Shown here: one piece after another, positions 1 to 64,000 of the stretch
How positions within the stretch are numbered: the first letter of the stretch is position 1
Layout of the letters: each line of letters opens with the position of its first letter
Source: a virus
IMG/VR virus record: IMGVR_UViG_3300000313_000054
Direction: 5' to 3' (one strand)
DNA: 64,000 bases
Made by a program: the position numbers and the translations under genes
Notes under the pieces: generated by a model
Databases searched by the model: none
What the model was told of the DNA's origin: nothing
Seen by the model: only the letters and a program-made list of their open reading frames with translations

Positions 1-1
1 G

Positions 2-121
2 GTGAATAAAATTCAAGTAAGTCTACATAATAGTGAAAAACAAAACGAAATACTCTTTGCAAATTTAAAAGGAACAATGCCAGAAGTTCCAAGTGTTTAT
101 ACGAAAGCTTTTAAAAAATAA
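2..121 (+). CDS. 3' fragment of a small gene paralogous to CDS 7131-7340; window starts inside it
   Basis: nt 1-115 are identical to 7207-7321 apart from one substitution; same frame gives ...KIQVSLHNSEKQNEILFANLKGTMPEVPSVYTKAFKK*. Confidence 0.6.
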   Translation: MNKIQVSLHNSEKQNEILFANLKGTMPEVPSVYTKAFKK

Positions 122-130
122 TAGTAAAGA

Positions 131-457
131 GTGGTAAGAATGTGTGATTGTATAGAAAAGTTAGCACAGAAAGAGAAAGAAAGATTAGGTGCAGTACGTA
201 TTGAAAGAGATAAAACTTTCATTATGGGTGGAACATTTAATTATAGATTAAAGCGTAAAAATGGGACTGTATCAAGCGTTACTAAACATGACTTCGTTCT
301 CTATACCCATTGTCCTTTTTGTGGTAAAAAGTTTACAGAACATAAACTTGGTAGGATGAATACAACAGTAGCGTCAATAACTACACCTAGTTATGGAGCA
401 TCTGTAGGATTGATTGGGAATATAAAAGGTATATTTGAAATGATTTTTAAAAGGTAG
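131..457 (+). CDS. small Cys-rich (CxC...CPFC) protein with hydrophobic Thr-rich C-terminal module NTTVASITTPSY
   Basis: ORF of 108 aa; C-terminal module is a protein-level paralog of the peptide at 10655-10830. Confidence 0.6.
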   Translation: MVRMCDCIEKLAQKEKERLGAVRIERDKTFIMGGTFNYRLKRKNGTVSSVTKHDFVLYTHCPFCGKKFTEHKLGRMNTTVASITTPSYGASVGLIGNIKGIFEMIFKR

Positions 458-469
458 GAAAGAATAAAA

Positions 470-643
470 ATGGAACGGATAGAGAAGATTTTACAAACCA
501 CTAATGCAAGGTTTCATTATAGAGGGTTAGATTTAGAATTTAATGAACCTAAAAATCAATGGTGTGTGTTCCAACCTTGCTTCACTTATAAACCAAAATA
601 CTTTGATAATTTAAAAGACGCTTTGGATTTTATGGAGATTTAA
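470..643 (+). CDS. hypothetical small protein (57 aa)
   Basis: ATG ORF in intergenic gap; same strand and tight packing. Confidence 0.4.
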   Translation: MERIEKILQTTNARFHYRGLDLEFNEPKNQWCVFQPCFTYKPKYFDNLKDALDFMEI

Positions 644-644
644 A

Positions 645-1022
645 ATGCAGAAAGATAGGATGCAATTATTTAATCCAGTAACAAAAAAGTGGGTAAAATT
701 AAACACTAAAATAGGTGGAATAGTTGGACATAAACACGACAACAAACCTTATAAAAATGTTATGACACCACAAGAAAGAGACAATGATTTTAAGTATCAA
801 TTTGAGAAAAAGATTACTGAAGTTTTGCAAAAGAAAGTCTTTACGATTAACCCAAAGTACGCAAGACGTAAGATAAAATGTGACTGTGGACATTATGCGA
901 AAGAGCATTATCTTAGAGAAGGAAGTTGTAATAAATGTGGTTGTACTTGGTATTATCCTAACGTACATTGGATTAAAAAACAACAAAGATTAAAAGCTAT
1001 TGAGTATCTAAAAAATAAATAG
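645..1022 (+). CDS. hypothetical Cys/His-rich protein (CDCGH...CNKCGC)
   Basis: 125-aa ORF with putative zinc-binding cluster. Confidence 0.6.
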   Translation: MQKDRMQLFNPVTKKWVKLNTKIGGIVGHKHDNKPYKNVMTPQERDNDFKYQFEKKITEVLQKKVFTINPKYARRKIKCDCGHYAKEHYLREGSCNKCGCTWYYPNVHWIKKQQRLKAIEYLKNK

Positions 1023-1060
1023 AAAATTAAGATAGGTAAGGACTTAGGAGAGTAAAAGAG

Positions 1061-1396
1061 ATGAAGTCAAATGCAAGAATTTATCCATGTGTAGAATGTG
1101 GTAAGATGAGAAGTAAAGATGAAGGTGGAACAACCTTTACTGTTTGTGACGAATGTTGGGATAAAGCCCATCCACATAAAGAAGAATTTAAACGAGAAGA
1201 AAAGTATATTGTTTTTAAAATAGATGATGTTAAAAAATATCTTGACACTGAACTAAAAAGACAATTAGTAATTATCAGTGAGACAATAGGAATATGTCGT
1301 ACAGTTGATGGTAAAAAAGATAACCGCTATGTGGTAGTCAATGAAGATGAACCTTATGCAGAACAAGTTTGGGAATTGATTAAGAAAAATAGTTAA
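1061..1396 (+). CDS. zinc-ribbon protein (CVEC...CDEC)
   Basis: 111-aa ORF; two CxxC pairs; RBS-like gagagtaaaagag upstream. Confidence 0.6.
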   Translation: MKSNARIYPCVECGKMRSKDEGGTTFTVCDECWDKAHPHKEEFKREEKYIVFKIDDVKKYLDTELKRQLVIISETIGICRTVDGKKDNRYVVVNEDEPYAEQVWELIKKNS

Positions 1397-1449
1397 TCCA
1401 AAGAAAGCAAACTCAATGATTAAGAATAGGAAGATTTGAGGAGAATAAA

Positions 1450-1869
1450 ATGTTTAGTAAAATATTTGCCATTATTCTAGTAGTTAGTATGTTTGGTGGT
1501 TTTGGTGTGGGTGTTATTTACGCTTTTAATGAAAGGGGACAAACTTTTTATGGCACTGAAACATTTGAAACGTATCAACAAGAGGTTGATTATCTGAATA
1601 AAATAATAAGTGAAGCTCAATTAGTAGGTGCTAAAGTTAATGACTTTAATCTTTCAATTCAAAGTCCTCCCAAGGTAGAGTGGCAGGTTAGGATGCCTCA
1701 AAATATTTGGGATAATAATACGCAAGATTTTAAATACGGTGAACGATTGACATTAATACATACAGCTAGGGTAACAGAAATTGTCTTTGGGTCTTTATGT
1801 TTTATAGCGGTGGTGGTTATGGTAGTATTAATATTTAAAGATAAAAAGATGACTACGATTGGACATTAA
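1450..1869 (+). CDS. membrane protein (N- and C-terminal TM helices)
   Basis: 139-aa ORF with hydrophobic stretches at both ends; RBS gaggag. Confidence 0.6.
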   Translation: MFSKIFAIILVVSMFGGFGVGVIYAFNERGQTFYGTETFETYQQEVDYLNKIISEAQLVGAKVNDFNLSIQSPPKVEWQVRMPQNIWDNNTQDFKYGERLTLIHTARVTEIVFGSLCFIAVVVMVVLIFKDKKMTTIGH

Positions 1870-2142
1870 AATAGGAAGATTTAAAATGAAAGTTTGTATA
1901 GGAAGTTTCAGAAGTGAACCGAAAGAAACAGAATGTTATGAAGCGACATAGACTATGGGTAGTGCTTGTAAAAAATGTAATGTAAAATGTTATAGACAAG
2001 GATGGTCTATCTGTAAATAATCTTGTAGTATTAAGCAATGTAATCACGCCAGAAGGTCGAGTACTTGTTAAAGGTAGTGTTGTCCATGACTTACTTGTAG
2101 ACATTATAAATTGCCAGAAACAACTTAAAGAAGGGAATTAAA

Positions 2143-2736
2143 ATGAAGTGGGTAGAAGTAACAGTTGAACTACAAAATTATGAAAAGTTTAATGAGGCTT
2201 TAAAGATTTTTGTTAAGCCACTTGTGAAAAAATTGTATAGCTTTTACAAAATTGAAAGTTGGAATTTCTTTCGAGAACCAGAGTTGAGATTAAGAATTTT
2301 AGCTAGGTATCCAGAAACAGATACAATTAAATTTGATGTTGACAAAACTTTAAAATATGCAGAGAAAGTTTGCAGTGATATTTTTAAGAATCATTACTTT
2401 AGTTGTCATGGAGAAAAAGGAAAAGAATATAATGGAGAGCAAGAACTTTATGGAGAAAAAGCGTGGGAACTTTGTTATAAAAGATGGGAAGCTGGCTCTA
2501 ATTTAGCGTTAGAATTATGTACTACAGAACCAGAAAAAAGTCTACCATTTCATTATACTAGGGACATACATTTGTTTGAAAATCAATTAGGATTTGAATT
2601 ATCAGATGCCATTACAATCTACTTAAAATGGGTAAGAACTTTAATGAATTGCGATGAAAGTTATAAGCAATACAACGATAAAATATTGGAACTTATTAAG
2701 GAAACTTCAAGAGAATCTAAAGTGAAGGGGATTTAA
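2143..2736 (+). CDS. hypothetical protein
   Basis: 197-aa ORF; RBS aagaaggga. Confidence 0.6.
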   Translation: MKWVEVTVELQNYEKFNEALKIFVKPLVKKLYSFYKIESWNFFREPELRLRILARYPETDTIKFDVDKTLKYAEKVCSDIFKNHYFSCHGEKGKEYNGEQELYGEKAWELCYKRWEAGSNLALELCTTEPEKSLPFHYTRDIHLFENQLGFELSDAITIYLKWVRTLMNCDESYKQYNDKILELIKETSRESKVKGI

Positions 2737-2737
2737 A

Positions 2738-2992
2738 ATGGAAAGTAAATTTAAAAGTTATGGCGTCGTTCACTTCGGTACTGAATGTGATATTTTTGTA
2801 GCTCATAAAAAGTTATTTCCAGAGGCTAGTTCATTTCTAACGGAGGCTATACAAAAAGAATATTGTGGCATGAAGTTAGCAGAAGATAATAATTGGAATC
2901 AGACCCAAACTTTTTATAAGTTAATTCCGTTTGTTAAAGATGATGCGTATGTAGTAAATAGAATTGGCTATTTGGTTTTATGGAGAAACTAG
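2738..2992 (+). CDS. hypothetical protein
   Basis: 84-aa ORF; start 2 nt after preceding stop. Confidence 0.5.
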   Translation: MESKFKSYGVVHFGTECDIFVAHKKLFPEASSFLTEAIQKEYCGMKLAEDNNWNQTQTFYKLIPFVKDDAYVVNRIGYLVLWRN

Positions 2993-3088
2993 TGACCCCC
3001 ATTGGGAATTTTTAAAGTATAAAGGCAGAGGACACGTACAAGTTTGGTATATCGATATGAATGAAGTTAAAAAAGGATTGGGATTAAA

Positions 3089-3523
3089 ATGAGTGGAAAA
3101 ACAAAAAAAGTATTAGATGAAATCGTAAAATATTTAAAAGAAAATCCTAAACAAAAAGTCTATACAAATTCTGAATTATTAACCGATGAAATTAAAAAGA
3201 TTGTACCCAATGTTGACGTTGAAACTTTGAAAACTTTGCCAGATAAATCTTACCCAAATGTGTTTGTAAAAACTGATGAGGCAGAGAGGCCAGTAGACTT
3301 TTCATTGTCATGTGAGTGTAGTGTTTATGCTAACGATAATGATTGTAAATATAAAAAAGAAATCTTTAAGGCTGGTATAAAAGAAGTAGTAGACTGGATA
3401 GAAAATAATTCATCATCGTTATATCATATTAATCAACCTAGAACATTAAAACATCTTTCAAGATTTGAAGTTAAAGGTAAATTTTGGCAAGCTAAGTTGA
3501 TAGAGTGGGGAGTTGAGAAATGA
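3089..3523 (+). CDS. hypothetical protein
   Basis: 144-aa ORF; RBS aaaaggattgggatt; ATGA overlap with next gene. Confidence 0.6.
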   Translation: MSGKTKKVLDEIVKYLKENPKQKVYTNSELLTDEIKKIVPNVDVETLKTLPDKSYPNVFVKTDEAERPVDFSLSCECSVYANDNDCKYKKEIFKAGIKEVVDWIENNSSSLYHINQPRTLKHLSRFEVKGKFWQAKLIEWGVEK

Positions 3524-3765
3524 AATTTAAAACGCTTGATGGTTATGAACTTAAAGAAGGTGATACTTGTTGGGCGATATTCCAATGTTTATCAGGCGAC
3601 CATGAATTGAGTTCTAAGCCAAGAGAGGCAACCTATCTTGATGAAACTGCTAAAGAAAATCATTGGCAATTTACTGCGAAACATCCAATAAAATCAGACT
3701 GTGAATCAATTTTTGTAGAGAGTGTTTGGAAAAATAATCCTAATAAAGAGAGCGTTATAAAATGA
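3520..3765 (+). CDS. hypothetical protein
   Basis: 81-aa ORF coupled by ATGA overlaps on both sides. Confidence 0.55.
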   Translation: MKFKTLDGYELKEGDTCWAIFQCLSGDHELSSKPREATYLDETAKENHWQFTAKHPIKSDCESIFVESVWKNNPNKESVIK

Positions 3766-4010
3766 AAAATCGTAAGTTAAATTTAAAAAGATTACTGATT
3801 GTCTTGGGTATTCCTTGTGGGATTTGTCTACTTATTTTATTTGGATGGTTGCTGACAAAAATTCCTGGTTTTGAAGTCTCACCGAGTTACCCGATGTGGG
3901 CTAATTATTTTGGTAATGGTATTATAGTTGTAGTATGTCTTGCTGTTATATTTTTATTTTGTATGGGTATTTGGGAGTTTTTTAATTGGTTATTTCCTAA
4001 AGAGAACTGA
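3762..4010 (+). CDS. small polytopic membrane protein; paralog of CDS 33083-33328
   Basis: RKLNLKRLLIVLGI...WLFPK shared with 33083-33328 at protein and DNA level. Confidence 0.65.
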   Translation: MKNRKLNLKRLLIVLGIPCGICLLILFGWLLTKIPGFEVSPSYPMWANYFGNGIIVVVCLAVIFLFCMGIWEFFNWLFPKEN

Positions 4011-4020
4011 GAGAAATAAA

Positions 4021-4287
4021 ATGAAATTTGAAGAATTACCTCAATGTTATCAAGACTCAGTAAATAAATCTATTAAAGAATGGGTCAGTCAGGATGAACA
4101 ATATCTTATTCCATATTTCAAAGAAAGTTTTGTAGAGTATGCAGAGGGTAACGAAATGCATGATACAGATATTATAGAAGAAGATAGATATGATACTGAG
4201 TTAGTGTGGTGGATAGACGGTTGGAGATGCAGAGAAAAAGCAAAACAATCAAGATTTAAAAGAACAAATCCAGAAATTAGAAACTGA
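4021..4287 (+). CDS. hypothetical acidic protein
   Basis: internal ATG with RBS gagag of track ORF 3940-4287; chosen to avoid overlap with 3762-4010. Confidence 0.5.
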   Translation: MKFEELPQCYQDSVNKSIKEWVSQDEQYLIPYFKESFVEYAEGNEMHDTDIIEEDRYDTELVWWIDGWRCREKAKQSRFKRTNPEIRN

Positions 4288-4463
4288 AAAAGAAGTACTC
4301 CAACATAATTATGATATGATAAAGGACGTTCCAACATATCAAGAATCAGATGAACTTCAGGCGTTAAATGCGATAGGTGAAGCAATCGCTAATTCTAAAT
4401 CAGTAGACCTAACTATTGAAACTAATAGCGGTAAAGTCCACTTAGTTTATGAGGCAAAATAAA

Positions 4464-4679
4464 ATGAAAACATTAAATTATCAAGGTAAAGAAATAGAAG
4501 TAATAGAGGTAGAACCAGTAACCTCAAATGAAGTTTGGAATGAGTATCAATTATCAGATGGTAAGGTATTATCTATTAAAACTGTTTTGATTACTACATT
4601 AAAAGCTGTCTCAGAAAAAGATGCCGATGGAAATTCTTTGTACGTTGTGAAAACTCAACAAATTGTTAAAGTAAAATAA
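4464..4679 (+). CDS. hypothetical protein
   Basis: RBS gagg 8 nt upstream of the ATG at 4464 (in frame with track start 4449). Confidence 0.5.
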   Translation: MKTLNYQGKEIEVIEVEPVTSNEVWNEYQLSDGKVLSIKTVLITTLKAVSEKDADGNSLYVVKTQQIVKVK

Positions 4680-4697
4680 GGTGAGTATAAAGTAAAG

Positions 4698-4958
4698 ATG
4701 AAATTGTTCAAAGAACTTTTGTACTGGTTACATTATCTTGTTAAATTAATGGCTGGAATTTCTTTTATAGTTGTTACTGCTGACCCATTATTAAAAATGC
4801 TTGCGGATATTAGAACTACTACAGCAGAACCCTATGGCTCAGTATTCTTTTGGGCTGTAGCCATCGGTTGGTTTTACCTTATAATTAGATTATTACTATG
4901 GCTCTTTAAAGATTTAATACCAACTAAAAAAGTTGATGAGATTGTTAAAATAAAATAG
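4698..4958 (+). CDS. membrane protein
   Basis: 86-aa ORF with two hydrophobic helices. Confidence 0.55.
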   Translation: MKLFKELLYWLHYLVKLMAGISFIVVTADPLLKMLADIRTTTAEPYGSVFFWAVAIGWFYLIIRLLLWLFKDLIPTKKVDEIVKIK

Positions 4959-4961
4959 GTA

Positions 4962-4990
4962 TTGACATTCTCTGTAGTGCGTGCTAACAT
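4962..4990 (+). promoter_or_regulatory. sigma-70 promoter TTGACA-17-TGcTAACAT; ATG at 4997 lies exactly 6 nt after the -10
   Basis: -35 TTGACA at 4962-4967 and extended -10 TAACAT at 4985-4990 read directly. Confidence 0.6.
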
Positions 4991-4996
4991 AAAAAT

Positions 4997-5254
4997 ATGA
5001 GAAAGATATTTAAGTGGTTGACTAAAAGTAATCATACTTGGTATGACAAAGGATATCATAAAGCGTATCTTATTTTAAGTTGGCTCGTTGTAGTCTTTTT
5101 AATTCCGTTATTCACCTCGATTATATTTATTCACTTGGGGAATATTTTTGAAGCAATCTTTAGTTGGTTAATGTTAGCAAGTGTCATATTAATTGCATTC
5201 TTACTTGAGATGGATATTCAAAAATATAAAAAGTCACTATTGATAAGTAAATAA
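4997..5254 (+). CDS. membrane protein; apparently leaderless mRNA
   Basis: 85-aa ORF starting ATGAGAAAG 6 nt after -10 hexamer; no RBS. Confidence 0.55.
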   Translation: MRKIFKWLTKSNHTWYDKGYHKAYLILSWLVVVFLIPLFTSIIFIHLGNIFEAIFSWLMLASVILIAFLLEMDIQKYKKSLLISK

Positions 5255-5584
5255 GTCAGTGTTATAATCAAAATTAACAGACTTGATAAGCCAACTACCT
5301 TAAATGGCAAGCGCAACATATCAAGTATTACAGAAAGATTTTATAGAGATTAGTTTGCCTGAGCTAGTCTCTATAGAGTCGAAATTAAAAAGTTAATAAG
5401 TAGAAGTTACAGTTGGCTGACAAAACTCAGTTTATAGCGGTTAGTGTGCCAATTACCGACACAGACTGAGATGCTTTAGTGCTTGGGTGTACATGAGAAC
5501 AAACTGGTGAAAATGAGCTTCTATTTTTTAAAAAGTGTATAGTCCTTAGCGTTGATGTAATTCGATGTTAAGATGGTATTTAAT

Positions 5585-5657
5585 GCCGATGTAGCTCAGT
5601 GGTAGAGCAAACCATTTGTAATGGTAAGGTCGGTAGTCCGATTCTAACCCATCGGCT
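5585..5657 (+). tRNA. tRNA-Thr (anticodon UGU), 73 nt, no encoded CCA
   Basis: GCCGATG/CATCGGC acceptor, GCTC...GAGC D-arm, anticodon loop TTTGTAA; hand folded, one G-A mismatch in T-stem. Confidence 0.6.
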
Positions 5658-5668
5658 CTTTTAAAAAT

Positions 5669-5790
5669 TGAATATAGAAGTCTTAGGTGGCGGAATAGGT
5701 AGACGCTGTGGACGCTATGCGATAAAGGTGCAGCCATCATTGACAAGCTCTTAATATCCATGCGATTGAACCTAAGTAAGTAATTTATTT
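5669..5790 (+). ncRNA. unresolved tRNA-like segment (5' half resembles tRNA-Leu: TGGCGGAATAGGTAGACGC) of abnormal length
   Basis: strong similarity of the D-arm region to bacterial tRNA-Leu but no canonical anticodon or T arm found by hand; CCTAAG complementary to acceptor lies about 95 nt downstream. Confidence 0.25.
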
Positions 5791-5799
5791 ATTTAGGAA

Positions 5800-6350
5800 T
5801 GACCATGCAAGACACAAACGTAGAGCATCTAAGGTGACAATGGCAATACTGGTTTACGAGGCGAAAGCACTACGAATTTAAAGAAACAAGGATATTGCTC
5901 AAATCCTTAGACTAAGACTTTTATAGATAACCGAAATATTATAATGTCTACGACTTTTTAGCATGACAGAATAATAAATTAGGTTTGCGTCTGAGAGAGT
6001 CGTTCTTACGATTCGTTATAGCTTAATTGCTATACTTAGTCGCCTTTATTTAGTGGTGGTAATGGCCGAAAGTAGTTAAGGCACGATATGTTTAGTCAAT
6101 TAGGCTAAATGAAAAAGGTAAGCGTGATGTGAGTAAAATCGATTGAATCTCACTAGGCCATCCACCCAATTTAAAAGTTTCATGTTCGATTTAATGTTTC
6201 GTCTTTATGGGGTGTATGGATAGACTATCCAGAGTCGAAAAAGGCTACGTGTCTGGACACATTGGAACGTAGTCGTATGCTAGTAAATGGGGTAAAGGCG
6301 TTTGTATTCTATAGCGAAAGCATGAACCGCAAACACCCCATATTTAGAGT
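5800..6350 (+). ncRNA. approximately 550-nt ORF-free, locally GC-enriched segment with long-range complementarity (GGGGTGT at 6207 vs ACACCCC at 6337); unassigned structured RNA candidate
   Basis: no ORF of 60 aa or more on + strand, multiple hairpins, sits between tRNA genes. Confidence 0.3.
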
Positions 6351-6355
6351 TTAAA

Positions 6356-6529
6356 ATGAAAAGACAAAGTAACAAAATAAATAATGTAACCATAGTTTCT
6401 AAAGAGGAAGCTAATAAAATTTGGGATGAGTCGTGGGAAGAATACTTAAAATTAATAAAAGAACAAAAACTTGACGACCCTAAAAGGATACCTACAAGCG
6501 AATTTATGCATAGACATTGTGTGATTTAA
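6356..6529 (+). CDS. hypothetical small protein (57 aa)
   Basis: ATG ORF MKRQSNKINNV... ending 2 nt before tRNA-Ser. Confidence 0.4.
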   Translation: MKRQSNKINNVTIVSKEEANKIWDESWEEYLKLIKEQKLDDPKRIPTSEFMHRHCVI

Positions 6530-6531
6530 GT

Positions 6532-6616
6532 TGAGAGTTGGCAGAGAGGTCTATTGCAACCGTCTTGAAAACGGTGGACGAAAGTCTCAGAGGTTCAAAT
6601 CCTCTACTCTCAGCCA
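6532..6616 (+). tRNA. tRNA-Ser (anticodon UGA), type II with long variable arm, CCA encoded
   Basis: acceptor TGAGAGT/ACTCTCA, anticodon stem ACCGT/ACGGT with loop CTTGAAA, variable arm GAC-GAAA-GTC, T-arm AGAGG-TTCAAAT-CCTCT, ends GCCA. Confidence 0.8.
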
Positions 6617-6620
6617 ATAC

Positions 6621-6719
6621 TGGTGAGTTGGCGAGTGGGTGTAAGCCAGTAGTCTCGAAAACTACCAGACGACCTTAATAAGGCATCGTCCGTGAGTTCG
6701 AATCTCACCTCATCAGCCA
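6621..6719 (+). tRNA. tRNA-Ser (anticodon CGA), unusually long (99 nt) with about 25-nt variable arm, CCA encoded
   Basis: acceptor TGGTGAG/CTCATCA (one G-U), anticodon stem GTAGT/ACTAC with loop CTCGAAA, T-arm GTGAG-TTCGAAT-CTCAC, ends GCCA. Confidence 0.7.
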
Positions 6720-6837
6720 ATAATTTTAAGTCTATGCACCATGTGTGTAAAAGATAACGAAGTCCCTTGATCTAATGTTTAAAATTAAGTAGCCTCTTTT
6801 GCAGAGTCGGCTAGGGGATTGGGACTTCAGATTTTTT

Positions 6838-6872
6838 AACCGTTAGATGTAATTCGTCTAACGGTTTTTTGT
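6838..6872 (+). terminator. rho-independent terminator closing the tRNA island
   Basis: perfect 10-bp stem AACCGTTAGA/TCTAACGGTT followed by TTTTTTGTTG. Confidence 0.85.
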
Positions 6873-6889
6873 TGTCTAAAATTTGGGTA

Positions 6890-6919
6890 TTGACTTATTG
6901 ACACGTAGTGGTATATAAT
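6890..6919 (+). promoter_or_regulatory. sigma-70 promoter TTGACT-18-TGgTATAAT; ATG at 6926 is 6 nt after -10
   Basis: -35 at 6890-6895, -10 at 6914-6919. Confidence 0.65.
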
Positions 6920-6925
6920 TAAAAT

Positions 6926-7105
6926 ATGAGAAGAAAAGGATGTGAAACAAGCATGAATTATATTTTTGTTCCAATGATAAATTATAGGAATAGGTATCTG
7001 ACAAAAGGGTTGGTCTTAATGGAATTATATTGGGTTGGAAAAGAATTTGGGGCTACTCAAACTAAAACAATTGCGATGATGAAAAATTCTGGATGGTGGA
7101 AGTAA
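6926..7105 (+). CDS. hypothetical small protein (59 aa), apparently leaderless (starts ATGAGAAGAAAAGG)
   Basis: ORF MRRKGCETSMNYIFVP...; no RBS; ATG at predicted +1. Confidence 0.45.
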   Translation: MRRKGCETSMNYIFVPMINYRNRYLTKGLVLMELYWVGKEFGATQTKTIAMMKNSGWWK

Positions 7106-7130
7106 ATTCTTTTAAAAGGAAGGATGAACG

Positions 7131-7340
7131 ATGAATTGGTTAATGAAGTTATTTAAACCTGAAAGTTCACGGCTTGAATGTCTACGTGTTTTAGATGAAA
7201 CAGAAGTAATGGTGAATAAAATTCAAGTAAGTCTACATAATAGTGAAAAACAAAACGAAATACTCTTTGCAAATTTAAAAGGAACAATGCCAGAAGTTCC
7301 AAGTGTTTATATGAAAGCTTTTAAAGATGGGAAGGTGTAA
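7131..7340 (+). CDS. hypothetical protein; full-length paralog of the fragment at 2-121
   Basis: RBS aaaaggaagga; 69 aa. Confidence 0.65.
   Translation: MNWLMKLFKPESSRLECLRVLDETEVMVNKIQVSLHNSEKQNEILFANLKGTMPEVPSVYMKAFKDGKV
7207..7321 (+). repeat. 115-bp direct repeat of window positions 1-115 (one mismatch)
   Basis: direct sequence comparison. Confidence 0.9.
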
Positions 7341-7344
7341 AAAT

Positions 7345-7620
7345 ATGAGAAGAAAACAAGGTCAATTAGTTCCATTAGAAGAAGAAATACTATCAGTAAT
7401 TAAGTCGTTAAATGGTGAGTCGTATGGCTATTTAATTCTTAAAAACTTGTCTAAAAAATGTGATACTTCAACATTATATCGAGCATTAAAAAGACTTGTT
7501 AAGATGGGTAAGTTAGAAAGCCATTTGGAAGATTTAAAACCCTGGCCTCTATTAGATGAAAATTTAAAAGAAGAATGTAGACCTATTAGACGGTTGTATA
7601 AATTAATTGAGAAGGAATAG
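7345..7620 (+). CDS. PadR-like winged-helix transcriptional regulator
   Basis: ESYGYLILKNL...STLYRALKRLVKMGKLES matches the PadR recognition helix and wing pattern; start moved to ATG with RBS aaggtg. Confidence 0.55.
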   Translation: MRRKQGQLVPLEEEILSVIKSLNGESYGYLILKNLSKKCDTSTLYRALKRLVKMGKLESHLEDLKPWPLLDENLKEECRPIRRLYKLIEKE

Positions 7621-7622
7621 AT

Positions 7623-8213
7623 ATGAAAGAGAGCTATGAACTTTATTGGAAGGACTATTATAAAATATTACAAGTACATCCGTTGGCTGAGCCAGAAGTA
7701 ATAAAAGTATCTTATATAAAATTGGCGCAGATGTATCATCCAGATCACAACATCGATTTAAAATCAGAGAATAAAATGGTAGATTTGAATGAGGCTTTTG
7801 GGATTATTGGCAATCCTATTAAAAGAGAATCTTACGATATTCAGTATAACCAACCGCATTTAAGTTGTGAACAAAAAAATAGTTTAAATAATGACGTTGA
7901 AAAACGTAGTAATAATGAAATAAATATCAGAAATAAAATATTATCTATATATGAAGAACAGTTAAATGATTCCAAAAGAAGTGGTGGATGTTTTTGGAAC
8001 AAATATATTAAAGAACAATGGGCTGATAGAGTAAATGAAATTATTGACTGGCTGAATATCCGTAGTAAACCATCACATATGGGGAAATGTTTATTTTGTA
8101 AAAGAGAGACAGTAATATTTAATGCAGATTCTACTTTGGGACAATGTATTGACCCTAATTGCGGGTATGTCATAGCCCCTGAGTTGCGTAGTGTTCATAA
8201 AATCAGGTGGTGA
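7623..8213 (+). CDS. J-domain (DnaJ-like) protein with C-terminal CxxC..CxxC zinc ribbon
   Basis: DYYKILQVHP...IKVSYIKLAQMYHPDHN contains the HPD motif of J domains. Confidence 0.75.
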   Translation: MKESYELYWKDYYKILQVHPLAEPEVIKVSYIKLAQMYHPDHNIDLKSENKMVDLNEAFGIIGNPIKRESYDIQYNQPHLSCEQKNSLNNDVEKRSNNEINIRNKILSIYEEQLNDSKRSGGCFWNKYIKEQWADRVNEIIDWLNIRSKPSHMGKCLFCKRETVIFNADSTLGQCIDPNCGYVIAPELRSVHKIRW

Positions 8214-8248
8214 ATGTCGAGTTATAGAATTAAATTAGGAGTATTAAA

Positions 8249-8593
8249 ATGCCAGACCCCAAAAATTACGTAGATAAAAATTTTACATTTGTTAAATCTC
8301 ACGTGAGGAGGAAAAGAATATTTTCCAATAAACCATCAAGTGACAAGTGGGTTTATATTTTTGTATTACTAATAGTTGCAAGTATCATACTATACTTCTT
8401 TTGGGAATTTATACTTGTCGGAATAGCGGTCATTGGTTTATTGTTACTCATAGTTAAAAGAAAAAGAATTAAACTATGGTATATGAAAATAGTAAATAGA
8501 AAGTTTGATGAAAAAACTAAATTTAATGATGACTATGAATTAAATAAATCAAAGTATGATTATTATAAATCAAAGAATGAAAGAAAGGAGTAA
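8249..8593 (+). CDS. membrane protein
   Basis: 114 aa with two TM helices. Confidence 0.55.
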   Translation: MPDPKNYVDKNFTFVKSHVRRKRIFSNKPSSDKWVYIFVLLIVASIILYFFWEFILVGIAVIGLLLLIVKRKRIKLWYMKIVNRKFDEKTKFNDDYELNKSKYDYYKSKNERKE

Positions 8594-8598
8594 TAATA

Positions 8599-8949
8599 AT
8601 GGAAGAAAATAAAGAGAACAATCAAGAAGAAGATTCTTTAGAATGTCAGTATTGTAGACTCGAAGGACAGTTAGTTAAAATAAAATATGGAATAATCTCT
8701 CAGATTTTAGAAGCTGGTTTGAATTTTAAAAACTATTACGAAAGTTGTCTTGAAAATGGAGTCTTATCTGAAGATAAAAAGACAGAATTACAAACTAGAT
8801 ACAACACTACTTTAAACAATTATTTCGATGTTGTGAACTTAGTTTGGAACGAAGATATTGACGAAGATTGTGACGATTGTAGCCTCAATCCCAGTACTCT
8901 TGATAGCGAATTAAAAGATATTTTGGATAAGAAGAAGGATGGGAAATAA
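8599..8949 (+). CDS. hypothetical acidic protein with CQYC motif
   Basis: 116 aa ORF. Confidence 0.55.
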   Translation: MEENKENNQEEDSLECQYCRLEGQLVKIKYGIISQILEAGLNFKNYYESCLENGVLSEDKKTELQTRYNTTLNNYFDVVNLVWNEDIDEDCDDCSLNPSTLDSELKDILDKKKDGK

Positions 8950-8951
8950 AT

Positions 8952-9251
8952 ATGCAATTTGAAGTAAGTGAAGAAGAAGTGGTGAGGATTGTACGTAGAA
9001 GAGAAGGATACTCTCTTCTAAAATCTTTTTGGAAGAGTCCACTATCTAAAGGGTTGATAATCGTAGGTTTTTCAACACTCATTGTAACTTTTATATTAAA
9101 TACAGTTGATGCCTCAAAGTGGTGTTCAGAAATTATAAGTGGAATATCTTTGGTAACGTGGTTGATTTTAATTAAAAGAATCTATGGTAGATGTCGTTCT
9201 GATGCTAAGACACTACTCTTTGCTTTAAAAGATAAAATACAAGACCCATAA
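8952..9251 (+). CDS. membrane protein
   Basis: 99 aa ORF, hydrophobic core. Confidence 0.5.
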   Translation: MQFEVSEEEVVRIVRRREGYSLLKSFWKSPLSKGLIIVGFSTLIVTFILNTVDASKWCSEIISGISLVTWLILIKRIYGRCRSDAKTLLFALKDKIQDP

Positions 9252-9331
9252 AAATATTAATAAAGTATATTCTGGATGTAAAATAGTTTTTGGATATTTT
9301 GGATAAGAAAAAAGAGAAATGAAAAAGAGAA

Positions 9332-9553
9332 ATGAAAAAGTTATTTAAGTCAATTAAGAATATTGGTATGAACTTAATGTACTTGTTGTTATTAATTACC
9401 ACTTGTTACCAGATATTTACAACCGAAAATTGGTGGTCAATATGGCAATATAAATTAGTTTTTATCATACTTGTTATAGCCTCTCCATTATATCTGTATG
9501 AGTTTATTAAGTGGGTGAAAGGCAAACTGGATAAGAAGAAAGAGGGGAAATAA
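9332..9553 (+). CDS. small membrane protein; C-terminal EFIKWVKGKLDKKKEGK motif recurs at 33334-33384
   Basis: 73 aa; preceded by a 13-nt tandem duplication gaaaaagagaaat x2 at 9308-9333. Confidence 0.5.
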   Translation: MKKLFKSIKNIGMNLMYLLLLITTCYQIFTTENWWSIWQYKLVFIILVIASPLYLYEFIKWVKGKLDKKKEGK

Positions 9554-10263
9554 TGTATCAGAAAGGGTATCACCATACAGAAGAAGAAAAAGAGAAGATT
9601 AGACAAGGTAAGTTAGGCGCAAATAATCCTAATTTTGGTAAGAAATTATCACCGGAAACTTGTGCTAAGATGAGTGCATCACGAACTGGTAAAAAACATC
9701 CTAAGACCGAAACAATGATTGCAAAACAAAAAGAGTCATTAAAAAAGTTTTATAATTCAGAAGATGGTTCAGTTTTTAAAGAACATCTAAGTGAAGTGAA
9801 TAAGGGAACATCTTGGCATAAAGGATTTAGACATGAATTTTCAGACGAAACTAAAAAGAAAATGGGAGTAATACAAAAGAAAAAGTGGCAAGACCCTATT
9901 GAAAGAGACAAACGTGTTGACGCAATTATGAGTGCTGGTAAGCAAGTTCCTAATTATAGAGAATTACAGTTATTATCATATTTGAATGAGGCGAAGTCTG
10001 GTTGGGAGTTTATTGGTAATGGTAAATTACATGGTGAAAAATTCAAGGTTGGTGGTAAATGTCCAGATTTTATATTAGAGGGTACTAAATTATTATGTGA
10101 ACATTATGGTGCTGGATATCATACTGAAGATCAAGTACAACCTAGAATAGAATTTTTTAAACAACTTGGATATGCAACCTTGATTATTTGGCAGAAAGAA
10201 TTAAAATATAAAGAAAAAGTAATACAACGGATTAAGGAATTTGTGGCAGAAAATTATTTTTAA
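9553..10263 (+). CDS. homing-endonuclease-like protein: NUMOD3-type repeats plus C-terminal Vsr/EDxHD-like nuclease domain
   Basis: repeated GKKLSPETCAKMSASRTGK / GFRHEFSDETKKKMGV motifs; C-terminus CPDFILEG...CEHYGAGYHT. Confidence 0.55.
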   Translation: MYQKGYHHTEEEKEKIRQGKLGANNPNFGKKLSPETCAKMSASRTGKKHPKTETMIAKQKESLKKFYNSEDGSVFKEHLSEVNKGTSWHKGFRHEFSDETKKKMGVIQKKKWQDPIERDKRVDAIMSAGKQVPNYRELQLLSYLNEAKSGWEFIGNGKLHGEKFKVGGKCPDFILEGTKLLCEHYGAGYHTEDQVQPRIEFFKQLGYATLIIWQKELKYKEKVIQRIKEFVAENYF

Positions 10264-10272
10264 AATTGCCTA

Positions 10273-10301
10273 TTGACAAGCATAAAAATGTGTGCTACAA
10301 T
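10273..10301 (+). promoter_or_regulatory. sigma-70 promoter TTGACA-17-TGcTACAAT driving the structured RNA locus
   Basis: -35 at 10273-10278, -10 at 10296-10301; upstream aaaattgcctattgac shared with the promoter at 57517. Confidence 0.7.
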
Positions 10302-10481
10302 CTAATTAATAGCTTGAAAGAGCGATTTTAGAGGTCGAGTCTCAAATAAATATTTAGCAATCCGAGTAGCAATATTCGAGGTTGCTTTTTGTTTACGAGA
10401 GATTTTAATAGCTCGAAAGGGCGTGAGTCGGAAGTCAAATTTTTAAATGCAGATGATCTTGGGTTGAAGATACAGCCCCTT

Positions 10482-10641
10482 TATACAGTAATGTATATCG
10501 AATAACCCTGAATATCGGTAAAAGTCTGAGATGATAATGCCGAGGGACAGCCCGAAAGGGAAGCCCGTAGAGACTACCAAGGGGCGACTTAGAAAATAAG
10601 CTGATGGCATAGCCCGAACTGCAATGAAAAACAAATTGCAG
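10482..10641 (+). repeat. structured module copy R1
   Basis: TATACA-gtaa-TGTATA hairpin, aaccctgaatatcgg, CCC-GAAA-GGG, CTTA-gaaaa-TAAG, CTGCAAT-gaaaaacaa-ATTGCAG. Confidence 0.6.
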
Positions 10642-10654
10642 AGTAACAAAAATA

Positions 10655-10966
10655 TTGCTTATCTTCGCAGCCATTTTCGTGTACGTTGGTGTTAACCTGG
10701 AACCTGGTTTGAACACTACCGTCAGCACTATCACTACTCCTACCTATTCCAGTGGTGTTGCTGGTCTTAACGGAGTAATCATGATTGTTTTCGCAGCTAT
10801 GATTATCTTCGGCGTAAAATTACAATGCGCCACTACGAAGCGATTCGTAGTGCAAACCCTGAATATCGGTGGAAGCCTGAAACGGTCACGCCGAGGGACA
10901 GCCCTGAAAAGGGAAGCCCGTAACGACTACCAAGGGGCAACTCTAGTGATAGAGCTGGTGGCATAG
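10655..10966 (+). CDS. small hydrophobic peptide ORF embedded between R1 and R2 (TTG start; alternative ATG at 10787 has RBS GGAG)
   Basis: NTTVSTITTPTYSSGVAGLNG matches the C-terminus of CDS 131-457 (8 of the first 12 residues identical) with mostly synonymous DNA differences; TM segment(s) then K/R-rich tail. Confidence 0.4.
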   Translation: MLIFAAIFVYVGVNLEPGLNTTVSTITTPTYSSGVAGLNGVIMIVFAAMIIFGVKLQCATTKRFVVQTLNIGGSLKRSRRGTALKREARNDYQGATLVIELVA

Positions 10967-10995
10967 TCTGGTCTATAACGAATAACAAGTTATAG
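10831..10995 (+). repeat. structured module copy R2
   Basis: CACTACGAA-gcga-TTCGTAGTG hairpin, aaccctgaatatcgg, CCCT-GAAA-AGGG, CTCTA-gtga-TAGAG, CTATAAC-gaataacaa-GTTATAG. Confidence 0.6.
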
Positions 10996-11407
10996 TTAAC
11001 ACAACGAGTCAAACAAATGAGTGCTGCTGCCTAATAGCAGAAATGGGGAGTGGGTCAAAAGCTCACTCCCCTACTCATACAAAAAATTTCAAAAATAAAA
11101 ATGAGGTAATATGAAAAAGGGAAAGAAACTGAAACTACCTAGCTATGGGATGAAAGACCCGTTAAAAATGAAAAACAAGAAAGATTTTTACAATGACAAG
11201 TCAGGTAGTTTAAAAAAGTTAATGAAATAACAGGAGCGTTTAAAATGAAAACAACTAAGGTCAAAAAATGGGGAATGATGTCTTGAAAGAACAAACCAAT
11301 TAAATCAGAAATGGCACGATTTAAGAAAGATGCTGATATCCATAATGTAAAGAAAAATCCCTTTAAATAAGTCCTAAAGTATCCCTTTTAAATTAGAAAT
11401 TTCTAAG

Positions 11408-11448
11408 TCACACTTGACAATGTGTTAGGTGTGGCTTTTTGTTTTTTA
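11408..11448 (+). terminator. putative terminator (hairpin CACAC...GTGTG then CTTTTTGTTTTTT)
   Basis: stem-loop followed by T-run. Confidence 0.4.
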
Positions 11449-11465
11449 GAGTAGAAAAATAGTTG

Positions 11466-11494
11466 TTGACAAGATTGATTGGTAGTGATAATAT
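11466..11494 (+). promoter_or_regulatory. sigma-70 promoter TTGACA-17-TGaTAATAT; ATG at 11501 is 6 nt after -10
   Basis: -35 at 11466-11471, -10 at 11489-11494. Confidence 0.65.
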
Positions 11495-11500
11495 GTATGT

Positions 11501-11824
11501 ATGGATAAGAAAAAAGATCAAATAATTGGAGTTGTAATTGGATGCGTTCTTTCGATTTTATTAATAAGTGGTTTTGTTTGGCTGTTAAATTATGTAGATA
11601 AGAATACCCCGCCAATAGAAATTAAAGATATAACAAAGCAGGTATCGGCAATAAGTTATGATGAAAGATATGGAACTACGAAGATATTTTTCTCAGATGG
11701 TTGGTGGTTTTATGTAAGTGGGAAGTATGAATTATCTTCAGGACTAACTTATAGAATTGTTTATAAAGAAACGAAACCGTATCCTAGTATTGATACAATA
11801 CAAATTGTAAATGAGGAGAAATAA
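11501..11824 (+). CDS. N-terminally membrane-anchored protein; apparently leaderless
   Basis: 107 aa; TM helix at residues 8-30. Confidence 0.55.
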   Translation: MDKKKDQIIGVVIGCVLSILLISGFVWLLNYVDKNTPPIEIKDITKQVSAISYDERYGTTKIFFSDGWWFYVSGKYELSSGLTYRIVYKETKPYPSIDTIQIVNEEK

Positions 11825-11825
11825 A

Positions 11826-12500
11826 ATGGAAAATAAAACTGTAAAATGTAAATTCTTCGACCCTGAAAAGCCAAAAATAATCGAGAAAAATTTTAAATTA
11901 ATTAGAGGGAACTGTGTTATCTACCGTGAACATATTTATCAAATTAGACCTGATTTCCAAGAACCATTTTACTTTAGAGTAGACAGTCGTTTCCCTATAA
12001 GTCAAGAGTCTTTTAGTAGATTAAAAAGTGAAGAAGTTTATCTAAATCGTAATCGAGAAAATAAAGGTGGAATAAATATGGAAATTGAAAAGCGTCCATT
12101 ATTAGATGGTAAATATCAGAAAGAATGGTTTAGAAAATATAGTAAGCGAATTGTTAATGACTATTATATTTTGGGACTAGAAAAAACTAAAGAAAAGTAT
12201 GGTATTAGTTCTCAGTTAGTGTCAGTAGCTATTAAAGTAAATCCGAAATCTACTGGATATGATGGGAAAGGTATGGTTGATGTGCTTGAATTATCTGAAG
12301 AAATTACACAGAGTAAAATACAGAATAGAATGGAATTAATGAAATCATTTATAGGTGCAAAGCCGTTAGAGTTTAGATTTTCTTTGACAATTACTGAGTC
12401 TGATCTTGACTTTATCAAAGAAGAAAATTTAGTAGATGTATGGCGAGTAATTAGTCTATTATATCTAGCCAAAAAAGAAAAGAATAAAGAGGACAAATAA
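11826..12500 (+). CDS. hypothetical protein (224 aa)
   Basis: start moved to the ATG preceded by RBS gaggag. Confidence 0.6.
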   Translation: MENKTVKCKFFDPEKPKIIEKNFKLIRGNCVIYREHIYQIRPDFQEPFYFRVDSRFPISQESFSRLKSEEVYLNRNRENKGGINMEIEKRPLLDGKYQKEWFRKYSKRIVNDYYILGLEKTKEKYGISSQLVSVAIKVNPKSTGYDGKGMVDVLELSEEITQSKIQNRMELMKSFIGAKPLEFRFSLTITESDLDFIKEENLVDVWRVISLLYLAKKEKNKEDK

Positions 12501-12899
12501 ATGTCATCGGGTGTTATTTTAGGAATTTGTTTAGTGATGTTTTTTTGTTTTGTGGTATTCACTTCGAATTTTAGCAAGAATAAAGTGTTGGTAAAATATT
12601 CATATAGGGGTAAAGTAAAAAGTAAACTTTGTGGTTTAGAAAAGAGTAATTTTGGTATAGTTTTTAGATTAAATGGTCAAGATTATGCGCAAAAGATTAA
12701 TTCTGAAAACGTAAGATTTGAATTATATCACAGAGGATTTTTTATACTGTTTCCTCAATACGTATTATGTGTTGATTTAGCTAAAGAGGAAGAAGATTTG
12801 GAGTCACAGCGTATAAAAAAGAATTTTGAAATGTTAAAAGATGTTAATAGGATTCAGTTAAGAGATATTAAAAAAAGGATAGAGGATAGTAAGAAATGA
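12501..12899 (+). CDS. hypothetical protein with N-terminal TM helix
   Basis: 132 aa. Confidence 0.55.
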   Translation: MSSGVILGICLVMFFCFVVFTSNFSKNKVLVKYSYRGKVKSKLCGLEKSNFGIVFRLNGQDYAQKINSENVRFELYHRGFFILFPQYVLCVDLAKEEEDLESQRIKKNFEMLKDVNRIQLRDIKKRIEDSKK

Positions 12900-13141
12900 A
12901 ATGTATATACTGTGGTGAAGATTCATTTATATCAGAAGATGATGTTGATAGACATATAGTAGAAGGACATCCAGAATACTCACCTGTAGGTGATATGAAA
13001 GAATCGAGAAAGACTTTAAATTATACGTGGGCATTTGGACTTACAGGTGTAGTCTATGGACAAAAAGGTAATAATAAAAAAGAAGAAGTCTTAGAAACGT
13101 TCAAGTATTTTTTGAGAGAATTAATGAAGTCGGAAGGATAA
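12896..13141 (+). CDS. small zinc-finger-like protein (CIYCGE...HIVEGH)
   Basis: 81 aa, ATGA overlap. Confidence 0.55.
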   Translation: MKCIYCGEDSFISEDDVDRHIVEGHPEYSPVGDMKESRKTLNYTWAFGLTGVVYGQKGNNKKEEVLETFKYFLRELMKSEG

Positions 13142-13147
13142 AAAGAG

Positions 13148-13522
13148 ATGAAAAGCAGTTATATATATTGGTTAGTTTGTTTATCGATAGTAGTTTTTGC
13201 TATTGTAGGTTTTATATGTGTTAGTTTTATTTTCCCTAGGTATAGTTATCAAGGTGTCGCTGAAATGTCACAAAGTCAGTACTCAAGTTTTATGAAAGAG
13301 TACGGGTTTAAAGACAAAGATCAACAGAATTTTGCGACAGCTTACAACCAACAAAGCGATAAATTAATTGTGACTTATAATTTTGAAAGTAGGTCTACCA
13401 AATTAGAAAAGTATGGTATCGAAGATGGTAAAACTAATTATGGTGATGTACCATTAATGGTATTCCTTGGCAGTGTTGCTATTTTTGTGCTCATTCTTTG
13501 TAGACCATCAAAAGACGATTAA
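13148..13522 (+). CDS. membrane protein
   Basis: 124 aa with TM helices at both ends. Confidence 0.55.
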   Translation: MKSSYIYWLVCLSIVVFAIVGFICVSFIFPRYSYQGVAEMSQSQYSSFMKEYGFKDKDQQNFATAYNQQSDKLIVTYNFESRSTKLEKYGIEDGKTNYGDVPLMVFLGSVAIFVLILCRPSKDD

Positions 13523-13547
13523 ATTAAAAAAATATAGGATAAAAAAT

Positions 13548-13889
13548 ATGGGATTTTTTAAAGTAGGTTTAGTCGCTATTGGTATCGTAGTCTTTAGTAT
13601 TGCAGTAGCATGTTTAATAACATTAGAGGTAACAAATGCTGGTGAACAAACTTCAGTACTTGTAAAAATAGAAAATCAAGAACAAGAAAAGATTATACTC
13701 TATAGTGATAGAGAAGTAGATTGTATCTCGTTAATGGATACACCCTTTGATGGTAATATTAAAATTCTTACAGCAAAAGTACATCGTCCTAGTAACATTT
13801 GGATTAAGTATGATGCGAACCAATTTCTTTTAAAGTGGTTAAGCGAAAAGATGATAAGTAGCTATCCTAACTTTGTAGTAGAAAATTAA
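13548..13889 (+). CDS. signal-anchored protein
   Basis: internal ATG of track ORF 13467-13889 giving MGFFKVGLVAIGIVVF; avoids overlap. Confidence 0.5.
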   Translation: MGFFKVGLVAIGIVVFSIAVACLITLEVTNAGEQTSVLVKIENQEQEKIILYSDREVDCISLMDTPFDGNIKILTAKVHRPSNIWIKYDANQFLLKWLSEKMISSYPNFVVEN

Positions 13890-13916
13890 AAATAAAAATA
13901 TAGGAGAAGTAATCAA

Positions 13917-14471
13917 GTGTTTCGTAAAAAATCTGTAGTGTTTTCAATGGTAGGTATCGTAGGAGTTTTAATTTTAGTAGGCGTATTTTTCTTTGGTTCA
14001 CAAGTATCAAGTGCTTGGGGACTCACAAAAGTTAACAGCGCAAAGGTTCAAATTCTTGGTTCAAATGCAGAGATTTTTACAGATGTAAATTGTACTATTC
14101 CATTAACAGCAACAACTAATTTAGACTTTGGAACAATAAGAGAAGGTTCAACATCAACAAATACTGTCAAACTTTTTATCAAAAATAGCGGTACGGACAA
14201 CATTACAACGACTGGCTCAGTAAGCGGTTTGGATAGCCATTTAACATTAGTAGATTCAAAGTTTGGAGTTATTGGTACGAATACACCCTTGTATCAGACA
14301 GAAGTTTCACATATTAATGCTAACGGATTTAAAATTATAGACGTTCCCCTAACACCATTAGGAGCAGGATTAGTACAAGTTTTAAATTTGAACATTACTG
14401 CAACAGCAGGAGCACCTATAGGTTCGACAATTAATTTTAACTTACAAATAAATTCGACTTCAGGTTATTAA
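13917..14471 (+). CDS. secreted Thr-rich beta-type protein (signal peptide)
   Basis: GTG start 10 nt after AGGAG; hydrophobic N-terminus. Confidence 0.55.
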   Translation: MFRKKSVVFSMVGIVGVLILVGVFFFGSQVSSAWGLTKVNSAKVQILGSNAEIFTDVNCTIPLTATTNLDFGTIREGSTSTNTVKLFIKNSGTDNITTTGSVSGLDSHLTLVDSKFGVIGTNTPLYQTEVSHINANGFKIIDVPLTPLGAGLVQVLNLNITATAGAPIGSTINFNLQINSTSGY

Positions 14472-14480
14472 AAGAGGTTA

Positions 14481-14510
14481 TTGACAATTAGGTTGTTTTA
14501 ATGATAATAT
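14481..14510 (+). promoter_or_regulatory. sigma-70 promoter TTGACA-18-TGaTAATAT
   Basis: -35 at 14481-14486, -10 at 14505-14510. Confidence 0.65.
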
Positions 14511-14566
14511 GTGTATGTATAGGTAGTTACTTAGTTTAAATAAAAAAGTATAGGAGAAAAAGAAAA

Positions 14567-16396
14567 ATGGTTACATGGATTGTCTTGGGTATTATCGGTT
14601 TAGCATTTCTAATTTTTATCTTACCTGGTTTCTTTATCATTGGTGCTAGAGATGTAGGTGTCTTAACTCGTAAGAACTTTGGCACAAGATTACCTGAAGG
14701 TCACATCATTGCTTGTAATGGGGAAATTGGTATTCAAGCAGATGTTTTAAGACCTGGTTTTTATTGGAGATTCCCTATTTTGTGGGGAATTAAAAAAGAC
14801 AAGATTATTGTAGTCAATCCTGGTGAAGTAGGTTTGGTAAAATCTGTTGACGGTGTTACACTTTTAGCCAATAGAGTACTTGGTGATGAAGTCGAATGTG
14901 ATTCGTTCCAAGATGCTAAGAAATTTCTAACAACTGGTGGTTATCGTGGTGCTCAAATTGGTTTTCTAAGACCTGGTACTTATCGAATTAATACTTCAGC
15001 ATTTGATGTAGCAATTCAAAAAGCTACAATCGTTCCTGAGAATAGTATTGGTATCGTAATGGCGAATGACGGTATTCCGTTGTCAACTAGTTACGTAATT
15101 GCACCTAGACCGAAGGATTCAGATAATCAAGATGTCGCAGATTCATCATTATTCCAGAATGGTCAGTTGTTCATTAAGAGCAAGGGCTATCGTGGTGCTC
15201 AACTTGATACTTTGCAACCTGGTACTTATTATATCAATACGTTACTCTTTAAAGTGAACATTCAACCCATTGCAGAAGTACCGCCTGGTTATGTAGCAGT
15301 CATTCGTTCTAACGTAGGTATAGAACTTGAAAGGTCAGTTGAGAAACCCATTGATTCAGAGAGTTCAAATCTAAAAGATAAAGTCCATGCGGACGTTGAA
15401 AGATTACTCACAACTGATAAGTACACTAGAGGTATTTGGCGTGAACCGATTGCTCCTGGTAAATATAACTTGAATCCGCTTGCCTTTACACCCTATCTAG
15501 TTCCTACTTCAGCAGTTACTATTGATTGGGCAGCAGAGGGCAGGATTGGAACTGAAGTTAAAGGTGTTACTAATGAAGGCGTACTATACAAGTTTAATCC
15601 CTTGAAAGTTACATCTAAAGATGGTTTTCAACTTGAAGTAAACATTAGAATTGTCATTCGTATTACGCAAGAAAATGCATCGTTTATCATTGCTAGATTT
15701 GGTTCAGTAGATAACTTGATTGACCAGATTGTTCATCCCTTGATTGATGCGTCTTTCAGAAATAAAGCTGGTGAAAAGAAAGCCATTGATTTTTTCCAGA
15801 GTCGTACTGACTTACAGGTTGAAGCGTTGAATCATGCAAAATCTGTTTTTGAAGAGTACAATGTGTTAGCTCAGAATTTACTAGTCGCTTACATTGATAT
15901 TCCTCAGAGTTTGTTGGATACTCAGACTCAAAAAGAAATCGCATTGCAACAACAAGCTCAGTTTGTCGAACAAGCTAAGGCACAAGAACAGAATATTGCA
16001 GTACAAGAAAAAGCTGCAAGAGCTTTGAAGCAAAAAGATGTCATCAATGCTAAATTGGAAATTGATATCAAGACAGATTTGGCTAGTGCTAGAATGAAAG
16101 AAGCTGAAGGTGAATCTGTTTACTTACAGAAAACTAATGCTGCAACTGGTAAAGGTTTGGCTGAAGGTTATCAAGCTCAAAAGGATGCTTTGGGTGAGGA
16201 AGGAACTACTCTAGTCAACATTATTAAAGCGTTAGCTGATAAAGGATTGAAGTTTGTTCCCGAAGTTCAAGTCGGTAATAGTGAGGGTGGATTAGGTGCT
16301 CTCATCGGTTCTTTAACCGCAAAGTTTGGTAAAGAATTAGCTCAAAAACCTGAAGTTAAAACTATCGAAGTAGATTCTAAATCTAAAGAAGACTAA
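14567..16396 (+). CDS. SPFH/flotillin-like membrane protein (YqiK/FloT-like)
   Basis: N-terminal TM, SPFH-like core, duplicated GYRGAQ..L(R/Q)PGTYxIN module, Ala/Gln/Glu-rich C-terminal repeats. Confidence 0.65.
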   Translation: MVTWIVLGIIGLAFLIFILPGFFIIGARDVGVLTRKNFGTRLPEGHIIACNGEIGIQADVLRPGFYWRFPILWGIKKDKIIVVNPGEVGLVKSVDGVTLLANRVLGDEVECDSFQDAKKFLTTGGYRGAQIGFLRPGTYRINTSAFDVAIQKATIVPENSIGIVMANDGIPLSTSYVIAPRPKDSDNQDVADSSLFQNGQLFIKSKGYRGAQLDTLQPGTYYINTLLFKVNIQPIAEVPPGYVAVIRSNVGIELERSVEKPIDSESSNLKDKVHADVERLLTTDKYTRGIWREPIAPGKYNLNPLAFTPYLVPTSAVTIDWAAEGRIGTEVKGVTNEGVLYKFNPLKVTSKDGFQLEVNIRIVIRITQENASFIIARFGSVDNLIDQIVHPLIDASFRNKAGEKKAIDFFQSRTDLQVEALNHAKSVFEEYNVLAQNLLVAYIDIPQSLLDTQTQKEIALQQQAQFVEQAKAQEQNIAVQEKAARALKQKDVINAKLEIDIKTDLASARMKEAEGESVYLQKTNAATGKGLAEGYQAQKDALGEEGTTLVNIIKALADKGLKFVPEVQVGNSEGGLGALIGSLTAKFGKELAQKPEVKTIEVDSKSKED

Positions 16397-16412
16397 GGTA
16401 AAATATGGTTAG

Positions 16413-16450
16413 GGGATTAGGTAAAAACTTAGTCCCCTAACTTTACAGAG
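16413..16450 (+). terminator. possible terminator hairpin after the flotillin-like gene
   Basis: GTTAGGGGATTAGGT...ACTTAGTCCCCTAAC, weak T-tract. Confidence 0.35.
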
Positions 16451-16459
16451 GTGGTAATT

Positions 16460-16759
16460 ATGACACCAAGCCCCACTGAACTTGTTAGCCAAATTGGTAA
16501 CTCGTTAGGTATTTGGTTTCCAATAGCTATAATTGCGTGGATAGTATTAATTATCGTAATAGGGGTTTTATCTCATGCAATAAGAAAAGAACGTAATTCT
16601 AATAAAGAAACAAAAGAGAGTGTAATTGATGAATTTCCACAGTTTCCAGTAAAGAAAGTTGATTTCAAAACAAGTAAAGTAGATAATAAAATTAAAGATA
16701 CTTGTTCTCTAAAATCAGAACAAAATAAAGAAAAAGACGATGTGTTCAAAAGGATTTAA
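16460..16759 (+). CDS. membrane-anchored protein with EFPQFPVKK motif
   Basis: ATG with RBS agaggtgg; motif shared with CDS 17374-17931. Confidence 0.5.
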   Translation: MTPSPTELVSQIGNSLGIWFPIAIIAWIVLIIVIGVLSHAIRKERNSNKETKESVIDEFPQFPVKKVDFKTSKVDNKIKDTCSLKSEQNKEKDDVFKRI

Positions 16760-16768
16760 TAGTATAGG

Positions 16769-26893: not shown

Positions 26894-27082
26894 ATGGTTT
26901 TTATAATTGGGTTTATATTTTTCATCTTGTGCTTAGTTCTCTTTCCTGGTATCAATACTGTAACTGGCTCAGTTGATACTACAGGTTGGACTACTATTCA
27001 ACAAGCAGAACATGTCGTAATACCTTTTCTGTTTTTGTTTGGTATAATATTATTTATTTGGTTCGTTAGAAGAAAGGACTAA
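26894..27082 (+). CDS. small two-TM membrane protein
   Basis: 62 aa. Confidence 0.5.
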   Translation: MVFIIGFIFFILCLVLFPGINTVTGSVDTTGWTTIQQAEHVVIPFLFLFGIILFIWFVRRKD

Positions 27083-27085
27083 AAT

Positions 27086-28594
27086 ATGAGAAAGATTTTT
27101 AGATTATTTCTAGTTGCTTTGATTGTAGGAATTTTAATTGTGCCTACATTTTTTCCTGTATCTATTAGTGGTGCAGACGCTACATTAAAAGAGTATCTTA
27201 ATACAGGTGGAGATGCGAACAGTAGTGCAATATGGGGTTTGGATATTGTTGCACAACAATTCACCTCTAATTCTACGGCACATACTGTAACTAAAATCAA
27301 AGTCTATTTACAAAGAAATGCTGGCGGTAGTCCTGGTACTGTGACGTTAGGATTGTACAATGCTTCAGCAGGAACTCCAACAGGTGATTACCTAGCATAT
27401 GGAACGATCAACGGGAACTCGTTACCAACTTCATATGTCTTAGCGACTTTCACAATGAATGTAGAGGTTGCTTTAAATTCAGCAACTCAGTATGCTATTG
27501 TAGTTAGTGCAGAGAATGGAACAGGTGCTAACTATGTAAATTGGTGGCAGGATTCAGGTGGTGGATTGGCAAATGCAGTAGCTTCTCATTCAACAAATGC
27601 TGGTGCAACGTGGACAAGTGATACACCTGCTGATTGTTTGTTTGAGGTTTGGGGTAATACAGTTTTAGCAATCTCTAGTGTAAAAGTATTCCTTAATTAT
27701 ATTCCAGAAAATGCTGCCTCAGTTGGTGGTACTACCTATTATGATTGGTTAATATGTGCAGAAGTAGTCAACGACTATCCACCGTATGCTCAAAATAAAT
27801 CTAATCCAAGCCAGTATTTTGCAGTACAATTATTAGACCCAACAGGAACTACAATAATAGCGTCTGTTCCAATGGTTTCATTTGGTGATTTTCCAGAAAG
27901 TATTTATTTAACAGGTAACTCCACTACTTCATTAACAGTGAGCGGTGCTTACATCTTTAGAGTGATTGGTACGTTTCCGTTACCACCTAGTGTAAGTTAT
28001 ACAATACAATCTGGTGATTGGCAAGGAAACTTAGTTTCAAATAAGTACGCACACTTCAACGATTGGGTAATAGGTACAGCACAAAATATGGAAACATATT
28101 ATGGATTGTCAGGAAGTAGTGCTCTGGCTACTTTAATAACAGGGTTGGGTTGGTCATTAACTTCATCAGGTGGTGCTTATTTCACAATAGCAATACCTGG
28201 TATTATGGATAAAGACCCTAACTTATTCCAGTACGCTAAAACAAAACCACAATTTGAAATAGGAACAGATGCGACAATCTATTATTCAGAAATAGACTTT
28301 GAAAACAAAGTAGGAATTCAGATTACAAACATTTGTACTACCTTTGGAACTTTATTCGGATTAAGTGGTAAAGATTTTGCAGGGTATGTACTATCGGCTA
28401 TTATAGCAATTATTGTTGTAATAGGATTGTTTGCAGGGGAAAGTGCAGGTGCTTTAGCAATTATGGTTGTAGGTGGTATCCCGCTTTTACTTTTAGGTAA
28501 TTATATTAATGCTATAGGGATTCAATGGACTTTAGTTTTCTCAGGGCTAATGTTATTCTTATTTGCAAGGCAGTTTTATCTTAAAGTACAATAG
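27086..28594 (+). CDS. secreted/surface protein with signal peptide and C-terminal TM helices
   Basis: 502 aa; Gly/Thr/Ser-rich beta-type body. Confidence 0.65.
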   Translation: MRKIFRLFLVALIVGILIVPTFFPVSISGADATLKEYLNTGGDANSSAIWGLDIVAQQFTSNSTAHTVTKIKVYLQRNAGGSPGTVTLGLYNASAGTPTGDYLAYGTINGNSLPTSYVLATFTMNVEVALNSATQYAIVVSAENGTGANYVNWWQDSGGGLANAVASHSTNAGATWTSDTPADCLFEVWGNTVLAISSVKVFLNYIPENAASVGGTTYYDWLICAEVVNDYPPYAQNKSNPSQYFAVQLLDPTGTTIIASVPMVSFGDFPESIYLTGNSTTSLTVSGAYIFRVIGTFPLPPSVSYTIQSGDWQGNLVSNKYAHFNDWVIGTAQNMETYYGLSGSSALATLITGLGWSLTSSGGAYFTIAIPGIMDKDPNLFQYAKTKPQFEIGTDATIYYSEIDFENKVGIQITNICTTFGTLFGLSGKDFAGYVLSAIIAIIVVIGLFAGESAGALAIMVVGGIPLLLLGNYINAIGIQWTLVFSGLMLFLFARQFYLKVQ

Positions 28595-28611
28595 GAGAGA
28601 TTATGATAAAA

Positions 28612-28752
28612 TCAGAGTTTGAGAAAGCATTAAAAACAAAAGGGACTAAAGTAAAATCTTTAATTCAGGATGTCAATGAGTTGGCTAAGTTTGTTAATTT
28701 GTATCAATCAGAAACTTTAGAAGTAACCAAAGACGATATAAATCATAATTAA
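28612..28752 (+). CDS. hypothetical small protein (46 aa)
   Basis: ATG ORF filling the intergenic gap. Confidence 0.35.
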   Translation, partial: SEFEKALKTKGTKVKSLIQDVNELAKFVNLYQSETLEVTKDDINHN

Positions 28753-28753
28753 C

Positions 28754-29218
28754 ATGAAGAAAGTATTTTTATACTCAATAATTACAATAGTAACCTTGAT
28801 TTTATCATTGACTATTTTGCATGAGATTGGACATTGGTTATCAGCATTAGTATTCTATCATGCTCATGGTCAGTTAGCATTCTTTCGAGGTTGGGCGGTA
28901 GGAATTTATTCTACCACTGATGATGTAGGAAGTGTAGTCTATTATTCAGGTGGAATTTTTGCATCGCTAGTGGTACTACCATTTGTTTTTGTAAAGTTAC
29001 CGATTTATATTAGGGCTATCATATTAAATTTCTGTTGCCTTTCATTTTGTATGGGTATTGCCGAAGGGATAGGAACTGATGCCTACTCTAATCCAATAGT
29101 TGTTATAGCATCAGTTTTATTAGCATGCAGTATAGTTATAATTTACTTGTACACTAGAATGGACAGAGCTATAGTTAGAAGTAGGGAGATTATATGTTTA
29201 AGAAAATCATCGGAATAG
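28754..29218 (+). CDS. polytopic membrane protein with HExxH motif (intramembrane metalloprotease-like)
   Basis: LTILHEIGHWLSALVFYHAHG in first TM; 154 aa. Confidence 0.45.
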   Translation: MKKVFLYSIITIVTLILSLTILHEIGHWLSALVFYHAHGQLAFFRGWAVGIYSTTDDVGSVVYYSGGIFASLVVLPFVFVKLPIYIRAIILNFCCLSFCMGIAEGIGTDAYSNPIVVIASVLLACSIVIIYLYTRMDRAIVRSREIICLRKSSE

Positions 29219-31779
29219 TGTTTGTAGTTTTTATTATTGGTGTACTGTGTTTAAGTGTGATACCAATTTCAGCTAATACAAATACTTCACAGTATAAGAT
29301 AGGTGATACCAAAGTATTGCCATCAGGTGATATAGCAACTGTAGTTGGATTTACAAAAGATGGTTCAGTTGAATGGAATGTACATCTCGGAATAATGAAA
29401 TCAGACCAACAAATTACCAATCCAAATTATACAATTACGAATAACTATACCACAAGTGCTAGTGATGGATTTATTAGTGAAACAGGTGGTATTATGGGAG
29501 GTTTTGCTCCAAATCCTGCTACAGCATGGTCAACCGCTTATAATGGTACAGGAACGGATTCTGGTGGAGCATTAACACTAACTGCTTTTACAGCTAATCC
29601 CACTAATCAAGTGAAAATGTCCACACTTGAAACTGGTGCTGGTGCAGCGATATCGTCTATAAGTAAGTCATATTTATATTTTAATACTACTGCGTTAATT
29701 TCAGGTGTAACTATTAATTCAGCATCATTAAATTTATATTGTACAGCTTATAGTGCGACTGTTAGTTCATGGTCTATGGGTGTATATCAAAATATGAACA
29801 CGTATCCACACGACCCATTAGTAGCTGGGGATTATTACCAAACTATATATGGCACTACAAATGGCGGAACTTGGCCTAGTTCGTCAATGACTGCTAGTGC
29901 AAATAATTCAATTAGTTTAAATGCAACTGGTCTTACTTGGATAAATAAAGGTGGAATAACAAAGTTTGCATTAATAGACGCTACTAATACTGCGGTTAAT
30001 AGTCAACCTACTTATATTGCGGATTCAGTTCTTAGGTCTAATTACTTTGTCTTTAATTCATCTGAAGCTGGTTCAAACCAACCGTATCTATCAGTAACTT
30101 TTACAGCAATATCACCTACAATATCTTCATCAGCAGTTTCAAACTTAGCTAATACAACTGCTCAATTAAATGCTAATGTAACCAGTGATGGTGGTGATAC
30201 GGCAGCTTGTCAAGTAAGTTGGGGTTACGGTACAACTTCTCAAACAGCAGCAAACTTTGCATCTTATGACCATGTAACAGCATTCGCTGGAACGTATAGT
30301 ACAGGTGAAAATCCTTTTTATTCAGCATCAAGTTTGTTGGCAAATACGACCTATTATTATAGAGTTCAAATAAAGAACTCCGCAGGAACAACAACAAGTG
30401 CAACAGAGCAAACGTTTACTACCTACAATACGTTGTCGTACATTACAAACTTTAATGGAACACCAACAAACGACCAGATAAGTTTAAATTGGGTCAAAGC
30501 AACTGGTTCATCGAGCACATATATTTATAGACAGAATACACCTTTCGTAAGTGCTACACCAACATTAACAAATGGAACTGGTACAGCAACAGGAAGTCCA
30601 GTAACCTTAGTGAATGGAAGTAATACTATCACAGTTACAGGTGCAGGAACATTCTACGCATTAGGTGTTTATGGAACAGCAACCAGTGGTGGTGCAACAT
30701 TAAGTGGAAGTCCAGTAACACTTGACGGTGGATATGACTTATTAGATACTGGTGCTACGACAGGAACATTTACAATAGATGTAACTTATATCAATCCCAA
30801 TCCTAATATAATTTACAATCCATCATTTGAAGTTGGAACACCACCTACAGGATGGACAGCTACAGGTGCAGGTGCGACATTTACAAGAAGTAATACTCAG
30901 GTAAAAGTAGGAACATACAGTGGTTCATTAGTAAGAAGTGGTGCTGATTGTACAATCTATTCAGTCATTCCAACTTACGCTAGTTATGCAAGTAAATCAG
31001 TAACATTAGGAATGTGGGTCTATGCTACAGTAGCCAGTAGAGCAAGAATTACAATCAATGATGGAGTAGGTACGACAAGTAGTTCTTATCATTCAGGGAC
31101 AGCAGGTTGGGAATGGTTGACAGTTACCAGAACGATTGACGCAAGTCCTACAAAATTATGGGCAGTAGGTGAAATCAATACTGACGATACAACTGCTTAC
31201 TTTGATTGGGCTGTACTTAATCAAGGTAGTGCGTTACCATCAACAGGAACTTTAATTTACTCAGATACAGCATCCACTTTTGAGGATGTTAGTTTGACAG
31301 TAGGTACGACTTATTACTATTCTGGATTTGGATATTCCAGTGGTATTTGGAGTCCATCACCAGTCTATTTAACTTTAACAACAGCAGGTGCTAATAGTAC
31401 TCCTTCTGGTGGTAACGCAGTTCCAACACCAGTATTACCAGCATCTTTTTATCAAGACCCTGATACAAGTGCTTCAAGCCCAATGTCAAATCTCGAACCA
31501 ATCTACAGCTTAGTAAAAGACGCAGCTACTTCATTAGGGATGACAACACCTGAACAGATAGGTACTCTTTGGGTAGTCATTGCGTTAGCAATAGTTGCGG
31601 TAATCGGTATGGTAATTTTAATTGGTACTAAGTCAGTAACAGGTGCTTTGTTTGTAATGTGTGTTATAATTAGTATCTTCTGTGGATTTAAAGTCTTGCC
31701 TTGGGAATACATTGCATTATTAATTCCTTGTGGGCTAGGCGTTTGGGCGACTCGTAAAGGTGAAGGAAACTCACTTTAA
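29194..31779 (+). CDS. large Ser/Thr-rich surface protein with FN3-like and carbohydrate-binding-like modules, C-terminal TM anchor
   Basis: signal peptide; NANVTSDGGDTAACQVSWGYGTTSQ FN3-like segments; C-terminal TM helices. Confidence 0.65.
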   Translation: MFKKIIGIVFVVFIIGVLCLSVIPISANTNTSQYKIGDTKVLPSGDIATVVGFTKDGSVEWNVHLGIMKSDQQITNPNYTITNNYTTSASDGFISETGGIMGGFAPNPATAWSTAYNGTGTDSGGALTLTAFTANPTNQVKMSTLETGAGAAISSISKSYLYFNTTALISGVTINSASLNLYCTAYSATVSSWSMGVYQNMNTYPHDPLVAGDYYQTIYGTTNGGTWPSSSMTASANNSISLNATGLTWINKGGITKFALIDATNTAVNSQPTYIADSVLRSNYFVFNSSEAGSNQPYLSVTFTAISPTISSSAVSNLANTTAQLNANVTSDGGDTAACQVSWGYGTTSQTAANFASYDHVTAFAGTYSTGENPFYSASSLLANTTYYYRVQIKNSAGTTTSATEQTFTTYNTLSYITNFNGTPTNDQISLNWVKATGSSSTYIYRQNTPFVSATPTLTNGTGTATGSPVTLVNGSNTITVTGAGTFYALGVYGTATSGGATLSGSPVTLDGGYDLLDTGATTGTFTIDVTYINPNPNIIYNPSFEVGTPPTGWTATGAGATFTRSNTQVKVGTYSGSLVRSGADCTIYSVIPTYASYASKSVTLGMWVYATVASRARITINDGVGTTSSSYHSGTAGWEWLTVTRTIDASPTKLWAVGEINTDDTTAYFDWAVLNQGSALPSTGTLIYSDTASTFEDVSLTVGTTYYYSGFGYSSGIWSPSPVYLTLTTAGANSTPSGGNAVPTPVLPASFYQDPDTSASSPMSNLEPIYSLVKDAATSLGMTTPEQIGTLWVVIALAIVAVIGMVILIGTKSVTGALFVMCVIISIFCGFKVLPWEYIALLIPCGLGVWATRKGEGNSL

Positions 31780-31793
31780 AGGAGAAAAAACTT

Positions 31794-32135
31794 ATGAAAT
31801 CTTGGGTTAGTGGTGTAGTATTTTTATACATCGGATTGCTATTTCTCTCTCTAATTGCAGAACATAGTTTGTCATTTGGTGTGACACAAATGAACATCTT
31901 TGATGAACTTATTAAACCACCAATTACAGACTTCAGTAATCCAGTTCAAGCTGTAACCTCTTTCGCTACAGATGTCGGACATTACGCCAAATTAATCATT
32001 CAAGTAATCTTTTTGTGGTTTCCTGATCTATGGGTGGGAAACTGGATTTGGTTTTACTATGTCGTTTGTTTCCCGATTACAGCAGGTATGGTATTTGGTA
32101 TTATCCAGATGTTAAGAGGCAACGTAATCGCATGA
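31794..32135 (+). CDS. membrane protein
   Basis: 113 aa. Confidence 0.55.
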   Translation: MKSWVSGVVFLYIGLLFLSLIAEHSLSFGVTQMNIFDELIKPPITDFSNPVQAVTSFATDVGHYAKLIIQVIFLWFPDLWVGNWIWFYYVVCFPITAGMVFGIIQMLRGNVIA

Positions 32136-32143
32136 AATAACTA

Positions 32144-32172
32144 TTGACACGATTGGCTAGTAGTGGTAATAT
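32144..32172 (+). promoter_or_regulatory. sigma-70 promoter TTGACA-17-TGgTAATAT
   Basis: -35 at 32144-32149, -10 at 32167-32172. Confidence 0.65.
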
Positions 32173-32196
32173 GTATATATAGAAAGGAGCAAGTAA

Positions 32197-32343
32197 ATGG
32201 AGTCCATGAGGTCAATTAAAATAATAGTTGAAGTTGATACCAATAAGCAGACATATTTTAAGACTTTTGAGTCAGGTGATTGTGAGACTTTTCAAGAAGT
32301 AATCGACAAAGCTAATGAGTACGCTCAAAATTTTAATAAATAA
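32197..32343 (+). CDS. small protein (48 aa); distant paralog of CDS 33661-33822
   Basis: RBS aaaggag; shared IVxEIxTNK...TF...FQEAxEY pattern. Confidence 0.45.
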   Translation: MESMRSIKIIVEVDTNKQTYFKTFESGDCETFQEVIDKANEYAQNFNK

Positions 32344-32345
32344 AG

Positions 32346-32730
32346 ATGATTGCATATTTAATACTTGCGTTCCTTGCTATTTGTGCGATAGGAGTTTTAG
32401 TAGCAGTTTTTATGGATTTCAGAAAGTAAAAGGGTGAGGAGTAAAGATGGTTAGATGGATTAAAATTCACAAAAGCGATATAACAGTATTAGGTTTGATT
32501 TTAGTTTTTATTTTGATGATGGTAGTGTACATTTTGGTGTTTGGTACTCCAATGATAATAACTCAGATGTAGTGAATATCAGTATTTACGGAGTAAAAAT
32601 GGTAAATATTAAAATTGAGAGATGGACTAAGGTTGTTTTAATACTTGTTGGGCTATATTTCTTTGCTTTGGTTACGTATGGTTTTTATCAATCAGTGGAG
32701 TTAGCATTAAAAAATTTATCTAATACGTAG
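32346..32730 (+). other. run of three tiny single-TM peptide ORFs (27, 41 and 43 aa)
   Basis: ATG ORFs at 32346, 32447 and 32599 each encode one hydrophobic helix. Confidence 0.3.
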
Positions 32731-32769
32731 TTAGGTAGTTTTTAAAAATAAAGAGAGGTACATTTTTAA

Positions 32770-33105
32770 GTGGCTATTTGGGGTGTTATAATAATATTGG
32801 CGTTAGTAATAGCGTGTTTAGTTGTTAATAAATATTACTTTAATAACCAAAATAAAAATCTATACAGAATAGAAGGTGTGATAATAGATAAATGTCATAG
32901 TGATGGTTATTTACAGATGTTACCGATGCCAAATTGTATGTTCATACCTATATACCATCCAGAAGTATGGTTTTTAGAGATAGAATTTAAAAGTTTTAGA
33001 AATGGCAGAATGAAGAAATTTGAATTAAAAAAGACAGAAGAATCATTAAAAAGTTACAGAATAGGCGATAAAATAAAGATAGTTGTTAGGTGGAAGGATG
33101 CGTAA
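32770..33105 (+). CDS. N-terminally anchored hypothetical protein
   Basis: GTG start in ORF track; 111 aa. Confidence 0.45.
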   Translation: MAIWGVIIILALVIACLVVNKYYFNNQNKNLYRIEGVIIDKCHSDGYLQMLPMPNCMFIPIYHPEVWFLEIEFKSFRNGRMKKFELKKTEESLKSYRIGDKIKIVVRWKDA

Positions 33106-33328
33106 GTTAAATGTAAAGAGATTACTAATTGTCTTAGGTATTATTTGTGGGGTTGGAGTATGGATTTTAATTGGTAGATTATTAAGTTCAAACACATGGA
33201 TTCATAGTTCGGGTGATAAAGTCCCATATTGTGTATCTTACGGATTTATTTCTATAGTATTTATTGGTGTGGTTATAATAGTTGGTTGTGAAATTTATAA
33301 ATTAGTTGGTTGGTTATTTTCTAAATAG
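33083..33328 (+). CDS. small polytopic membrane protein; paralog of CDS 3762-4010
   Basis: about 88 percent DNA identity over cgtaagttaaat..attgtcttaggtatt. Confidence 0.6.
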   Translation: MLGGRMRKLNVKRLLIVLGIICGVGVWILIGRLLSSNTWIHSSGDKVPYCVSYGFISIVFIGVVIIVGCEIYKLVGWLFSK

Positions 33329-33391
33329 AATGGTTGAGTTTATTAGATGGGTGAAAGGTAAATTTGATAAGAAAAAGGGTTAGGAGTAAAG

Positions 33392-33607
33392 ATGGATGAT
33401 ATTCAAGAGTTAATTGACGGTAAAGGGATAATCGAAACACAAAAAATATACCATATATCAGGTAGCCAACTTAGTGAACTCATGCTAACATGGAAAAAGG
33501 CAGGTAATGTAGAAGCATCAATGATGTCTAAGATATTGCGTTATAATGGATTGACAGATATGGATAGTAACTTTAATAATGGATATGGAAGAATCGAGAT
33601 GATGTAA
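33392..33607 (+). CDS. hypothetical protein
   Basis: 71 aa, RBS aggag. Confidence 0.5.
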   Translation: MDDIQELIDGKGIIETQKIYHISGSQLSELMLTWKKAGNVEASMMSKILRYNGLTDMDSNFNNGYGRIEMM

Positions 33608-33660
33608 TCTATGACGAATAAAATAGAATTATATAAATGATAGAAGTGTAAGGAGAATAT

Positions 33661-33822
33661 ATGTCGGAGAGTTTAAGGGATTTTACTTTTAAAATTGTGA
33701 TTGAGATAGAGACAAATAAAGCGGGCTATAATCCTACCTTTGTTACACACACTAATTCAGAAGAGGAAATAGAAAGGGTGTTCCAAGAAGCAAAGGAGTA
33801 TATCTATGGGAGAGGTTTTTAA
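33661..33822 (+). CDS. small protein (53 aa)
   Basis: RBS aaggagaa. Confidence 0.45.
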   Translation: MSESLRDFTFKIVIEIETNKAGYNPTFVTHTNSEEEIERVFQEAKEYIYGRGF

Positions 33823-33844
33823 TAAAAAGTAAGGAGAAAAGAAG

Positions 33845-34189
33845 TTGGCATTACAAGCATTGAGAAAACCGATTCAGATTAAGAAACCGTTGAGTGACAT
33901 TGATAGAAGTGAGTTGCTAAAAGAAATTGTAGAAGCAGACGCACTAATTAACAAGGTGTCTGAAGAACTGAAAGCACATAAAGATGCAGTTAAAAACATC
34001 GTTGACCAACAGCAAGAGATTATGAGTAAGAATTATGCAATTGCTAGGTCTGGTTACGTATTAAAAAATATTGAAGTTGACATTACTTACATAGATAAAA
34101 AGGAGATATTTACAGACTCTAATGGAGAAATTGTAGACCCTACTATAATTGTTTCAGAACAACAACTTGACTTAGGAGATGATGAATAA
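33845..34189 (+). CDS. hypothetical protein
   Basis: TTG start after AGGAG; 114 aa. Confidence 0.5.
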   Translation: MALQALRKPIQIKKPLSDIDRSELLKEIVEADALINKVSEELKAHKDAVKNIVDQQQEIMSKNYAIARSGYVLKNIEVDITYIDKKEIFTDSNGEIVDPTIIVSEQQLDLGDDE

Positions 34190-34404
34190 TGCCAGCCTGC
34201 AAGCTATGTTTCTTTTGTAAGAACCTTGACAGCATTACATTTAATTTGGATTCCAAGAAAACTGAGGGTTGTGTATGCCTTGCCGATAAGTTCAACGAAG
34301 GTCTAATTATCGGTTATTATTCCAGAGCCAATCTTTTAAAGTCTAAAGATATTGCAGAAGATTGTGACAAATTCAAAGATAGGTTCGACAAGACAGTTAA
34401 ATAG
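34189..34404 (+). CDS. Cys-rich small protein (CKLCFFC...CVC)
   Basis: 71 aa. Confidence 0.5.
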   Translation: MPACKLCFFCKNLDSITFNLDSKKTEGCVCLADKFNEGLIIGYYSRANLLKSKDIAEDCDKFKDRFDKTVK

Positions 34405-34437
34405 ATTCACTTTTGAATCGTTAGTTGGAGGAAGTAT

Positions 34438-34983
34438 TTGAACTCACAGATTATGATGTTAGTGGCTTTTGCGATATTAGCCATGATGGGTTGGTATGCC
34501 AATTACTCGATGAGAGATAAAATACTAATTTACTACAATCGAGAAAATAAAACACAGATAACACGATGGGTAAAAATGAAAGGTCGGTACGTCATCTTTG
34601 ATAATAAAAAGTTTGACATCATACCGAGTAGTATAGTCTTTAGATATTATAACGGTGGTTTAATTTATTGGCTGTTCCCTCAATGGGTAGCAACATTATT
34701 TTACAGTCATAATTCAAGATTTCCACATAATCCAAATAACTTAGAGGTCAATGCAGAAACACCAGAAGTTAGGAACGCAATCAATAGAAATGAAATGTTC
34801 TTATCATACGCTAAGAGTAGTAAACCTGCTCAGTCAAAGGGTGGTAGACAAGGATTCTTAGATAAGTGGTTGCCAACTATTATTGCACTTGTAGCAGTTG
34901 GGTTAGTATTCTGGTACTTTAATTCTAAGATGTCAGGTTTCGGACAAGTACTCGATCAAGTTGTTTCTAAATTACCCAAATAA
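34438..34983 (+). CDS. membrane protein (N- and C-terminal TM helices)
   Basis: TTG start 8 nt after GGAGG. Confidence 0.55.
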   Translation: MNSQIMMLVAFAILAMMGWYANYSMRDKILIYYNRENKTQITRWVKMKGRYVIFDNKKFDIIPSSIVFRYYNGGLIYWLFPQWVATLFYSHNSRFPHNPNNLEVNAETPEVRNAINRNEMFLSYAKSSKPAQSKGGRQGFLDKWLPTIIALVAVGLVFWYFNSKMSGFGQVLDQVVSKLPK

Positions 34984-34992
34984 GAGGTTTAA

Positions 34993-35463
34993 ATGGCTGA
35001 TAAAGACGAAGAATTAGATGATTTAGAAGATGAGAAAGTTCCAAACTATGAGGACTTAGTAACTTTAGAACCAGAACGTGAAGTTACTGTAGATAATTAT
35101 ACTCCACCTTCTAAAACTATAGACGAAGAAGAAGAATCTAGTGACCGATTGACTGATAAACAAGCGGTTATGAAACTTTTATATCCTAAGTATCACGATG
35201 ATGAATTAGATGAATTAGCTAGGTCTGCTGTAACATCCAGAATCTTCTCAGATAACTTCATAGATAAGATGAATATGATTGCACTAACACGTATTGAAAA
35301 ACATATCTACGACAAAGACTACGACTTAATTTTTGACTTAAATAAAATACAAGACTTTCTTTCAAGAGGATATGAAGGGCGTGGGATTGCAGACTTGTTG
35401 GAACTTGCTGGTGCTGAAACTTCAGAAGAATTGGATAAAATTTCTCAGAGTTTAGGACTGTAA
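34993..35463 (+). CDS. highly acidic protein
   Basis: 156 aa, D/E-rich N-terminus. Confidence 0.55.
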   Translation: MADKDEELDDLEDEKVPNYEDLVTLEPEREVTVDNYTPPSKTIDEEEESSDRLTDKQAVMKLLYPKYHDDELDELARSAVTSRIFSDNFIDKMNMIALTRIEKHIYDKDYDLIFDLNKIQDFLSRGYEGRGIADLLELAGAETSEELDKISQSLGL

Positions 35464-35466
35464 AAT

Positions 35467-36198
35467 ATGGTTCAAGAACTAAAAGAAAAAGACATTATAG
35501 AACCTGAAATAGATTTATCAAGTGATGATGTGTCTTTTGCAGAGGCACACGTACAAATTATTCAGGGCAGCCAGCGTGGGGGCAAAACTTGCCTGGCGGT
35601 TGGGAAAGTCGTTAGTGCTTATCATAGGGACTGTGTTAGAATCTTTTGCAAGAAAGTTTTAAAAATGGAATGTGAAGTCAAGGCGTATTATCCTAAAGAC
35701 AGAGTTGCTAAAGTAAAAGTAGATGGGAAAGAAAAGTACATCCGTATTCCAGAAGATTATGAACTGAAATCGCCAATGAGAATTTTCTCTAACATTCATT
35801 TGTACGGTATTCCGTATGTTTACGTACCATCTTTTGTAGTAATGGAAAGATGGTTGAGGATTGGTTTTATTTGTAACGGTTGGTTGATAATGGATGAAGC
35901 CCATGTTGGAATGGGAGCAAGAAACGGACAATCAAAATTAGGTCGTGGATTAGTTACTCAGTGTATGCAATTCGGTAAGTCTAAATTAGAAGTTATGATG
36001 ATTACTCATATGCCACGACTTATTGATTGGGTAGGCAGAACAATTCCCACAAAAGCAGTAGATTGCTCGTATGACGAAAAGACTAGGACAATTAATTTTA
36101 CACTGAAAGAAAAAGGACAAACGGGTACTTCAGAACACAGTTTCGATGCTACTCAGTACTGGCCTTATTATAAAACCAACGAAAAAGTCAATAAGTAG
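35467..36198 (+). CDS. P-loop NTPase (Walker A GSQRGGKT, Walker B LIMDEAH); packaging/Zot-like ATPase candidate
   Basis: motifs read directly; 243 aa, no nuclease domain. Confidence 0.55.
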   Translation: MVQELKEKDIIEPEIDLSSDDVSFAEAHVQIIQGSQRGGKTCLAVGKVVSAYHRDCVRIFCKKVLKMECEVKAYYPKDRVAKVKVDGKEKYIRIPEDYELKSPMRIFSNIHLYGIPYVYVPSFVVMERWLRIGFICNGWLIMDEAHVGMGARNGQSKLGRGLVTQCMQFGKSKLEVMMITHMPRLIDWVGRTIPTKAVDCSYDEKTRTINFTLKEKGQTGTSEHSFDATQYWPYYKTNEKVNK

Positions 36199-36207
36199 GT
36201 GGTCTAA

Positions 36208-37176
36208 ATGAAGAAAAGAATTGGCGTAATTGTAATTAGTTTACTTTTAATACTTGCGTTTGCAGGTTGTGACCAAGCGAATCCGATGCATATTGCACCA
36301 ACACCGTTACCTGTATTACTTCAAACGCCTGTTCCAACTGTTCCAGTTACGGGAAATGTAAATGCGGTTATTATTACACCTTTACCAACTATCCCTGTTA
36401 ATATAAATGGAGTTACGATACAGGATTCAGGAGTACCTGCCATTCCGTATTATTATTTAATAGCGGATGGTAAAGTAGCGAATCATGTTCCTTGGGACGA
36501 TCTAGGATATTTAGGTTCTGCTTCAACCTCATCTTTAACAGTTTGGGATGGTGCTACTCAATACGTCTATCCTACAGTCCAACAACGGATGGAAATAGTA
36601 AGTTCGTCTGCAAACGATACGTTAGCTGGAACGGGTATTCAAAAAGTCAAGATTTATTATCTAGATGCGACAGGTGCAGAATTTACAGAAATAGTTTCAA
36701 TGAGTGGAACTACACCAGTAAGTACAGTCGCTACAAATATCTATCGAATTAATGACTTTGTTGCTTCACAAGTCGGTACAAATGGAATGTCAGTTGGGAA
36801 TATTGTTATAAGAAATCTTGCAACCACGCCAGTCTATTCGGAAATAGCAGCAGGTTATACAAGAGATAGAAGCGTAATTTATACAGTTCCAAAAGGTAAA
36901 ACACTATTCGTTACAAGTATGACATTTGGATGTGTTTATACTACATCAGGGAAGTCTGAAAGATTCACATTCTTAGGAACTTATGACGATCTTGGTGGAA
37001 CATTACTAAATTTCTTCGTACCTTACGCTGAAACTGTATTGGTTGATAATTCTATTGTCAGAACATTTGAAGTTCCGTTTAAATTACCATCATTAACAGA
37101 TATAAAAGTCAATGTTGTTGGTGAAACAAATGCTCAATGTGCTGTCGTTGCTAGGGGTTGGTTACAACCTAATTAG
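36208..37176 (+). CDS. lipoprotein (lipobox LAFAGC) with Pro/Thr-rich N-terminal region
   Basis: MKKRIGVIVISLLLILAFAGC signal. Confidence 0.65.
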   Translation: MKKRIGVIVISLLLILAFAGCDQANPMHIAPTPLPVLLQTPVPTVPVTGNVNAVIITPLPTIPVNINGVTIQDSGVPAIPYYYLIADGKVANHVPWDDLGYLGSASTSSLTVWDGATQYVYPTVQQRMEIVSSSANDTLAGTGIQKVKIYYLDATGAEFTEIVSMSGTTPVSTVATNIYRINDFVASQVGTNGMSVGNIVIRNLATTPVYSEIAAGYTRDRSVIYTVPKGKTLFVTSMTFGCVYTTSGKSERFTFLGTYDDLGGTLLNFFVPYAETVLVDNSIVRTFEVPFKLPSLTDIKVNVVGETNAQCAVVARGWLQPN

Positions 37177-37325
37177 GGTTGTGATAAAAATAAAAGAAAG
37201 GAGGTTAGCTAAGTCCTGATATTAGTGGTACACAAAAACAGTGATGTCGTAAAGCTGAAAATTGCGACAAATAAAAATTAAATAAACAACTTTAGGGAAG
37301 TAAAATCAATTTTCTTTAGCAAGGT

Positions 37326-37362
37326 GGGGGTGATGATATGAGCGTATCATCACTCCCAAATT
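37326..37362 (+). other. stable 13-bp hairpin without a U-tract in the intergenic region
   Basis: GGGGGTGATGATA-tgagcg-TATCATCACTCCC. Confidence 0.4.
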
Positions 37363-37380
37363 AAAAAGGTGGTGAATCAG

Positions 37381-37761
37381 ATGTTGACTTTTGCGTTTAT
37401 TGGTGTTTTAGCGTTAGTTCTTACCATCATTTCATTCAGATGGTACAATTTACTTTTGTCTTTTGTAGCTTGTTTGGCGTGGCTTGCTTTATGGGCTTAC
37501 AATTTGAGTTACCCAATGACAGGTGTAACTTCCAATTCATTTATTGGTGACGCTATTAACTTCTTACTTGTCCTTCTCGCTATTGTTACCATGCTAATTT
37601 ATTTTAGAAATCGTGGTAAAGCAGCAGGTTCATTTAATGCCAGTAGTAGTGATGAAGGTGTAAGACCTCAATTAAGTAATTCACAAACTAGGAATTTAAT
37701 GGACTTAGATACTAACGAATACAAAGCGTATTTAAAAGCTCGAAGAACTAATAGGAAATAG
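37381..37761 (+). CDS. membrane protein
   Basis: ATG after RBS aaggtgg; 3 TM helices. Confidence 0.55.
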   Translation: MLTFAFIGVLALVLTIISFRWYNLLLSFVACLAWLALWAYNLSYPMTGVTSNSFIGDAINFLLVLLAIVTMLIYFRNRGKAAGSFNASSSDEGVRPQLSNSQTRNLMDLDTNEYKAYLKARRTNRK

Positions 37762-37763
37762 AA

Positions 37764-37988
37764 ATGGATATTTATAGGTTGACTCCTCAAGGTGAAATGG
37801 TATCTCATACTATTAGACCTAATCTAAACAAGCCTAGATCACCGTATCGTTGGGCTATTATTTATAGGCTACGAGAAGGGTGTAAGGACAAGGATTCATT
37901 ACTTGATATGACAGGTGCTTCTTCAGGCGATTTATCATATTTACAAAGTAAGGGCGTTATTACTAAACGAGATGAAGTAGTTATTTAA
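37764..37988 (+). CDS. hypothetical protein
   Basis: 74 aa. Confidence 0.5.
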   Translation: MDIYRLTPQGEMVSHTIRPNLNKPRSPYRWAIIYRLREGCKDKDSLLDMTGASSGDLSYLQSKGVITKRDEVVI

Positions 37989-38003
37989 AAGGAGAAAAAT
38001 AAA

Positions 38004-38237
38004 GTGGCTGGTATTTTTGATATGTTTAAACCGAAACAAAAAAGTATAGACGAACTGGAAGAAGAAACAGAAAATCTTGAAGCAGCTAATCGTGAGAAAG
38101 ATCAAGAATTATCATACGAACAAAAGAAATTAGCAATAGCAGAATTGAAAGCAAGAGGTCTGAAAGTCTCTCAGTTTAGCGGTAACACTTTGGAAGATAA
38201 ATTTAAAAGTGCCGTGCGCTGGATTCGCAGTCACTAA
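38004..38237 (+). CDS. hypothetical coiled-coil protein
   Basis: GTG start after aaggag. Confidence 0.5.
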   Translation: MAGIFDMFKPKQKSIDELEEETENLEAANREKDQELSYEQKKLAIAELKARGLKVSQFSGNTLEDKFKSAVRWIRSH

Positions 38238-38379
38238 TATTATTTTTAAAGAGGTTCAGATGATAGATCAGAAATTCAAAGAGCCTAGCAAAAATAGAGT
38301 AAGAATTGGGAAACGTCTAGTATCTAAAAAACAATTGAGAAATAGAATAGAACTTGCTCAGAAAAATAAAAAATAATCA

Positions 38380-38409
38380 TTGACTTTAATATGTATGTAT
38401 TGGTATAAT
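38380..38409 (+). promoter_or_regulatory. sigma-70 promoter TTGACT-18-TGgTATAAT; ATG at 38416 is 6 nt after -10
   Basis: -35 at 38380-38385, -10 at 38404-38409. Confidence 0.65.
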
Positions 38410-38415
38410 GAGAAT

Positions 38416-39972
38416 ATGAGAAGAAAAATAATTATCTCAGTTTGCTTGATTTCATATGTACTATTTATTACTTTACCAGCTGTACTCCATCGATATATTT
38501 ATCCCAATTCAGGTGATGACTCTGCCACAATCCTTAATATGTTCCGTTTTGACAATTTAATGCAGTTAAATCATTATGGATATGCAATAATTGGATACCC
38601 TCTTAATTGGTTAGCATCTGTGACATCTATTCCACTGGCCTCTTTATATTTATGGTTCAGTTATATTGCATTGGTTGGAGTAGGACTTAGTTTATTCTTC
38701 ATTTTAACTAAGTTAGTTAACTATAAAGCTGGTTTACTTGCGTTAGTTATTCCGACTTTGCTATCGAGAGGTTTTATAACCCTATTTGACTACGGTATGA
38801 TCTTTAATATTATTAGTTCTGGCATTCTATTGCCGTTCTTGATTTATTTTTCAATTAAATATGTAATCACAAATCGAAAAGTCTACCTAATCTCATCTAT
38901 ATCACTCACATTTATATACAGTATCTTTCATACGATGGGTATTTATCTAGCTCCAATATGTTTAGTCATGTTAATGTTCTATATAATTTATAAAAGAAAA
39001 GAAGTTAATAATTCAATTATCCTATTTCTCGATGTGGTGATTATAACTAATTTGGTAGGAACAATATTAAGAATTTATCCATCAAGATTTTCTATTACTA
39101 ATACTGATATTCCAATTAGCCAGAGTTTAACAAACTTTTACGTGTACGTTTTGGTCTTGAGCCTTGTGATACTTTTATTCCTATATATTTTGCGTAAGAA
39201 TAGAATATTTAAGTGGCTATCATATAGTCTCATAGTCTTAATGGGTTGTACTTTAATCTGTGAATATCTTGTAATGAAACCAGAGGCGAGTTGGATAGTC
39301 AATGGTGTTACATCTGGTTCTGGTAAGATTATGCCGATTGATTGGATGTTAGAAATTATAAATCCAGTAACATTAATTGCGTTGTTTTTATCTATACTTT
39401 TAATATGGGGTTTAATTAAGGATTTAAAAACAGAAACTAAGTTATTAATTTTTGTTTATGTATTATTATCTTTAATGTTAGCAACCTTCGCTTTATTAGG
39501 TTTGACTCCTACACCAGATAGAATGACATTTGATTTAGCGAATATGATAGGTGTATTAACAGCTATTTGCGTTGGTTTAATGTGGAATTATAAGAAGTTA
39601 CATATAATAGTGGTAGCTATAGTGGTGATAAGTTTTTATTCAACATCTTTTGGATGGTGTAGTTATCGAAACGCTGTAAAGCCAGTCGATGTTGAGACTA
39701 TGGAATATTTAGATACATTGAACTATAGTTCTTATACTTGTTCTCCGACTATAAATCCAGACATCTACGATCAGTTTACTAAAGCGAAGTATAATAAAAA
39801 TTCTGATGTGCTTATAGTCCGTAATTTAGCTATGACCCCACAGAGCGACCCTACTAGTTTAGCTTATAATCCTCATGGTCAAACATCAACCGAAGGGTTT
39901 AAACTTGATAAAGAATTTAGTGAAACAATGCGTGGTATAGAGATTAAAATAGATATTTATATTAAGGAATAA
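38416..39972 (+). CDS. large polytopic membrane protein (about 12 or more TM); Wzy/GT-C-like polymerase or glycosyltransferase candidate; leaderless start
   Basis: the ORF track extends the start upstream of the promoter; in-frame ATGAGAAGAAAA at the predicted +1. Confidence 0.55.
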   Translation: MRRKIIISVCLISYVLFITLPAVLHRYIYPNSGDDSATILNMFRFDNLMQLNHYGYAIIGYPLNWLASVTSIPLASLYLWFSYIALVGVGLSLFFILTKLVNYKAGLLALVIPTLLSRGFITLFDYGMIFNIISSGILLPFLIYFSIKYVITNRKVYLISSISLTFIYSIFHTMGIYLAPICLVMLMFYIIYKRKEVNNSIILFLDVVIITNLVGTILRIYPSRFSITNTDIPISQSLTNFYVYVLVLSLVILLFLYILRKNRIFKWLSYSLIVLMGCTLICEYLVMKPEASWIVNGVTSGSGKIMPIDWMLEIINPVTLIALFLSILLIWGLIKDLKTETKLLIFVYVLLSLMLATFALLGLTPTPDRMTFDLANMIGVLTAICVGLMWNYKKLHIIVVAIVVISFYSTSFGWCSYRNAVKPVDVETMEYLDTLNYSSYTCSPTINPDIYDQFTKAKYNKNSDVLIVRNLAMTPQSDPTSLAYNPHGQTSTEGFKLDKEFSETMRGIEIKIDIYIKE

Positions 39973-39974
39973 AA

Positions 39975-40730
39975 ATGAAGGTAGTTATATTTTGTGGTGG
40001 TCGTGGTTTTAGACTTCAGGAGGAAACTGAGTATCGTCCTAAACCTTTGGTATCAATTGGTGGCATACCTATCTTAGTCCATATAATGAATATCTATTCC
40101 CGTTATGGAATTAATGAATTTATTCTATGTTTGGGTTATAAAGGTCAGATGATAAAAGACTACTTTATTAATTATGACACAATGACAAACGATGTCACAG
40201 TTGTATTAGGGGATGAACATAAAATTATAGTGGAAAGGAAACAAGAAAAACTTAATTCAGTAGTTACAATGGTGGATACTGGATTAGAAACAATGACAAG
40301 TGAACGCCTAACCAGAATTAAAAAATATATTGGAAATGAAACATTTATGCTAACTTATGGCGATGGTGTTTCAGATATAAATATTCAAGACTTACTTCTA
40401 TTTCACAAAGCACATGGAAAGATTGCAACAGTTACAGCAGTCCACCCGACTTCTAAGTATGGCGTAATTAAATCAGAACATGGTGAAGTCACAAAGTTCT
40501 CAGAAAAACCAGTACAAAGTGACAGAATTAGTGCTGGTTTTTTTGTATTTGAGCCGGAAGTTTTTAATTATCTAGATGACGGAATGTTAGAACAAACCCC
40601 ATTACATAAGTTGTCAGAAAATAAACAATTAAGAGCTTTTGAGCATAATGGATGTTTTCATTCTATGGATACTTATAGTGATTTTAATGAATTAAATAAA
40701 ATGTGGAATGAGGGGAAAGCTAAATGGTAA
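39975..40730 (+). CDS. rfbF: glucose-1-phosphate cytidylyltransferase
   Basis: [34 protein letters not shown]... is the RfbF/DdhA signature. Confidence 0.8.
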
Positions 40731-41698
40731 ATTGGCAGGACAGACCTGTTTTAGTTACAGGTGCTACAGGATTATTAGGTGGTTGGCTTACTAAAAGGTT
40801 AATAGATTTAAATGCGGGTGTTGTTTGTTTAGTAAGAGATTGGAACCCGAATAGTTTATTTGAAATGAACAGATTAGAGGAATCAGTATGTGTAGTTAAT
40901 GGCGATATTACAGACCAGAGATTATTAGAAAGAATATTAGGTGAATATGAAATTGAGATGGTATTCCATTTAGCTGCCCAAACTATTGTAGGGATTGCAA
41001 ATCGTAATCCAGCATCAACATTTGAATCCAATATTAAAGGTACGTGGTCATTATTAGAAGCGTGTAGAAGAAGTCCTAAAGTTCAGTCAATTGTAGTCGC
41101 ATCAACGGATAAAAGTTATCGTGAGGATTGTAAGTTACCTTATAAAGAAGATATGGCATTAGGTGGTAGTTATCCTTACGATGTTTCAAAATCTTGTGCC
41201 GATTTAATTGCACAATCCTACGGTAAAACTTATCAACTTCCCGTGGCTATTACACGATGTGGAAACTTATACGGTGGTGGTGATTTGAATTGGAATAGAG
41301 TGATACCTGGAACAATCAGATCAGTTATTCGTGGTGAGCAACCAGTAATTAGATCGAATGGAAAGTTTATCAGAGATTATGTTTACGTTCAAGATGCTGT
41401 AAACGCATATATAAAATTATCAGAGTGTGTCTCAGAAAACAATGTTTTAAATGGTCAGGCGTTTAATTTTTCCAATGATACCCCAATGAACGTATTGCAA
41501 ATAGTGGATAGTGTATTAAATTTAATGCAAAGTAAACTGAAACTTATTGTTCAAAATAAAGCGAGTAACGAGATATTAGAACAAAGTTTATCATCAGAAA
41601 AAGCATTTAATCTATTGGGTTGGAAGTCTGAGTATACATTAGAACAAGGTTTGGATGAAACTATTAAGTGGTATAAGGGGTATTTCAGTGAAAGATAG
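40724..41698 (+). CDS. rfbG: CDP-glucose 4,6-dehydratase (SDR)
   Basis: [19 protein letters not shown] Rossmann motif, YDVSK catalytic pair. Confidence 0.7.
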
Positions 41699-42896
41699 AA
41701 TAAGAGTTCCTTATGCTGGTAGAGTCTACGATGATAACGAAATTAATAATTTAATTGATGCTTCTAAAAAGTTCTGGTTAACAAGTGGAGAATATTCTGG
41801 AAAATTTAAGAAAGGATTATCAGAATTTACAGGTGTTAAATACGTTGTCTTAACTAATTCAGGTTCGTCAGCTAATCTCTTAGCAATTTCAAGTCTTAAA
41901 GCAATTGGTAAATTAAAAGATGGTGATGAAGTAATCACTACAGCCTGTGGTTTCCCAACTACCCTAAATCCTATTATTCAGAATAATTTAGTTCCAGTAT
42001 TTGTAGACGTAGACGATACGTTAAATATCGATGTTACTAAACTTGAAGCGGCATTATCGCCTAAAGTTAAAGCACTAATGATACCTCATACTCTAGGTAA
42101 CCCCTTTGATATTTCAAGAGTAATGTCTTTCGCAATAAGACATGAAATCGAGATTATAGCAGATTGTTGTGATGCGTTGGGGTCACAGTATCGAAATATG
42201 TCAGTAGAGCAATGTGCAACTATTTCTACGCACTCGTTCTACCCTGCTCATGGAATTACGTGCGGTCAGGGTGGAGCAGTTTTAACTAATTCTAAAGAGC
42301 TATATCGTGTAATTAATTCTATGAATACTTGGGGGCGTGACTGCACCTGTAATTCAGGACAAGATAATAAATGTGGTAAAAGATTTGAAGGACAATATGG
42401 TGATTTACCATTTGGTTACGACCATAAATATGTTTATTCATACATAGGTTATAATTTTGAAATGACTGATTTGCAGTCGGCAATTGGTGTCGCTCAATTA
42501 GAAAAGTTGCCCGATTTCATAAGACTTAGAAAGAGTAATTATAAGTATTTGTATAACAATCTTAAAAAGTTTGGCGTTGTATTTAAGTTTCCCACAGTCA
42601 ATCAAGGAGCAGACCCTTGTTGGTTCTCATTTCCAATAACAATGAGAAATACAACAGCATTAAGAAGGAATGATGTTGTTAAATATTTAGAAGAAAACAG
42701 TATTCAGACACGCTTGTTATTTGGTGGAAATTTATTAAGACAACCTGCTTATAAAAATATTCAACATAGGGTAGTTGGAGAATTAACAAATACAGATTAC
42801 ATTATGAATAATTCGTTTTTCATTGGGGTCTATCCTGGTTTGGATAAAAAGAAATTAGACTACATGATTGAGGCGATTGAGGACTTGGTGGGATGA
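41655..42896 (+). CDS. rfbH: DegT/DnrJ family PMP enzyme with C-x-C-x7-C Fe-S motif: CDP-4-keto-6-deoxyglucose 3-dehydrase (E1)-like
   Basis: aminotransferase fold motifs plus [11 protein letters not shown], the [2Fe-2S] motif characteristic of E1; likely start is the GTG at 41688. Confidence 0.6.
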
Positions 42897-43831
42897 ACTT
42901 ACTATCTAAAGATTTAAAATATATGGCTGATAATGTGGATTGGGTTGAATTAAACAATTCACGTATTTTAATAACAGGTGCATCAGGGTTTGTTGGAAGT
43001 TGGATGGTAGACAGTATTCTCTATGCTAAAGATAAATTTAAGTTAGATATTGAAGTTTGTGTTTTAACCAGAGACTTTAATAAATTATTGGATATGTATG
43101 GTAATAAGGTTACTATTTATAGTGGGGATGTAAGAGATGTTTCATTAGGTGGGTTTGATTATATTATCCATTTAGCTTCACATGAAGGTCATAGATTAAT
43201 GGTTGATAATCCGATAGAAATGTACGATATCATAGCGAATGGTGCTTGGAATATGTTAAGACTTGCATGCAAATGTAGTTGTAAAAAAATCCTTTATATG
43301 AGTTCTGGAGTAGTAACTAAAGAAGAAATTAATCCTTATTCACAGGGTAAAAAGATGGGTGAATATCTTTGTAATCTCTATCACGAACAATACGGGTTGG
43401 ATATAAAAATAGCCAGAGGATTTGATTTCATTGGTGGTAGAATACCATTAGACAAACACTTTGCAATAGGCAATTTTATAAACGATATATTAAATGATAG
43501 GCCAGTAGACATAAAGAGTGATGGACTTGCCGTAAGGTCGTATCTTTATATGGCAGATGTTGTAGTTTGGTTGTGGACTATATTATTAAAAGGGCAATCA
43601 TGTGTTCCATATAACGTTGGTTCTCATAAGGCATATACAATAGGTAGTGTGGCGAGAATGGTAGCGGATTTTGGTAGGTATAATAAAGGTATAAATTGTC
43701 ACTCATTAAGTAGCGGAGTAAACGATAGTTATTATCCTGAAATTAATAACGTAAAAGACTTGGGGTTGATGCAAATGGTAGGATTAAACGATGCTATTAA
43801 AATGACATTAGATTGGTATAAAAACTTTTAA
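42893..43831 (+). CDS. NAD-dependent sugar epimerase/reductase (SDR)
   Basis: ITGASGFVGSW, YSQGK. Confidence 0.6.
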   Translation: MNLLSKDLKYMADNVDWVELNNSRILITGASGFVGSWMVDSILYAKDKFKLDIEVCVLTRDFNKLLDMYGNKVTIYSGDVRDVSLGGFDYIIHLASHEGHRLMVDNPIEMYDIIANGAWNMLRLACKCSCKKILYMSSGVVTKEEINPYSQGKKMGEYLCNLYHEQYGLDIKIARGFDFIGGRIPLDKHFAIGNFINDILNDRPVDIKSDGLAVRSYLYMADVVVWLWTILLKGQSCVPYNVGSHKAYTIGSVARMVADFGRYNKGINCHSLSSGVNDSYYPEINNVKDLGLMQMVGLNDAIKMTLDWYKNF

Positions 43832-43885
43832 TAAGTGTTGGTTAATGGTATAATTAAGTATGTAGTAAGGATTGGATTTATATAA

Positions 43886-45379
43886 ATGAGACTAAATGAA
43901 GTAATGCCATTATTTATACTCGAAATGGCTAATTCCCACTCAGGTAATTTGGAACATGGTTTAAAAATAATTAACGAAATGCGTAAAGCAACTCAAAACT
44001 TTAATTTCAAATTAGCTATAAAGTTTCAGTACAGGGACATAGACTCATTCATCCATCCAGATTTTAAAGGTGATTATTCGTTTAAATATATAAAAAGGTT
44101 TTCAGAAACACGACTAAAAGAATCTGATTTATTGACTTTAAAAACTGAAGCTCAAAGGTTAGGTTTCATCACGATGTGTACTCCATTTGATGAAAACTCA
44201 GTGGACTTAGTTGAAAAGCATAATTACGATATCATAAAGATCGCCTCATGTTCATTTACCGACTGGCCTCTATTAGAAAGAATTATAAAGACAGATAAAC
44301 CAATAATTGCTTCAACAGCAGGTATTGATATGAAAGATATTGAGAGTTTTGTTTCCTTTATGGAACATCGGAATAAAGACTTTGCATTGTTACATTGTGT
44401 AGCGCAGTATCCAACACCTGATAAATATTTATCGTTGGGTAGAATTAAAATTCTCAAAGACAAATTCCCTGAAATACCGATTGGTTATTCAACACACGAA
44501 AATCCAGATAACTATGATTCTATTAAAGTTGCTATCGGTCAAGGTGCTACAATATTTGAGAAACATGTAGCTATACATACCGATGAGATAATGCCTAATG
44601 CGTATTCTGCGATACCAGAACAAGTAGGAAAGTGGTTACAGTCTGCTTTACACGCTTACGAAATGTTGGAAGTTTCAGAACCAAAAGAGAACGAATTAAA
44701 AGAGTTGAAAGCCTTACAACGTGGTGCGTATTGTAAGCGTAAAATTAAAGTAGGTGAACCTGTAAAATTAGAAGATGTATTCTTTGCTATACCAACAGTT
44801 GAAGGGCAATATACAGCCAACGATTTTTCAAAATATGTAGAATTTAAGACTAAAATTGATATTCCAGAAAAATACGCATTACTTAAAGATGATATCCAAA
44901 AAATAGATAAAAGAAATGGAGTATCCGTTATCGTTCATAAGGTTAATGACTTTATTAAACAATCTGGTTTGTCTATCCCATCTAAGGTCGATATAGAAGT
45001 TTCACATCACTACGGAATGGAATTTTTTGATTTGTATGGTATGACTATTTTTACAATTATTAATGAGGAGTACTGTAAGAAATTATTAGTTTTATTGCCT
45101 AATCAACAACATCCTACTCAGTACCATAAAAAGAAAACAGAAACATTCCATATATTAGCAGGTGAAGTATTTATTACTTTAAACGGATGTAAACAGAAAT
45201 ACGTAAAAGATGATATTATCACAGTTAATATTGGTGTAAAACATTTTATGGAAACATTAACTGGTGTAGTGATTGAGGAAATATCAAGTACTCATTACAA
45301 AGATGACTCTTTTTATACAGATGAAAAGATAAACTCTAATCCAAATAGAAAAACAAAATTAACATATTGGTTGGAATAA
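43886..45379 (+). CDS. NeuB/PseI-like sugar-acid synthase (PEP condensing) with SAF domain and an extra C-terminal cupin-like domain
   Basis: N-terminal FILEMANSHSGNLEHGLKII pattern, SAF-like RKIKVGEPVKLEDVF, C-terminal 150-aa extension. Confidence 0.5.
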   Translation: MRLNEVMPLFILEMANSHSGNLEHGLKIINEMRKATQNFNFKLAIKFQYRDIDSFIHPDFKGDYSFKYIKRFSETRLKESDLLTLKTEAQRLGFITMCTPFDENSVDLVEKHNYDIIKIASCSFTDWPLLERIIKTDKPIIASTAGIDMKDIESFVSFMEHRNKDFALLHCVAQYPTPDKYLSLGRIKILKDKFPEIPIGYSTHENPDNYDSIKVAIGQGATIFEKHVAIHTDEIMPNAYSAIPEQVGKWLQSALHAYEMLEVSEPKENELKELKALQRGAYCKRKIKVGEPVKLEDVFFAIPTVEGQYTANDFSKYVEFKTKIDIPEKYALLKDDIQKIDKRNGVSVIVHKVNDFIKQSGLSIPSKVDIEVSHHYGMEFFDLYGMTIFTIINEEYCKKLLVLLPNQQHPTQYHKKKTETFHILAGEVFITLNGCKQKYVKDDIITVNIGVKHFMETLTGVVIEEISSTHYKDDSFYTDEKINSNPNRKTKLTYWLE

Positions 45380-45381
45380 AA

Positions 45382-45681
45382 ATGATATATGGTATTGATA
45401 TGGATGGAGTAATTTGTAAAACTAATGGGACTGATTATCAACATAGTGTACCAGTTAGTGACGTAATCGACAAAATAAATTCATTATATCACAAAGGCGA
45501 TAAGATAATTATTTATACAGCAAGAGGAACCAAGTCTGGATTAGATTTAAGACAACTAACGCAGAGCCAATTAAAAGCGTGGGACGTTAAGTACCATGAA
45601 TTGATATTCGGGAAGCCAGTCTTTGATATTTATGTTGGTGATGAAGCAATCAATATAATAAATTGGATGGAGAGTAAATGA
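45382..45681 (+). CDS. small HAD-superfamily phosphatase
   Basis: MIYGIDMDGVI begins with the DxDGV motif I. Confidence 0.5.
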   Translation: MIYGIDMDGVICKTNGTDYQHSVPVSDVIDKINSLYHKGDKIIIYTARGTKSGLDLRQLTQSQLKAWDVKYHELIFGKPVFDIYVGDEAINIINWMESK

Positions 45682-46733
45682 TAATACAGCAACAAGAAGA
45701 AATCTTAAAACGTAATTATGTTAAAGAAATGAAACCGTATGTTTACAGGAAAATGATGAAGTTTCCAGAAAAAGTAGCTCGTGGTGAAAGCGTTGCGATA
45801 ATCCAATTCCAGTATGATTATAAATGTAATTTCAGGTGTGTTCATTGTTCGATTAAACGATTTCAAAATAAAAAAGATGTTCGTAAAATGTCTATTAATG
45901 ATGTTAAAAACTTATCAAAACAGGCAGATGAATTGGGACTTGCAAGGTTCGTTATTACAGGTGGAGAACCACTAATTTTTAAAGACTTTGACCAATTAGT
46001 GAGTGCTATAGACCCACATAAATTTTATATTAATTGTGATACTAATGGTTGGTTTTTAGATAGACTGAAAGTAAAACATTTAAAGTCCATTGGAGTAGAT
46101 AGAATACAATTAAGTATTGATAGCCTTGATAGAAAAGAGCATGATGATTTTAGAATGGCAGAAGGTTCACATGAAAGAGCTATGAAAGCTGTTGACTTTT
46201 GTTTGCAAGAAGGTATGAACATTTTTATTCAAACCGTAGTTTCTAAACAAAGATTATATACTCAAGAATTTGTTGAGTTTATAAAATATTTTAACAAAAA
46301 AAATGTCGGCGTATTTGTTTCATTTGCAAAACCAGTAGGAAGTTGGCAGGGTAATTTTGACGTATTAATAAACGATAATGACCTAATGTATTTTGAGAAT
46401 GCTTTGCAGAGTAGATATAAAGTATTTTCTCATTTAACACCATCCTATGGTAGTAAAGGTGGTTGCGTAGCATCTACAAATATACTATCAATTAATGAGA
46501 CAGGTGACGTACTTCCATGTATTTATTTTCCTGTATCAATAGGTAATATCTTTGATGAATCATTAAAAGATATACTCGAAAGGGCAGTTAGATTAAAACC
46601 TTTTAAGACTGACATTTGCCCAATGGCAGTTAAGAGCGACTTTATTGAGAAATACCTTGTGAAAACATATAACAAGGACTTACCAGTAGATTATAGAGAA
46701 ATATTTAGTGAGGAAGATTTTATTAATGGGTAA
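45678..46733 (+). CDS. radical SAM enzyme with C-terminal Cys-rich (SPASM/twitch-like) region
   Basis: CNFRCVHC CxxxCxxC motif; later GGCVASTN...CIYFP cysteines. Confidence 0.65.
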   Translation: MIIQQQEEILKRNYVKEMKPYVYRKMMKFPEKVARGESVAIIQFQYDYKCNFRCVHCSIKRFQNKKDVRKMSINDVKNLSKQADELGLARFVITGGEPLIFKDFDQLVSAIDPHKFYINCDTNGWFLDRLKVKHLKSIGVDRIQLSIDSLDRKEHDDFRMAEGSHERAMKAVDFCLQEGMNIFIQTVVSKQRLYTQEFVEFIKYFNKKNVGVFVSFAKPVGSWQGNFDVLINDNDLMYFENALQSRYKVFSHLTPSYGSKGGCVASTNILSINETGDVLPCIYFPVSIGNIFDESLKDILERAVRLKPFKTDICPMAVKSDFIEKYLVKTYNKDLPVDYREIFSEEDFING

Positions 46734-47745
46734 TAAAGCTACAGATGTAAGTGGAACAGCACCAGGTGGACAACGTATACGATTGGTAGACTCTTTGCCG
46801 TTAAAAACACCTTACCTTATTGAGATATTCCCTAGTTATCTTTGTAATTTTAAATGTAAGTATTGTATACATTCGATACCATTAAAAGAACGTGGTTACA
46901 TATCAGATAAGATACACATGGACTTTGTAATGTATAAAAGATGTATTGATGACATTAGTAAGTTCCCTGAAAAATTAAAAGTTTTAAGATTTGCAGGAAT
47001 GGGAGAACCTTTACTACATCCAGATATTGTGGGGATGGTTGCGTATGCAAAATATAAAAACATAGCCGATAAAATAGAGATATTAACTAATGGCTCATTA
47101 TTAACTCATAAGTTATCTGATGCGTTAATTAAAGCAGGTTTAACACGACTATATGTCTCCTTGCAAGGTTTATCAAGTGAACGATATCTCGAAGTTAGTG
47201 GAATAAAATTGGACTTTGATAAGTTTGTTGACAATATTAGGTATTATTATGAATCTAAAGGTGACTTAAAAATTCACATAAAAATTATTGACTACACATT
47301 GAAGGATGATAAAGAAAAGGCTCAGTTTTACCAAATATTTAGTGGCATTTGTGATACTATAGGAATAGAATTGGCAAGTCCGATCTATCCGTATGTTGAT
47401 TATAATAAAGTGCTAGAGAAAAATAATGATACTAAAACACAGTTTGGATTATGTTTGAATAATATTAAGACTTGTCCACAACCATTTTTCAGGTTACATA
47501 TAATCCCAGACTTTAATGTTATTCCATGTTACTCTATGGAATATCCTGAAATAATTGGAAACTGTGCGAATGATTCAATCGTTGATATTTGGAAAGGTGG
47601 TAATTTAAAAAAGTTTAGATTAGGTATGTTAAAAGAGGGCGTTTGTTTTAATAAGATTTGTAATAAATGTAAAATTATTAAATGTAGAATATTTCAAGAG
47701 GACATTCTGGATAACGATGTTGAGAGATTAAAGGGGTTATATTAA
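46726..47745 (+). CDS. second radical SAM enzyme with C-terminal Cys-rich region
   Basis: CNFKCKYC; start placed at ATGGGTAA overlapping the upstream stop. Confidence 0.65.
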   Translation: MGNKATDVSGTAPGGQRIRLVDSLPLKTPYLIEIFPSYLCNFKCKYCIHSIPLKERGYISDKIHMDFVMYKRCIDDISKFPEKLKVLRFAGMGEPLLHPDIVGMVAYAKYKNIADKIEILTNGSLLTHKLSDALIKAGLTRLYVSLQGLSSERYLEVSGIKLDFDKFVDNIRYYYESKGDLKIHIKIIDYTLKDDKEKAQFYQIFSGICDTIGIELASPIYPYVDYNKVLEKNNDTKTQFGLCLNNIKTCPQPFFRLHIIPDFNVIPCYSMEYPEIIGNCANDSIVDIWKGGNLKKFRLGMLKEGVCFNKICNKCKIIKCRIFQEDILDNDVERLKGLY

Positions 47746-47746
47746 A

Positions 47747-49402
47747 TTGAGATTATCAGATTTTGTCTTTAAATATTTAAAAGAGTATGGTGTTAATCAC
47801 GTATTTACATTAGTGGGTGGTGGCTCAATGTATCTTGACGATTCATTAGGGCATTCAGGAATACCATTTACTTGTAACCTGCATGAACAAGCATGTGCTA
47901 TATCTGCAATAGCCTATGCAGAATATAATAATAAATTAGGAGTATGTCTTGTTACAACTGCACCAGGTGGAACGAATACTATTACAGGTGTAGCAGGTGC
48001 ATGGTTAGATTCAGTGCCACTACTTGTTATCTCAGGACAAGTTAAACGTGCAGATTTAAAAAGTGGGAAGTTAAGACAACGTGGATTCCAAGAATTAGAC
48101 GTTGTTAAAATAGCACATTCGATTACTAAATACGCTGTTATGGTTAAAGAACCAACAGAAATAAAATATCATTTAGATAGGGCAATAAGTTTAGCAACAC
48201 ATGGTAGGAAAGCACCAGTTTGGTTGGATATACCATTAGATGTCCAACTAAGCGAAGTAGATGAATCTAAATTAAAAGGATTTACTGGTGACATAGACAA
48301 TAAATTAACTAATCATGTTGTTCAACATAAAGTTATAGGGACAATAAATTATTTAAACTACGCAGAGAAACCAGTTATCCTAGTCGGTAACGGGTGTCGT
48401 TCTAGTATTGATAAACTAATTGAGTTAGTTCAAGGTTTGAACATACCAATATTAACTACATGGAAAGCTATGGATTTGTTTGATAACAATGATTCGTTAT
48501 ATTGTGGTAGACCTGGAATGGTTGGTCAACAAGGTGCTAATATTATTCAGAACGAATGTGATTTACTGATATCTATTGGAGCAAGATTAGATTTGGGACA
48601 AACGGGATATGATGTTAAAAGTTTTGCACCAAAAGCAAAGAAGATAGTAGTTGATTTAGACTCAGCAGAAATAGGAAAGATAGATAGTATTAAAGTTCCA
48701 ATTTGTTGTGATGCAGAATTATTTATTGAGGAAATGCTAACACAAAAACACAGTATCAAGATTAGAGATAATCAATGGTTGCTTAGTTGTAGATTATTAG
48801 CATGTAAAAACATATTAGTCAATAATAGTCCATACGAAAGTGTTGATACTTATAATTTAGTAGATGTTATCGCTAATAATATGAACGAGTCGGATGTGTT
48901 AGTTCCGGCAAGTTCAGGACAAGCAGCAGAAATAACTATGCAGAACTTTAGAGTTAAAAATGGACAGCGTATACTTAATTTTCCAGCATTAGGGTCAATG
49001 GGGTTTGGTATTTGTTCTTCCATAGGCGCATGTTTGGCAAGTAGTAAAAAGAGAACTATATGTATTGAGGGTGATGGTTCTTTCGCTATGAATACTCAAG
49101 AGTTGGAGACTATACATAGGTTGCATTTACCGATTAAAATATTTGTTTTAAACAACTATGGGTATCGTAGTTTGCGGTCTACTCAAGACAGATATTTCAA
49201 TGGATTTCATGTAGGTAGTTCCTTAGATAGTGGACTAACTTTACCCAATATTAGAGGTATTGCCGAGGCGTATTCGATAGATTATCAAAGAATAGATAAT
49301 GAATTTAGATTAGATAATTGGATAAGAGAATATCTTAGAGATGATAAGCCACGCATCATTGAAGTTAAAACAAACTATAATCAGGAAACAATAAAATGTT
49401 AA
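47747..49402 (+). CDS. thiamine-diphosphate-dependent enzyme (acetolactate-synthase/YerE-like)
   Basis: TTG start; IEGDGSFAMNTQELETI TPP-binding motif; 3-domain size. Confidence 0.65.
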   Translation: MRLSDFVFKYLKEYGVNHVFTLVGGGSMYLDDSLGHSGIPFTCNLHEQACAISAIAYAEYNNKLGVCLVTTAPGGTNTITGVAGAWLDSVPLLVISGQVKRADLKSGKLRQRGFQELDVVKIAHSITKYAVMVKEPTEIKYHLDRAISLATHGRKAPVWLDIPLDVQLSEVDESKLKGFTGDIDNKLTNHVVQHKVIGTINYLNYAEKPVILVGNGCRSSIDKLIELVQGLNIPILTTWKAMDLFDNNDSLYCGRPGMVGQQGANIIQNECDLLISIGARLDLGQTGYDVKSFAPKAKKIVVDLDSAEIGKIDSIKVPICCDAELFIEEMLTQKHSIKIRDNQWLLSCRLLACKNILVNNSPYESVDTYNLVDVIANNMNESDVLVPASSGQAAEITMQNFRVKNGQRILNFPALGSMGFGICSSIGACLASSKKRTICIEGDGSFAMNTQELETIHRLHLPIKIFVLNNYGYRSLRSTQDRYFNGFHVGSSLDSGLTLPNIRGIAEAYSIDYQRIDNEFRLDNWIREYLRDDKPRIIEVKTNYNQETIKC

Positions 49403-50379
49403 TATCAATTTGTATACCAACTTATAATAGAGCGTTATTATTAGATAGATCACTAGATTCTATTATTAAAGAGTTTTTAGATTATGATATTGAGATAATT
49501 ATATCAGATAATGCTTCATCAGATAATACTCAAGAAGTAGTTAGTGGGTATCAAGAGGAATATTCGTTTATTAAGTACTTTAGGAACGCTACCAACTTAG
49601 GATTAGATGAGAACGCCGTAATTTGCATAAAGAAGGCAATTGGTAAGTATGTCTTTATGTTCTCAGATGATGATATTTTATTACATGGATGTGCCAAAGA
49701 AATTATGCAAGTTATTAATGAGTTAAATCCTAACTTTATGTACTTGAATTACAAAAATTTTGGTGAAAAATCGAATGTAGTATTCCATTGGGACAAAGTG
49801 AAAGATTTAGAGAATATAATTTACAAGAATGGTTATAAAATGGTTCTTGAATTATATCCCACTCACTTTTCGGCAATGATTTATAAACGTGATGAGGTTT
49901 TAAAATATATATCTAGTTTAGAACAGTATAGAGATTGTGGATATGACAGAGGGTATGCCACTTCAACGTTAGCCCACCATATTTTGTTAGAGTCAAAACC
50001 ACCATTCGTTTTTATTGGTAGATGTTGTGCAGAAGTGGAGTTTCCAACTAATAAAAGAGATTATAATTTAATTCAAGTTTATTGCATTGATATAATCAAA
50101 CATTGCCAGAATCTTAGATGTAATAGACTTATAAATAGTTTTCAATTAAACCAAATAGTTAATAAACATGTTTTATGGCATACTACTAAACTTATTGTGT
50201 TAGCTAAGGGAACTAATAAGTTAACAAAGAATGAATGTAAGTTAATATGGGATCATTGTAATGGTTTTTGGTTATCATATTTCTGCGTATTTCCATCCTT
50301 GGTGCTACCCAATATTATTTTAAAATACATTCTTGGTATTGTTTTAAAGTATCGTAGATTAAGTGTTGAAAATGAATAA
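49396..50379 (+). CDS. family 2 glycosyltransferase
   Basis: ISICIPTYNR...IIISDNASSDNT. Confidence 0.65.
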   Translation: MLISICIPTYNRALLLDRSLDSIIKEFLDYDIEIIISDNASSDNTQEVVSGYQEEYSFIKYFRNATNLGLDENAVICIKKAIGKYVFMFSDDDILLHGCAKEIMQVINELNPNFMYLNYKNFGEKSNVVFHWDKVKDLENIIYKNGYKMVLELYPTHFSAMIYKRDEVLKYISSLEQYRDCGYDRGYATSTLAHHILLESKPPFVFIGRCCAEVEFPTNKRDYNLIQVYCIDIIKHCQNLRCNRLINSFQLNQIVNKHVLWHTTKLIVLAKGTNKLTKNECKLIWDHCNGFWLSYFCVFPSLVLPNIILKYILGIVLKYRRLSVENE

Positions 50380-50707
50380 AATTTTTAAACAGTACAACAT
50401 AAAAGGCGTTGGTTCCTCCATTTATACTCTGTATTTAGCAGCCCCAATGATAGGAATATTTATGTATATCATTAACGCCTTTACTTTTTATGTAGTAGCT
50501 AGAGATAAATATTTCCCTTGGATTAATCCCCCACTTTTTATATTATTTGCTTGTGTAGGTTTAATACTTTTACTATTTGTATTTTTTAAATTTGTCTTAC
50601 CATCGTATATATCATTTATTAATAGACAGTCTTATATCCATAATAATCCGATACAAATGGATTTAGCTAAGATAAAAAAGAAATTAGGGATAGAAGATGA
50701 TGAATAA
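50363..50707 (+). CDS. GtrA-like small membrane protein (polyprenol-sugar flippase component)
   Basis: 114 aa, 3-4 TM, immediately upstream of a GtrB-like gene. Confidence 0.45.
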   Translation: MLKMNKIFKQYNIKGVGSSIYTLYLAAPMIGIFMYIINAFTFYVVARDKYFPWINPPLFILFACVGLILLLFVFFKFVLPSYISFINRQSYIHNNPIQMDLAKIKKKLGIEDDE

Positions 50708-51638
50708 GAAGTTAATTTCAATAGTAACTCCTGTCTATAATGAATCAAGTAATATAAATTATATAAGACAAGATGTACTAAATGTAATGAGAGATTTAAA
50801 AAGTTACGAGCATGAGCATATATTTATAGACAATGCGTCTACAGATAATACTTTAATTCTTTTGAAAGAGTTGGCAAAAGAAGATAAACGAGTTAAGATT
50901 ATCAGGAATAATAGAAATTTTGGTCATATTCGTTCACCTTATTATGGTTTGTTACAAACCAAAGGGGATGTTGTAACAATTATCTCTGCCGATGGTCAAG
51001 ACCCTCCAAGCTTAATTAAGGATTTCGTAAAAGAATGGGAGCATGGTGCTAAAGTAGTTGTAGGGGTGAAAGTTAATAGCAAAGAGAATTTTTTAAGATT
51101 CAATTTACGTAAAGGTTATTATAAAATTCTAAGTAGACTTTCAGATGTTCCATTAGTTGAGAATTTTATGGGATTCGGTTTATATGATAGAATAGTAATT
51201 GATAAGTTAAAAGAGATTGATGACCCATATCCATATTTAAGGGGTTTGGTTTCTGAATTAGGATATAGTACTTCAAGGGTGGAATATTATCAGCCTAAAA
51301 GAAAAAATGGTAAGAGTCACAATAATTTTTACACTATATTTGACATAGCTTTATTAGGTATAACTAATAATACAAAAGTTCCATTAAGGGTTGCTACAAT
51401 ATTGGGCTTTTGTTTTTCAACAGTTAGTTTTATCGTAGGGATTGTTTATCTTATTTATAAGTTATTGAATTGGGGGAGTTTTGAAGTAGGTCTTGCACCA
51501 ATGGTTATAGGGATGTCATTTTTAGGTGGTATACAAATATTATTTTTAGGATTATTAGGTGAGTATATTGGGGCTATTTACACTCAAGTTTTACACAGAC
51601 CATTAGTTATCGAGAAAGAACGGATAAATTTTGATTAA
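50697..51638 (+). CDS. GtrB/ArnC/DPM1-like polyprenol-phosphate sugar transferase (GT2 with C-terminal TM pair)
   Basis: SIVTPVYNE, DNASTD, ADGQDPP (DxD), C-terminal TM helices and GEYIGAIY. Confidence 0.8.
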   Translation: MMNKKLISIVTPVYNESSNINYIRQDVLNVMRDLKSYEHEHIFIDNASTDNTLILLKELAKEDKRVKIIRNNRNFGHIRSPYYGLLQTKGDVVTIISADGQDPPSLIKDFVKEWEHGAKVVVGVKVNSKENFLRFNLRKGYYKILSRLSDVPLVENFMGFGLYDRIVIDKLKEIDDPYPYLRGLVSELGYSTSRVEYYQPKRKNGKSHNNFYTIFDIALLGITNNTKVPLRVATILGFCFSTVSFIVGIVYLIYKLLNWGSFEVGLAPMVIGMSFLGGIQILFLGLLGEYIGAIYTQVLHRPLVIEKERINFD

Positions 51639-51662
51639 AGAGATTTATATAAAGGAGCAAAA

Positions 51663-51833
51663 ATGAATAGAGACTTTCTAAATTTAATACCAGTTTCCAA
51701 CTCTGAATTGTGGTGTGCAACTTGCGAACATGTAGTGGATGATGAACTGAGAATTTGTAAGTGTGGAGAACCTAATAAGGTAAATTTCAAACAGTGGGTA
51801 AAAGAAAAGAAAGAGAAAGAGGGTAATAAATAA
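51663..51833 (+). CDS. small zinc-ribbon protein (56 aa)
   Basis: CATCEH...CKCGE; TAATG overlap with next gene. Confidence 0.45.
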   Translation: MNRDFLNLIPVSNSELWCATCEHVVDDELRICKCGEPNKVNFKQWVKEKKEKEGNK

Positions 51834-53521
51834 TGCTGAGTTTTCTTAAAAAATACTATCCCGAAATTCTAGTCTTTGGATTCATAGCAACGATTCTTTT
51901 TACTTGCTTGAGTCCTGATTATACATTTGTAAATAAAGGTGCGGATTCAATCGGTTACGCATATAGTGCCAAGTACCTCTACCCTTCCTTTCACACATCA
52001 CCACCTTTGTACCTTGTAGTTTCCCACTTCTTTTTAATGTTACCATTTGGAACTGAAGCATGGAGAATGGGGTTAGTCTCTACTCTTAGTACGCTTGGTG
52101 CTTGTGTCTTTATCTACTTGATTATTCGTAAACAATTAGCAGATAAAAAGTATTTTAGATGGCTTGCCTTGTTAGGTGTCTTAGTCTATGGTACAAGTGC
52201 AATAGTAATTTCACAAAGTGTTATTATCCAGACCTATCCGCTTACCTGTATGTTATCAATAGGTGCGTATTACTTTGCTGTAAAGCAACAATGGAAACGA
52301 ACTGCATTGATGTTGGGACTTGGAATGATAGTCCACTTACTAGCGTTCTTCATCGCTTTAATTATTATCTTAGCGTTCAAGGGATTCAGAAAGAACTGGA
52401 AGTGCTGGCTAATTATGGGTGTAATGATGATAGCTTACATCTACATTCCTTTAACAAACAGACCACCTTATATGTGGCAACCAGACCCATCAATTGTAAA
52501 CTCTAACTTACCACCGTTCTTAGTGAACATCTATTCCTTTGTAGTGGATACTGCCTCTACTGTAGGCTATTTAATCGGTAAACTTTCAATCTACGATACT
52601 CCCAAAAGAATCTTTGATATCATTGGGATAGTGGGTGTAAGTGTTGGTGTAGTTGCTATAATTCCTATCGTCTACTACTTCTTTAAGACAAAGTATTATA
52701 CCAATGTTTTATTCTGGTTAGCACTTACACCTAGTTTCATATTTCTAGTGAACATGGATGAAAATACTTACGATTATTGTATGCTGTCAATTCCCTTTTT
52801 GTCTGTAATTACTGCATTGGGAATGAGCAAATTAATCGAAAATAAAGGCAGACTAGCAATTAAATTTGCTTGTGCGACAGCAGTTGTGCTTATCGGGTTT
52901 GGTTCGTTTAATATGTGGTACTTCGATGTTGGACATCATAGTGATCCGAATATGACAGCCAAAAATCTTTACTACGTAGAGTTCGCAAAAATTCCAGATT
53001 ATGCTATTTTTATGCCGAACTATTGCTCAGAATGGGAAGCAATTTACAAATATAATAGAGATTTTAATAAGCACATCTATCCTATCTCTATAGACATTTT
53101 ACCTAGTCATCAATACCTTCAAACCTTGAAAGCAGATGGTATAAAATTTGTAGAAGGAACAAATGAGAATGTCAGTTTAGCATCCAGAGAAACAGCAGCT
53201 TCAATTATAGAATTAAATGATAATGTCTGGACTACAATCTCTACAGAACCAGAAACATTTGGCGTAACAGTTATTAAAGCCACAGACCCTAAAGTTGTAG
53301 ACATCTATGACGTTCAAAAAATGAAAGATATTGCAGAACATCCTACTGTAAAATGGATGCCATCCAATCCTTACCGCATCATCGACAGTTCTCTCTGCAT
53401 CCAAGAGTGGGGATACGTGTTGATGTCCAACAATAATATCTCACGCTTGATACTCTATTCTACTTTAGGATTTGCTGTAGTTTATATAGTTAGAAAGCAG
53501 TTTAAAAAGAATAAAAAATAG
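51833..53521 (+). CDS. GtrC-like / GT-C polytopic membrane glycosyltransferase (562 aa)
   Basis: about 11 TM helices followed by a large extracytoplasmic C-terminal domain; position after GtrA/GtrB-like pair. Confidence 0.5.
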   Translation: MLSFLKKYYPEILVFGFIATILFTCLSPDYTFVNKGADSIGYAYSAKYLYPSFHTSPPLYLVVSHFFLMLPFGTEAWRMGLVSTLSTLGACVFIYLIIRKQLADKKYFRWLALLGVLVYGTSAIVISQSVIIQTYPLTCMLSIGAYYFAVKQQWKRTALMLGLGMIVHLLAFFIALIIILAFKGFRKNWKCWLIMGVMMIAYIYIPLTNRPPYMWQPDPSIVNSNLPPFLVNIYSFVVDTASTVGYLIGKLSIYDTPKRIFDIIGIVGVSVGVVAIIPIVYYFFKTKYYTNVLFWLALTPSFIFLVNMDENTYDYCMLSIPFLSVITALGMSKLIENKGRLAIKFACATAVVLIGFGSFNMWYFDVGHHSDPNMTAKNLYYVEFAKIPDYAIFMPNYCSEWEAIYKYNRDFNKHIYPISIDILPSHQYLQTLKADGIKFVEGTNENVSLASRETAASIIELNDNVWTTISTEPETFGVTVIKATDPKVVDIYDVQKMKDIAEHPTVKWMPSNPYRIIDSSLCIQEWGYVLMSNNNISRLILYSTLGFAVVYIVRKQFKKNKK

Positions 53522-53524
53522 TTG

Positions 53525-53554
53525 TTGACAGCATCTGTGTATGTATGGTAACAT
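53525..53554 (+). promoter_or_regulatory. sigma-70 promoter TTGACA-18-TGgTAACAT
   Basis: -35 at 53525-53530, -10 at 53549-53554. Confidence 0.6.
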
Positions 53555-53580
53555 AAAAATAAGATAATAAAGGATGGACT

Positions 53581-53763
53581 ATGGAAGAGGCAAAAAAACA
53601 CAGAGATAATTCGTATTTGCTTAGTAGTAATGAAGTGGAACTTATTGAACTTTGTCGTGAAGTCTGTTATGGTAAGATTGTCGTGCATTTAGAAAATTCA
53701 GAACCAACGTGGGTAGAAAGTATTAGTAGAAATTACAAATTTGGTCTAGTCAAAACTAAATAA
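53581..53763 (+). CDS. hypothetical small protein (60 aa)
   Basis: RBS aaagga. Confidence 0.5.
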   Translation: MEEAKKHRDNSYLLSSNEVELIELCREVCYGKIVVHLENSEPTWVESISRNYKFGLVKTK

Positions 53764-53792
53764 TAGATTAAATTCCTAGCGGAACAACCGAA

Positions 53793-53836
53793 GGGGATTA
53801 TAGAGTAGCGATACTCCATAATCTCCTTTTTCTTTT
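53793..53836 (+). terminator. rho-independent terminator immediately after GGAACAACCGAAG (53781-53793)
   Basis: 15-bp imperfect stem GGGGATTATAGAGTA/TACTCCATAATCTCC then TTTTTCTTTT. Confidence 0.7.
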
Positions 53837-53852
53837 AAAAGAGGCAAGTGAA

Positions 53853-54113
53853 ATGTTTGGATACCTGAATAAATTTATTGGTAGAAAACCTAAAAAGCCA
53901 GTACAAAAAACTAGCAAAGTTAGAGAAGTAATCAATCAAGAAATGAGTGGTTACATTAAAAAAGAGGACTTGCCAAAATTTGTAGAAGAACTAAAAAAGG
54001 ATGAAAGAAAAAAACAAATTTGGAATAGTCTATCTCCTAAAATGAAACGCAAAATAGCCCAACGCATAGATGAAAAAAGGAGTCAAGATGCCAGAAAAAA
54101 AGAAAGGGACTAA
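53853..54113 (+). CDS. Lys-rich basic protein
   Basis: 86 aa. Confidence 0.5.
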   Translation: MFGYLNKFIGRKPKKPVQKTSKVREVINQEMSGYIKKEDLPKFVEELKKDERKKQIWNSLSPKMKRKIAQRIDEKRSQDARKKERD

Positions 54114-54186
54114 ACAGAAAGGCAACAAACTTTGGGAGAAAAACCGCAAGCGTATTAGACGTAATATGCTAAAGGCAAGGTATTAA
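54088..54186 (+). CDS. very basic 32-aa mini-ORF overlapping the 3' end of the previous gene in another frame
   Basis: RBS aaaaggag 7 nt upstream; MPEKKKGTKQKGNKLWEKNRKRIRRNMLKARY. Confidence 0.35.
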   Translation: MPEKKKGTKQKGNKLWEKNRKRIRRNMLKARY

Positions 54187-54189
54187 ACT

Positions 54190-54615
54190 ATGAATAGTTG
54201 TTGTTATGAAGTAGAAGTAGAAATCCTTACAGGTAGTCAACATTACGGAAATTATGTAGTAGAAAAGACAGTAGACAAAAGAAAGTGGGATAGAAAAGAC
54301 AGACATTATCGACTGAGTGAAGAACCTGCTTTTAAAGGTGTACAAATCAAAGAGAAGATTGTAAAAATGTTCAACTTCGAGAATTGTACCAGACAACAAG
54401 CTATTGAAAAGGGAAAGAAAAAAGGGATTGTAAAGACCTGTCGTAAAGTTGATGAGTACGAAGATTTACTTAGCATAGAACACATCCAATTAGACCAAGT
54501 TCCTTTAACAGTCTATGATAAGGGTAATCAATACGTTAGTCCTATCGCTATGTCAGAGATGGTTTGGCAAAAGAAAAAGAATATTAAAAAGCCTCTTGAC
54601 ACCAGCGAAAGTTAG
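54190..54615 (+). CDS. hypothetical protein
   Basis: 141 aa. Confidence 0.55.
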   Translation: MNSCCYEVEVEILTGSQHYGNYVVEKTVDKRKWDRKDRHYRLSEEPAFKGVQIKEKIVKMFNFENCTRQQAIEKGKKKGIVKTCRKVDEYEDLLSIEHIQLDQVPLTVYDKGNQYVSPIAMSEMVWQKKKNIKKPLDTSES

Positions 54616-54632
54616 TGATAAAATGTGTATAG

Positions 54633-54800
54633 ATGGTTATGAGAAAAGTGGAAACAAAAAATATCTGTGAATATTGCAAATCAGATCATGTAGTTTGTCA
54701 TGGCATAGTCAAGACGCAAAGAGAAGGTAAGCGTCAGCGTTACAAATGTCAAGAATGTGCTCATACTTTTTATATTGAAAATAAGGAGAACAAAGAATGA
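54633..54800 (+). CDS. InsA/IS1595-type zinc-ribbon mini-protein (55 aa), copy B
   Basis: CEYCKSDHVVCHG...RQRYKCQECAHTF. Confidence 0.55.
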   Translation: MVMRKVETKNICEYCKSDHVVCHGIVKTQREGKRQRYKCQECAHTFYIENKENKE

Positions 54801-55117
54801 ATAATGTAATCTTTTATGTCGTATTGGCTTGTATCATTGGGTTAGCAATTTGGGTAACAGTTGGTTCAAAAAAGAAACAGTGGTACATGGTGTACTTAGC
54901 GAACAACGAAGTTCTTTTACTTTGTAGAGACATCAATGAAAGATGGTGGAGAAGTAACGGAACTTACATGAGATTTAAAGATGAACTAGGTAATGAAGTT
55001 TCCTTTATTGCCAACGGACACTGGATACTCAAAATGGTTTCTATCCCTACAAATAAATTAGAAGATGCAAAGGCAGAGATCAAAAAAATTAATGCGAATG
55101 TAGCCAAGGAACAATAG
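54797..55117 (+). CDS. N-terminally anchored protein
   Basis: 106 aa. Confidence 0.5.
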   Translation: MNNVIFYVVLACIIGLAIWVTVGSKKKQWYMVYLANNEVLLLCRDINERWWRSNGTYMRFKDELGNEVSFIANGHWILKMVSIPTNKLEDAKAEIKKINANVAKEQ

Positions 55118-55118
55118 A

Positions 55119-55379
55119 ATGAAACGATACTTAGCATGGTTATATAGATGGCAGAAAGTTCCTTTGACTTTTAGTAAGTATGATAGAATTGTTACTTTTA
55201 TAATTATTCCAGTGATGATAGTAGTCGCTTTTATTGCACTTTATTTTCTATTAATTGGTGATGATAATAAGTCAATAGCATGTTCAGGAGTTGTTCTGGT
55301 ATTACTGTTTTCGCATGTTACAATGGCAGCGAATAATTTAGCGAAACAGATTAAGGAATTGAAGAACGTTGGCAAATAA
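55119..55379 (+). CDS. membrane protein
   Basis: 86 aa. Confidence 0.5.
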   Translation: MKRYLAWLYRWQKVPLTFSKYDRIVTFIIIPVMIVVAFIALYFLLIGDDNKSIACSGVVLVLLFSHVTMAANNLAKQIKELKNVGK

Positions 55380-55884
55380 ATTTTCAACATGGTTAGCGAG
55401 AAAAACTCTACCTAAACTTATAAAGACTGAGTTAAATTCTAAGGTAGTTGGCGACCAAACCAGTCAAGGTGCAAAGGTCAAAGTAATCTATCAGAAGCAC
55501 AAAGACTTGTTTAAAAAGTACGACATTAAACTTGAAGAAGTCGCTCAGTTAGTAGAAAAAGAAAGTAAAATCAAGCAAGGTTTCATGGCAAGAAAGTCTT
55601 TGCAAAGAGTTGTAAAGTCAGTAGACGAAGCGATTAAAGAAGGTCGTATTGAATTTGTAAATGACAACTCAATAGTCTACATAGATAGAAACGAAAAAGA
55701 ATTTCATTATACATTTGATGAAATGGCAGACAGATTATTTAATAACATTGGTGGGAAGATTGCAACAATTCCTGGTATGGGGTCATTAAATTATTCTGCA
55801 ACACTTTACATGATGGGAATTTCCAGTTTGGATATGAGAAAAATAATTGACAATGCGTATAAAAATAGAAAGGAGAAATCATAG
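55369..55884 (+). CDS. hypothetical protein
   Basis: 171 aa. Confidence 0.55.
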   Translation: MANKFSTWLARKTLPKLIKTELNSKVVGDQTSQGAKVKVIYQKHKDLFKKYDIKLEEVAQLVEKESKIKQGFMARKSLQRVVKSVDEAIKEGRIEFVNDNSIVYIDRNEKEFHYTFDEMADRLFNNIGGKIATIPGMGSLNYSATLYMMGISSLDMRKIIDNAYKNRKEKS

Positions 55885-57068
55885 TGAGCGACAAACAACC
55901 AATTGATATTACACCACCTAGAGTAACAGATATGCCGAATATGGATGAACCACCTATCAATTCAAGTGGTGGTGGATTTAGAATACCATCTGGAAAAGGT
56001 GGTGGAATGAATAGCCTATTAACAATGTGGGGTGTTCCTATTATAGTAGCCATTGCAGTATTCTTTATTATGGGTATGATGGGAATAGGAAGTTTTGTAA
56101 CTAAGTCAGACTTTACTTCAAATATCGGTAAAGTGTCTACAGATATGGGGACTTTGAAGTCAGATGTTGCCAATCGTCAAGGTGAAGTACAGAAAGTAAT
56201 TGACGCTATGCCAACTACAATTCAGAAAGCAGTAGATGCTTCTATAAAAACAGTTAAAGATACAGCAGATGCTTCTGCGAAGGTTGCTGCAACTGCGCAA
56301 TCAACAGCAGACACGGCTCAAAAGAAAGCCAATGATACTGACACTAAATTTACAAATTATTATAACAAAGCAGACATCGATTCTAAACTTACAAATCAAG
56401 CAAACTACTATTCTAAAGTAGAAGTAGATGCTAGAATTGCTACACTAACAACAGATGTGGCCACTTTAAAAACTCAGGTCTCTGCTTTACAAACACCGTC
56501 ATCTACCACCAGTGGTTCTAATACAGATGGTTTAAAAATTACTGTTAAAGATTTAGGGACTGAGTTATTAGCAGGTGCGTTTGGTTTTAATTCAGATCAA
56601 TCGATTAAACTAACTATTCAAAATTCAGGAACAAAAGATATTTCAGATTTACGATTTTACGTTCACCTAACTCCTCAAGATTACACATTGTCATATAGTT
56701 CAATAGATACAACCAATGGTACAATTTCATTGGGTGGAGATTTGGCCTTTACATTATCAAGTTATTCAAGTGATGATTATATGTTTAAATCAGGTAGGGT
56801 TAGTATTGGAGCAGGAAAAACTAAAAACTATTATCTAACTACATCTGTTGTATTAAAACCCTTACATGCCTATCTAACAACCAATGTTAATTATAAGGTA
56901 AGTAATAGTACCTATAACGTTTCAGGAGCTACATATTATTTATCAGATACATCTTCAAGTGTTGATTCAACAGCAATCTCTAACACATATCAATTTGGTA
57001 CAAGTAAAAATACAAACGATGTTACATTTAGTGAAAGTATTGATTTGATAGATTATAATGTAAATTAG
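55884..57068 (+). CDS. membrane-anchored coiled-coil protein with C-terminal beta domain
   Basis: TM helix around residue 50, Ala/Thr/Gln-rich coiled coil, Ser/Thr-rich C-terminus. Confidence 0.6.
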   Translation: MSDKQPIDITPPRVTDMPNMDEPPINSSGGGFRIPSGKGGGMNSLLTMWGVPIIVAIAVFFIMGMMGIGSFVTKSDFTSNIGKVSTDMGTLKSDVANRQGEVQKVIDAMPTTIQKAVDASIKTVKDTADASAKVAATAQSTADTAQKKANDTDTKFTNYYNKADIDSKLTNQANYYSKVEVDARIATLTTDVATLKTQVSALQTPSSTTSGSNTDGLKITVKDLGTELLAGAFGFNSDQSIKLTIQNSGTKDISDLRFYVHLTPQDYTLSYSSIDTTNGTISLGGDLAFTLSSYSSDDYMFKSGRVSIGAGKTKNYYLTTSVVLKPLHAYLTTNVNYKVSNSTYNVSGATYYLSDTSSSVDSTAISNTYQFGTSKNTNDVTFSESIDLIDYNVN

Positions 57069-57204
57069 TTTAAAACTTTTTTCGGTAATAGTTTAGAAAA
57101 CCGAGCATGGTAGCGATTGTGTCACACTAAATAAATTCGGCTAAGGTGTAATGATAGGTAGAACTCTCAAATAGTCCGAGCAATCGCATCCAATTAGGAG
57201 AGAA

Positions 57205-57468
57205 ATGAAAAAGATCAGTAATTATCAATGGTTGAATCCAGAACTTCATAGGAAGTCTAAAAAATATAATTACATCGTCTACGGTATCGCAATTGTTAGC
57301 ATGTTAGTTTTCTTTTTAGCACCAGGAAATGCAAAGATGATTAGTATGTTAATGCTCTTAGTAGCTGGTTATTTTATGGTTAAAAGTTGGGGTTTTCAGA
57401 GCAAAGACAAGGCGCTGAAACAGAACGAATGGGTTAGAAAACAACAGCAGAACTCATCTTCTAAGTAG
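57205..57468 (+). CDS. small membrane protein
   Basis: 87 aa. Confidence 0.5.
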   Translation: MKKISNYQWLNPELHRKSKKYNYIVYGIAIVSMLVFFLAPGNAKMISMLMLLVAGYFMVKSWGFQSKDKALKQNEWVRKQQQNSSSK

Positions 57469-57516
57469 TCGAGGGTCGGGCTGGTCTGAGCTGAAAAATA
57501 GATTTAAAATTGCCTA

Positions 57517-57545
57517 TTGACTTCCATAATATAATGTGCTACTAT
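57517..57545 (+). promoter_or_regulatory. sigma-70 promoter TTGACT-17-TGcTACTAT
   Basis: -35 at 57517-57522, -10 at 57540-57545; upstream aaaattgcctattgac identical to the promoter at 10273. Confidence 0.65.
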
Positions 57546-57578
57546 ATTAAATAGAGTCGAGTAGCGGAACAACCGAAG

Positions 57579-57625
57579 CTGATTTTTGAGGGCATTGTCC
57601 TTTGAAAGTCAGCTTTTAGTTTAAA
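57579..57625 (+). terminator. attenuator-like hairpin after GGAACAACCGAAG (57566-57578)
   Basis: AAGCTGATTTTTGAGGG...CCTTTGAAAGTCAGCTT then TTTAGTTT. Confidence 0.4.
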
Positions 57626-57642
57626 GAAAAGAAGGCATTAAA

Positions 57643-57765
57643 ATGGGAACAAAAATATGCCCACATTGCCATAAAAGTGATAAGGTAAATAAGCAGGGAA
57701 AGTCTGGTTGGAAAACTATTAAGCAGAGGTACGCATGCTTCAGGTGTAGGCGAACATTCTATTAA
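57643..57765 (+). CDS. InsA/IS1595-type zinc-ribbon mini-protein (40 aa), copy C
   Basis: CPHCHKSDKVNKQGKSGWKTIKQRYACFRCRRTF. Confidence 0.6.
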   Translation: MGTKICPHCHKSDKVNKQGKSGWKTIKQRYACFRCRRTFY

Positions 57766-57801
57766 TTTAGTCTAGGTTAATAGTAGTGTGAGGTAATTGA
57801 A

Positions 57802-57960
57802 ATGCCAGTAAAGATCAGAAAATTAAAAGACGGTAAGTGTAGAGTTTATAATGCAGGGAAAGTTACAGCCAAAAGAACGAGTTGTGAAAAAGCAGAAAAG
57901 CAAGTGAAATTACTACGTGGTATTGAACATGGAATGGTACTTAGAAAAAGGAAGAAATAA
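57802..57960 (+). CDS. basic small protein (52 aa)
   Basis: RBS gaggtaa; MPVKIRKLKDGKCRVYNAGK... Confidence 0.45.
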   Translation: MPVKIRKLKDGKCRVYNAGKVTAKRTSCEKAEKQVKLLRGIEHGMVLRKRKK

Positions 57961-57961
57961 A

Positions 57962-58804
57962 ATGAAAAAGATATTAGCGATAGCGAGTTTAGTTTTAATT
58001 AGTTTGTTATTACTTCCTCTTTCAGCCTTTGCGGAAGATGTTGGATTATTTGATGAATTTGGTAATGAAATTCCTGTAATTTCACCTACAGTTTTAACAG
58101 TAAATGGCGAGACAATTGAACCAGATAAGGACACTAACTCAAGTAATTATACAATCAATTCAGATCAAGAATGTGTGATAGAAATTGTTGGTAATGATAC
58201 TTTAAAAGGTAGTTTGACATTAGAAGGAACTGGAATATTCTGGATTAATTCAGCGTTTAAAGTTGAAGGACAAATCACTTTACTTGGTGGTGAATTTTAC
58301 ACTGGAAATAATGTAATCAATGCAGGGTCTTTCTATGTAGGATATTATCAAGATGATACTCCAATCTTTGTAAGTCTAGGTGATTCAGAGATAAATGTTT
58401 TTGCATGGGCAATACGTGGTGATGGAGTAAAAGTTGATGCAGGAAATTCAACAATCAATACGACTTTACTCTTTGATAACTCAGCAAAAGATGGTCGAGT
58501 TTATAACAACGTAAATATAAAAGAGGATTACTCAACTCCTTTAAACCCTATCTACGGATTTGTTGAGGGAAATTCCTCATTTAATAATTTAAAAGTTGAA
58601 GATGCAGGAAAAGTTTATGTAGTAAGTCAAGCCATCGAAGCAGTATCAATGCAAGTCACCAAAGGAACTTTAAGTAGAGCAATTACTGACAAGGTTTCAA
58701 CAATTAGTAAGGGCGCATTGGACTTAGCAAAGGCAGATGGATTGAAAGATGTAGCACCAGTCGGTAAGGGAATAAGTACTATCGGTAAAGAGGGAGTTAA
58801 ATAA
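57962..58804 (+). CDS. secreted protein with signal peptide
   Basis: MKKILAIASLVLISLLLLPLSAFA signal; start moved from track 57917 to the RBS-preceded ATG. Confidence 0.6.
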   Translation: MKKILAIASLVLISLLLLPLSAFAEDVGLFDEFGNEIPVISPTVLTVNGETIEPDKDTNSSNYTINSDQECVIEIVGNDTLKGSLTLEGTGIFWINSAFKVEGQITLLGGEFYTGNNVINAGSFYVGYYQDDTPIFVSLGDSEINVFAWAIRGDGVKVDAGNSTINTTLLFDNSAKDGRVYNNVNIKEDYSTPLNPIYGFVEGNSSFNNLKVEDAGKVYVVSQAIEAVSMQVTKGTLSRAITDKVSTISKGALDLAKADGLKDVAPVGKGISTIGKEGVK

Positions 58805-61800
58805 TGAACACTAAATTCTTAAAGCGGTTAGTACCTAAGACAAAGATTTTATTTAATGTAATGCTGATCTTTGTTTTAGTTGCTAGTGCTTTAGTTCCTA
58901 TATTTAATAATAGTGATATTTATGCCACTGACCCCAATACAACAATTTTTACAGATAATTTTGAAAGTGGTTTAAGTGCATGGACGCTTAATGGAACTTA
59001 TAATACTTCTATTACTCAATCTGTTTCACCCACTCATTCATTAAAAGTAGACTCTGTAGGTAACGTTAGTAAAAAATTATCTGTTGAAGGTATTGATTCT
59101 ATAAATTCACCCAATAGAAATATTACTTTTCAATGGTATTCAAATAGTCCTAATTGGTGGGATAATGATTGGCTTAAAAGATATAAAATTACCTTTGATA
59201 ATACGGCATCAACTGAAAATCTAATTAATTTTCCAGTCCTAATAACATTATCTACAGGCATAAGTGGTTTTGATTATGCTGATTGCCAAGCTGATCTAGG
59301 TGATTTAAGGTTCATCGATACAGATGGCACAACTGTTCTTAAATATGAAATTGATACTTTAAACGTATTAGGAGAGAGTTATGTATGGGTTAAAATACCT
59401 CAACTAGACAATAACAAAACTGATTATATTTACATGTACTATGATAATTCAGTGGCTAGTAATGGGTGGGATGTAGCTGGAACTTGGAATAGTGATTATG
59501 TTGCTGTATACCATATGAATGACTTAACTACCTCAACTATTTCAGATAGCACAGGTATTAATAATGGAACAAAACAAGCAGCTAATAATCCACAGGTCGT
59601 AGCTGGTGCTATTGGGAACGCACAAAGTTTTAATGGGACAAGTAGTTTTATTAATTTGGGTACAGACGCCTCCCTGGATAATCCTTATCCGATAACAATA
59701 GAAATGAACGTCAATGAACCTTTTAATGCTTCCTCACAACGCATAATAACATCCCCTTTAACCTTTACAAACACGTTTTTTATTTGTACTAACCAAGTAA
59801 GTAGTGCTAATAAATTTCAATGGGGATATGGAAATAATATTGCAGCAGACACTAAATATTCTAGCCAATCAGCAACAATTAATACAAATACCACGATGAG
59901 TTTTGTAATACAAACTGATATGAGCACCGCAACTGTTTATAAAAATGGTGTCATAAGCACTATTGAAAACGGAAGCGGTAATACGATAGTTAATGGAAAT
60001 GTAACACTAGGTGCAAAGGCGTCTGAGGATGGTAGCTATTTTAAAGGTATACTAGATGAAGTGCGTATTTCCAAAGTAGCTCGTAGTTATAGTTGGTTAA
60101 GAGCTTCTTATATGACTGAGTTTAATTCAACTTTTGCAACCTTTAATAATTACGAAAGTATCTTTTCATTGGAAGAAGGATACATTACTGATACTAATAA
60201 AACAATAGAAATGTTTTGGGATGGCGCAAATATATATTTTAATTTATATAGATATGCTGATGATATAGTAAGTTCAACTACAACATCGTCTGTTATGGTT
60301 GTCTCAGTTGATAATTGGCATGAAATAACTATTACATCCAGCACCTTATTAACAGAAATAAAAATAGATGGCAACGCAGTTCAATTTGGTGGATTAGATT
60401 CTTCTGATATTTTAACTAATGTTTGGAATTGGGTACGATATTCTGCGATTAGTGTTATACCATATTATATTGATGATGTTGTGATAAAAAAGGAAAATAT
60501 TTCCAATACTGCTAATTTATACAGTGATACTTTTTCAGCAATTAGCGGGACTGTTCCTGCGGGTAATGATAAGATATATGCTATTTACGAATACCTACTT
60601 AATAGAGATGTAACAGCTTTAAATAATGCTAAAACTGGGGCGAGTTCTATTCAAACCTCTTTCTCAGGTGGTACTAAAAATCTTTTTTATGTAAAAGAAT
60701 TGGCTATATTGGCCTATTTTGATTCTAGTTATATTACATTGTTAAATAATCTAACCTCTAATCTTTGGGCATATGGTGTCAACGCAACTACTAAGTTATC
60801 GTATCAAACGGTAAATGCTGCTGGTGTGGCTACGGATACTAGTTGTAGAATAGGCGACCCCCCCGATGTTTTATCGGTGGTAGTTTCATTCATGTATGCT
60901 TATAAAATTACCAATAATTCCACATATTTATCCCATGCTGAGGATATATTAACGGCTGTAAATACATATATGTTAAGTGGGGTATATAATACAGCTATTT
61001 GGCAAGTTTCAGCATTGGATGGAACTGTTATTGATTCAAAAACAAGAACAGGGGACGAAATAGCAAACTATATAGAGTGCCTTTTATTTATGTATGATAA
61101 CACAGGAATAAATACATATTTAACTAGGGCTATTTACCAAGCTGACCAATGTATAATTAATTCATGGGACAATACTAATAATCTTTTTGTATATAGGCCA
61201 GACGAAAGGGGTTTTGAAGCCTATGTACCATCCATGAGTCTCGCCTTAACGCATTTATATAAAATAACAAATACAGCAGATTACTTAATAAAATCTGAAC
61301 AAAATTATAATACTTATTTAACCGAATTAAAAAGAAACGGTAATTTATTGCATTATATCTTGGATAATGGTTTATATGGGCATGAGGCAGCGATTTGGAT
61401 ATACGATATACCTATTATAGCAAGTGAGTTGTATAAAATTACAAACGATGTTTCGTACCTCAACATATCTGATGAATATATGTCTATAATATTGGGTTAT
61501 TATGAACCTATTGACGCAGATCACATATATTCTGATAGTTTTACACTTTACTCTGGTTTAACATACTTAGAAAGAGAACAGGCGATATCAATTGCACTTA
61601 ATAGAAGTGTATTAGAGAGTAATACTATTCTAATACATTCATATTTTAGCCAAATACCATACACAAGGTATCAGGGAACTATTACCAACTCACCTAATAT
61701 GTGGTTCACAAACAATGCAGTTAATTTATTAGATGTTTCGGGTAATGGGGTAATTAAATTTAGCTTAGGCATTAATACTGTAAATATTACCACATCTTAC

Positions 61801-62649
61801 GGAACAGGTGCTTTTGATGTCACTACGAGTCACCAAGTAGACCTAGAAGTACCCACTGTTACCACACAAGCGGCCACAGGGATTATAATGAGTGCGGCAG
61901 GTGTAACGGGGGGCAGTTTCAATGGTAATCTAATTTATTATGATGGCGATTCAAATGGGACATCTTTATCTTTTGAATATGGACTAACTAATTTGTATGG
62001 AAGCACCACATCATCGATTATAAAGACATCTACAGGTGCATATTTAATAAATATACCCAATAATTTAATTCCTGGTGCAACTTATCATTTTAGATCAAAA
62101 GCACAAAATATTACAGGCACTTCTTATGGTAATGACCAGACGGTTACTTTCACAATGCCAACGGTAGTAGATGTAGTAGGTGTAACTCAATCAGGTTTTA
62201 CAGCAACATTAACAGGTAATGTAACTAACATGGGAGTAGCCACAAGTACAAATGCTTACTTCCAATGGGGTTACGATGGCGTAACTTATCCGAATAATTC
62301 TTCATCGTTAGTGAAGTTAATTGCTGGACAATATTCTGCAACAATCAATGGTTATAATCCTGCATTAACAATCTATTATAGGTCAGCAGTAAGTAATGGT
62401 TCTACAATTGTAACTGGTGCTGGACTAAGTTTTACACCTAGCGGAACTACAGTGACTTCAAATAATTTATTAAGTTCTGTTCTCTTGATTGTGTTCTTCT
62501 GTTTAGGGTTGATTCTCTTAATTGGAGTAGCCTTTAAAGATGGTGGAAACTTGATGATGACTTTAATAATCGCTGCTGTCTTAATCTACATGTTAATTGC
62601 TTTTACTCAAGGTATTAATATTAACTTGAACGCCTTATGGGGTGGATAA
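58804..62649 (+). CDS. large surface protein (1281 aa): N-terminal anchor, DUF2341-like and LamG/concanavalin-like lectin domains, C-terminal TM
   Basis: DWLKRYKITFDN...DLGDLRFID...VWVKIP block (DUF2341-like); GILDEVRISKVARSYSWL (LamG-like); hydrophobic C-terminus. Confidence 0.65.
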   Translation: MNTKFLKRLVPKTKILFNVMLIFVLVASALVPIFNNSDIYATDPNTTIFTDNFESGLSAWTLNGTYNTSITQSVSPTHSLKVDSVGNVSKKLSVEGIDSINSPNRNITFQWYSNSPNWWDNDWLKRYKITFDNTASTENLINFPVLITLSTGISGFDYADCQADLGDLRFIDTDGTTVLKYEIDTLNVLGESYVWVKIPQLDNNKTDYIYMYYDNSVASNGWDVAGTWNSDYVAVYHMNDLTTSTISDSTGINNGTKQAANNPQVVAGAIGNAQSFNGTSSFINLGTDASLDNPYPITIEMNVNEPFNASSQRIITSPLTFTNTFFICTNQVSSANKFQWGYGNNIAADTKYSSQSATINTNTTMSFVIQTDMSTATVYKNGVISTIENGSGNTIVNGNVTLGAKASEDGSYFKGILDEVRISKVARSYSWLRASYMTEFNSTFATFNNYESIFSLEEGYITDTNKTIEMFWDGANIYFNLYRYADDIVSSTTTSSVMVVSVDNWHEITITSSTLLTEIKIDGNAVQFGGLDSSDILTNVWNWVRYSAISVIPYYIDDVVIKKENISNTANLYSDTFSAISGTVPAGNDKIYAIYEYLLNRDVTALNNAKTGASSIQTSFSGGTKNLFYVKELAILAYFDSSYITLLNNLTSNLWAYGVNATTKLSYQTVNAAGVATDTSCRIGDPPDVLSVVVSFMYAYKITNNSTYLSHAEDILTAVNTYMLSGVYNTAIWQVSALDGTVIDSKTRTGDEIANYIECLLFMYDNTGINTYLTRAIYQADQCIINSWDNTNNLFVYRPDERGFEAYVPSMSLALTHLYKITNTADYLIKSEQNYNTYLTELKRNGNLLHYILDNGLYGHEAAIWIYDIPIIASELYKITNDVSYLNISDEYMSIILGYYEPIDADHIYSDSFTLYSGLTYLEREQAISIALNRSVLESNTILIHSYFSQIPYTRYQGTITNSPNMWFTNNAVNLLDVSGNGVIKFSLGINTVNITTSYGTGAFDVTTSHQVDLEVPTVTTQAATGIIMSAAGVTGGSFNGNLIYYDGDSNGTSLSFEYGLTNLYGSTTSSIIKTSTGAYLINIPNNLIPGATYHFRSKAQNITGTSYGNDQTVTFTMPTVVDVVGVTQSGFTATLTGNVTNMGVATSTNAYFQWGYDGVTYPNNSSSLVKLIAGQYSATINGYNPALTIYYRSAVSNGSTIVTGAGLSFTPSGTTVTSNNLLSSVLLIVFFCLGLILLIGVAFKDGGNLMMTLIIAAVLIYMLIAFTQGININLNALWGG

Positions 62650-62672
62650 AAATAAAATAGTAGGAGAAAAGA

Positions 62673-62807
62673 ATGATTGCTTATTGTGTGAGTTGTAAAA
62701 AGAAAATGGAAATGAAAAATCCGAAAGCGTACACTATGAAGAATGGTCGCCGTGCTTTCAAAGGCACAGATTCTAAGGGACACAAAGTTTTTAGAATTGG
62801 TGGATAA
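62673..62807 (+). CDS. DUF5679-like zinc-ribbon mini-protein
   Basis: MIAYCVSCKKKMEMKNPKAYTMKNGRRAFKGTDSKGHKVFRIGG. Confidence 0.5.
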   Translation: MIAYCVSCKKKMEMKNPKAYTMKNGRRAFKGTDSKGHKVFRIGG

Positions 62808-62809
62808 TA

Positions 62810-62926
62810 ATGGCAAAGAAAAAAGACTTTCTAACTAAGTTATGTGAGGGTGGTATCAAAGAATTAAAACATCAAGACAAAAGAATAGAGAAGGGTTGCA
62901 AGAAACATAAGAAATATTTTAAGTGA
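62810..62926 (+). CDS. basic mini-protein (38 aa)
   Basis: ATG ORF. Confidence 0.35.
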   Translation: MAKKKDFLTKLCEGGIKELKHQDKRIEKGCKKHKKYFK

Positions 62927-62937
62927 GGTGAGTTAAC

Positions 62938-63057
62938 ATGAAAGTAAAAGAGAGTTCCTTTGGAAGAAAAACTAAGAAATTAAATCAAGAGTACAAGAGA
63001 AAACTTAGTAAGTTAGACAAAGCTGGTAAGAGAGCATCTAATGTTAAGTGGAGGTAA
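62938..63057 (+). CDS. basic mini-protein (39 aa)
   Basis: RBS gaggtgag. Confidence 0.35.
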   Translation: MKVKESSFGRKTKKLNQEYKRKLSKLDKAGKRASNVKWR

Positions 63058-63062
63058 TAAAA

Positions 63063-63254
63063 ATGCCTAAGAAACCAATCTACGAATATGAATTTAAAGC
63101 AGTAGTAAAAGGTAAAAAGGAAACAATTCAACAGTCTGCTACTACTCAAAAAGATGCAAAGCAAAGAATAAAATCTAAGTTACCTAAAGTAAAAATTATT
63201 AAGCAGGTTAAGAGATTTAGTTACCCTCATGTAGAGGGTGGAAGGAAGGTTTAA
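63063..63254 (+). CDS. basic small protein
   Basis: 68-aa track ORF 63048-63254 trimmed to the RBS-preceded ATG. Confidence 0.45.
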   Translation: MPKKPIYEYEFKAVVKGKKETIQQSATTQKDAKQRIKSKLPKVKIIKQVKRFSYPHVEGGRKV

Positions 63255-63255
63255 A

Positions 63256-63348
63256 ATGAAAGAACATAAAGAACACGAAAGTAAAAAGCACGAAAGCAAA
63301 GAACACGAACGTCATTGTAAAACTAACCACAAGTCTCATAAAAAATAA
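63256..63348 (+). CDS. His-rich 30-aa peptide (KEHKEHESKKHESKEHERH...)
   Basis: RBS ggaaggt; 8 His in 30 residues. Confidence 0.35.
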   Translation: MKEHKEHESKKHESKEHERHCKTNHKSHKK

Positions 63349-63361
63349 CGAGGTTTGAGTT

Positions 63362-63634
63362 ATGCGATACAAGTATGCTTCCTTAAAATTTGTAGAATCT
63401 AAACTTCCTGAAATAAGAAAAGAGAAGGTTAGTGCTAAAGCACGTAGTAAAGGACAATTCATAGATCAATATAAAAAAGCAGGTGGTAATCCTGATAAAC
63501 TTCCTGAGAAGTGGCAGAAGAAACGTGATGGGTTTGTGGCAAGAACTAAGGAAGCAGAGAGACTTCATAGAGCCAAAGGTCACGATACTAAGAGACAGAA
63601 ATTAAGTTTAATTGCGTGGGCGTATCGTCCATAA
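63362..63634 (+). CDS. basic hypothetical protein
   Basis: 90 aa. Confidence 0.5.
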   Translation: MRYKYASLKFVESKLPEIRKEKVSAKARSKGQFIDQYKKAGGNPDKLPEKWQKKRDGFVARTKEAERLHRAKGHDTKRQKLSLIAWAYRP

Positions 63635-63816
63635 AAGGAATTACTTTGGGAATTAGAAGATTTGTTCACGATACTTTCAATCTAAATTGTTACGATAATC
63701 AGTTCCAACATGACATCGGTTGGTGGATGGATTGTACTTCCAAGAAAGACAAAGCGACCAGAAAAATAATCTCTGATCGCTTAGAGGGCAGAAGAAAGAG
63801 TTTGTTCAGGGCTTAA
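63616..63816 (+). CDS. hypothetical protein
   Basis: 66 aa. Confidence 0.45.
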   Translation: MGVSSIKGITLGIRRFVHDTFNLNCYDNQFQHDIGWWMDCTSKKDKATRKIISDRLEGRRKSLFRA

Positions 63817-63817
63817 A

Positions 63818-63952
63818 TTACCAATGATAATAATGTTTTTGGCAAGCAGGACAATCACTTCTTCCCCAACCTTTTTGTTCGATTAAAATTACATGACAAG
63901 TGGGACATTCACCATACCAAAGTTTTAAAATCCAGTGTTTTATTTCAGACAT
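63818..63952 (-). CDS. zinc-ribbon mini-protein on the minus strand (first strand switch in the window)
   Basis: rc ORF MSEIKHWILKLWYGECPTCHVILIEQKGWGRSDCPACQKHYYHW with RBS aggagataat. Confidence 0.45.
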   Translation of the reverse strand: MSEIKHWILKLWYGECPTCHVILIEQKGWGRSDCPACQKHYYHW

Positions 63953-64000
63953 ATTATCTCCTTACTGCTCATTATTTCTTCTAATCCTACGTGGATTATC

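Follow-up and report, generated by a model that had tools for sequence, protein, structure and literature searches.

Promoters abutting the start codons of first cistrons in a phage-like element, and predicted leaderless or near-leaderless genes

Several ATG codons in a 64,000-nucleotide stretch of DNA (hereafter the window) from an uncultured, low-GC, phage-like element, whose only source is metagenomes, lie at or next to the predicted start of transcription, which raises the question of whether the corresponding mRNAs begin with their own start codon. The initial annotation had placed the ATG exactly 6 nt past the -10 hexamer at positions 4997, 6926, 11501 and 38416, and these coordinates were verified. 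It had also described all four promoters as extended -10 boxes, which holds at 4997, 11501 and 38416 but not at 6926 when the hexamer is read as TATAAT, since the TG at that site is in register only with an alternative hexamer, TATATA, located 8 nt from the ATG.

Twelve near-consensus sigma-70/sigma-A promoters were identified in the window, all of them, like all the ORFs, on the coding (+) strand, which they tile at operon boundaries. Their layout consists of an A-rich upstream tract, TTGACA, a spacer of 17-18 nt, usually TGn, and then the -10 hexamer. Strict matches numbered 10 on the + strand and 1 on the - strand, against 1.07 +/- 1.03 in 200 dinucleotide shuffles, a strand-specific excess of about 10-fold over chance. 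The seventh nucleotide past the -10 is an A in 9 of the 12 promoters, and in 4 of the 12 (4997, 6926, 11501 and 38416) this predicted +1 is the A of an ATG, an arrangement referred to below as N6. The probability of at least four such cases among 12 promoters is 1.1e-4, becoming 5e-3 when conditioned on an A at +1 and 3e-7 when an ORF of 55 codons or more is additionally required. Among promoters of protein-coding operons, five of eight abut the first cistron (the four N6 sites plus 54633). The promoter-to-ATG fusions are non-random. The alternative that A/T-rich promoter-like strings and ATGs fell together by chance would find some room in the frequency of loose TGnTAnnnT strings, of which the + strand carries 179, and in the lack of any ATG peak at a distance (d) of 6 nt after them in the window when ORF context is ignored. 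However, it is disfavoured by the shuffle counts, by the N6 probabilities and by a peak at d = 6 that appears once an ORF is required, and chance is hardly credible as an explanation.

That peak was obtained with ORFs of at least 50 codons in the window and its relatives taken together, where the distance to the first ATG after TGnTAnnnT gives 6 hits at d = 6 versus 0-2 at the other distances from 0 to 24. The exact N6 fusion recurs in distant relatives from other metagenomes. In L001, TTGACA, 17 nt and TGcTAGTAT lead with N6 spacing into the ATG of a Zn-ribbon gene encoding 54 aa, and a homologue that shares 52% identity with the 562-aa protein of the window lies upstream; L005 carries TTGACT, 17 nt, TGaTACCAT and an ATG at N6, and L018 carries TTGACA, 17 nt and TGaTAAAGT, followed at N6 by ATGAGAAAG. 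The fused or near-fused genes of L001, L018 and L022 encode small proteins of DNA-binding type, which, together with the product of 54633, comprise Zn-ribbon, RHH-like and XRE HTH types.

Sites 11501 and 38416 are solid candidates for true leaderless or near-leaderless genes. At the former, a strong intrinsic terminator (11405..11437, + strand), formed by a 15-bp stem and TTTTGTTTTTT, ends 29 nt before the -35 of promoter P3 (11466..11494, + strand; TTGACA 11466-11471, 17 nt, TGa and TAATAT 11489-11494), from which the spacer gtatgt leads to the ATG at the predicted +1. This ATG is the sole start codon within the ORF s3 (11501..11824, + strand), which has a typical coding score (0.28), encodes a 107-aa protein with a TM segment at the N terminus, and leads the operon 11501-14471 as its first cistron. 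At the latter, promoter P4 (38380..38409, + strand; TTGACT 38380-38385, 18 nt, TGg and TATAAT 38404-38409, then the spacer gagaat) occupies the entire 39-nt gap behind the gene ending at 38376, and no intrinsic terminator was found upstream of it. The ORF s4 (38416..39972, + strand), which begins at the predicted +1 with ATGAGAAGAAAAAT, encodes a 518-aa polytopic membrane protein and is the first gene of a sugar/glycan operon of 15 kb (38416-53521). Although a public gene call gives 525 aa from ATG 38395 (P0001), the homologues P0002 and P0004 begin at the residue equivalent to ATG 38416 (MSRSRK and MSTRSK), and the next in-frame starts, with a dG of about 0, would truncate a first TM segment conserved in homologues. 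The s4 mRNA shows weak pairing at its predicted 5' end, and the overall 5' accessibility of the fused starts is not distinctive. In relatives the s4 homologue is operon-internal and overlaps the upstream gene, so that the 38416 fusion is not conserved for that gene.

A fifth case, overlooked in the initial annotation, was found at 54633, where promoter P5 (54596..54624, + strand; TTGACA at 54596, 17 nt, TGa and TAAAAT) overlaps the tail of the preceding gene, whose stop codon lies 17 nt from the ATG; no intrinsic terminator was found upstream of this promoter. The -10 is followed by gtgtatAG and the ATG, an 8-nt gap that predicts a 2-nt leader (AG). The ORF s6 (54633..54800, + strand) encodes a 55-aa Zn-ribbon-like protein, has a low-normal coding score and yielded no homologues, and its second ATG, at 54639, reads ATGAGAAAAG and opens with ATGAGAA. 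It is probably a true leaderless or near-leaderless gene as well.

All five fused or near-fused genes start with ATG, and scanning the dG against the anti-Shine-Dalgarno (anti-SD) detected no Shine-Dalgarno (SD) upstream of any of them, the values being +0.6 (4997), -2.8 (6926), -3.0 (11501), -2.8 (38416) and -0.2 (54633), versus -6 to -13 in most of the approximately 97 other genes. Both this absence at the +1 ATGs and the sequence anatomy of the sites are direct observations. The earlier statement that no SD is possible is accordingly upheld for the +1 ATGs, but not gene-wide at 4997 and 6926, where SD-like elements lie downstream; nor are these two ATGs, or that of 38416, annotated uniformly among public gene calls.

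At 4997, promoter P1 (4962..4990, + strand; TTGACA 4962-4967, 17 nt, TGc and TAACAT 4985-4990, then the spacer aaaaat) fills the entire 38-nt gap behind the gene ending at 4958, with no intrinsic terminator found upstream, and the ORF s1 (4997..5254, + strand; 85 aa, MRKIFKW..., two predicted TM segments) begins at the predicted +1 with ATGAGAAAG. At 6926, an intrinsic terminator that ends a tRNA unit (6838..6866, + strand; 12-bp stem and T run) lies 24 nt before the -35 of promoter P2a (6890..6919, + strand; TTGACT 6890-6895, 18 nt, TATAAT 6914-6919), whose spacer taaaat leads to the predicted +1 at 6926 and to the ORF s2 (6926..7105, + strand), which reads ATGAGAAGAAAAGG and encodes a soluble 59-aa protein (MRRKGCETS...). 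Neither s1 nor s2 yielded homologues, and the coding score of both is low-normal. Each contains an in-frame alternative start behind an SD-like element, namely TTG 5018 behind AGAAAG (dG -5.7) and ATG 6953 behind AAAAGGA (dG -6.9), so that at these two sites only the mRNAs may instead carry short leaders, with the +1 ATG being incidental and translation beginning at TTG 5018 and ATG 6953. In agreement with such leaders, the pairing of nucleotides +4..+18 with the anti-SD falls in the strongest 12% (4997) and 4% (6926) of genes, the same genome contains genuine leaders of 18-20 nt with the SD from +4 (promoters 32144, AUAGAAAGGAG, and 53525), and public gene calls give 78 aa from TTG 5018 (P0126) and 50 aa from ATG 6953 (P0125), or else the 85 and 59 aa of the longer forms. 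Additionally, a near-consensus promoter overlapping P2a on the + strand, P2b (TTGACA 6898, 16 nt, TAAAAT 6920-6925), has its predicted start near 6932, downstream of ATG 6926, which it would drop from the transcript. On the other hand, both +1 ATGs are open and in frame, a TTG served by a 6-nt SD makes a weak site, and a 5'-terminal AUG alone suffices in tested bacteria (PMC4633059, PMC4965119), so that both starts may be used at 4997 and 6926. Short leaders are also inapplicable to 11501, where there is no other start, to 38416, where the next starts are those described above, and to 54633. We regard them as a tentative second choice for the two sites, which are ambiguous and may be dual-mode, with an AUG at the 5' terminus and, in the same frame, an SD-led start downstream.

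The five ATGs could also be reached internally on long read-through mRNAs, through scanning or re-initiation by 70S ribosomes or through S1-dependent binding at A/U-rich sequence, with the promoters being secondary or inactive. This would fit the A/T-rich upstream sequence, the short gaps to the upstream stops (38, 39 and 17 nt) and the missing terminators upstream of P1, P4 and P5, and since these three promoters lack them, read-through transcripts carrying the ATGs of 4997, 38416 and 54633 internally are also likely. However, terminators do precede P2 and P3; both are strong and sit immediately before the promoters at 6890 and 11466, where a hidden leader would have no space. The near-consensus quality, strand specificity and roughly 10-fold excess of the promoters, together with the recurrence of N6 in unrelated genes of relatives, a spacing that internal initiation would not select, also make read-through an improbable explanation of the whole.

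The best explanation, and one that we consider likely, is that promoter-abutted first cistrons would give rise to leaderless or near-leaderless mRNAs through a host-type RNA polymerase. The central claim of the initial annotation, that the A of the ATG is the predicted +1, is borne out by the promoter geometry, the lack of an SD, the upstream terminators, the N-termini of homologues and the N6 spacing in relatives. We infer the transcription starts from the promoter geometry, and likewise infer that the +1 AUG is translated. A host RNA polymerase with a sigma-70/sigma-A-type factor would transcribe the element from about 12 strong promoters, and initiation at the usual position, the seventh nucleotide after the -10 and an A, would make AUG the mRNA's 5' end at 4997, 6926, 11501 and 38416, and place the 5' end 2 nt ahead of the AUG at 54633. 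The 70S ribosome, or the 30S subunit with fMet-tRNA and IF2, would bind this 5'-terminal AUG directly with no SD/anti-SD pairing, and all the downstream cistrons would be translated via ordinary SD sites. The likely benefit would be compaction, with the promoter filling the whole intergenic gap of 17-59 nt.

It had also been proposed that the fused genes form a deliberate expression class, for instance of genes that are expressed early or are translated by specialised ribosomes. Three of the four N6 genes (4997, 6926 and 38416) do open with ATGAGAA, as had been reported, versus 2 among 97 others (post hoc Fisher test, p = 2.4e-4), and the motif recurs at the fused start of L018 and at the second ATG of s6; moreover, leaderless translation responds differently to IF3, S1 and (p)ppGpp (PMC9031893), which is in favour of a regulated class marked by ATGAGAA and relying on early expression or on specialised or modified ribosomes. 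However, ATGAGAA is absent from 11501, L001 and L005 and opens two SD-led genes, 27086 (ATGAGAAAGATT) and a PadR-like gene (7345..7620, + strand; ATGAGAAGAAAAC). The latter does begin with MRRK, as had been noted, but it is operon-internal with a strong SD (dG -10.4), and the motif is thus not exclusive to leaderless starts. In mycobacteria, in addition, leaderless initiation needs no downstream enhancer (PMC4633059). The comparison of promoters across the window, proposed along with the initial annotation, demonstrated that leaderless and leadered operons share the same promoter type, with leadered examples on the + strand at 14481..14510 (leader of about 50 nt, TAGGAGA, ATG 14567), 32144..32172 (18-nt leader, AUAGAAAGGAGCAAGUAA, ATG 32197) and 53525..53554 (20-nt leader, AAAGGA, ATG 53581), the last of which has TAACATaaaaatA in common with P1. 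The products of the first cistrons are functionally mixed as well, being the expected membrane proteins at 4997, 11501 and 38416 but at 6926 a 59-aa protein that is soluble and at 54633 a Zn ribbon, and the 85 window proteins included no recognisable sigma factor, RNA polymerase, translation factor or rRNA-cutting nuclease. No evidence for the deliberate class was found, and we consider it very unlikely. A broader proposal would have the phage lineage systematically positioning promoters of host type right next to first cistrons, in many cases with AUGAGAA, so that operon leaders become independent of SD/anti-SD pairing, with AGAA acting as a leaderless enhancer and either the host being unusually proficient in leaderless translation or the phage altering SD-dependent initiation; this is, in our estimation, a long shot.

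The fusions reveal no new mechanism; for an otherwise unannotatable element, the analysis yields a transcription map with 12 promoters and 2 terminators. Gene callers trained on ribosome-binding sites give conflicting answers at these genes (78/85 aa, 50/59 aa, 525 instead of 518 aa), and promoter-to-ATG geometry would fix where the first gene begins in both the 15-kb glycan operon and the operon at 11501. The arrangement also hints at a host that tolerates leaderless initiation.

The sites fit the signature that has been published for leaderless genes in bacteria, the predicted mechanism being already known. In low-GC bacteria, such genes are marked by a TAtAAT box with a TG extension, the first base of the box lying about 12 nt ahead of the start codon (Zheng et al. 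2011, PMC3160421), and in Lactococcus cremoris about 13% of mRNAs are leaderless, where leaders either fall below 5 nt or measure around 40 nt (PMC10986495). Leaderless genes are also present in Deinococcus-Thermus (PMC4007540, PMC12340547) and mycobacteria (PMC4633059), and leaderless initiation prefers ATG (PMC8459731, PMC4633059). Like these TA-led genes, the genes described here have TAnnnT at -12..-7 from the ATG, often TG-extended as in low-GC genomes, an AUG start without SD, and a predicted leaderless first cistron followed by SD-led operon genes. Unlike TA-led cellular genes, they belong to a phage-like element known from sequence alone, with a full consensus -35 and a high share of mRNA promoters (5 of 8) involved. 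The cI gene of phage lambda, transcribed from PRM, is a leaderless phage regulator gene. It is cited as a model leaderless mRNA (PMC9031893, PMC4965119), and the likeness lies in a phage gene whose mRNA is predicted to start at the AUG and in the small DNA-binding-type products at 54633 and in L001, L018 and L022, whereas the products of other fused genes are membrane proteins, and these genes lead long operons such as the 15-kb glycan operon. A lambda-type leaderless repressor at a divergent switch was considered and rejected, as all genes are on the + strand and no divergent partner or operator switch was found at the five sites. Finally, 4997 and 6926 resemble the 5'-uAUG mRNAs, in which a 5'-terminal AUG accompanies a conventional SD-led start (Beck et al. 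2016, PMC4965119), since both pair a predicted 5'-terminal AUG with an SD-like element (+4..+15) and a second start; unlike a 5'-uAUG uORF, the AUG is here in frame, predicting N-terminal isoforms that would differ by 7 or 9 residues.

The ATG codons at 4997, 6926, 11501 and 38416 were found to lie exactly 6 nt after a -10 hexamer, as the initial annotation had claimed, a fused arrangement in which the A of the ATG is the predicted +1. The elements preceding them are TTGACA, 17 nt, TGcTAACAT and aaaaat at 4997; TTGACT, 18 nt, TATAAT and taaaat at 6926; TTGACA, 17 nt, TGaTAATAT and gtatgt at 11501; and TTGACT, 18 nt, TGgTATAAT and gagaat at 38416. Using a promoter definition blind to downstream sequence (-35 with at most one mismatch, spacer of 16-18 nt, TGn, and -10 with at most two mismatches), 10 strict matches were obtained on the + strand and one on the - strand, against 1.07 +/- 1.03 in 200 dinucleotide shuffles. 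The 10 strict matches and two slightly looser cases make up a set of 12 promoters, all located at gene boundaries and most preceded by an A-rich tract, which delimit the transcription units of the window. Four of them carry the ATG at +1, while the promoter at 54596, overlooked in the initial annotation, places ATG 54633, the start of a 55-aa Zn-ribbon-like ORF, at +3. The + strand promoters at 14481, 32144 and 53525 give leaders of 18-50 nt with clear Shine-Dalgarno (SD) sequences, and those at 5240, 10273, 18693 and 57517, also on the + strand, each precede a non-coding stretch, containing tRNAs in the case of 5240. The seventh base after the -10 is A in 9 of the 12 promoters. The probability that at least 4 of 12 promoters have an ATG at the exact offset is 1.1e-4, or 5e-3 given A at +1, and falls to 3e-7 when an ORF of 55 or more codons is additionally required after the ATG. 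The promoter-to-ATG observation is confirmed and can be extended, with a fifth site in the window and further cases in relatives.

At 4997, 6926, 11501, 38416 and 54633 the anti-SD pairing energies are +0.6, -2.8, -3.0, -2.8 and -0.2 kcal/mol, respectively, compared with -6 to -13 kcal/mol for most of the other genes (~97). In the 11501 ORF, this ATG is the sole start codon, and a terminator with a 15-bp stem and a T-run stops 29 nt ahead of the corresponding -35; promoter 6890 is likewise preceded by a terminator, with a 12-bp stem. Regarding 38416, which opens a 518-aa membrane protein, the following in-frame starts lack an SD, and their use would remove the conserved first transmembrane segment. 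Of the three detectable homologues of this protein (30-36% identity), two have an intact N-terminus (MSRSRK... and MSTRSK...), and these align with its MRRK rather than with the 7 residues added in the public gene call (525 aa). The predicted 5' ends are unpaired in three of the five sites and weakly paired at 38416, and 5'-end accessibility is overall not distinctive across the five. Judged from sequence features, support for the leaderless reading is good at 11501 and 38416 and reasonable at 54633.

The picture is ambiguous at 4997 and 6926, where an alternative start with an SD-like element is present in each case. An in-frame TTG at 5018 follows AGAAAG (dG -5.7), an in-frame ATG at 6953 follows AAAAGGA (dG -6.9), and genuine leaders of 18-20 nt with an SD beginning at +4 occur elsewhere in the same genome. 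Additionally, a second promoter overlaps the 6926 site (TTGACA at 6898, 16 nt, TAAAAT), with a predicted start near 6932. Anti-SD pairing between +4 and +18 is unusually strong at exactly these two sites; a downstream anti-SD tether was therefore rejected as a general property, since only these two stand out and both have alternative starts. Public gene calls conflict for both genes, homologue searches meant to fix the two N-termini recovered nothing beyond each query protein itself, and the short N-terminal extensions are too short for codon scores to inform. The two genes may therefore be leaderless, short-leadered, or both, and use of both starts would correspond to the 5'-uAUG situation previously described (PMC4965119).

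No close relatives of the window were found, and the comparison relied on contigs of distant relatives from other metagenomes. The contig L001 has in common with the window a 562-aa glycan-locus protein (52% identity), just downstream of which TTGACA, 17 nt, TGcTAGTAT and 6 nt precede the ATG of a 54-aa Zn-ribbon gene, a position analogous to that of 54633; a second L001 promoter gives a leader of ~4 nt. The same 6-nt fusion occurs in L005, a phage-like contig of 32% GC (TTGACT, 17 nt, TGaTACCAT), and in L018 (TTGACA, 17 nt, TGaTAAAGT), where the ORF begins ATGAGAAAG, while L022, L023 and L024 show 3-nt leaders. When window and relatives were pooled and the first ATGs of ORFs with 50 or more codons were counted at each distance after TGnTAnnnT, six fell at 6 nt and between 0 and 2 at each of the remaining distances in the 0-24 nt range. 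Since the homologues of the 38416 protein in relatives sit within operons, what recurs is the design and not a particular gene. Orthology between the 54633 gene and the relatives' fused genes was rejected: the 54633 product resembles the L001 Zn-ribbon only weakly (E = 0.01), and the corresponding products of L018 and L022 are an RHH-like and an XRE HTH protein, respectively, indicating positional analogues rather than orthologues. As separate observations, L001 carries a Cas12f/TnpB-like gene (18348-19487), and at the contig end of L005 (14025-14094) a promoter-fused ORF begins MKLSIYAKKLGICYKT, which presumably resembles the N-terminus of an IS607-type MerR-like HTH protein.

ATGAGAA opens three of the four fused genes, as initially noted, against 2 of 97 other genes (p = 2.4e-4, post hoc), and reappears in L018 and at the second ATG of the 54633 gene. 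A leaderless-specific signal is disfavored because the motif also opens the SD-led genes at 7345, which starts ATGAGAAGAAAA, and 27086, is absent from 11501, L001 and L005, and encodes the common basic N-terminus MRK/MRRK through the dominant AGA and AAA codons, and because leaderless initiation in mycobacteria needs no downstream sequence (PMC4633059). The motif is regarded as unexplained but minor; it could possibly derive from duplication of a promoter-plus-start cassette, apparently duplicated promoter cassettes being present in the window, or from a slight preference for a 5' end that is purine-rich and unstructured. The suggestion that the fused genes form a special temporal or ribosomal class found no support, and no phage sigma factor, RNA polymerase, translation factor or MazF-like nuclease was recognized in the window.

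The promoters at 18693, 57517 and 10273 look like duplicated promoter/leader cassettes: the first two have the motif GGAACAACCrAAGCkGATT in common in untranslated regions of ~100 nt (18693-18800 and 57517-57642), and 10273 (10246-10301) and 57517 are 79% identical over 56 nt, upstream sequence included. The strong promoter 10273 is followed by ~1.1 kb free of SD-led ORFs (10273-11437), GC-richer and closed by a strong terminator (11405-11437), in which the sole ORF (10655-10966) begins with TTG, lacks an SD and scores only 0.02 for coding potential. It holds two tandem copies, ~351 nt apart, of a conserved ~130-nt core (10504-10640 and 10855-10990; 84-91% identical), the first repeat unit folds with z = -3.3, and an Rfam search returned nothing even at E <= 1, making the stretch a candidate novel structured non-coding RNA. 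The 1.6-kb tRNA unit (5240-6866), from promoter 5240 to a terminator at 6838-6866, contains Thr-UGU (5585-5658), Ser-UGA (6532-6616) and Ser-CGA (6621-6719) tRNAs with long unassigned spacers; 50 nt of it (6460-6510) share 90-97% identity with spacers that carry no annotation in large Staphylococcus phages.

The window has ~33% GC, nearly all genes on the + strand, three tRNAs, a 2586-aa ORF and a 15-kb sugar/glycan operon, and almost all of its proteins lack known relatives. Contigs of 61-67 kb in the JGI and Logan metagenomes match it, and the remaining contigs carrying the public gene call of the 38416 protein represent the same element. No close relative emerged when 4000-12000 was compared with GenBank phages by megablast, the sole match being 50 nt in a tRNA-poor spacer; tblastn of the 38416 protein against phages gave no match; and IMG/VR scans with the 38416 protein, the 11501 protein and an alignment of the 562-aa protein yielded no relative of the window proteins, nor did they recover the element itself. 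Because of the few protein relatives, the metagenome matches and the empty IMG/VR scans, the window is treated as a phage-like element. A 609-aa SPFH/Band-7 protein (14567-16396) has >1600 matches at 57-78% identity, the named ones annotated as Dehalococcoidia/Chloroflexi; apart from the phage-like L005, all contexts examined (six proteins) were cellular and Chloroflexi/Dehalococcoidia-like, with 49-52% GC where measured, which made them useless for promoter comparison. This gene has the look of a host-type gene acquired recently and is a weak, possible clue to the host, despite the 33% GC of the element. The 2586-aa protein (19132-26892) has no Pfam or PHROG match, and a degenerate repeat (21390-23033; core ~45-54 nt) occurs at least 14 times in its gene, with copies spaced by ~87-99 nt or multiples. 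A 115-nt direct repeat (1-115 and 7211-7325, 99% identity) indicates a module duplicated ~7.2 kb apart; the copy truncated by the window start is paralogous to the 3' end of gene 7131-7340, and another assembly has a 66-aa paralogue there. The glycan operon (38416-53521), between promoters 38380 and 53525, encodes a nucleotidyltransferase, two epimerase/dehydratases, a DegT aminotransferase, a NeuB-like synthase with a cupin domain, two radical-SAM/SPASM enzymes, a TPP enzyme, two GT2 glycosyltransferases and the 562-aa GT-C-like membrane protein; in the related loci of L001 and L022 the same two membrane proteins are accompanied by other sets of enzymes.

The value of the promoter-ATG fusions lies chiefly in annotation and in the transcription map. 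The classic leaderless example among phages is lambda cI. In the mapped start sites of phage phiKZ, leaderless transcripts were not seen (PMC8244752); therefore, phages differ in leaderless use. Among bacteria, 47-60% of mRNAs are leaderless in Deinococcus (PMC4007540) and ~13% in L. cremoris, where leaders are <5 nt or ~40 nt (PMC10986495), and the established requirements are a 5' AUG, a minimal leader and accessibility (PMC8459731, PMC4633059). The computational signature published for bacterial leaderless genes is a TAnnnT box starting ~12 nt before the start codon, with a TG extension in low-GC genomes, and the geometry of the fused sites in the window is the same (PMC3160421).

Follow-up and report, generated by a model that had tools for sequence, protein, structure and literature searches.

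In annotations of phage tRNA islands, whatever is not a tRNA usually appears as "spacer". The tRNA region of phage T4 also contains two stable RNAs, species 1 and 2, which are co-transcribed with the tRNAs, have tRNA-like ends, and are cut out by host tRNA-processing enzymes. In tmRNA and the Y-RNA-like YrlA, tRNA-derived acceptor and T-arm architecture has been reused outside decoding. Among interrupted tRNA genes, the tRNA-Leu(UAA) of cyanobacteria and plastids is the classic group I intron host; group I introns in tRNAs are about 200 nt or more in length, with a catalytic core, a U at position -1, and a terminal G. The large RNAs GOLLD (RF01998) and ROOL (RF03087) occur in phages and prophages beside tRNA islands, sometimes with tRNAs covalently embedded in them (PMC5737381; PMC12286853). 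Group I introns are present in the genes for tRNA-Asn and tRNA-Asp of Patescibacteria (PMC13011429), archaeal tRNAs can have multiple introns at non-canonical positions (e.g. PMC3241643), and in plant mitochondria t-elements mark RNA ends via RNase P and RNase Z (PMC1920247).

The DNA that we analyzed is a 64,000-nt virus sequence (IMG/VR record IMGVR_UViG_3300000313_000054), referred to here as the window. It contains a 1.6-kb tRNA operon with three normal tRNA genes, an interrupted tRNA-Leu(UAA) gene, and several folded modules, all of them on the + strand. A predicted sigma-70-type promoter, TTGATA-17-TATAAT with a TG extension (5240-5268, + strand, 11 of 12 matches, predicted transcript start near 5275), and an intrinsic terminator (6838-6876, + strand) frame the island as a single predicted transcription unit. 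The terminator, which was already recognized as factor-independent in the first-pass annotation, has a 12-bp stem (6838-6866), a 5-nt loop, and the tail TTTTTGTTG. Promoters of equal quality in the window number 10 on the + strand and 2 on the - strand, mostly in intergenic gaps.

The first-pass annotation described 5255-6880 as having almost no protein coding. This holds for 5255-6355, which at 1101 nt is the longest ORF-free gap of the window, but a 57-aa ORF with a weak ribosome-binding site was called by gene finders at 6356-6529 (+ strand), between the module M7 (described below) and a tRNA-Ser gene. Each of the three + frames of 5255-6355 has about 31 stops with all three kinds of stop codon present, so this stretch is non-coding under any stop-reassigned code as well, and we rejected hidden coding by such a code. 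Other long non-coding stretches are also present on the same element. The GC enrichment previously described for 5800-6350 is present but modest, with a GC content of 0.376 for 5800-6355 and a window mean of 0.333 (sd 0.033).

ARAGORN and Rfam found exactly three tRNAs in the island, in agreement with the earlier assignments: tRNA-Thr(UGU) at 5585-5658 (54.4 bits), which is without an encoded CCA and has an unusual T loop, UCCGAUU; tRNA-Ser(UGA) at 6532-6616; and tRNA-Ser(CGA) at 6621-6719. CCA is encoded in both tRNA-Ser genes. The gene for tRNA-Ser(CGA) is 99 nt long, as had been reported, and its long extra arm corresponds to a 24-nt variable-arm insertion relative to the tRNA model. No tmRNA was found by ARAGORN -m at normal thresholds (noise appeared at 70%), and no Rfam tmRNA match was obtained. 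Because these programs did not resolve all segments of the island into ordinary tRNAs, the proposal of an island with atypical members stands, although in altered form.

The clearest of the additional modules is M4 (5673-5925, + strand). The segment 5669-5790 had been described as starting like a tRNA-Leu without being completable into a canonical cloverleaf. The start is well founded: BLAST aligns 5685-5713 with tRNA-Leu genes annotated in phages of Enterococcus and other Bacillota, and M4 and the tRNA-Leu(UAA) of Enterococcus phage iF6 have identical anticodon stems. No detector completes the segment, but it is not a fragment, since a complete tRNA-Leu(UAA) scaffold runs from 5681 to 5918, inside a 14-bp closing helix (5673-5925) that is the acceptor stem extended by leader-trailer pairing. 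The scaffold begins at 5681-5712 with the acceptor 5' strand TCTTAGG, TG, the D arm GCG-GAATAGGTAGA-CGC, T, and the anticodon stem 5' strand GTGGA. The anticodon loop is then entered by insert 1, a 37-nt hairpin (5713-5749) between positions 31 and 32 or 32 and 33 (the boundary is ambiguous by 1 nt), after which come the anticodon loop CTTAATA (anticodon UAA) and the anticodon stem 3' strand TCCAT (5750-5761). The variable region (5762-5829) is enlarged to 68 nt, compared with 16 in the phage iF6 tRNA-Leu(UAA), and forms two hairpins, one of 12 bp at 5771-5797 and another that is small. Between the T-stem 5' strand TAAGG with T54 (5830-5835) and the remainder of the T loop lies insert 3 (5836-5898), which interrupts the loop between positions 54 and 55 with a 63-nt irregular hairpin capped by a GAAA loop (GCGAAAGC). 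The scaffold ends at 5899-5918 with the remaining T loop TCAAAT, the T-stem 3' strand CCTTA, two extra nucleotides (GA), and the acceptor 3' strand CTAAGAC. The earlier suggestion of an interrupted tRNA-derived gene was therefore right about the interruption and the tRNA-Leu origin, but there are three interruptions and not one. The sequence CCTAAG about 95 nt downstream, previously taken as the complementary acceptor half, is instead the 5' strand of the 12-bp variable-region hairpin and has no T arm before it; the true partner is at 5899-5918.

This T-arm and acceptor partner is the sole site in 5762-6360 that fits the search rule (such a site arose in 16 of 20000 shuffles), and the 14-bp closing helix was matched in 0 of 3000 shuffles. 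Pairing is complete in the D stem (3/3), the anticodon stem (5/5), and the T stem (5/5, extendable to 7). The acceptor stem has 6/7 or 7/7 pairs by register and is imperfect in that either a pair is lost in the canonical register or 2 extra nucleotides are needed past the T stem. Constraining M4 to the cloverleaf costs 3.5 kcal/mol (-60.9, with a free minimum of -64.4), and the constrained model retains the closing stem, T extension, and variable hairpin of the free minimum. A cloverleaf with four stems and 7-nt anticodon and T loops is obtained only after in-silico removal of 5713-5749 and 5836-5898 and trimming of the variable region. With inserts 1 and 3 removed and a variable region of 3-24 nt, default ARAGORN called tRNA-Leu(UAA) in 312 of 319 all-native constructs; when either insert was retained it called 0 of 319. 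As encoded, M4 was not called by ARAGORN in default or intron mode, down to 80% of the default threshold, and had no match to the Rfam tRNA model RF00005 at E values up to 10, a 271-nt search included. Judged by its sequence, M4 is a tRNA-Leu(UAA)-derived gene. Its RNA as transcribed cannot decode, because the anticodon loop and the elbow formed by the T loop and D loop are disrupted.

M4 resembles the tRNA genes with group I introns in being a bacterial-type tRNA that is missed by standard tools, in its anticodon-loop interruption, and in the isoacceptor, Leu(UAA). M4 could be a working tRNA-Leu(UAA) split by short introns, with splicing that is neither group I/II nor bulge-helix-bulge and that uses an unknown nuclease and ligase, possibly element-encoded. 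The scaffold is complete, with default ARAGORN calling tRNA-Leu(UAA) in the absence of the inserts, and the element would have a use for it: UUA makes up 57% of its Leu codons and is its second most frequent codon, no other tRNA-Leu gene is present in the window, and the other island tRNAs likewise read preferred codons (ACA and UCA are preferred too). We nevertheless consider this explanation very unlikely. With lengths of 37 and 63 nt, the inserts fall well below the size of group I or group II introns (at least 200 nt for group I) and have no catalytic core, and neither the group I (RF00028, Intron_gpI) nor the group II models matched, Intron_gpI giving nothing at E values up to 10. The base before insert 1 is A or C and its last base is U or C, whereas insert 3 is preceded by U and has C as its last base; insert 1 therefore lacks the preceding U of the group I rule, and neither insert has the final G. 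The position in the anticodon loop (31/32 or 32/33) also differs from that of group I introns, and M4 has the extra T-loop insert. Several short insertions in one tRNA gene, including some outside position 37/38, are a feature that M4 shares with the archaeal multi-intron tRNAs. Unlike those, M4 has no bulge-helix-bulge at its junctions: a scan of 5685-5925 for a 3-nt bulge, 4-bp helix, and 3-nt bulge found none at either pair of insert junctions and 3-5 motifs elsewhere, at or below the 5.95 +/- 2.9 found in shuffles. The promoters and tRNA features are of bacterial type, a Pfam scan of the 22 larger ORFs detected neither an RNA ligase nor a splicing nuclease domain, and the discriminator base is not A, the base expected for tRNA-Leu. 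We know of no bacterial pathway for the removal of such inserts. The earlier idea of an intron-like RNA in the island fails on the same grounds of unmatched models, short inserts, and absent splice-site features. If M4 were spliced, an unknown bacterial tRNA-splicing route would be revealed.

The decay of old tRNA genes is a serious rival to a reading in which these modules are stable RNAs, and we regard it as a real, if lesser, possibility. In this view insertions would have disabled M4 and left it a tRNA-Leu pseudogene, and the rest of the modules would be older decayed copies or passive junk. Recombination or integration could also have left the inserts as scars, since integrases classically cross over in anticodon and T loops. 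M4 is indeed tRNA-derived and, as encoded, unable to give a functional tRNA, as a pseudogene would be; no detector calls it, and its imperfect acceptor and its discriminator base fit such an origin. It does not, however, show neutral, stem-breaking decay. Random decay should break stems, but the four stems and both loop motifs of M4 are intact, the three lesions are hairpin-forming loop insertions, and the inserts are without the flanking direct repeats expected from integration. Simple decay of M4 is disfavored because its stems are all intact and every insertion is in a loop and folds on itself.

The remaining modules surround M4 on the + strand. M1 (5337-5380) is a 20-bp hairpin that includes 5 G-U pairs and is capped by a 4-nt loop; the segment 5270-5400 has z = -5.6, and its opposite strand is 11 kcal/mol weaker (z = -1.8). 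M2 (5398-5526) is a multi-branch structure with an 11-bp closing stem followed by a T run. Its fold is not significant alone (z = -1.1), and its 5' end (TAGAAGT..AGTTGGCTGA) is similar to the starts of M4 and tRNA-Ser. M3 (5545-5572) is an 11-bp hairpin that lacks a good T run and has the same loop, GATGTAATTCG, as the island terminator. On the 3' side of M4 are the irregular hairpin M5a (5929-5985) and M5b (5987-6043), a compact Y-shaped three-way junction with the closing stem GCG.CUGAG/CUUAG.CGC and two hairpins (z = -3.5 for 5925-6052). M6 (6053-6167, z = -2.5) is closed by GGTGG..ATGGCC/GGCCATCCACC. M7 (6206-6342, z = -3.3) is a four-way junction of cloverleaf topology with the 10-bp closing stem TATGGGGTGT/ACACCCCATA and a second GCGAAAGC hairpin tip, and its opposite strand is 10 kcal/mol weaker. 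The pairing of GGGGTGT with ACACCCC in the first-pass annotation is real and extends to 13-nt arms at 6206-6218 and 6330-6342 that are 92% complementary. M8 (6759-6828, z = -1.8) has the 8-bp closing stem GAAGTCCC/GGGACTTC, followed by a T run. In the modeled folds of M4, M6, and M7, the closing stem is stacked on the 3' hairpin.

The 3' end of M6 has a T-arm-like hairpin, with a loop 8 nt larger, and then TAGGCCA-T-CCA; the stem GTGAG/CTCAC is the same as in tRNA-Ser(CGA). These features are suggestive only of tRNA ancestry for M6. Tests of tRNA ancestry gave a weak result for M6 and nothing for M2, M5, and M7. A single-deletion scan by ARAGORN (84,111 constructs, in which the positive control worked) found no hidden tRNA in M1-M3, M5-M7, or M8, and internal paralogy among the modules is weak, being convincing for the two tRNA-Ser genes only. 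Decay to older copies is what M6 might represent if it retains only the tRNA-Ser(CGA)-like T arm and CCA, and a weak likeness of the M1 5' end to tRNA-Ser(CGA), in the 3' half of the latter (z = 4.6 among 66 pairs), points the same way. We also looked by eye at M5b and the surroundings of the AGAGTCGAAA repeats as hammerhead-like cores, for the 11-nt tetraloop receptor, and at the 5' end of M7 for a likeness to tmRNA, and found no fit. The AGAGTCGAAA repeat itself occurs twice, at 5375 and 6231 rather than at 5378 and 6228 as first given. A 10-mer repeated within 1.7 kb is close to chance expectation, and the island has about 20 similar repeat families.

Within the first 15 kb, the folding z scores of 140-nt windows average -1.75 inside the island and -0.10 outside it (Mann-Whitney p = 2.5e-5). 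Scores of the individual modules span -2.5 to -5.6, with M2 (-1.1) and M8 (-1.8) falling outside this range; M2 and parts of M4 fold no better than shuffles. In 6 of 6 modules tested, the + strand is more stable than the - strand by 6-11 kcal/mol, with many G-U pairs. The folding of the non-tRNA parts, stronger than that of the genomic background and favoring the transcribed strand, argues against their being decayed remnants, and 1.1 kb of junk in a strongly promoted operon would be unusual for a densely packed element, although this element does have further long non-coding stretches. The same G-U pairs bear on another explanation, in which the inverted repeats that close the modules are DNA-level elements such as the termini of miniature mobile elements or protein-binding sites. 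Inverted repeats of 8-14 bp do bound each module, but they include tRNA acceptor strands, their many G-U pairs would be mismatched in DNA as well as on the opposite strand, target-site duplications are absent, and no module has a copy elsewhere in the window, so that we consider this explanation extremely improbable.

The first-pass annotation treated 5800-6350 as one unassigned structured segment of about 550 nt. The region does appear to encode structured RNA, but its first ~125 nt are assigned to M4, because the scaffold and closing helix extend to 5925, and the rest (5929-6342) is one hairpin and three separately closed modules. A larger unit could still be imagined, with 5673-6342 (~670 nt) as a single ornate RNA in the style of GOLLD or ROOL and a tRNA-like domain covalently embedded. 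GOLLD and ROOL lie near phage or prophage tRNA islands, and GOLLD linkers sometimes contain tRNAs (PMC5737381; PMC12286853). The island shares with them a structured, ORF-free stretch in one transcription unit with three tRNAs on a virus-like contig, which is a likeness of context and not one that defines a family; the long GC-raised stretch also has several multi-stem junctions and GNRA-type hairpin tips. In contrast to GOLLD and ROOL, the modules are closed separately, each by its own long stem, and do not form a single fold: 5790-6355 folded whole (566 nt) has z = -1.2, no better than shuffles. The GOLLD, ROOL, and other large-RNA models had no match at the gathering score or at E values up to 10 with relaxed filters, and there are no homologues to reveal long-range pairs. 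We consider a single large RNA unlikely.

Searches of GenBank phages, IMG/VR, JGI metagenomes, and GTDB genomes yielded no homologue of the island, and hence neither covariation nor any sign of purifying selection, a lack of visible constraint that the decay of tRNA genes would also predict. A blastn search of 50,697 phage records matched only the canonical tRNAs and the 29-nt D-arm region of tRNA-Leu. Exact-pattern scans of IMG/VR with the tRNA-Thr T arm, the M4 5' end, the M4 anticodon arm with its insert, and the M7 hairpin tip gave nothing or chance matches. A similar scan of JGI metagenomes, in a collection without the window's own contig, gave no match, and one of GTDB genomes gave a single chance match in a Lachnospiraceae coding region. 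Rfam searches across the island, including small slices at E values up to 10, returned far-sub-threshold noise beyond the canonical tRNAs, and no ribozyme model matched in the island. Copies in other public assemblies from wetland samples (SRR404151 and JGI 3300001213) are 100% identical to the island, so there is no variation to compare. The flanking DnaJ-like (196 aa) and NUMOD3 (236 aa) proteins matched nothing in IMG/VR and only themselves in a set of 5.8 billion proteins. The Band_7 protein has many homologues, but these are either cellular, from Chloroflexota-like contigs, or encoded by L006, an unrelated phage-like contig with only two genes in common with the window and no tRNAs.

On balance, the island may be a co-transcribed set of tRNA-derived and tRNA-shaped stable RNAs, a reading to which we give about an even chance. 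One bacterial-type transcription unit of ~1.6 kb on a virus-like element, starting with the promoter at 5240 and ending with the terminator at 6866, would encode three working tRNAs suited to the A-ending codons that the element prefers, along with a string of tRNA-derived or tRNA-shaped modules, each with its own 8-14-bp closing stem. M4, in which all stems and the anticodon and T-loop sequences appear intact and the insertions in the loops are predicted to be self-folding, would be the clearest of these. Host tRNA-processing enzymes (RNase P, RNase Z, or exonucleases) would cut the primary transcript, possibly with RNase III cutting at the 20-bp hairpin M1, and several stable tRNA-like RNAs could result. 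These RNAs might punctuate the processing of the tRNAs and of the 57-aa ORF, or they might mimic tRNA or act as decoys toward a host factor with affinity for tRNA-Leu-like shapes.

A close parallel to this proposal is the phage T4 tRNA region, which likewise has tRNA genes and extra non-tRNA RNAs in one operon. The predicted extra RNAs of the present island differ from those of T4 in amounting to ~1.1 kb and at least six modules, one of them a tRNA-Leu scaffold with three large loop insertions, and in having no sequence similarity to any GenBank phage. M4 also has the tRNA-derived acceptor and T-arm architecture of t-elements, tmRNA, and YrlA, but the T loop is intact in those RNAs and interrupted in M4, and none of their models match.

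If expressed and stable, the modules would be a new kind of tRNA-derived viral RNA, intermediate between the usual tRNAs of phages and the two large ornate RNAs, GOLLD and ROOL. Their possible roles would include acting as decoys for tRNA-targeting host defenses, in addition to tRNA-Leu mimicry and processing punctuation. Because genes of this kind escape tRNA finders altogether, other viral islands regarded as "non-coding" may conceal more of them. The spacer in this island exceeds the tRNAs in size, and part of it is a tRNA scaffold with arms at the anticodon loop, variable region, and elbow.

The island (about 5255-6880) forms one promoter-to-terminator unit that holds three good tRNAs, a tRNA-Leu scaffold bearing inserts, and several stable, strand-specific folds. 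It lies on an AT-rich, virus-like contig (GC of the window, 33%) in which the + strand bears essentially all genes and most proteins lack a recognisable family. Both ARAGORN and Rfam place exactly three tRNA genes in the 64-kb window, all on the + strand: tRNA-Thr(UGU) at 5585-5658, tRNA-Ser(UGA) at 6532-6616, and tRNA-Ser(CGA) at 6621-6719. The last is 99 nt long including its encoded CCA, and the long extra arm described in the first-pass annotation is a 24-nt insertion in the variable arm relative to the tRNA model. Transcription would start from a near-consensus, TG-extended sigma-70 promoter (TTGATA-17-TATAAT, 5240-5268, + strand), and the terminator previously proposed to close the island is present as a 12-bp stem followed by a T run (6838-6876, + strand). 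The description of the island as non-coding also holds, as stop codons of all three kinds occur in all three + frames (about 31 per frame) between the promoter and a 57-aa ORF at 6356, and this 1101-nt stretch is the longest ORF-free gap of the window. Sigma-70 promoters of like quality number ten on the + strand and two on the other, and most lie between genes; the host is accordingly bacterial.

A blastn search of 5660-6355 against 50,697 phage records gave a single match, 5685-5713, to genes annotated as tRNA-Leu in phages of Bacillota, Enterococcus phages among them. From a comparison with the tRNA-Leu(UAA) of Enterococcus phage iF6 and from the tests that follow, we regard the anatomy of the module M4 (5673-5925, + strand), a tRNA-Leu(UAA) scaffold with insertions, as established. 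The anticodon stem GTGGA/TCCAT is the same in both, and the anticodon loop CTTAATA is correct. A 37-nt insert (5713-5749) separates the 5' strand of the anticodon stem from the loop, and the variable region (5762-5829) has 68 nt, compared with 16 in iF6, and holds a 12-bp hairpin. The 5' strand of the T stem, TAAGG, and T54 (5830-5835) are followed by a 63-nt T-loop insert (5836-5898), after which TCAAAT-CCTTA (5899-5909) supplies what remains of a canonical T loop (TTCAAAT) and of a T stem of 5 bp. Two extra nucleotides precede the 3' acceptor strand, CTAAGAC (5912-5918). The suspicion that the Leu-like segment is interrupted was thus correct, yet the rest of the tRNA extends farther downstream than had been assumed, to 5918; the CCTAAG taken earlier for the acceptor partner is the 5' strand of the hairpin in the variable region.

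As encoded, M4 gave no tRNA call with ARAGORN (intron mode or 80% threshold) or with RF00005 (E up to 10, 271-nt search), in agreement with the earlier failure to complete a cloverleaf. When both inserts were deleted and the variable region was cut to 3-24 nt, using native sequence only, ARAGORN at default settings called tRNA-Leu(UAA) in 312 of 319 constructs; with either insert kept, it called none of the 319. Under a rule built on canonical features (T plus TCRAAT as the loop, five pairs in the T stem, and a complement to the acceptor strand with at least 6/7 Watson-Crick pairs within 0-2 nt), 5830/5899 was the only site in the 600 nt downstream, and any match occurred in 16 of 20000 shuffles (5.6% under a looser rule). 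Leader-trailer pairing lengthens the acceptor to a 14-bp helix (5673-5686 with 5912-5925, 13/14 Watson-Crick) that none of 3000 shuffles produced. Folded without constraints, 5668-5930 reaches a minimum energy of -64.4 kcal/mol (z = -2.7), and this fold already shows the closing helix, the variable hairpin, and the T stem along with the hairpin that extends it; imposing the D and anticodon stems raises the energy by only 3.5 kcal/mol.

The M4 inserts are not recognisable introns, as had been suggested for RNA of this region. Their length falls far below that of group I or II introns, no U precedes the first insert and neither insert ends in G, contrary to the group I splice-site rule, and our own scan found no archaeal bulge-helix-bulge at the insert junctions and no excess of such motifs over shuffles. 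The intron and tmRNA models proposed earlier gave no match anywhere between 5200 and 6950 with E allowed up to 10, nor did ribozymes, GOLLD, ROOL or any other Rfam family; the island RNA is not a member of a curated family. The inserts differ in size, position and number from those of intron-bearing bacterial tRNAs (PMC13011429), and M4 is set apart from archaeal multi-intron tRNAs (PMC3241643) by its lack of the splice motif and by its bacterial host. Among the 22 larger ORFs scanned, Pfam recognised no domain of an RNA ligase or a splicing nuclease.

M4 cannot decode as transcribed. UUA accounts for 57% of Leu codons and is the second most used codon of the element, and the other island tRNAs likewise read preferred codons, so no tRNA would serve the element better than a working tRNA-Leu(UAA). 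For this reason we keep a very small probability for a functional tRNA made through a splicing route of unknown kind. The main rival, that M4 is simply one of a set of dead genes, is a good deal more credible but still unlikely; in its favour, the acceptor is imperfect, the discriminator is not A, and there is no conserved relative. Since the stems are intact and three arms have been added, we favour re-use over free decay, and give about an even chance to M4 being a tRNA scaffold put to other use as a mimic, decoy or punctuation.

The 315 nt upstream of tRNA-Thr and the non-coding sequence from 5929 onward resolved into separately closed modules on the + strand. M1 (5337-5380) is a 20-bp hairpin with five G-U pairs (folding z -5.6 for 5270-5400), M2 (5398-5526) is multi-branched with an 11-bp closing stem (z -1.1, not significant), and M3 (5545-5572) is a hairpin. 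M5a (5929-5985), an irregular hairpin, and M5b (5987-6043), a Y-shaped three-way junction, have a joint z of -3.5. M6 (6053-6167; z -2.5) is a closed module with a T-arm-like 3' end, and M8 (6759-6828; z -1.8) has an 8-bp closing stem. The GGGGTGT/ACACCCC pairing noticed earlier is the closing stem of M7 (6206-6342; z -3.3), a four-way junction. The mean folding z of fixed 140-nt windows was -1.75 in the island, compared with -0.10 in 200 windows taken from the rest of the first 15 kb (p = 2.5e-5). Six modules were compared by strand, and in each the + strand is the more stably folded, by 6-11 kcal/mol.

The first-pass annotation had treated 5800-6350 as one structured unit, which it is not: 5800-5925 is the 3' part of M4 and the remainder is made up of separate modules. 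Its GC enrichment is present but modest (0.376 versus 0.333 +/- 0.033), and the AGAGTCGAAA repeat, truly at 5375 and 6231, is at chance level among about 20 similar short repeats. The context matches that described for GOLLD and ROOL (PMC5737381, PMC12286853), but a single giant RNA of this type with an embedded tRNA is improbable, since neither model matched and the entire 566-nt stretch is no better folded than shuffles (z = -1.2), which favours modules over one large fold.

The 3' end of M6 has a T-arm-like hairpin with the same stem as tRNA-Ser(CGA), followed by TAGGCCA-T-CCA; its loop is 8 nt larger, at 54/55, the position of the M4 T-loop insert. This suggests, and does not prove, tRNA ancestry of M6. 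A single-deletion ARAGORN scan with a working positive control found no hidden tRNA in any module other than M4. The T loop of tRNA-Thr(UGU) is also non-canonical (UCCGAUU, with C instead of the usual U55), and the gene scores 54 bits despite this loop and a bulged T stem. With the insertions in M4 and M6, T loops are thus unusual across the island generally. The first 55 nt or so of the transcript (5270-5324) are weakly similar to the part of tRNA-Ser(CGA) from anticodon loop to 3' end (6657-6715; AAAAYTAMCAGA..CTTRATAAGSCA), with a local alignment z of 4.6 among 66 module pairs, which could be due to chance. If the likeness is real, the left edge of the island would carry a partial tRNA-Ser copy, and the right edge the intact gene.

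We propose that host tRNA-processing enzymes would cut the transcript not only at the tRNAs but also at the modules shaped like tRNAs, in each of which a closing stem stacks on a 3' hairpin. The M1 hairpin may be an RNase III site, and the products of cutting would be several stable RNAs and a short mRNA for the 57-aa ORF. T4 species 1 and 2 are small stable RNAs encoded in a phage tRNA operon, and operons of this kind come closest to the proposed working of the island. Also close are tRNA-like processing elements, the plant mitochondrial t-elements (PMC1920247). We count the island among tRNA-derived viral RNAs. The island is identical across other assemblies of the same element. No relatives of it, and no homologues of the flanking small proteins, were found in the collections searched, and scans of IMG/VR, JGI metagenomes and GTDB genomes for exact patterns yielded no matches or only chance ones. 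The lack of relatives for covariation is what chiefly weakens all functional claims. The only well-conserved neighbour is a host-like Band_7 protein, and searches with it reached cellular contigs or else a phage-like contig with just two shared genes.

This 609-aa Band_7/SPFH protein (14567-16396) is 57-78% identical to more than 100 metagenomic proteins, many on large cellular contigs, some of them labelled Dehalococcoidia or Chloroflexi. It has the look of an auxiliary gene of host origin and may be a clue to the host; against this stand the 33% GC of the element and the match of the tRNA-Leu D-arm to Bacillota phages. The only other phage-like contig with the gene (L006) has a 2.3-kb nearly ORF-free stretch (7314-9686) directly upstream of it, between divergent gene blocks, which has no tRNAs or similarity to the island and carries similar GGGGTTGACA-type promoters.

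A second ORF-free, GC-rich stretch (10264-11110, GC 0.44-0.46) directly follows a NUMOD3 ORF and starts with a promoter, TTGACA-17-TACAAT. Within it a motif of about 110 nt occurs twice (about 10505-10625 and 10855-10975; conserved blocks AACCCTGAATATCGGT, GCCGAGGGACAGCCC, GGGAAGCCCGTA and GACTACCAAGGGGC), and a hydrophobic ORF of 103 aa is flanked or overlapped by the copies. There is a third one on an unrelated 87-kb JGI contig, Ga0209431_10000039 (L018, 3880-4020, - strand). The consensus fold of the three has 30 pairs, five with compensatory changes, and the motif, which has no Rfam match and no IMG/VR copies, is a candidate new small structured RNA.

The GC peak of the window (0.45-0.47, 24800-25700) lies within a 2586-aa ORF without a Pfam match and may be a mosaic or acquired segment. 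A sugar-modification cluster (about 38380-53521) encodes a DegT-type aminotransferase, a NeuB-like synthase with a cupin domain, a radical SAM/SPASM enzyme, a thiamine-pyrophosphate enzyme and, by a weak match, a GT87 glycosyltransferase, uncommon cargo on a contig of about 67 kb. Strong -10 boxes (4962-4997, 6890-6926) end about 7 nt upstream of the ATG of the next ORF (4997, 6926), so some early genes of the element may have leaderless mRNAs; other early genes have clear GGAGG-type ribosome-binding sites.

Follow-up and report, generated by a model that had tools for sequence, protein, structure and literature searches.

The td intron of phage T4 carries P7.1 and P7.2 between P3′ and P8. In orf142 of Staphylococcus phage Twort, three related ORF-less group I introns lie between short exons, and splicing and exon skipping were experimentally demonstrated there, according to PMC10136302 (citing Landthaler & Shub 1999). 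Collaborative (trans) homing, in which an ORF-less intron is paired with an adjacent free-standing endonuclease, is known from cyanophage psbA/F-CphI (reviewed in PMC3984707). Bacterial tRNA introns of 184 bp were also reported (PMC13011429), and for this reason the label of smallest known group I intron was dropped for the introns described below.

The window analysed here is a 64,000-nt stretch of virus record IMGVR_UViG_3300000313_000054. Its region 10273-11100 was assigned, with a probability of about 0.92, to a promoter-driven gene of 67 codons for a predicted membrane protein, which is split by two ORF-less group I introns. The features are listed in Table 1. The original prediction described about 800 nt without a conventional gene, read as a single ornate noncoding RNA with the duplicated modules R1 and R2. 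The segment between these modules is a coding exon, and with two short flanking exons it makes up a conserved ORF of 67 codons. R1 and R2 themselves are the P2–P9 catalytic cores of two separate group I introns, removed from the predicted mRNA. Over its entire length, the predicted ligated product shared 99% identity with P0001, an ORF of 67 aa that is uninterrupted and whose C-terminus is identical to the exon 3 product, and about 40 more full-length uninterrupted homologues spanned both junctions. The intact 204-nt gene was carried without introns by four relatives (L009–L012; 6001-6204 in L009), and the intron-less alleles match the predicted ligation of the exons exactly, which contradicts a single RNA of about 800 nt. 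The window CDS and the L009 gene differed at 49 of 204 nt, 40 of them at third codon positions; 42 of the 43 differing codons were synonymous and one was non-synonymous. This comparison shows intact exons that evolve under purifying selection. The unspliced frame of exon 1 ran into the stop codon TGA at 10465-10467. The 67-aa protein had no Pfam or NCBIfam match, and a profile search with it recovered only 60 representative clusters, many of them truncated by introns. Its AlphaFold model was a helical hairpin (pLDDT 69), for which no PDB match was found.

Table 1. Predicted features of the intron-bearing locus, in window coordinates.
Feature	Position	Strand	Description
Free-standing homing-endonuclease-like ORF	9553..10263	+	236 aa; immediately 5′ of the gene with the introns
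Predicted promoter	10273..10301	+	TTGACA, 17-nt spacer, TG-extended TACAAT; sigma-70-type
S1, first leader copy	10306..10357	+	direct repeat with S2
S1 parts	10312-10323; 10330-10336; 10346-10357		GAAA-capped hairpin; SD-like AGAGGUC; putative 3-codon relic AUA AAU AUU UAG
Terminator-like hairpin in leader	10356..10394	+	followed by UUUUUGUUU; RNAfold 13-bp stem, -14.6 kcal/mol
S2, putative working leader	10405..10446	+	GAAA-capped hairpin 10411-10422; SD-like UCGGAAGUC 10428-10436
CDS	join(10447..10464, 10658..10815, 11007..11034)	+	204 nt, 67 codons
Exon 1	10447..10464	+	ATG CAG ATG ATC TTG GGT; MQMILG, residues 1-6 of uninterrupted 67-aa homologues
Intron 1 (I1)	10465..10657	+	group I, 193 nt, no ORF; contains R1
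I1 P1	10461-10466/10473-10478		U10464.G10475 at splice site; GGGU/UG (splice site at slash) with CAGCCC
I1 P2, P3	P2 10482-87/10492-97; P3 10506-09/10581-84
I1 P4, P5	P4 10515-20/10538-43; P5 10524-26/10533-35
I1 P6, P6a	P6 10544-46/10564-66; P6a 10551-53/10558-60
I1 P7, P8, P9	P7 10572-76/10610-14; P8 10585-91/10597-10603; P9 10619-25/10635-41
I1 tail			AGUAACAAAAAUAUUG; omega-G, G10657
Exon 2	10658..10815	+	158 nt; residues 7-59; two predicted transmembrane helices; tblastn 96% identity
Intron 2 (I2)	10816..11006	+	group I, 191 nt, no ORF; contains R2
I2 P1	10811-10816/10826-10831		U10815.G10827 at splice site; GGCGU/A (splice site at slash) with UGCGCC
I2 P2, P3	P2 10832-39/10844-51; P3 10857-60/10934-37
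I2 P4, P5	P4 10866-71/10889-94; P5 10875-77/10884-86
I2 P6, P6a	P6 10895-97/10917-19; P6a 10902-05/10910-13
I2 P7, P8, P9	P7 10925-29/10964-68; P8 10938-45/10950-57; P9 10973-79/10989-95
I2 tail			UUAACACAACG; omega-G, G11006
R1/R2 repeat blocks	10504-10553 vs 10855-10904; 10555-10589 vs 10908-10942; 10599-10637 vs 10953-10991	direct	84%; 91%; 74% identity
Exon 3	11007..11034	+	A GTC AAA CAA ATG AGT GCT GCT GCC TAA; completes V59, VKQMSAAA, stop
3′ structured element	11017..11079	+	three-way junction without U-tract; RNAfold -31.9 kcal/mol
3′ element parts			stem AUGAGUG/UACUCAU; stop codon within the CUGCU..AGCAG hairpin; GC-rich hairpin GGGGAGUG..CACUCCCC
Nearest downstream canonical intrinsic terminator	11405..11447	+	15-bp stem, then T-run; 11405-11437 in the terminator scan

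Joining of the exons restores the reading frame, and the splice junctions were set by the intron-less alleles. The 3′ splice sites were placed at G10657 and G11006 because nrdD introns show a UAACA..G tail after P9, as in the L007 homologue that interrupts nrdD and whose splicing restores S-N-P-C-G-E; the intron-less alleles then fixed both positions. These two residues directly precede the exons, and exact excision yields the 204-nt ORF. Sites directly after P9 (G10641/G10643 and G10995) were rejected, as they gave frameshifts or a stop one codon past the junction. A longer intron 2, taking in the 3′ three-way junction and ending at G11103 (in frame with ORF 11111), was also rejected, since P0001 ends in VKQMSAAA like exon 3 and ORF 11111 is served by a GAGG ribosome-binding site of its own. 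The intron 2 junction, GGC GT/A GTC (slash at the splice site), was confirmed both by the alleles without introns and by L023, L028 and L035, which carry introns at this site. The P1 U·G wobble at the 5′ splice site was present in both window introns. In the relatives, every mapped junction could be placed with U before the intron and G at the intron end, with exact restoration of the frame.

The two introns were 70% identical. R1 and R2 were confirmed as true direct repeats, with 74–91% identity in three blocks, and the original prediction was right that neither copy can be read as protein. The fold was evaluated on a structure-blind MAFFT alignment (A4) of 34 non-redundant homologues, in which 48 pairs of P2–P9 were compared with slid-partner controls. 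A scan with the DNA pattern GAATATCGG..GACTACCAA gave 175 distinct stretches, of which only 37 also had the S element; the remainder were discarded as chance matches in coding DNA. The P2–P9 pairs were 92.4% paired, whereas the pairing with slid partners was 34–40%. Double changes occurred at 34 of the 48 pairs, and the covariation score was 0.533 versus 0.07–0.10 in the controls. P2, P3, P4, P5, P6, P6a, P8 and P9 were supported by covariation, and RNAalifold independently arrived at these helices, in which 27 of 35 pairs were compensatory. The compensatory hairpins listed in the original prediction are all real and correspond to P6a, P8 and P9. Comparative folding, which it proposed as a check, found covariation across the P2–P9 helices, and its view that R1 and R2 share one architecture under selection on RNA structure is supported. 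The core helices P3–P9 were in canonical order with a P3/P7 pseudoknot. P7 is formed by GACUA/UAGUC, the classical R and S elements, in I2 and in 33 of the 34 homologues; as P7 is invariant, it is supported by conservation and topology and not by covariation. Moreover, at one and the same site the internal guide sequence and the exon covary (GGCGU/GCGCC versus GGGAU/GUCCC in L028). By eye, P7 and P3′ are separated by CCAA alone and P8 begins immediately after P3′, which leaves no space for P7.1/P7.2. The hairpins P9.1/P9.2, which are present in nrdD-type homologues, were absent from the window copies, and no convincing P10 candidate was found in either window intron. By eye, the introns are tentatively classed as IA-like, and IA2 (T4/Twort type) was the subgroup considered.

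The relation to known introns was explored with covariance models. Neither window intron was matched by RF00028, either at the gathering threshold or at E ≤ 10, and none of the approximately 19 introns of the compact subtype that were searched was hit (L028 at E ≤ 1; about 15 more at the gathering threshold only). RF00028 scored 57–75 bits on introns of the same gene in relatives, including both window insertion sites (L028 1772-1963 at the intron 1 site; L023, L035 and L056 at the intron 2 site), and 105 bits on the T4 nrdD intron. Model R1, built from the window intron subtype, scored 142 bits at 10480-10641 (I1) and 157 bits at 10832-10995 (I2) with no other window matches, and 84–96 bits on the RF00028-positive introns of the same gene. 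In a 100-kb search it matched the T4 nrdD, nrdB and td introns with E values of 2.7e-5 to 2.2e-4. The RF00028 miss was treated as a sensitivity gap in the Rfam model and not as evidence against membership. The lack of an Rfam hit, which the original prediction would have accepted as refutation, would wrongly discard a real ribozyme, as RF00028 is blind to this subtype. The suggestion of an undescribed RNA class was overturned by the RF00028 matches in relatives and by the T4 introns found with the subtype model; the element is of a known kind, namely small related group I introns, and no new RNA class is revealed. Furthermore, homologues split the annotated nrdD of phage KLEP7, the first 50 nt of I1 were 86–90% identical to the start of the annotated terminase intron of Staphylococcus (Twort-like) phages, and LAGLIDADG ORFs were found inside homologous introns of some relatives (L064, L084). 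The exon–intron structure, the covarying fold and the homology to known self-splicing introns are established by these comparisons. The catalytic activity of both window introns is predicted from their sequences.

The extended -10 promoter was confirmed as the best site within 9500-12000, with 11 of 12 consensus positions and the TG, and in L009, the relative that lacks the introns, a TG-extended TATAAT occupies the corresponding position. S1 and S2 are related as claimed (10306-10324 and 10405-10423 are 89% identical) and are two copies of the gene leader, each with a hairpin and a Shine-Dalgarno-like motif. The motif UCGGAGGUC was conserved 10–14 nt upstream of the start codon in about 60 homologous loci. 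S1 resembles the Shine-Dalgarno and start region of the homologous genes (CGGAGGUC ...AUA AAU AUG), which suggests that its three-codon stretch is a relic. The terminator-like hairpin at 10356-10394 was not called by the consensus terminator scan, possibly owing to a bulge in its stem; this predicted structure may be an attenuator or a relic, and it would limit read-through into the gene. The structured element at the 3′ end, matched in position by a GC-rich hairpin in L009, would act as a 3′ stabiliser or a weak terminator. No standard terminator was found near 11100, where the region of the original prediction ends, and the first one downstream (11405-11437) is the probable end of the transcription unit. 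A further promoter-like site follows that terminator at 11466-11494.

An ~800-nt ornate RNA of the GOLLD/ROOL kind, or of a new class, transcribed from the promoter at 10273 would agree with the strong promoter, the GC-rich structured region within an AT-rich genome, the repeated modules with compensatory changes and the nearby tRNA genes. This reading is nevertheless very improbable. RF01998 and RF03087 had no match in the window at the gathering threshold, and neither these models nor any other Rfam family matched 10200-11200 at E ≤ 10. The inter-module segment is under strong protein-level selection, as given by the codon changes above, relatives without R1 and R2 keep the exons contiguous, and single copies of the module are found within nrdD and terminase genes. 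Equally hard to credit are tandem riboswitch-like RNAs controlling the downstream genes. Two similar structured domains do lie in tandem downstream of a promoter, with a terminator-like hairpin in the leader, but R1 and R2 interrupt coding sequence instead of occupying a 5′ UTR, the intact alleles lack them, and no riboswitch family of Rfam matched them. The group I topology, the R and S elements and the terminal G at the exact exon boundary also argue against regulatory structures.

Decay of one or both group I introns, with self-splicing lost or a protein cofactor needed and the gene crippled or dependent in trans, is unlikely, although several features speak for it. In I1, P7 is GACUA/UAGCC, and its A10573·C10613 mismatch, where the other 33 homologues have A-U, adjoins a predicted G-C pair that we take to bind guanosine by assignment from Tetrahymena G264-C311. 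I1 may hence splice poorly or need help. An A·C mismatch is present in P8 of both introns, P1 is short in both (6 bp), and no intron-encoded maturase is present. Moreover, some phage introns splice only in infected cells, as stated in PMC11878797. On the other side, the intact exons evolve under purifying selection, no other core pair is disrupted and the family model scores remain high. JGI metagenome contig L013 was identical across the locus; it may derive from the same data, so its support is weak.

For the gene with two group I introns, we infer promoter use, splicing and transcript ends from sequence. The promoter at 10273-10301 would drive an mRNA for a two-helix membrane protein of 67 residues. 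Each intron is predicted to fold into P1–P2, P9, a P4–P6 stack and a P3–P7–P8 stack that includes the P3/P7 pseudoknot. The internal guide sequence would pair with the end of the upstream exon, with the U·G wobble marking the 5′ splice site, which would be attacked by an external guanosine bound in P7. The terminal G (G10657 or G11006) would then take the same pocket, and the freed exon 3′-OH would join the exons and restore the reading frame. S2 would serve the gene, and S1, with its three-codon relic and terminator-like hairpin, is probably a rearrangement remnant or an attenuator. The ORF at 9553-10263 had Pfam matches to NUMOD3 (3.3e-12) and DUF559 (Vsr-like nuclease fold; 1.7e-4), a match below the threshold to TIGR01453 'group I intron endonuclease' (4.7e-5) and a match to PDB 3hrl 'endonuclease-like protein' (E=0.003). 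No similarity was detected between it and the VSR endonuclease that an intron of phage Quidividi encodes. The product is probably a free-standing homing endonuclease that mobilises the locus, its presumed target. In the intron-less L009, a different, HNH-like ORF occupies the same position (5459-5911, read from sequence). The phage origin of the window is unproven, as no capsid, portal or terminase was found among its 28 large ORFs (27 scanned) and megablast of the window gave no known-phage match except an intron fragment.

The locus is notable chiefly for a tiny gene that is an intron hot spot and for an intron subtype missed by standard RNA libraries. Nine insertion sites were found within 201 coding nt of the gene family, with up to four introns per gene; at least four interrupt the L084 allele, whose micro-exons measure 15 and 24 nt. 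Across the family, the same sites are occupied by two intron subtypes, and different free-standing endonuclease-like genes adjoin. It is tentatively proposed, with considerable doubt, that this is the most intron-dense protein-coding gene so far seen in a bacterial or phage genome; the upkeep of this density by introns and endonucleases as marker-exclusion weapons between co-infecting relatives is conjecture. Pairing of I1 with I2 across exon 2 could cause exon 2 to be skipped, by analogy with Twort orf142, and the amount of membrane protein would then be tuned. The interrupted gene is invisible to gene callers, and databases hold truncated or read-through ORFs (such as P0048 and P0018). Likewise, one phage nrdD gene was deposited as two CDS because the single group I model of Rfam misses the compact subtype; alignment A4 and model R1 would correct such annotation. 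The family represents an extreme intron invasion of one short, highly conserved gene, and offers a natural system for tandem group I introns with very short exons and for collaborative homing.

Compared with known systems, the likeness to GOLLD (RF01998) and ROOL (RF03087) is superficial and consists of a GC-enriched, structured RNA close to tRNA genes in a region that may derive from a phage; unlike these RNAs, the window region has no match to their models and resolves into exons and two ribozymes of ~190 nt. The T4 td, nrdB and nrdD (sunY) introns ('group 1A' in NC_000866) have a core topology in common with the window introns, including the GACUA/UAGUC P7 and a near-identical J8/7-P7′-P9 segment (..AUAUAGUCUG..CUGCA..UGCAG). 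In contrast to them, the window introns are only 191–193 nt long and ORF-less, with no helices seen between P3′ and P8, and they do not carry the P9.1/P9.2 hairpins of nrdD-type homologues. Their P6 region is GGG-ACA-hairpin-AAG-CCC, whereas the RF00028 consensus is GC-UAA-hairpin-AAU-GU. As in the psbA/F-CphI pair, ORF-less introns directly adjoin an endonuclease-like gene, known here from its sequence. Twort orf142 differs in being another host gene, with 142 codons instead of 67, and in its demonstrated splicing, which is predicted here from sequence for a family in which introns occupy nine sites, with as many as four in one gene. The two loci are alike in combining a small phage ORF with several closely related ORF-less group I introns and short exons between them.

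R1 and R2, which the original prediction had described as related modules of one ornate structured RNA, were true direct repeats over three blocks (84%, 91% and 74% identity) and were identified as the cores of two group I introns in a 67-aa gene. The first lead came when phage genomes were searched with blastn at sensitive settings. Both copies matched a single 138-bp stretch of Pseudaeromonas phage KLEP7 situated between two CDS, each annotated as "ribonucleoside triphosphate reductase". Moreover, positions 10459-10510 matched Staphylococcus Twort-like phages, and the match in phage Quidividi was inside a terminase gene annotated as "interrupted by two introns". The nrdD of KLEP7 (L001, OM654377) was deposited as two CDS, and the gap of ~230 nt (1146-1375) corresponds to a group I intron of the window's subtype that the record leaves unannotated. 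The motifs ..GACUA.. and ..AUAGUC.. were recognised by eye in both R copies. They correspond to the classical R and S elements, which build P7 of group I introns.

The fold was evaluated in a structure-blind MAFFT alignment of 34 non-redundant homologues of the subtype. The tested structure was written from intron 2 and comprised 48 pairs in P2, P3, P4, P5, P6, P6a, P8 and P9, with P7 added as a pseudoknot. The P2-P9 pairs were 92.4% paired across the homologues, compared with 34-40% in slid controls, in which the 3' partners were moved by one to three columns. Changes on both sides occurred in 34 pairs, and the covariation score was 0.533, whereas that of the controls was 0.07-0.10. P3 was found as CCCU/GGGG, CCUC/GAGG, CUCC/GGAG, UUCC/GGAA, CUGC/GCAG and CCGC/GCGG, and P6 as GGG/CCC, GGC/GCC, GAG/CUC, GAC/GUC and CGC/GCG. 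An independent RNAalifold run returned the same helices, with compensatory changes in 27 of 35 pairs. The hairpins originally seen to vary in a compensatory manner correspond to P6a (CCC-GAAA-GGG), P8 (CUUA-GAAAA-UAAG) and P9 (CUGCAAU..AUUGCAG), and the limits drawn for R1 and R2 coincide almost exactly with P2-P9. The structural observation was a good one; its reading as a new ornate RNA found no support.

The splice-site rule was derived from six viral contigs carrying the same core. In one of them (L007), the arrangement AGT AAC CCG T / intron / GT GGT GAA restores the NrdD motif S-N-P-C-G-E; therefore, the 5' splice site was placed after the U of the U.G pair closing P1. The 3' splice site was placed after the G ending the UAACA..G tail, downstream of P9, and not at the P9 hairpin. 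The spliced ORF translates as MQMILGLIFAAIFVYVGVNLEPGLNTTVSTITTPTYSSGVAGLNGVIMIVFAAMIIFGVVKQMSAAA, and the unspliced frame meets a TGA stop directly after codon 6.

Features of the window and the basis on which each was assigned
Feature	Position	Strand	Basis or remark
tRNA-Thr(UGU)	5585-5658		Rfam
tRNA-Ser(CGA) and adjoining tRNA-Ser(UGA)	6621-6719		long extra arms of 13 and 26 nt (Rfam alignment)
NUMOD3 + DUF559 ORF	9553-10263	+	domain match; weak match to "group I intron endonuclease"
Promoter TTGACA-17-TACAAT, upstream TG	10273-10301	+	11/12 consensus positions; top site in 9500-12000
13-bp hairpin with U-run	10356-10394	+	3' of AUA AAU AUU UAG of S1
Spliced ORF	join(10447..10464, 10658..10815, 11007..11034)	+	exons joined by rule
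Intron 1	10465-10657	+	splice-site rule from six viral contigs
Intron 2	10816-11006	+	splice-site rule from six viral contigs
Three-way junction, no U-tract	11017-11079	+	3' of stop codon
First canonical terminator downstream of gene	11405-11437	+	consensus terminator
Giant ORF, 2586 aa	19132-26892	+	no Pfam, PHROG or NCBIfam match
Sugar-nucleotide/glycan cluster	39975-53521	+	domain matches
Giant ORF, 1281 aa	58804-62649	+	DUF2341 domain only

A search of 5.8 billion proteins with the 67-aa product gave as its top match P0001, an uninterrupted 67-aa ORF with 99% identity over 100% of the query. The claim that the region held no conventional gene proved wrong. About 40 more full-length homologues cross both junctions without a gap, and the intact 204-nt gene is present in four related contigs (L009-L012). 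A comparison of the joined exons with the L009 gene gave 49 differing nucleotides out of 204, spread over 43 codons; 42 of the codon differences are synonymous and one is not, which amounts to strong purifying selection on precisely the frame created by splicing. In some database ORFs (P0048 and P0018, for example), exon 2 is read through into an intron. With 60 representative clusters out of 1.84 billion, the family is a small one; the protein has no match in Pfam or NCBIfam, and its model, a helical hairpin (pLDDT 69), has no PDB match. A direct repeat was noted inside exon 2 (10651-10674 and 10777-10800), and its two transmembrane helices, LIFAAIF and IVFAAMI, seem to go back to an ancient internal duplication.

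The suggested likeness to GOLLD and ROOL was explored with Rfam. At the gathering threshold, the whole window gave the three tRNAs only, and 10200-11200 gave nothing meaningful even at E<=10, with no match to GOLLD, ROOL or Intron_gpI (RF00028). RF00028 left the window introns and an L028 intron of this subtype unmatched at permissive E-values and matched none of ~15 other members at its gathering threshold; it is blind to this compact subtype. The same model scored the T4 nrdD intron at 105 bits; at 57-75 bits it recognised seven introns within the 67-codon gene of relatives, including introns at the window's own sites (L028 1772-1963 at CDS nt 18; L023, L035 and L056 at nt 176, the site of intron 2). 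When a covariance model was made from the subtype found in the window, these RF00028-positive introns reached 84-96 bits with it. Within the window this model matched only modules R2 and R1 (157 and 142 bits), and the next matches in a search space of 100 kb (window plus T4 and Quidividi regions) were T4 nrdD (E = 2.7e-5), nrdB (7.1e-5) and td (2.2e-4). The subtype shares the architecture of the RF00028 consensus, down to P6a and the 3x3 internal loop in P6, but its sequence differs at the P6 internal loop/P6a.

The density of introns in the gene family was examined by tblastn over 76 metagenomic loci and one viral contig, in which the gene often occurred in two or three tandem copies. Junctions were mapped by T before the intron, G at the intron end and exact frame restoration. 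Nine clear insertion sites were found at CDS nt 18, 41, 53, 70, 92, 137, 140, 161 and 176, and both intron subtypes occurred at the same sites. A tenth, nt 153 in L021, was probably a mis-mapped 161. The L078 gene has three introns and the L084 gene four (nt 53, 137, 161 and 176), with intervening exons of 24 and 15 nt; these micro-exons lie at L084 951-989 and neighbouring positions, on a contig that holds part of the gene. L144 4830-5694, on a contig binned as a Thermodesulfobacteriota MAG, has three group I introns in 900 nt, two of them in the site-137 context of what looks like tandem 67-aa gene copies; it may be a mis-binned mobile element. The same subtype was also observed in a tRNA-like context (GGTAGAGCGGGTGACTGT / intron / ..CTGTAATCACTAG) in L201 1325-1539, a cyanobacterial MAG contig, and L226 3262-3476, likewise a genome contig. 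These are probably anticodon-loop introns.

The predicted promoter was present, and the leader modules S1 (10306-10324) and S2 (10405-10423) proved to be related, with 89% identity. The 3' end of S2, UCGGAAGUC, would be the ribosome-binding region of the gene because its counterpart UCGGAGGUC is kept 10-14 nt 5' of the start codon in ~60 homologous loci. S1 stands at the predicted transcript 5' end and repeats the GAAA-capped hairpin and the AGAGGUC motif; next comes AUA AAU AUU UAG, similar to the first codons of homologues. S1 is probably a duplicated or relic leader, with a possible role as an attenuator. At the place equivalent to the window's three-way junction, L009 has a GC-rich hairpin. 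In many homologues (L031-L034, L038, L041, L046 and others), ATA stands in place of the window's ATG, 10-12 nt 3' of the conserved CGGAGGUC, and may be a rare initiation codon. In most relatives (L016, L017, L023, L024, L039 and others), a small ORF that is conserved and very basic (..KKYVFTAKRRAALKKAQAAARRKN..GKG*) stands directly 5' of the gene; the window is without it, and the endonuclease-like ORF and S1 stand at that place.

At the position of that endonuclease-like ORF, upstream of the intron-less gene, L009 has a different ORF (5459-5911), which looks HNH-like by its Cys and His motifs. Different endonuclease-like genes at one position suggest repeated invasion by free-standing homing endonucleases. 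In relatives, the 67-aa gene is followed directly by a giant ORF, whose product is recorded as 2803 residues for L009. The window has a GC content of 33%, its 28 ORFs of 180 aa or more all lie on the + strand, and its genes include the three tRNAs, a DnaJ-domain ORF and an SPFH-domain ORF. The glycan cluster contains a nucleotidyl transferase, two epimerase/dehydratases, an aminotransferase, radical SAM proteins, a TPP enzyme and GtrB-like glycosyltransferases. No capsid, portal, terminase or other phage structural gene was recognised in the 64 kb. Related contigs are classed as viral in IMG/VR, and a phage origin of the window is plausible.

Splicing of both window introns is inferred from conservation. 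P1 is 6 bp in each, and no convincing P10 was found in either. P7 of intron 1 has an A10573.C10613 mismatch, which is A-U in the other 33 homologues, and an A.C mismatch is present in P8 of both introns. Across the locus, contig L013 and the window have identical sequences; L013 possibly derives from the same source data and so adds little.

The element is of a known kind, group I introns; what is new is the identity of the host gene, the exceptional intron density and the failure of Rfam to detect this compact subtype. At 189-193 nt the introns are compact, yet inside the reported range, as bacterial tRNA group I introns can be as short as 184 bp (PMC13011429). The nrdD-type homologues have two extra 3' hairpins, whereas the window copies do not, and LAGLIDADG ORFs are present inside introns of this kind in L064 and L084. 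ORF-less introns beside an endonuclease-like ORF recall the arrangement of collaborative homing (PMC3984707). The T4 td, nrdB and nrdD introns come closest as precedents, together with orf142 of phage Twort, which has three introns and for which skipping of exons between similar introns has been reported (PMC10136302).

Follow-up and report, generated by a model that had tools for sequence, protein, structure and literature searches.

The window analysed here is the whole 64,000-nucleotide stretch of the IMG/VR record IMGVR_UViG_3300000313_000054, an uncultured DNA element that is probably viral. Positions 38380-53521 hold 15 intact open reading frames (ORFs), all on the + strand, which confirms the existence of the gene block described in the first-pass annotation. 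The packing is operon-like, with successive junctions of 2, -7, -44, -4, 54, -13, -4, -26, 1, -7, -17, -11, 24 and -1 nt. The features are as follows:

38380..38409, + strand: promoter-like site, TTGACT-18-TATAAT, its -10 box extended by TG (sequence reading and motif match)
38416..39972, + strand: polytopic membrane glycosyltransferase, GT-C fold (AF2 model, Foldseek)
39975..40730, + strand: glucose-1-phosphate cytidylyltransferase, RfbF/DdhA-like (TIGR02623; Pfam NTP_transferase)
40724..41698, + strand: CDP-glucose 4,6-dehydratase, RfbG/DdhB-like SDR (TIGR02622 as top model)
41655..42896, + strand: E1, CDP-6-deoxy-L-threo-D-glycero-4-hexulose 3-dehydrase (RfbH/DdhC/AscC), PMP- and [2Fe-2S]-dependent (NF011936)
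42893..43831, + strand: extended SDR, candidate ketoreductase for the branch carbonyl (Pfam Epimerase)
43886..45379, + strand: PEP-dependent synthase of the NeuB type with a fused metal-binding cupin (Pfam NeuB and Cupin_2)
45367..45681, + strand: small HAD-type phosphatase (TIGR01689; HAD motif I DMDGV)
45678..46733, + strand: radical SAM enzyme 1 (rSAM1), twitch-like partial SPASM (Pfam Radical_SAM and SPASM)
46708..47745, + strand: radical SAM enzyme 2 (rSAM2), full SPASM domain (Pfam Radical_SAM and SPASM)
47747..49402, + strand: YerE-like ThDP-dependent carboligase, predicted to be sugar-branching (three TPP domains)
49396..50379, + strand: GT2 glycosyltransferase whose C-terminus has one hydrophobic segment (Pfam Glycos_transf_2; PglI-like, 65 bits)
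50363..50707, + strand: small membrane protein of 114 aa with about 2 TM helices (hydropathy)
50697..51638, + strand: GtrB/ArnC/PgfS-type polyprenyl-phosphate glycosyltransferase, GT2 (PgfS 180 bits, ArnC 109 bits)
51663..51833, + strand: 56-aa ORF (gene finders; called in L001 and L002), with a weak zinc-ribbon match as its sole match
51833..53521, + strand: GT-C fold glycosyltransferase, TMEM260/DUF2723-like (PF11028 in homologues, AF2, Foldseek)

The promoter-like site is the top sigma-70-like match (11/12) within 36-55.5 kb; promoter-like sites overall show no excess over chance (88 observed versus 98.9 expected), and an archaeal TATA-like TTTAATAT lies at -31 to -24 in the same upstream region. 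The site ends 6 nt before the ATG at 38416, and a transcript starting from it would be leaderless or nearly so. TTG 38380 was rejected as the start codon of the first gene because it belongs to the first hexamer of the promoter-like site, and judged by sequence the gene more likely begins at ATG 38416. Its product belongs to a family with 211 relatives in the representative library, for which there is no Pfam model (no match in any of 10 relatives tested). The AF2 model (pLDDT 89.8) finds its best Foldseek matches in PglB, STT3, DPY19 and AglB (prob 1.00, TM 0.50-0.57), and the Asp of a GDD motif in the first outer loop (D35) is invariant. Thus, of the earlier description of this gene as Wzy/GT-C-like, the predicted fold upholds the GT-C part and the Foldseek matches do not uphold the Wzy part.

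Carriage of the block by a phage is not borne out by the backbone, in which 30 ORFs gave no match to families of capsid, terminase, portal or tail proteins and no virion gene. It is conceivable, if rather doubtful, that the window belongs to a mobile element, plasmid-like or otherwise, or to an uncultured low-GC cellular genome, and lysogenic conversion would then be inapplicable. The ORFs of 2586 and 861 aa without a GenBank phage match (tblastn) and the many exported proteins encoded in the window would fit such an origin, but throughout the 64 kb every ORF is on one strand, nearly all are ORFans, and no housekeeping gene was seen in that length. The window also carries 3 tRNAs and two ORFs, one homing-endonuclease-like and one HicB-like, and relatives of a 322-aa backbone protein occur in viral records only. 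The window's relative L109 carries RusA and the IMG/VR contig L111 carries the same GT-C gene with a Zot-like ATPase, which likewise argues for a viral element.

The membrane genes that close the block had been described as a GtrA/GtrB/GtrC trio, of which GtrB stands: the 50697-51638 protein has two C-terminal TM helices and aligns over 96% of its length, at 33.7% identity, with Shigella phage SfII GtrB and with epsilon34 GtrB, and 12 of 41 cassette loci (defined below), as well as L109, contain homologues with 46-62% identity. The 50363-50707 protein was rejected as GtrA because it lacks a PF04138 match, even with E<=10 allowed, and its TM helices number only about 2; a true GtrA (PF04138) occupies the equivalent place in L109, and a flippase role for the small protein is possible but unsupported. 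The terminal gene encodes a GT-C fold (AF2 pLDDT 90.3; Foldseek matches to STT3, PglB, Pmt4, ALG9/12 and ArnT), but its product matches none of the GenBank phage GtrC proteins and is TMEM260/DUF2723-like instead, with homologues that carry PF11028 and in some cases also PMT_2. In L107, L108 and L110, homologues with 49-62% identity adjoin sugar cassettes that differ. The gene is therefore a conserved anchor of a variable sugar island, and related elements retain it while exchanging the cassette. The GT2 gene at 49396-50379 is absent from the other cassette loci and is specific to the element in the window.

Because the characterized member of the TMEM260 family is a protein O-mannosyltransferase of IPT domains (PMC10214176), the acceptor might possibly be a protein rather than O-antigen or teichoic acid. 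The GT-C enzymes would then modify exported or membrane-anchored proteins, perhaps the large signal-peptide proteins of the element itself, and Gtr-style serotype conversion would not apply. At least five window proteins combine an N-terminal signal-like segment with a C-terminal TM segment, among them the following:

27086-28594: signal-like and C-terminal TM segments
29194-31779: signal-like and C-terminal TM segments
58804-62649: signal-like and C-terminal TM segments

The first GT-C protein is closest in fold to oligosaccharyltransferases and DPY19, and a weak TIG-domain protein is encoded directly downstream in L109; both agree with a protein acceptor. However, a GT-C fold is no predictor of acceptor, since ArnT and ALG enzymes are also among the matches, at the Pfam level the terminal enzyme resembles TMEM260 only weakly, and no IPT/TIG domain was detected in the window proteins. 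A protein acceptor thus appears somewhat unlikely.

As first annotated, the entry pathway to a CDP-3,6-dideoxyhexose is in place. The RfbF-like protein falls just under the TIGR02623 cut-off (296 bits; cut-off 300.25), and the RfbG-like protein scores 226 bits with TIGR02622 (cut-off 278), its runner-up being dTDP-glucose dehydratase at 175 bits. The DegT-family gene encodes a genuine Fe-S E1, which scores 580 bits with NF011936 (cut-off 423) and 456 bits with the Yersinia pseudotuberculosis E1 (3BCX), carries His199 (SFYPAH) where the PLP lysine would be and retains the exact cysteine motif C172-X57-C230-X-C232-X7-C240. The reported absence of an E3 reductase from the window is also correct; among 108 related loci, just 5 yielded an E3. 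Turnover of E1 must therefore rely on another reductase partner.

The TPP enzyme is of the YerE type and not the ilv type, as had been proposed. Its best solved matches are JanthE (8RPH; PMC12188165, PMC12247030) at 288 bits and PpYerE (5AHK) at 256 bits, which exceed plant and bacterial AHAS (<=236 bits); it is far under the cut-off of each ALS equivalog model, and no ilv context surrounds it. For ErwE, for MMAR_2332 and for MyGE, the donors are functionalized 2-keto acids made by an aldolase and the proposed acceptor is CDP-4-keto-3,6-dideoxyglucose, and ErwE rejects pyruvate (PMC9306805).

The NeuB-like synthase with its extra cupin-like domain and the small HAD protein were likewise annotated correctly, by Pfam NeuB and Cupin_2 and by the DMDGV motif. 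The fusion protein scores 375 bits with 3G8R and is far under the cut-offs of the NeuB and PseI equivalog models; its cupin domain resembles D-lyxose/mannose isomerase, and residues H409, H414, E419 and H453 are invariant or nearly so in 24 relatives. The HAD protein matches the capsule-biosynthesis phosphatase model TIGR01689 weakly (E 1.7e-7, below cut-off), and has a 55% homologue at the equivalent position in L109 and relatives in IMG/VR loci. The closest solved relative of the preceding SDR is UDP-glucuronate decarboxylase, at just 81 bits; a 38% homologue occupies the equivalent position in L109, and the SDR may play a YerF-like ketoreductase role.

The NeuB-cupin fusion served as the sole criterion for choosing 41 genome loci, each flanked by at least 8 kb to either side; of these, 40 contain the ThDP enzyme, 34 E1, 33 RfbF, 28 rSAM1 and 13 rSAM2. 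This sugar cassette is widespread in cellular genomes, in many cases together with one or both radical SAM genes, and its description as unusual needs qualifying: it is common yet unstudied in many uncultured bacteria and archaea. Both radical SAM enzymes of the first-pass annotation are intact, each with a CX3CX2C motif and a SPASM match. rSAM1 (C50-X3-C54-X2-C57) has just three C-terminal Cys (263, 281 and 314), has counterparts of 40-62% identity in the cassette loci and has MoaA and the nucleoside-sugar decarboxylase BlsE as solved relatives, whereas rSAM2 (C46-X3-C50-X2-C53) has eight C-terminal Cys and solved relatives that include the sugar-acting BtrN and DesII.

On balance, we incline guardedly to the reading that the block is an operon-like unit for a 3,6-dideoxyhexose that is CDP-activated, bears a long branch at C4 and is delivered to the outer face of the membrane. 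The families, folds, E1 cofactor motifs, NeuB-cupin/ThDP/E1 genomic coupling and GtrB homology are observed, whereas the substrates throughout, the sequence of the reactions, what the SDR and radical SAM enzymes do, and the acceptor are inferred. Glucose-1-phosphate would be converted to CDP-4-keto-3,6-dideoxy-D-glucose by the RfbF-like and RfbG-like enzymes and E1, with a host reductase donating electrons in place of E3. The cupin domain may convert a ketose or ketose phosphate to an aldose. By condensing this aldose and PEP, the NeuB-type domain would form a 3-deoxy-2-ulosonic acid (phosphate), the proposed 2-keto-acid donor, from which the small HAD would strip off the phosphate. The ThDP enzyme would then decarboxylate the 2-keto acid and attach the polyhydroxyalkyl chain at position C4 of the CDP-keto-sugar. 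Reduction of the carbonyl on the branch may then fall to the SDR, and tailoring of the sugar or side chain to the pair of radical SAM enzymes. Finally, the GtrB homologue would load the sugar onto polyprenyl phosphate, and after flipping the two GT-C enzymes would transfer it to an envelope acceptor (glycan or protein).

This long-branch pathway draws on the identity and motifs of E1, the best models of RfbF and RfbG, the similarity of the ThDP enzyme to JanthE and PpYerE together with its scores below all ALS cut-offs, and the coupling of NeuB-cupin to the ThDP enzyme and E1 in the 41 loci. It is also consistent with the conserved metal ligands and isomerase likeness of the cupin, the GtrB homology with two GT-C folds, the phosphatase-type gene that follows NeuB-cupin in the window, L109 and cellular loci, and the lack of pyruvate aldolase and CMP-ulosonate synthetase families in the gene lists of L003, L005, L007 and L109. 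Against it stand the sub-cut-off RfbF and RfbG scores, the missing E3, the SDR without an informative close relative and the gene after NeuB-cupin, which is not uniformly a phosphatase (NT5C-like in one cellular locus, NUDIX-like in another). Known GtrB enzymes use UDP-sugars, which also counts against the pathway, and action of the homologue on a CDP-sugar is assumed. The biochemistry of ErwE, MMAR_2332 and MyGE supports the scheme (PMC9306805), although ketone acceptance in vitro has not been demonstrated for MyGE or the R. palustris and S. aurantia enzymes (PMC12247030).

Two separate products, the implicit model of the first-pass annotation, are unlikely: a pyruvate-using ThDP enzyme would make a yersiniose-type CDP-sugar with a C2 branch, and the NeuB-cupin and HAD would make a KDN- or Kdo-like ulosonic acid that enters the glycan by another route. 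The pyruvate preference of YerE itself (PMC9306805) agrees with this division. However, NeuB-cupin accompanies the ThDP enzyme in all but one of the 41 loci, CMP-ulosonate synthetase is absent from the window as well as from the four gene lists, and the sole nucleotidyltransferase is RfbF-like. The pairing of NeuB with a phosphatase, on which KDN and Kdo synthesis are built, favours two products. Legionaminic and pseudaminic acid synthesis, in which NeuB-family enzymes use free 6-deoxy sugars derived from nucleotide sugars, suggests a deoxy-nonulosonic acid route, in which the HAD, NT5C- or NUDIX-like enzyme would free the dideoxyhexose for NeuB-cupin and PEP, and the ThDP and radical SAM enzymes would modify the acid. 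Although the NUDIX- or nucleotidase-like genes after NeuB-cupin in cellular loci would suit it, this route is highly improbable, because the locus has no activating CMP-transferase, the isomerase likeness of the cupin would have no role, and an Fe-S E1 with a YerE-like enzyme is a signature of C4 branching on a CDP-sugar (PMC9306805).

Both the published scheme and co-occurrence with the ThDP enzyme suggest, for the long-branch pathway, that the NeuB-cupin/HAD module, given no role in the first-pass annotation, supplies the keto-acid donor; the branch therefore probably far exceeds the two-carbon branch of yersiniose. The block would represent a variant of the published scheme for acyl-branched sugars (erwiniose, caryophyllose and gastriose), from which it differs in that the 2-keto-acid donor would be made by a PEP-dependent NeuB-cupin and a phosphatase instead of a pyruvate aldolase.

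The block at 38380-53521 comprises 15 co-directional ORFs whose junctions range from -44 to +54 nt, and it is therefore packed like an operon. It was found base for base on a 61-kb Logan contig (SRR404151) and on a 17-kb JGI contig (3300001213), both from wetland samples, the longest contig bearing its proteins being 67 kb, and in base composition it does not stand out as foreign, its G+C content (30-35%) overlapping that of its surroundings (30-38%). Ahead of 38416 the sequence is compatible with a sigma-70 promoter and with an archaeal TATA box alike, which would allow either a bacterial or an archaeal host. Past the end of the locus and ahead of the ORFs that follow, the sigma-70-like site that ranked second in the scan, TTGACA-17-TAAAAT with TG (54596-54624), overlaps the 3' terminus of ORF 54190-54615.

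Entry into the predicted sugar pathway is by RfbF, RfbG and E1 homologues. For the RfbF-like product of 39975-40730, TIGR02623 is the best-scoring equivalog model at 296.3 bits, under the curated cut-off of 300.25, and for that of 40724-41698 the best model is CDP-glucose 4,6-dehydratase at 226.1 bits, under the cut-off of 278.45; both assignments are supported because a CDP-specific E1 adjoins. The latter (41655-42896) is unambiguously predicted to be an E1 3-dehydrase: it scores 580 bits against NF011936 (cut-off, 423) and 456 bits against the crystal structure of the Yersinia pseudotuberculosis enzyme (3BCX), aligns with His instead of the PLP lysine (SFYPAH), and carries the [2Fe-2S] ligands C172-X57-C230-X-C232-X7-C240 in a spacing exactly as in E1 enzymes. 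With the Fe-S ligands and the His present, it is not an ordinary aminotransferase, and the E1 identity proposed in the first-pass annotation holds. That annotation also saw no E3 reductase, which is borne out: the flavin/[2Fe-2S] reductase domains of DdhD/AscD occur in no ORF of the locus and nowhere in the window, and a tblastn search with the NAD_binding_1 gene that lies beside E1 in a Chloroflexi relative (L007) gave no match in the window and matches in 5 of 108 related loci.

The ThDP enzyme (47747-49402), in which all three TPP domains are present, is predicted to be a YerE-like carboligase, an assignment in which the score margin over acetolactate synthases is modest and genomic linkage carries most of the weight. 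Among solved structures it scores highest against 8RPH (288 bits) and 5AHK (256 bits), the latter of which we take to be PpYerE, and all plant, yeast and bacterial AHAS structures score 236 bits or less. The protein in 8RPH is JanthE, which has been named together with PpYerE as a solved YerE-like enzyme (PMC12247030). The gene shares its operon with RfbF, RfbG and E1, and the association is seen again in 34 of the 41 related loci. The alternative of a true acetolactate synthase was rejected from scores and context, since all NCBIfam acetolactate synthase equivalogs remain far under their cut-offs (best, 357 bits versus 538) and the window contains no ilv genes; the YerE-type enzyme that had been proposed at the outset is thus retained.

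The gene at 43886-45379 encodes a NeuB domain (PF03102, 141 bits; cut-off, 22) fused to a cupin, and a very close relative of its product is the uncharacterised protein 3G8R (375 bits). An N-acetylneuraminate or pseudaminate synthase proper was rejected, the equivalog scores being far too low (NeuB, 126 bits versus 399.65; PseI, 120 bits versus 340.25). The cupin part resembles D-lyxose isomerase, and its His/His/Glu/His positions are invariant or nearly so across 24 relatives. In the window the next gene (45367-45681) encodes a 104-aa HAD protein with a DMDGV motif. NeuB-cupin is typically followed by a small HAD of about 100 aa in the window, in the related contig L109 and in the IMG/VR loci L010, L013-L017, L019 and L021, whereas most cellular loci (L027-L106 compared) have a gene of about 190 aa there instead, which is NT5C-like in the cellular locus L003 and NUDIX-like in L007; the two arrangements may represent virus-type and cell-type versions of the cassette. 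No pyruvate aldolase, BphI-like or HpcH/citrate-lyase-like, is present among the 15 gene products or in the gene lists of four relatives (L003, L005, L007 and L109), and no CMP-ulosonate synthetase is present in these four lists or in the window. Both radical-SAM enzymes, rSAM1 (45678-46733) and rSAM2 (46708-47745), have an intact CX3CX2C motif and exceed the Pfam cut-offs for Radical_SAM and SPASM; the C-terminus of rSAM1 is twitch-like with 3 Cys, and that of rSAM2 is a full SPASM domain with 8 Cys. Solved enzymes related to them include BlsE, BtrN and DesII, which act on sugars, and the best PDB match of rSAM2 is 7WZV. The SDR (42893-43831) is without an informative relative.

Recurrence of this gene set was scored in 80 genome loci and 18 IMG/VR loci that had been fetched by the NeuB-cupin protein alone, co-occurrence counts being restricted to the 41 genome loci in which both flanks extend for 8 kb or more. 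The ThDP enzyme was found near NeuB-cupin in 40 of these, E1 in 34, RfbF in 33, rSAM1 in 28, rSAM2 in 13 and the GtrB homologue in 12. Because NeuB-cupin co-occurs with the ThDP enzyme, E1 and rSAM1, the sugar part of the locus is a conserved, widespread cassette and not a one-off. Judged from gene neighbourhood, NeuB-cupin and the ThDP enzyme are coupled in function; the first-pass annotation under-read this role of the module while naming the synthase and its cupin-like domain correctly. In a database search the fusion had more than 5000 protein-cluster matches at 50-58% identity, and it is encoded in hundreds of genome loci overall, in bins of Chloroflexota, Saganbacteria, Omnitrophota, Patescibacteria, Planctomycetota, Nitrospirota and Syntrophobacteraceae and in archaeal bins of Methanoperedens, Altiarchaeota and Micrarchaeota, with DPANN among the lineages; the cassette is also present on seven IMG/VR contigs. 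The enzyme identities read from the DNA at first sight were thus largely right and need small corrections, and the uniqueness of a chemistry then called unusual was overstated, as the cassette recurs across many genome bins.

In the study of erwiniose, caryophyllose and gastriose by Steitz et al. (2022), ErwE, MMAR_2332 and MyGE accept hydroxylated 2-keto acids as donors, ErwE refusing pyruvate; the donor acids in those clusters were proposed to come from a pyruvate aldolase and the acceptor to be CDP-4-keto-3,6-dideoxyglucose, with a reductase next (PMC9306805). For ErwE, dihydro-2H-pyran-3(4H)-one has been used as a surrogate acceptor. Because the product of a NeuB-type module is a 3-deoxy-2-ulosonic acid, the open-chain form of which is a 2-keto acid, a pathway is proposed here in which this product is the ThDP donor. 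The cupin/NeuB/HAD module would supply a Kdo- or KDN-type donor (C8-C9), which the ThDP enzyme would decarboxylate to attach a C7-C8 polyol chain at C4. For the later steps, we infer that the SDR would reduce the branch carbonyl and that rSAM1 and rSAM2 would tailor the product. No literature link of a NeuB-type synthase to a ThDP branching pathway was found; the survey of Krug et al. (2024, Angew. Chem. e202403535), which reportedly covers more than 200 YerE-like clusters in silico, was outside the scope of the search and may list the cassette.

The GtrB homologue (50697-51638) is 33.7% identical to SfII GtrB over 96% of its length (E 6e-35), matches the epsilon34 and SfI proteins similarly, and carries two TM helices at its C-terminus; in other genomes, homologues at 46-62% identity accompany the cassette. 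GtrA proteins are about 120 aa long with 4 TM helices, and GtrC proteins, which are serotype-specific polytopic transferases, are diverse. The 114-aa ORF at 50363-50707, with about 2 TM helices and no PF04138 match at E<=10, was rejected as GtrA; a true GtrA gene (PF04138) occupies this place between the two GT2 genes in the syntenic relative L109. The product of 51833-53521 belongs to a family annotated as TMEM260-like/DUF2723, and its AlphaFold model (pLDDT 90.3) matches STT3, PglB, Pmt4, ALG9/12 and ArnT in Foldseek searches; by tblastn it has no sequence match to phage GtrC or to any GenBank phage gene. The first gene of the block (38416-39972) belongs to no Pfam family, nor do ten relatives tested, and its model (pLDDT 89.8) is closest to PglB, STT3, DPY19 and AglB (Foldseek). 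The top Foldseek matches of both models are all GT-C enzymes, and each protein has an invariant Asp (D35 in 38416-39972, D38 in 51833-53521), corresponding to the acidic residue that GT-C enzymes conserve in the first outer loop; on these models, both are of the GT-C fold. Of the large Wzy/GT-C-like membrane protein described at first, the GT-C part is upheld by the model fold, in favour of which Wzy is ruled out.

O-antigen or teichoic acid was the acceptor first envisaged. Protein as the acceptor is a serious alternative by analogy, because TMEM260 acts on protein, being a protein O-mannosyltransferase (PMC10214176), and because the window encodes several large signal-like, C-terminally anchored proteins. 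Signal-peptide-like N-termini occur in five backbone proteins (27086-28594, 29194-31779, 36208-37176, 57917-58804 and 58804-62649), three of which have C-terminal TM anchors and one a lipobox-like LAFAGC. Judged from these features, they may be exposed at the cell surface and might serve the GT-C enzymes as acceptors.

The terminal GT-C (51833-53521) has relatives at 49-62% identity in similar one-strand, ORFan-rich contigs. The genes beside it in the four relatives compared are as follows.

L107, 10001-21237: acetyltransferase, methyltransferases, SDR with intein
L108, 1-11701: formyltransferase, aminotransferase, rSAM, PMT_2
L109, 1-11674: branched-sugar cassette, the same as in the window
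L110, 1-11719: 2-epimerase, GT1/GT2, B12-rSAM, embedded TnpB (IS605 OrfB) at 2776-4035

The sugar cassette thus differs from that of the window in L107, L108 and L110 and is the same only in L109, and the backbone of L107 is syntenic with 34438-38237 of the window. This gene content suggests a fixed membrane transferase combined with an exchangeable donor-sugar module.

The carrier is likely to be a virus or other mobile element. Throughout the 64 kb every ORF is on the + strand, and nearly all of them are ORFans; the following features were recognized in the region before the locus, the tRNA genes being clustered among ORFans.

5585-5658: tRNA Thr-TGT
6532-6616: tRNA Ser-TGA
6621-6719: tRNA Ser-CGA
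7623-8213, + strand: DnaJ-domain protein
9553-10263, + strand: homing-endonuclease-like ORF, sharing 31% identity with the part of an SDR gene that bears an intein (L107 19084-21237)
14567-16396, + strand: SPFH/Band 7 protein, 609 aa
18103-18504, + strand: HicB-like antitoxin or Arc-like repressor
19132-26892, + strand: 2586-aa ORF with no Pfam, PHROG or GenBank-phage match

The backbone also includes a 1281-aa DUF2341 protein and a 322-aa protein whose relatives occur only in viral records; L109 carries RusA, and in the IMG/VR contig L111 a member of the terminal GT-C family lies beside a Zot-like ATPase. The phage origin first assumed was over-read and is unproven, as searches of 30 backbone ORFs with PHROGs and Pfam detected no family of capsid, portal, terminase or tail proteins in a window that may be only part of the element. 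Searches of GenBank phages with the locus (megablast) and with the 2586-aa and 861-aa proteins (tblastn) gave no match, nothing was found in IMG/VR with the 861-aa ORF and an exact 49-mer, and nothing informative came from searching PDB sequences with the two largest ORFs; the sole match of the 2586-aa ORF is a short repeated domain like part of PDB 8ZVK. A Borg-like element, considered for the low GC and the single coding strand, was dropped, only five short, weak tandem repeats being present in the window. A 243-aa protein with the Walker A motif GSQRGGKT (35467-36198) is 61% identical to its L107 counterpart, and the Zot-like ATPase of L111 (3238-4143), which it resembles by position, occupies a comparable place in a similar ORF run upstream of the GT-C. 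The placement of these two proteins hints at a non-tailed virion assembly system.

These predictions also leave room for a reading that we advance tentatively, as possible but short of probable: the cassette would make an undescribed class of very long-branched sugars, in which a 3,6-dideoxyhexose bears a C7-C8 polyhydroxyalkyl chain derived from a Kdo/KDN-like acid and rewritten by radical chemistry, and which would be a major unrecognised envelope sugar of candidate phyla, DPANN archaea and many other uncultured lineages. The virus-like element would carry it as an interchangeable glycan-island module on a conserved GT-C, re-coating the host or its own exported proteins. To our knowledge, long-branched sugars of the caryophyllose and gastriose type are known only from a handful of cultured bacteria, in which they shape virulence and immune recognition. 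The locus points to a second branch-donor route, with a PEP-dependent NeuB-type synthase in place of the pyruvate aldolase. If this is true, a product class could be named for many genes annotated as 'spore coat protein / sialic acid synthase', new ThDP enzymes with sugar-acid donors would become available for biocatalysis, and mobile elements would trade sugar cassettes beside a fixed membrane transferase, an exchange that could plausibly drive the diversity of surface glycans and changes of phage receptors among uncultured microbes.

Like the Gtr modules of Shigella and Salmonella phages, the locus has a GtrB homologue followed by a polytopic membrane transferase expected to act on the outer face. 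Unlike them, the window encodes no GtrA family protein, its transferase is TMEM260/DUF2723-like and unmatched to phage GtrC, and the locus holds an additional GT-C and an additional GT2; its donor sugar is predicted to be made by the locus itself, whereas phage Gtr uses host UDP-glucose. Because only GtrB matches by family, the Gtr analogy extends to the logic and to GtrB but does not carry over to the families of the other two parts. Of the GtrA/GtrB/GtrC trio of the first-pass annotation, GtrB is accordingly kept and GtrA is lost for want of PF04138, while the GtrC-like gene has a GT-C fold and, in a diverse family, no phage match.

With synthesis of ulosonic acids of the KDN/Kdo type the locus shares a three-part logic of isomerase domain, PEP-dependent synthase and small HAD phosphatase, but it has no CMP-activating enzyme, and the product is proposed as a ThDP substrate rather than being transferred as such. 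With the yersiniose A pathway of Yersinia pseudotuberculosis (DdhA-D, YerE, YerF) it shares the RfbF/RfbG/E1 entry, with identical cofactor motifs in E1, and a ThDP enzyme of the same subgroup; unlike that pathway, it is without DdhD/E3, its donor is probably not pyruvate, and NeuB-cupin, HAD and rSAM are additional. The acyl-branched pathways (ErwE/F/I/J; MMAR_2331/2332; MyGE/MygI/MygF) have in common with it the CDP-4-keto-3,6-dideoxyglucose genes, a YerE-like ThDP carboligase, a reductase and a dedicated cluster enzyme for a hydroxylated 2-keto acid, which is here a prediction. Their proposed donor maker is a BphI/HpcH-type pyruvate aldolase, whereas here it would be a PEP-dependent NeuB-type synthase with a cupin, followed by a phosphatase; the present locus also has two radical SAM/SPASM enzymes, is without E3, is predicted to export the sugar through polyprenyl-P and GT-C, and lies on an ORFan-rich, probably mobile element. 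Gastriose has a 2-deoxy C7 branch and is, by analogy, the nearest known product to the proposed C7-C8-branched sugar. On its predicted gene content, the cassette fits best as a variant form of the acyl-branched sugar pathway already known.
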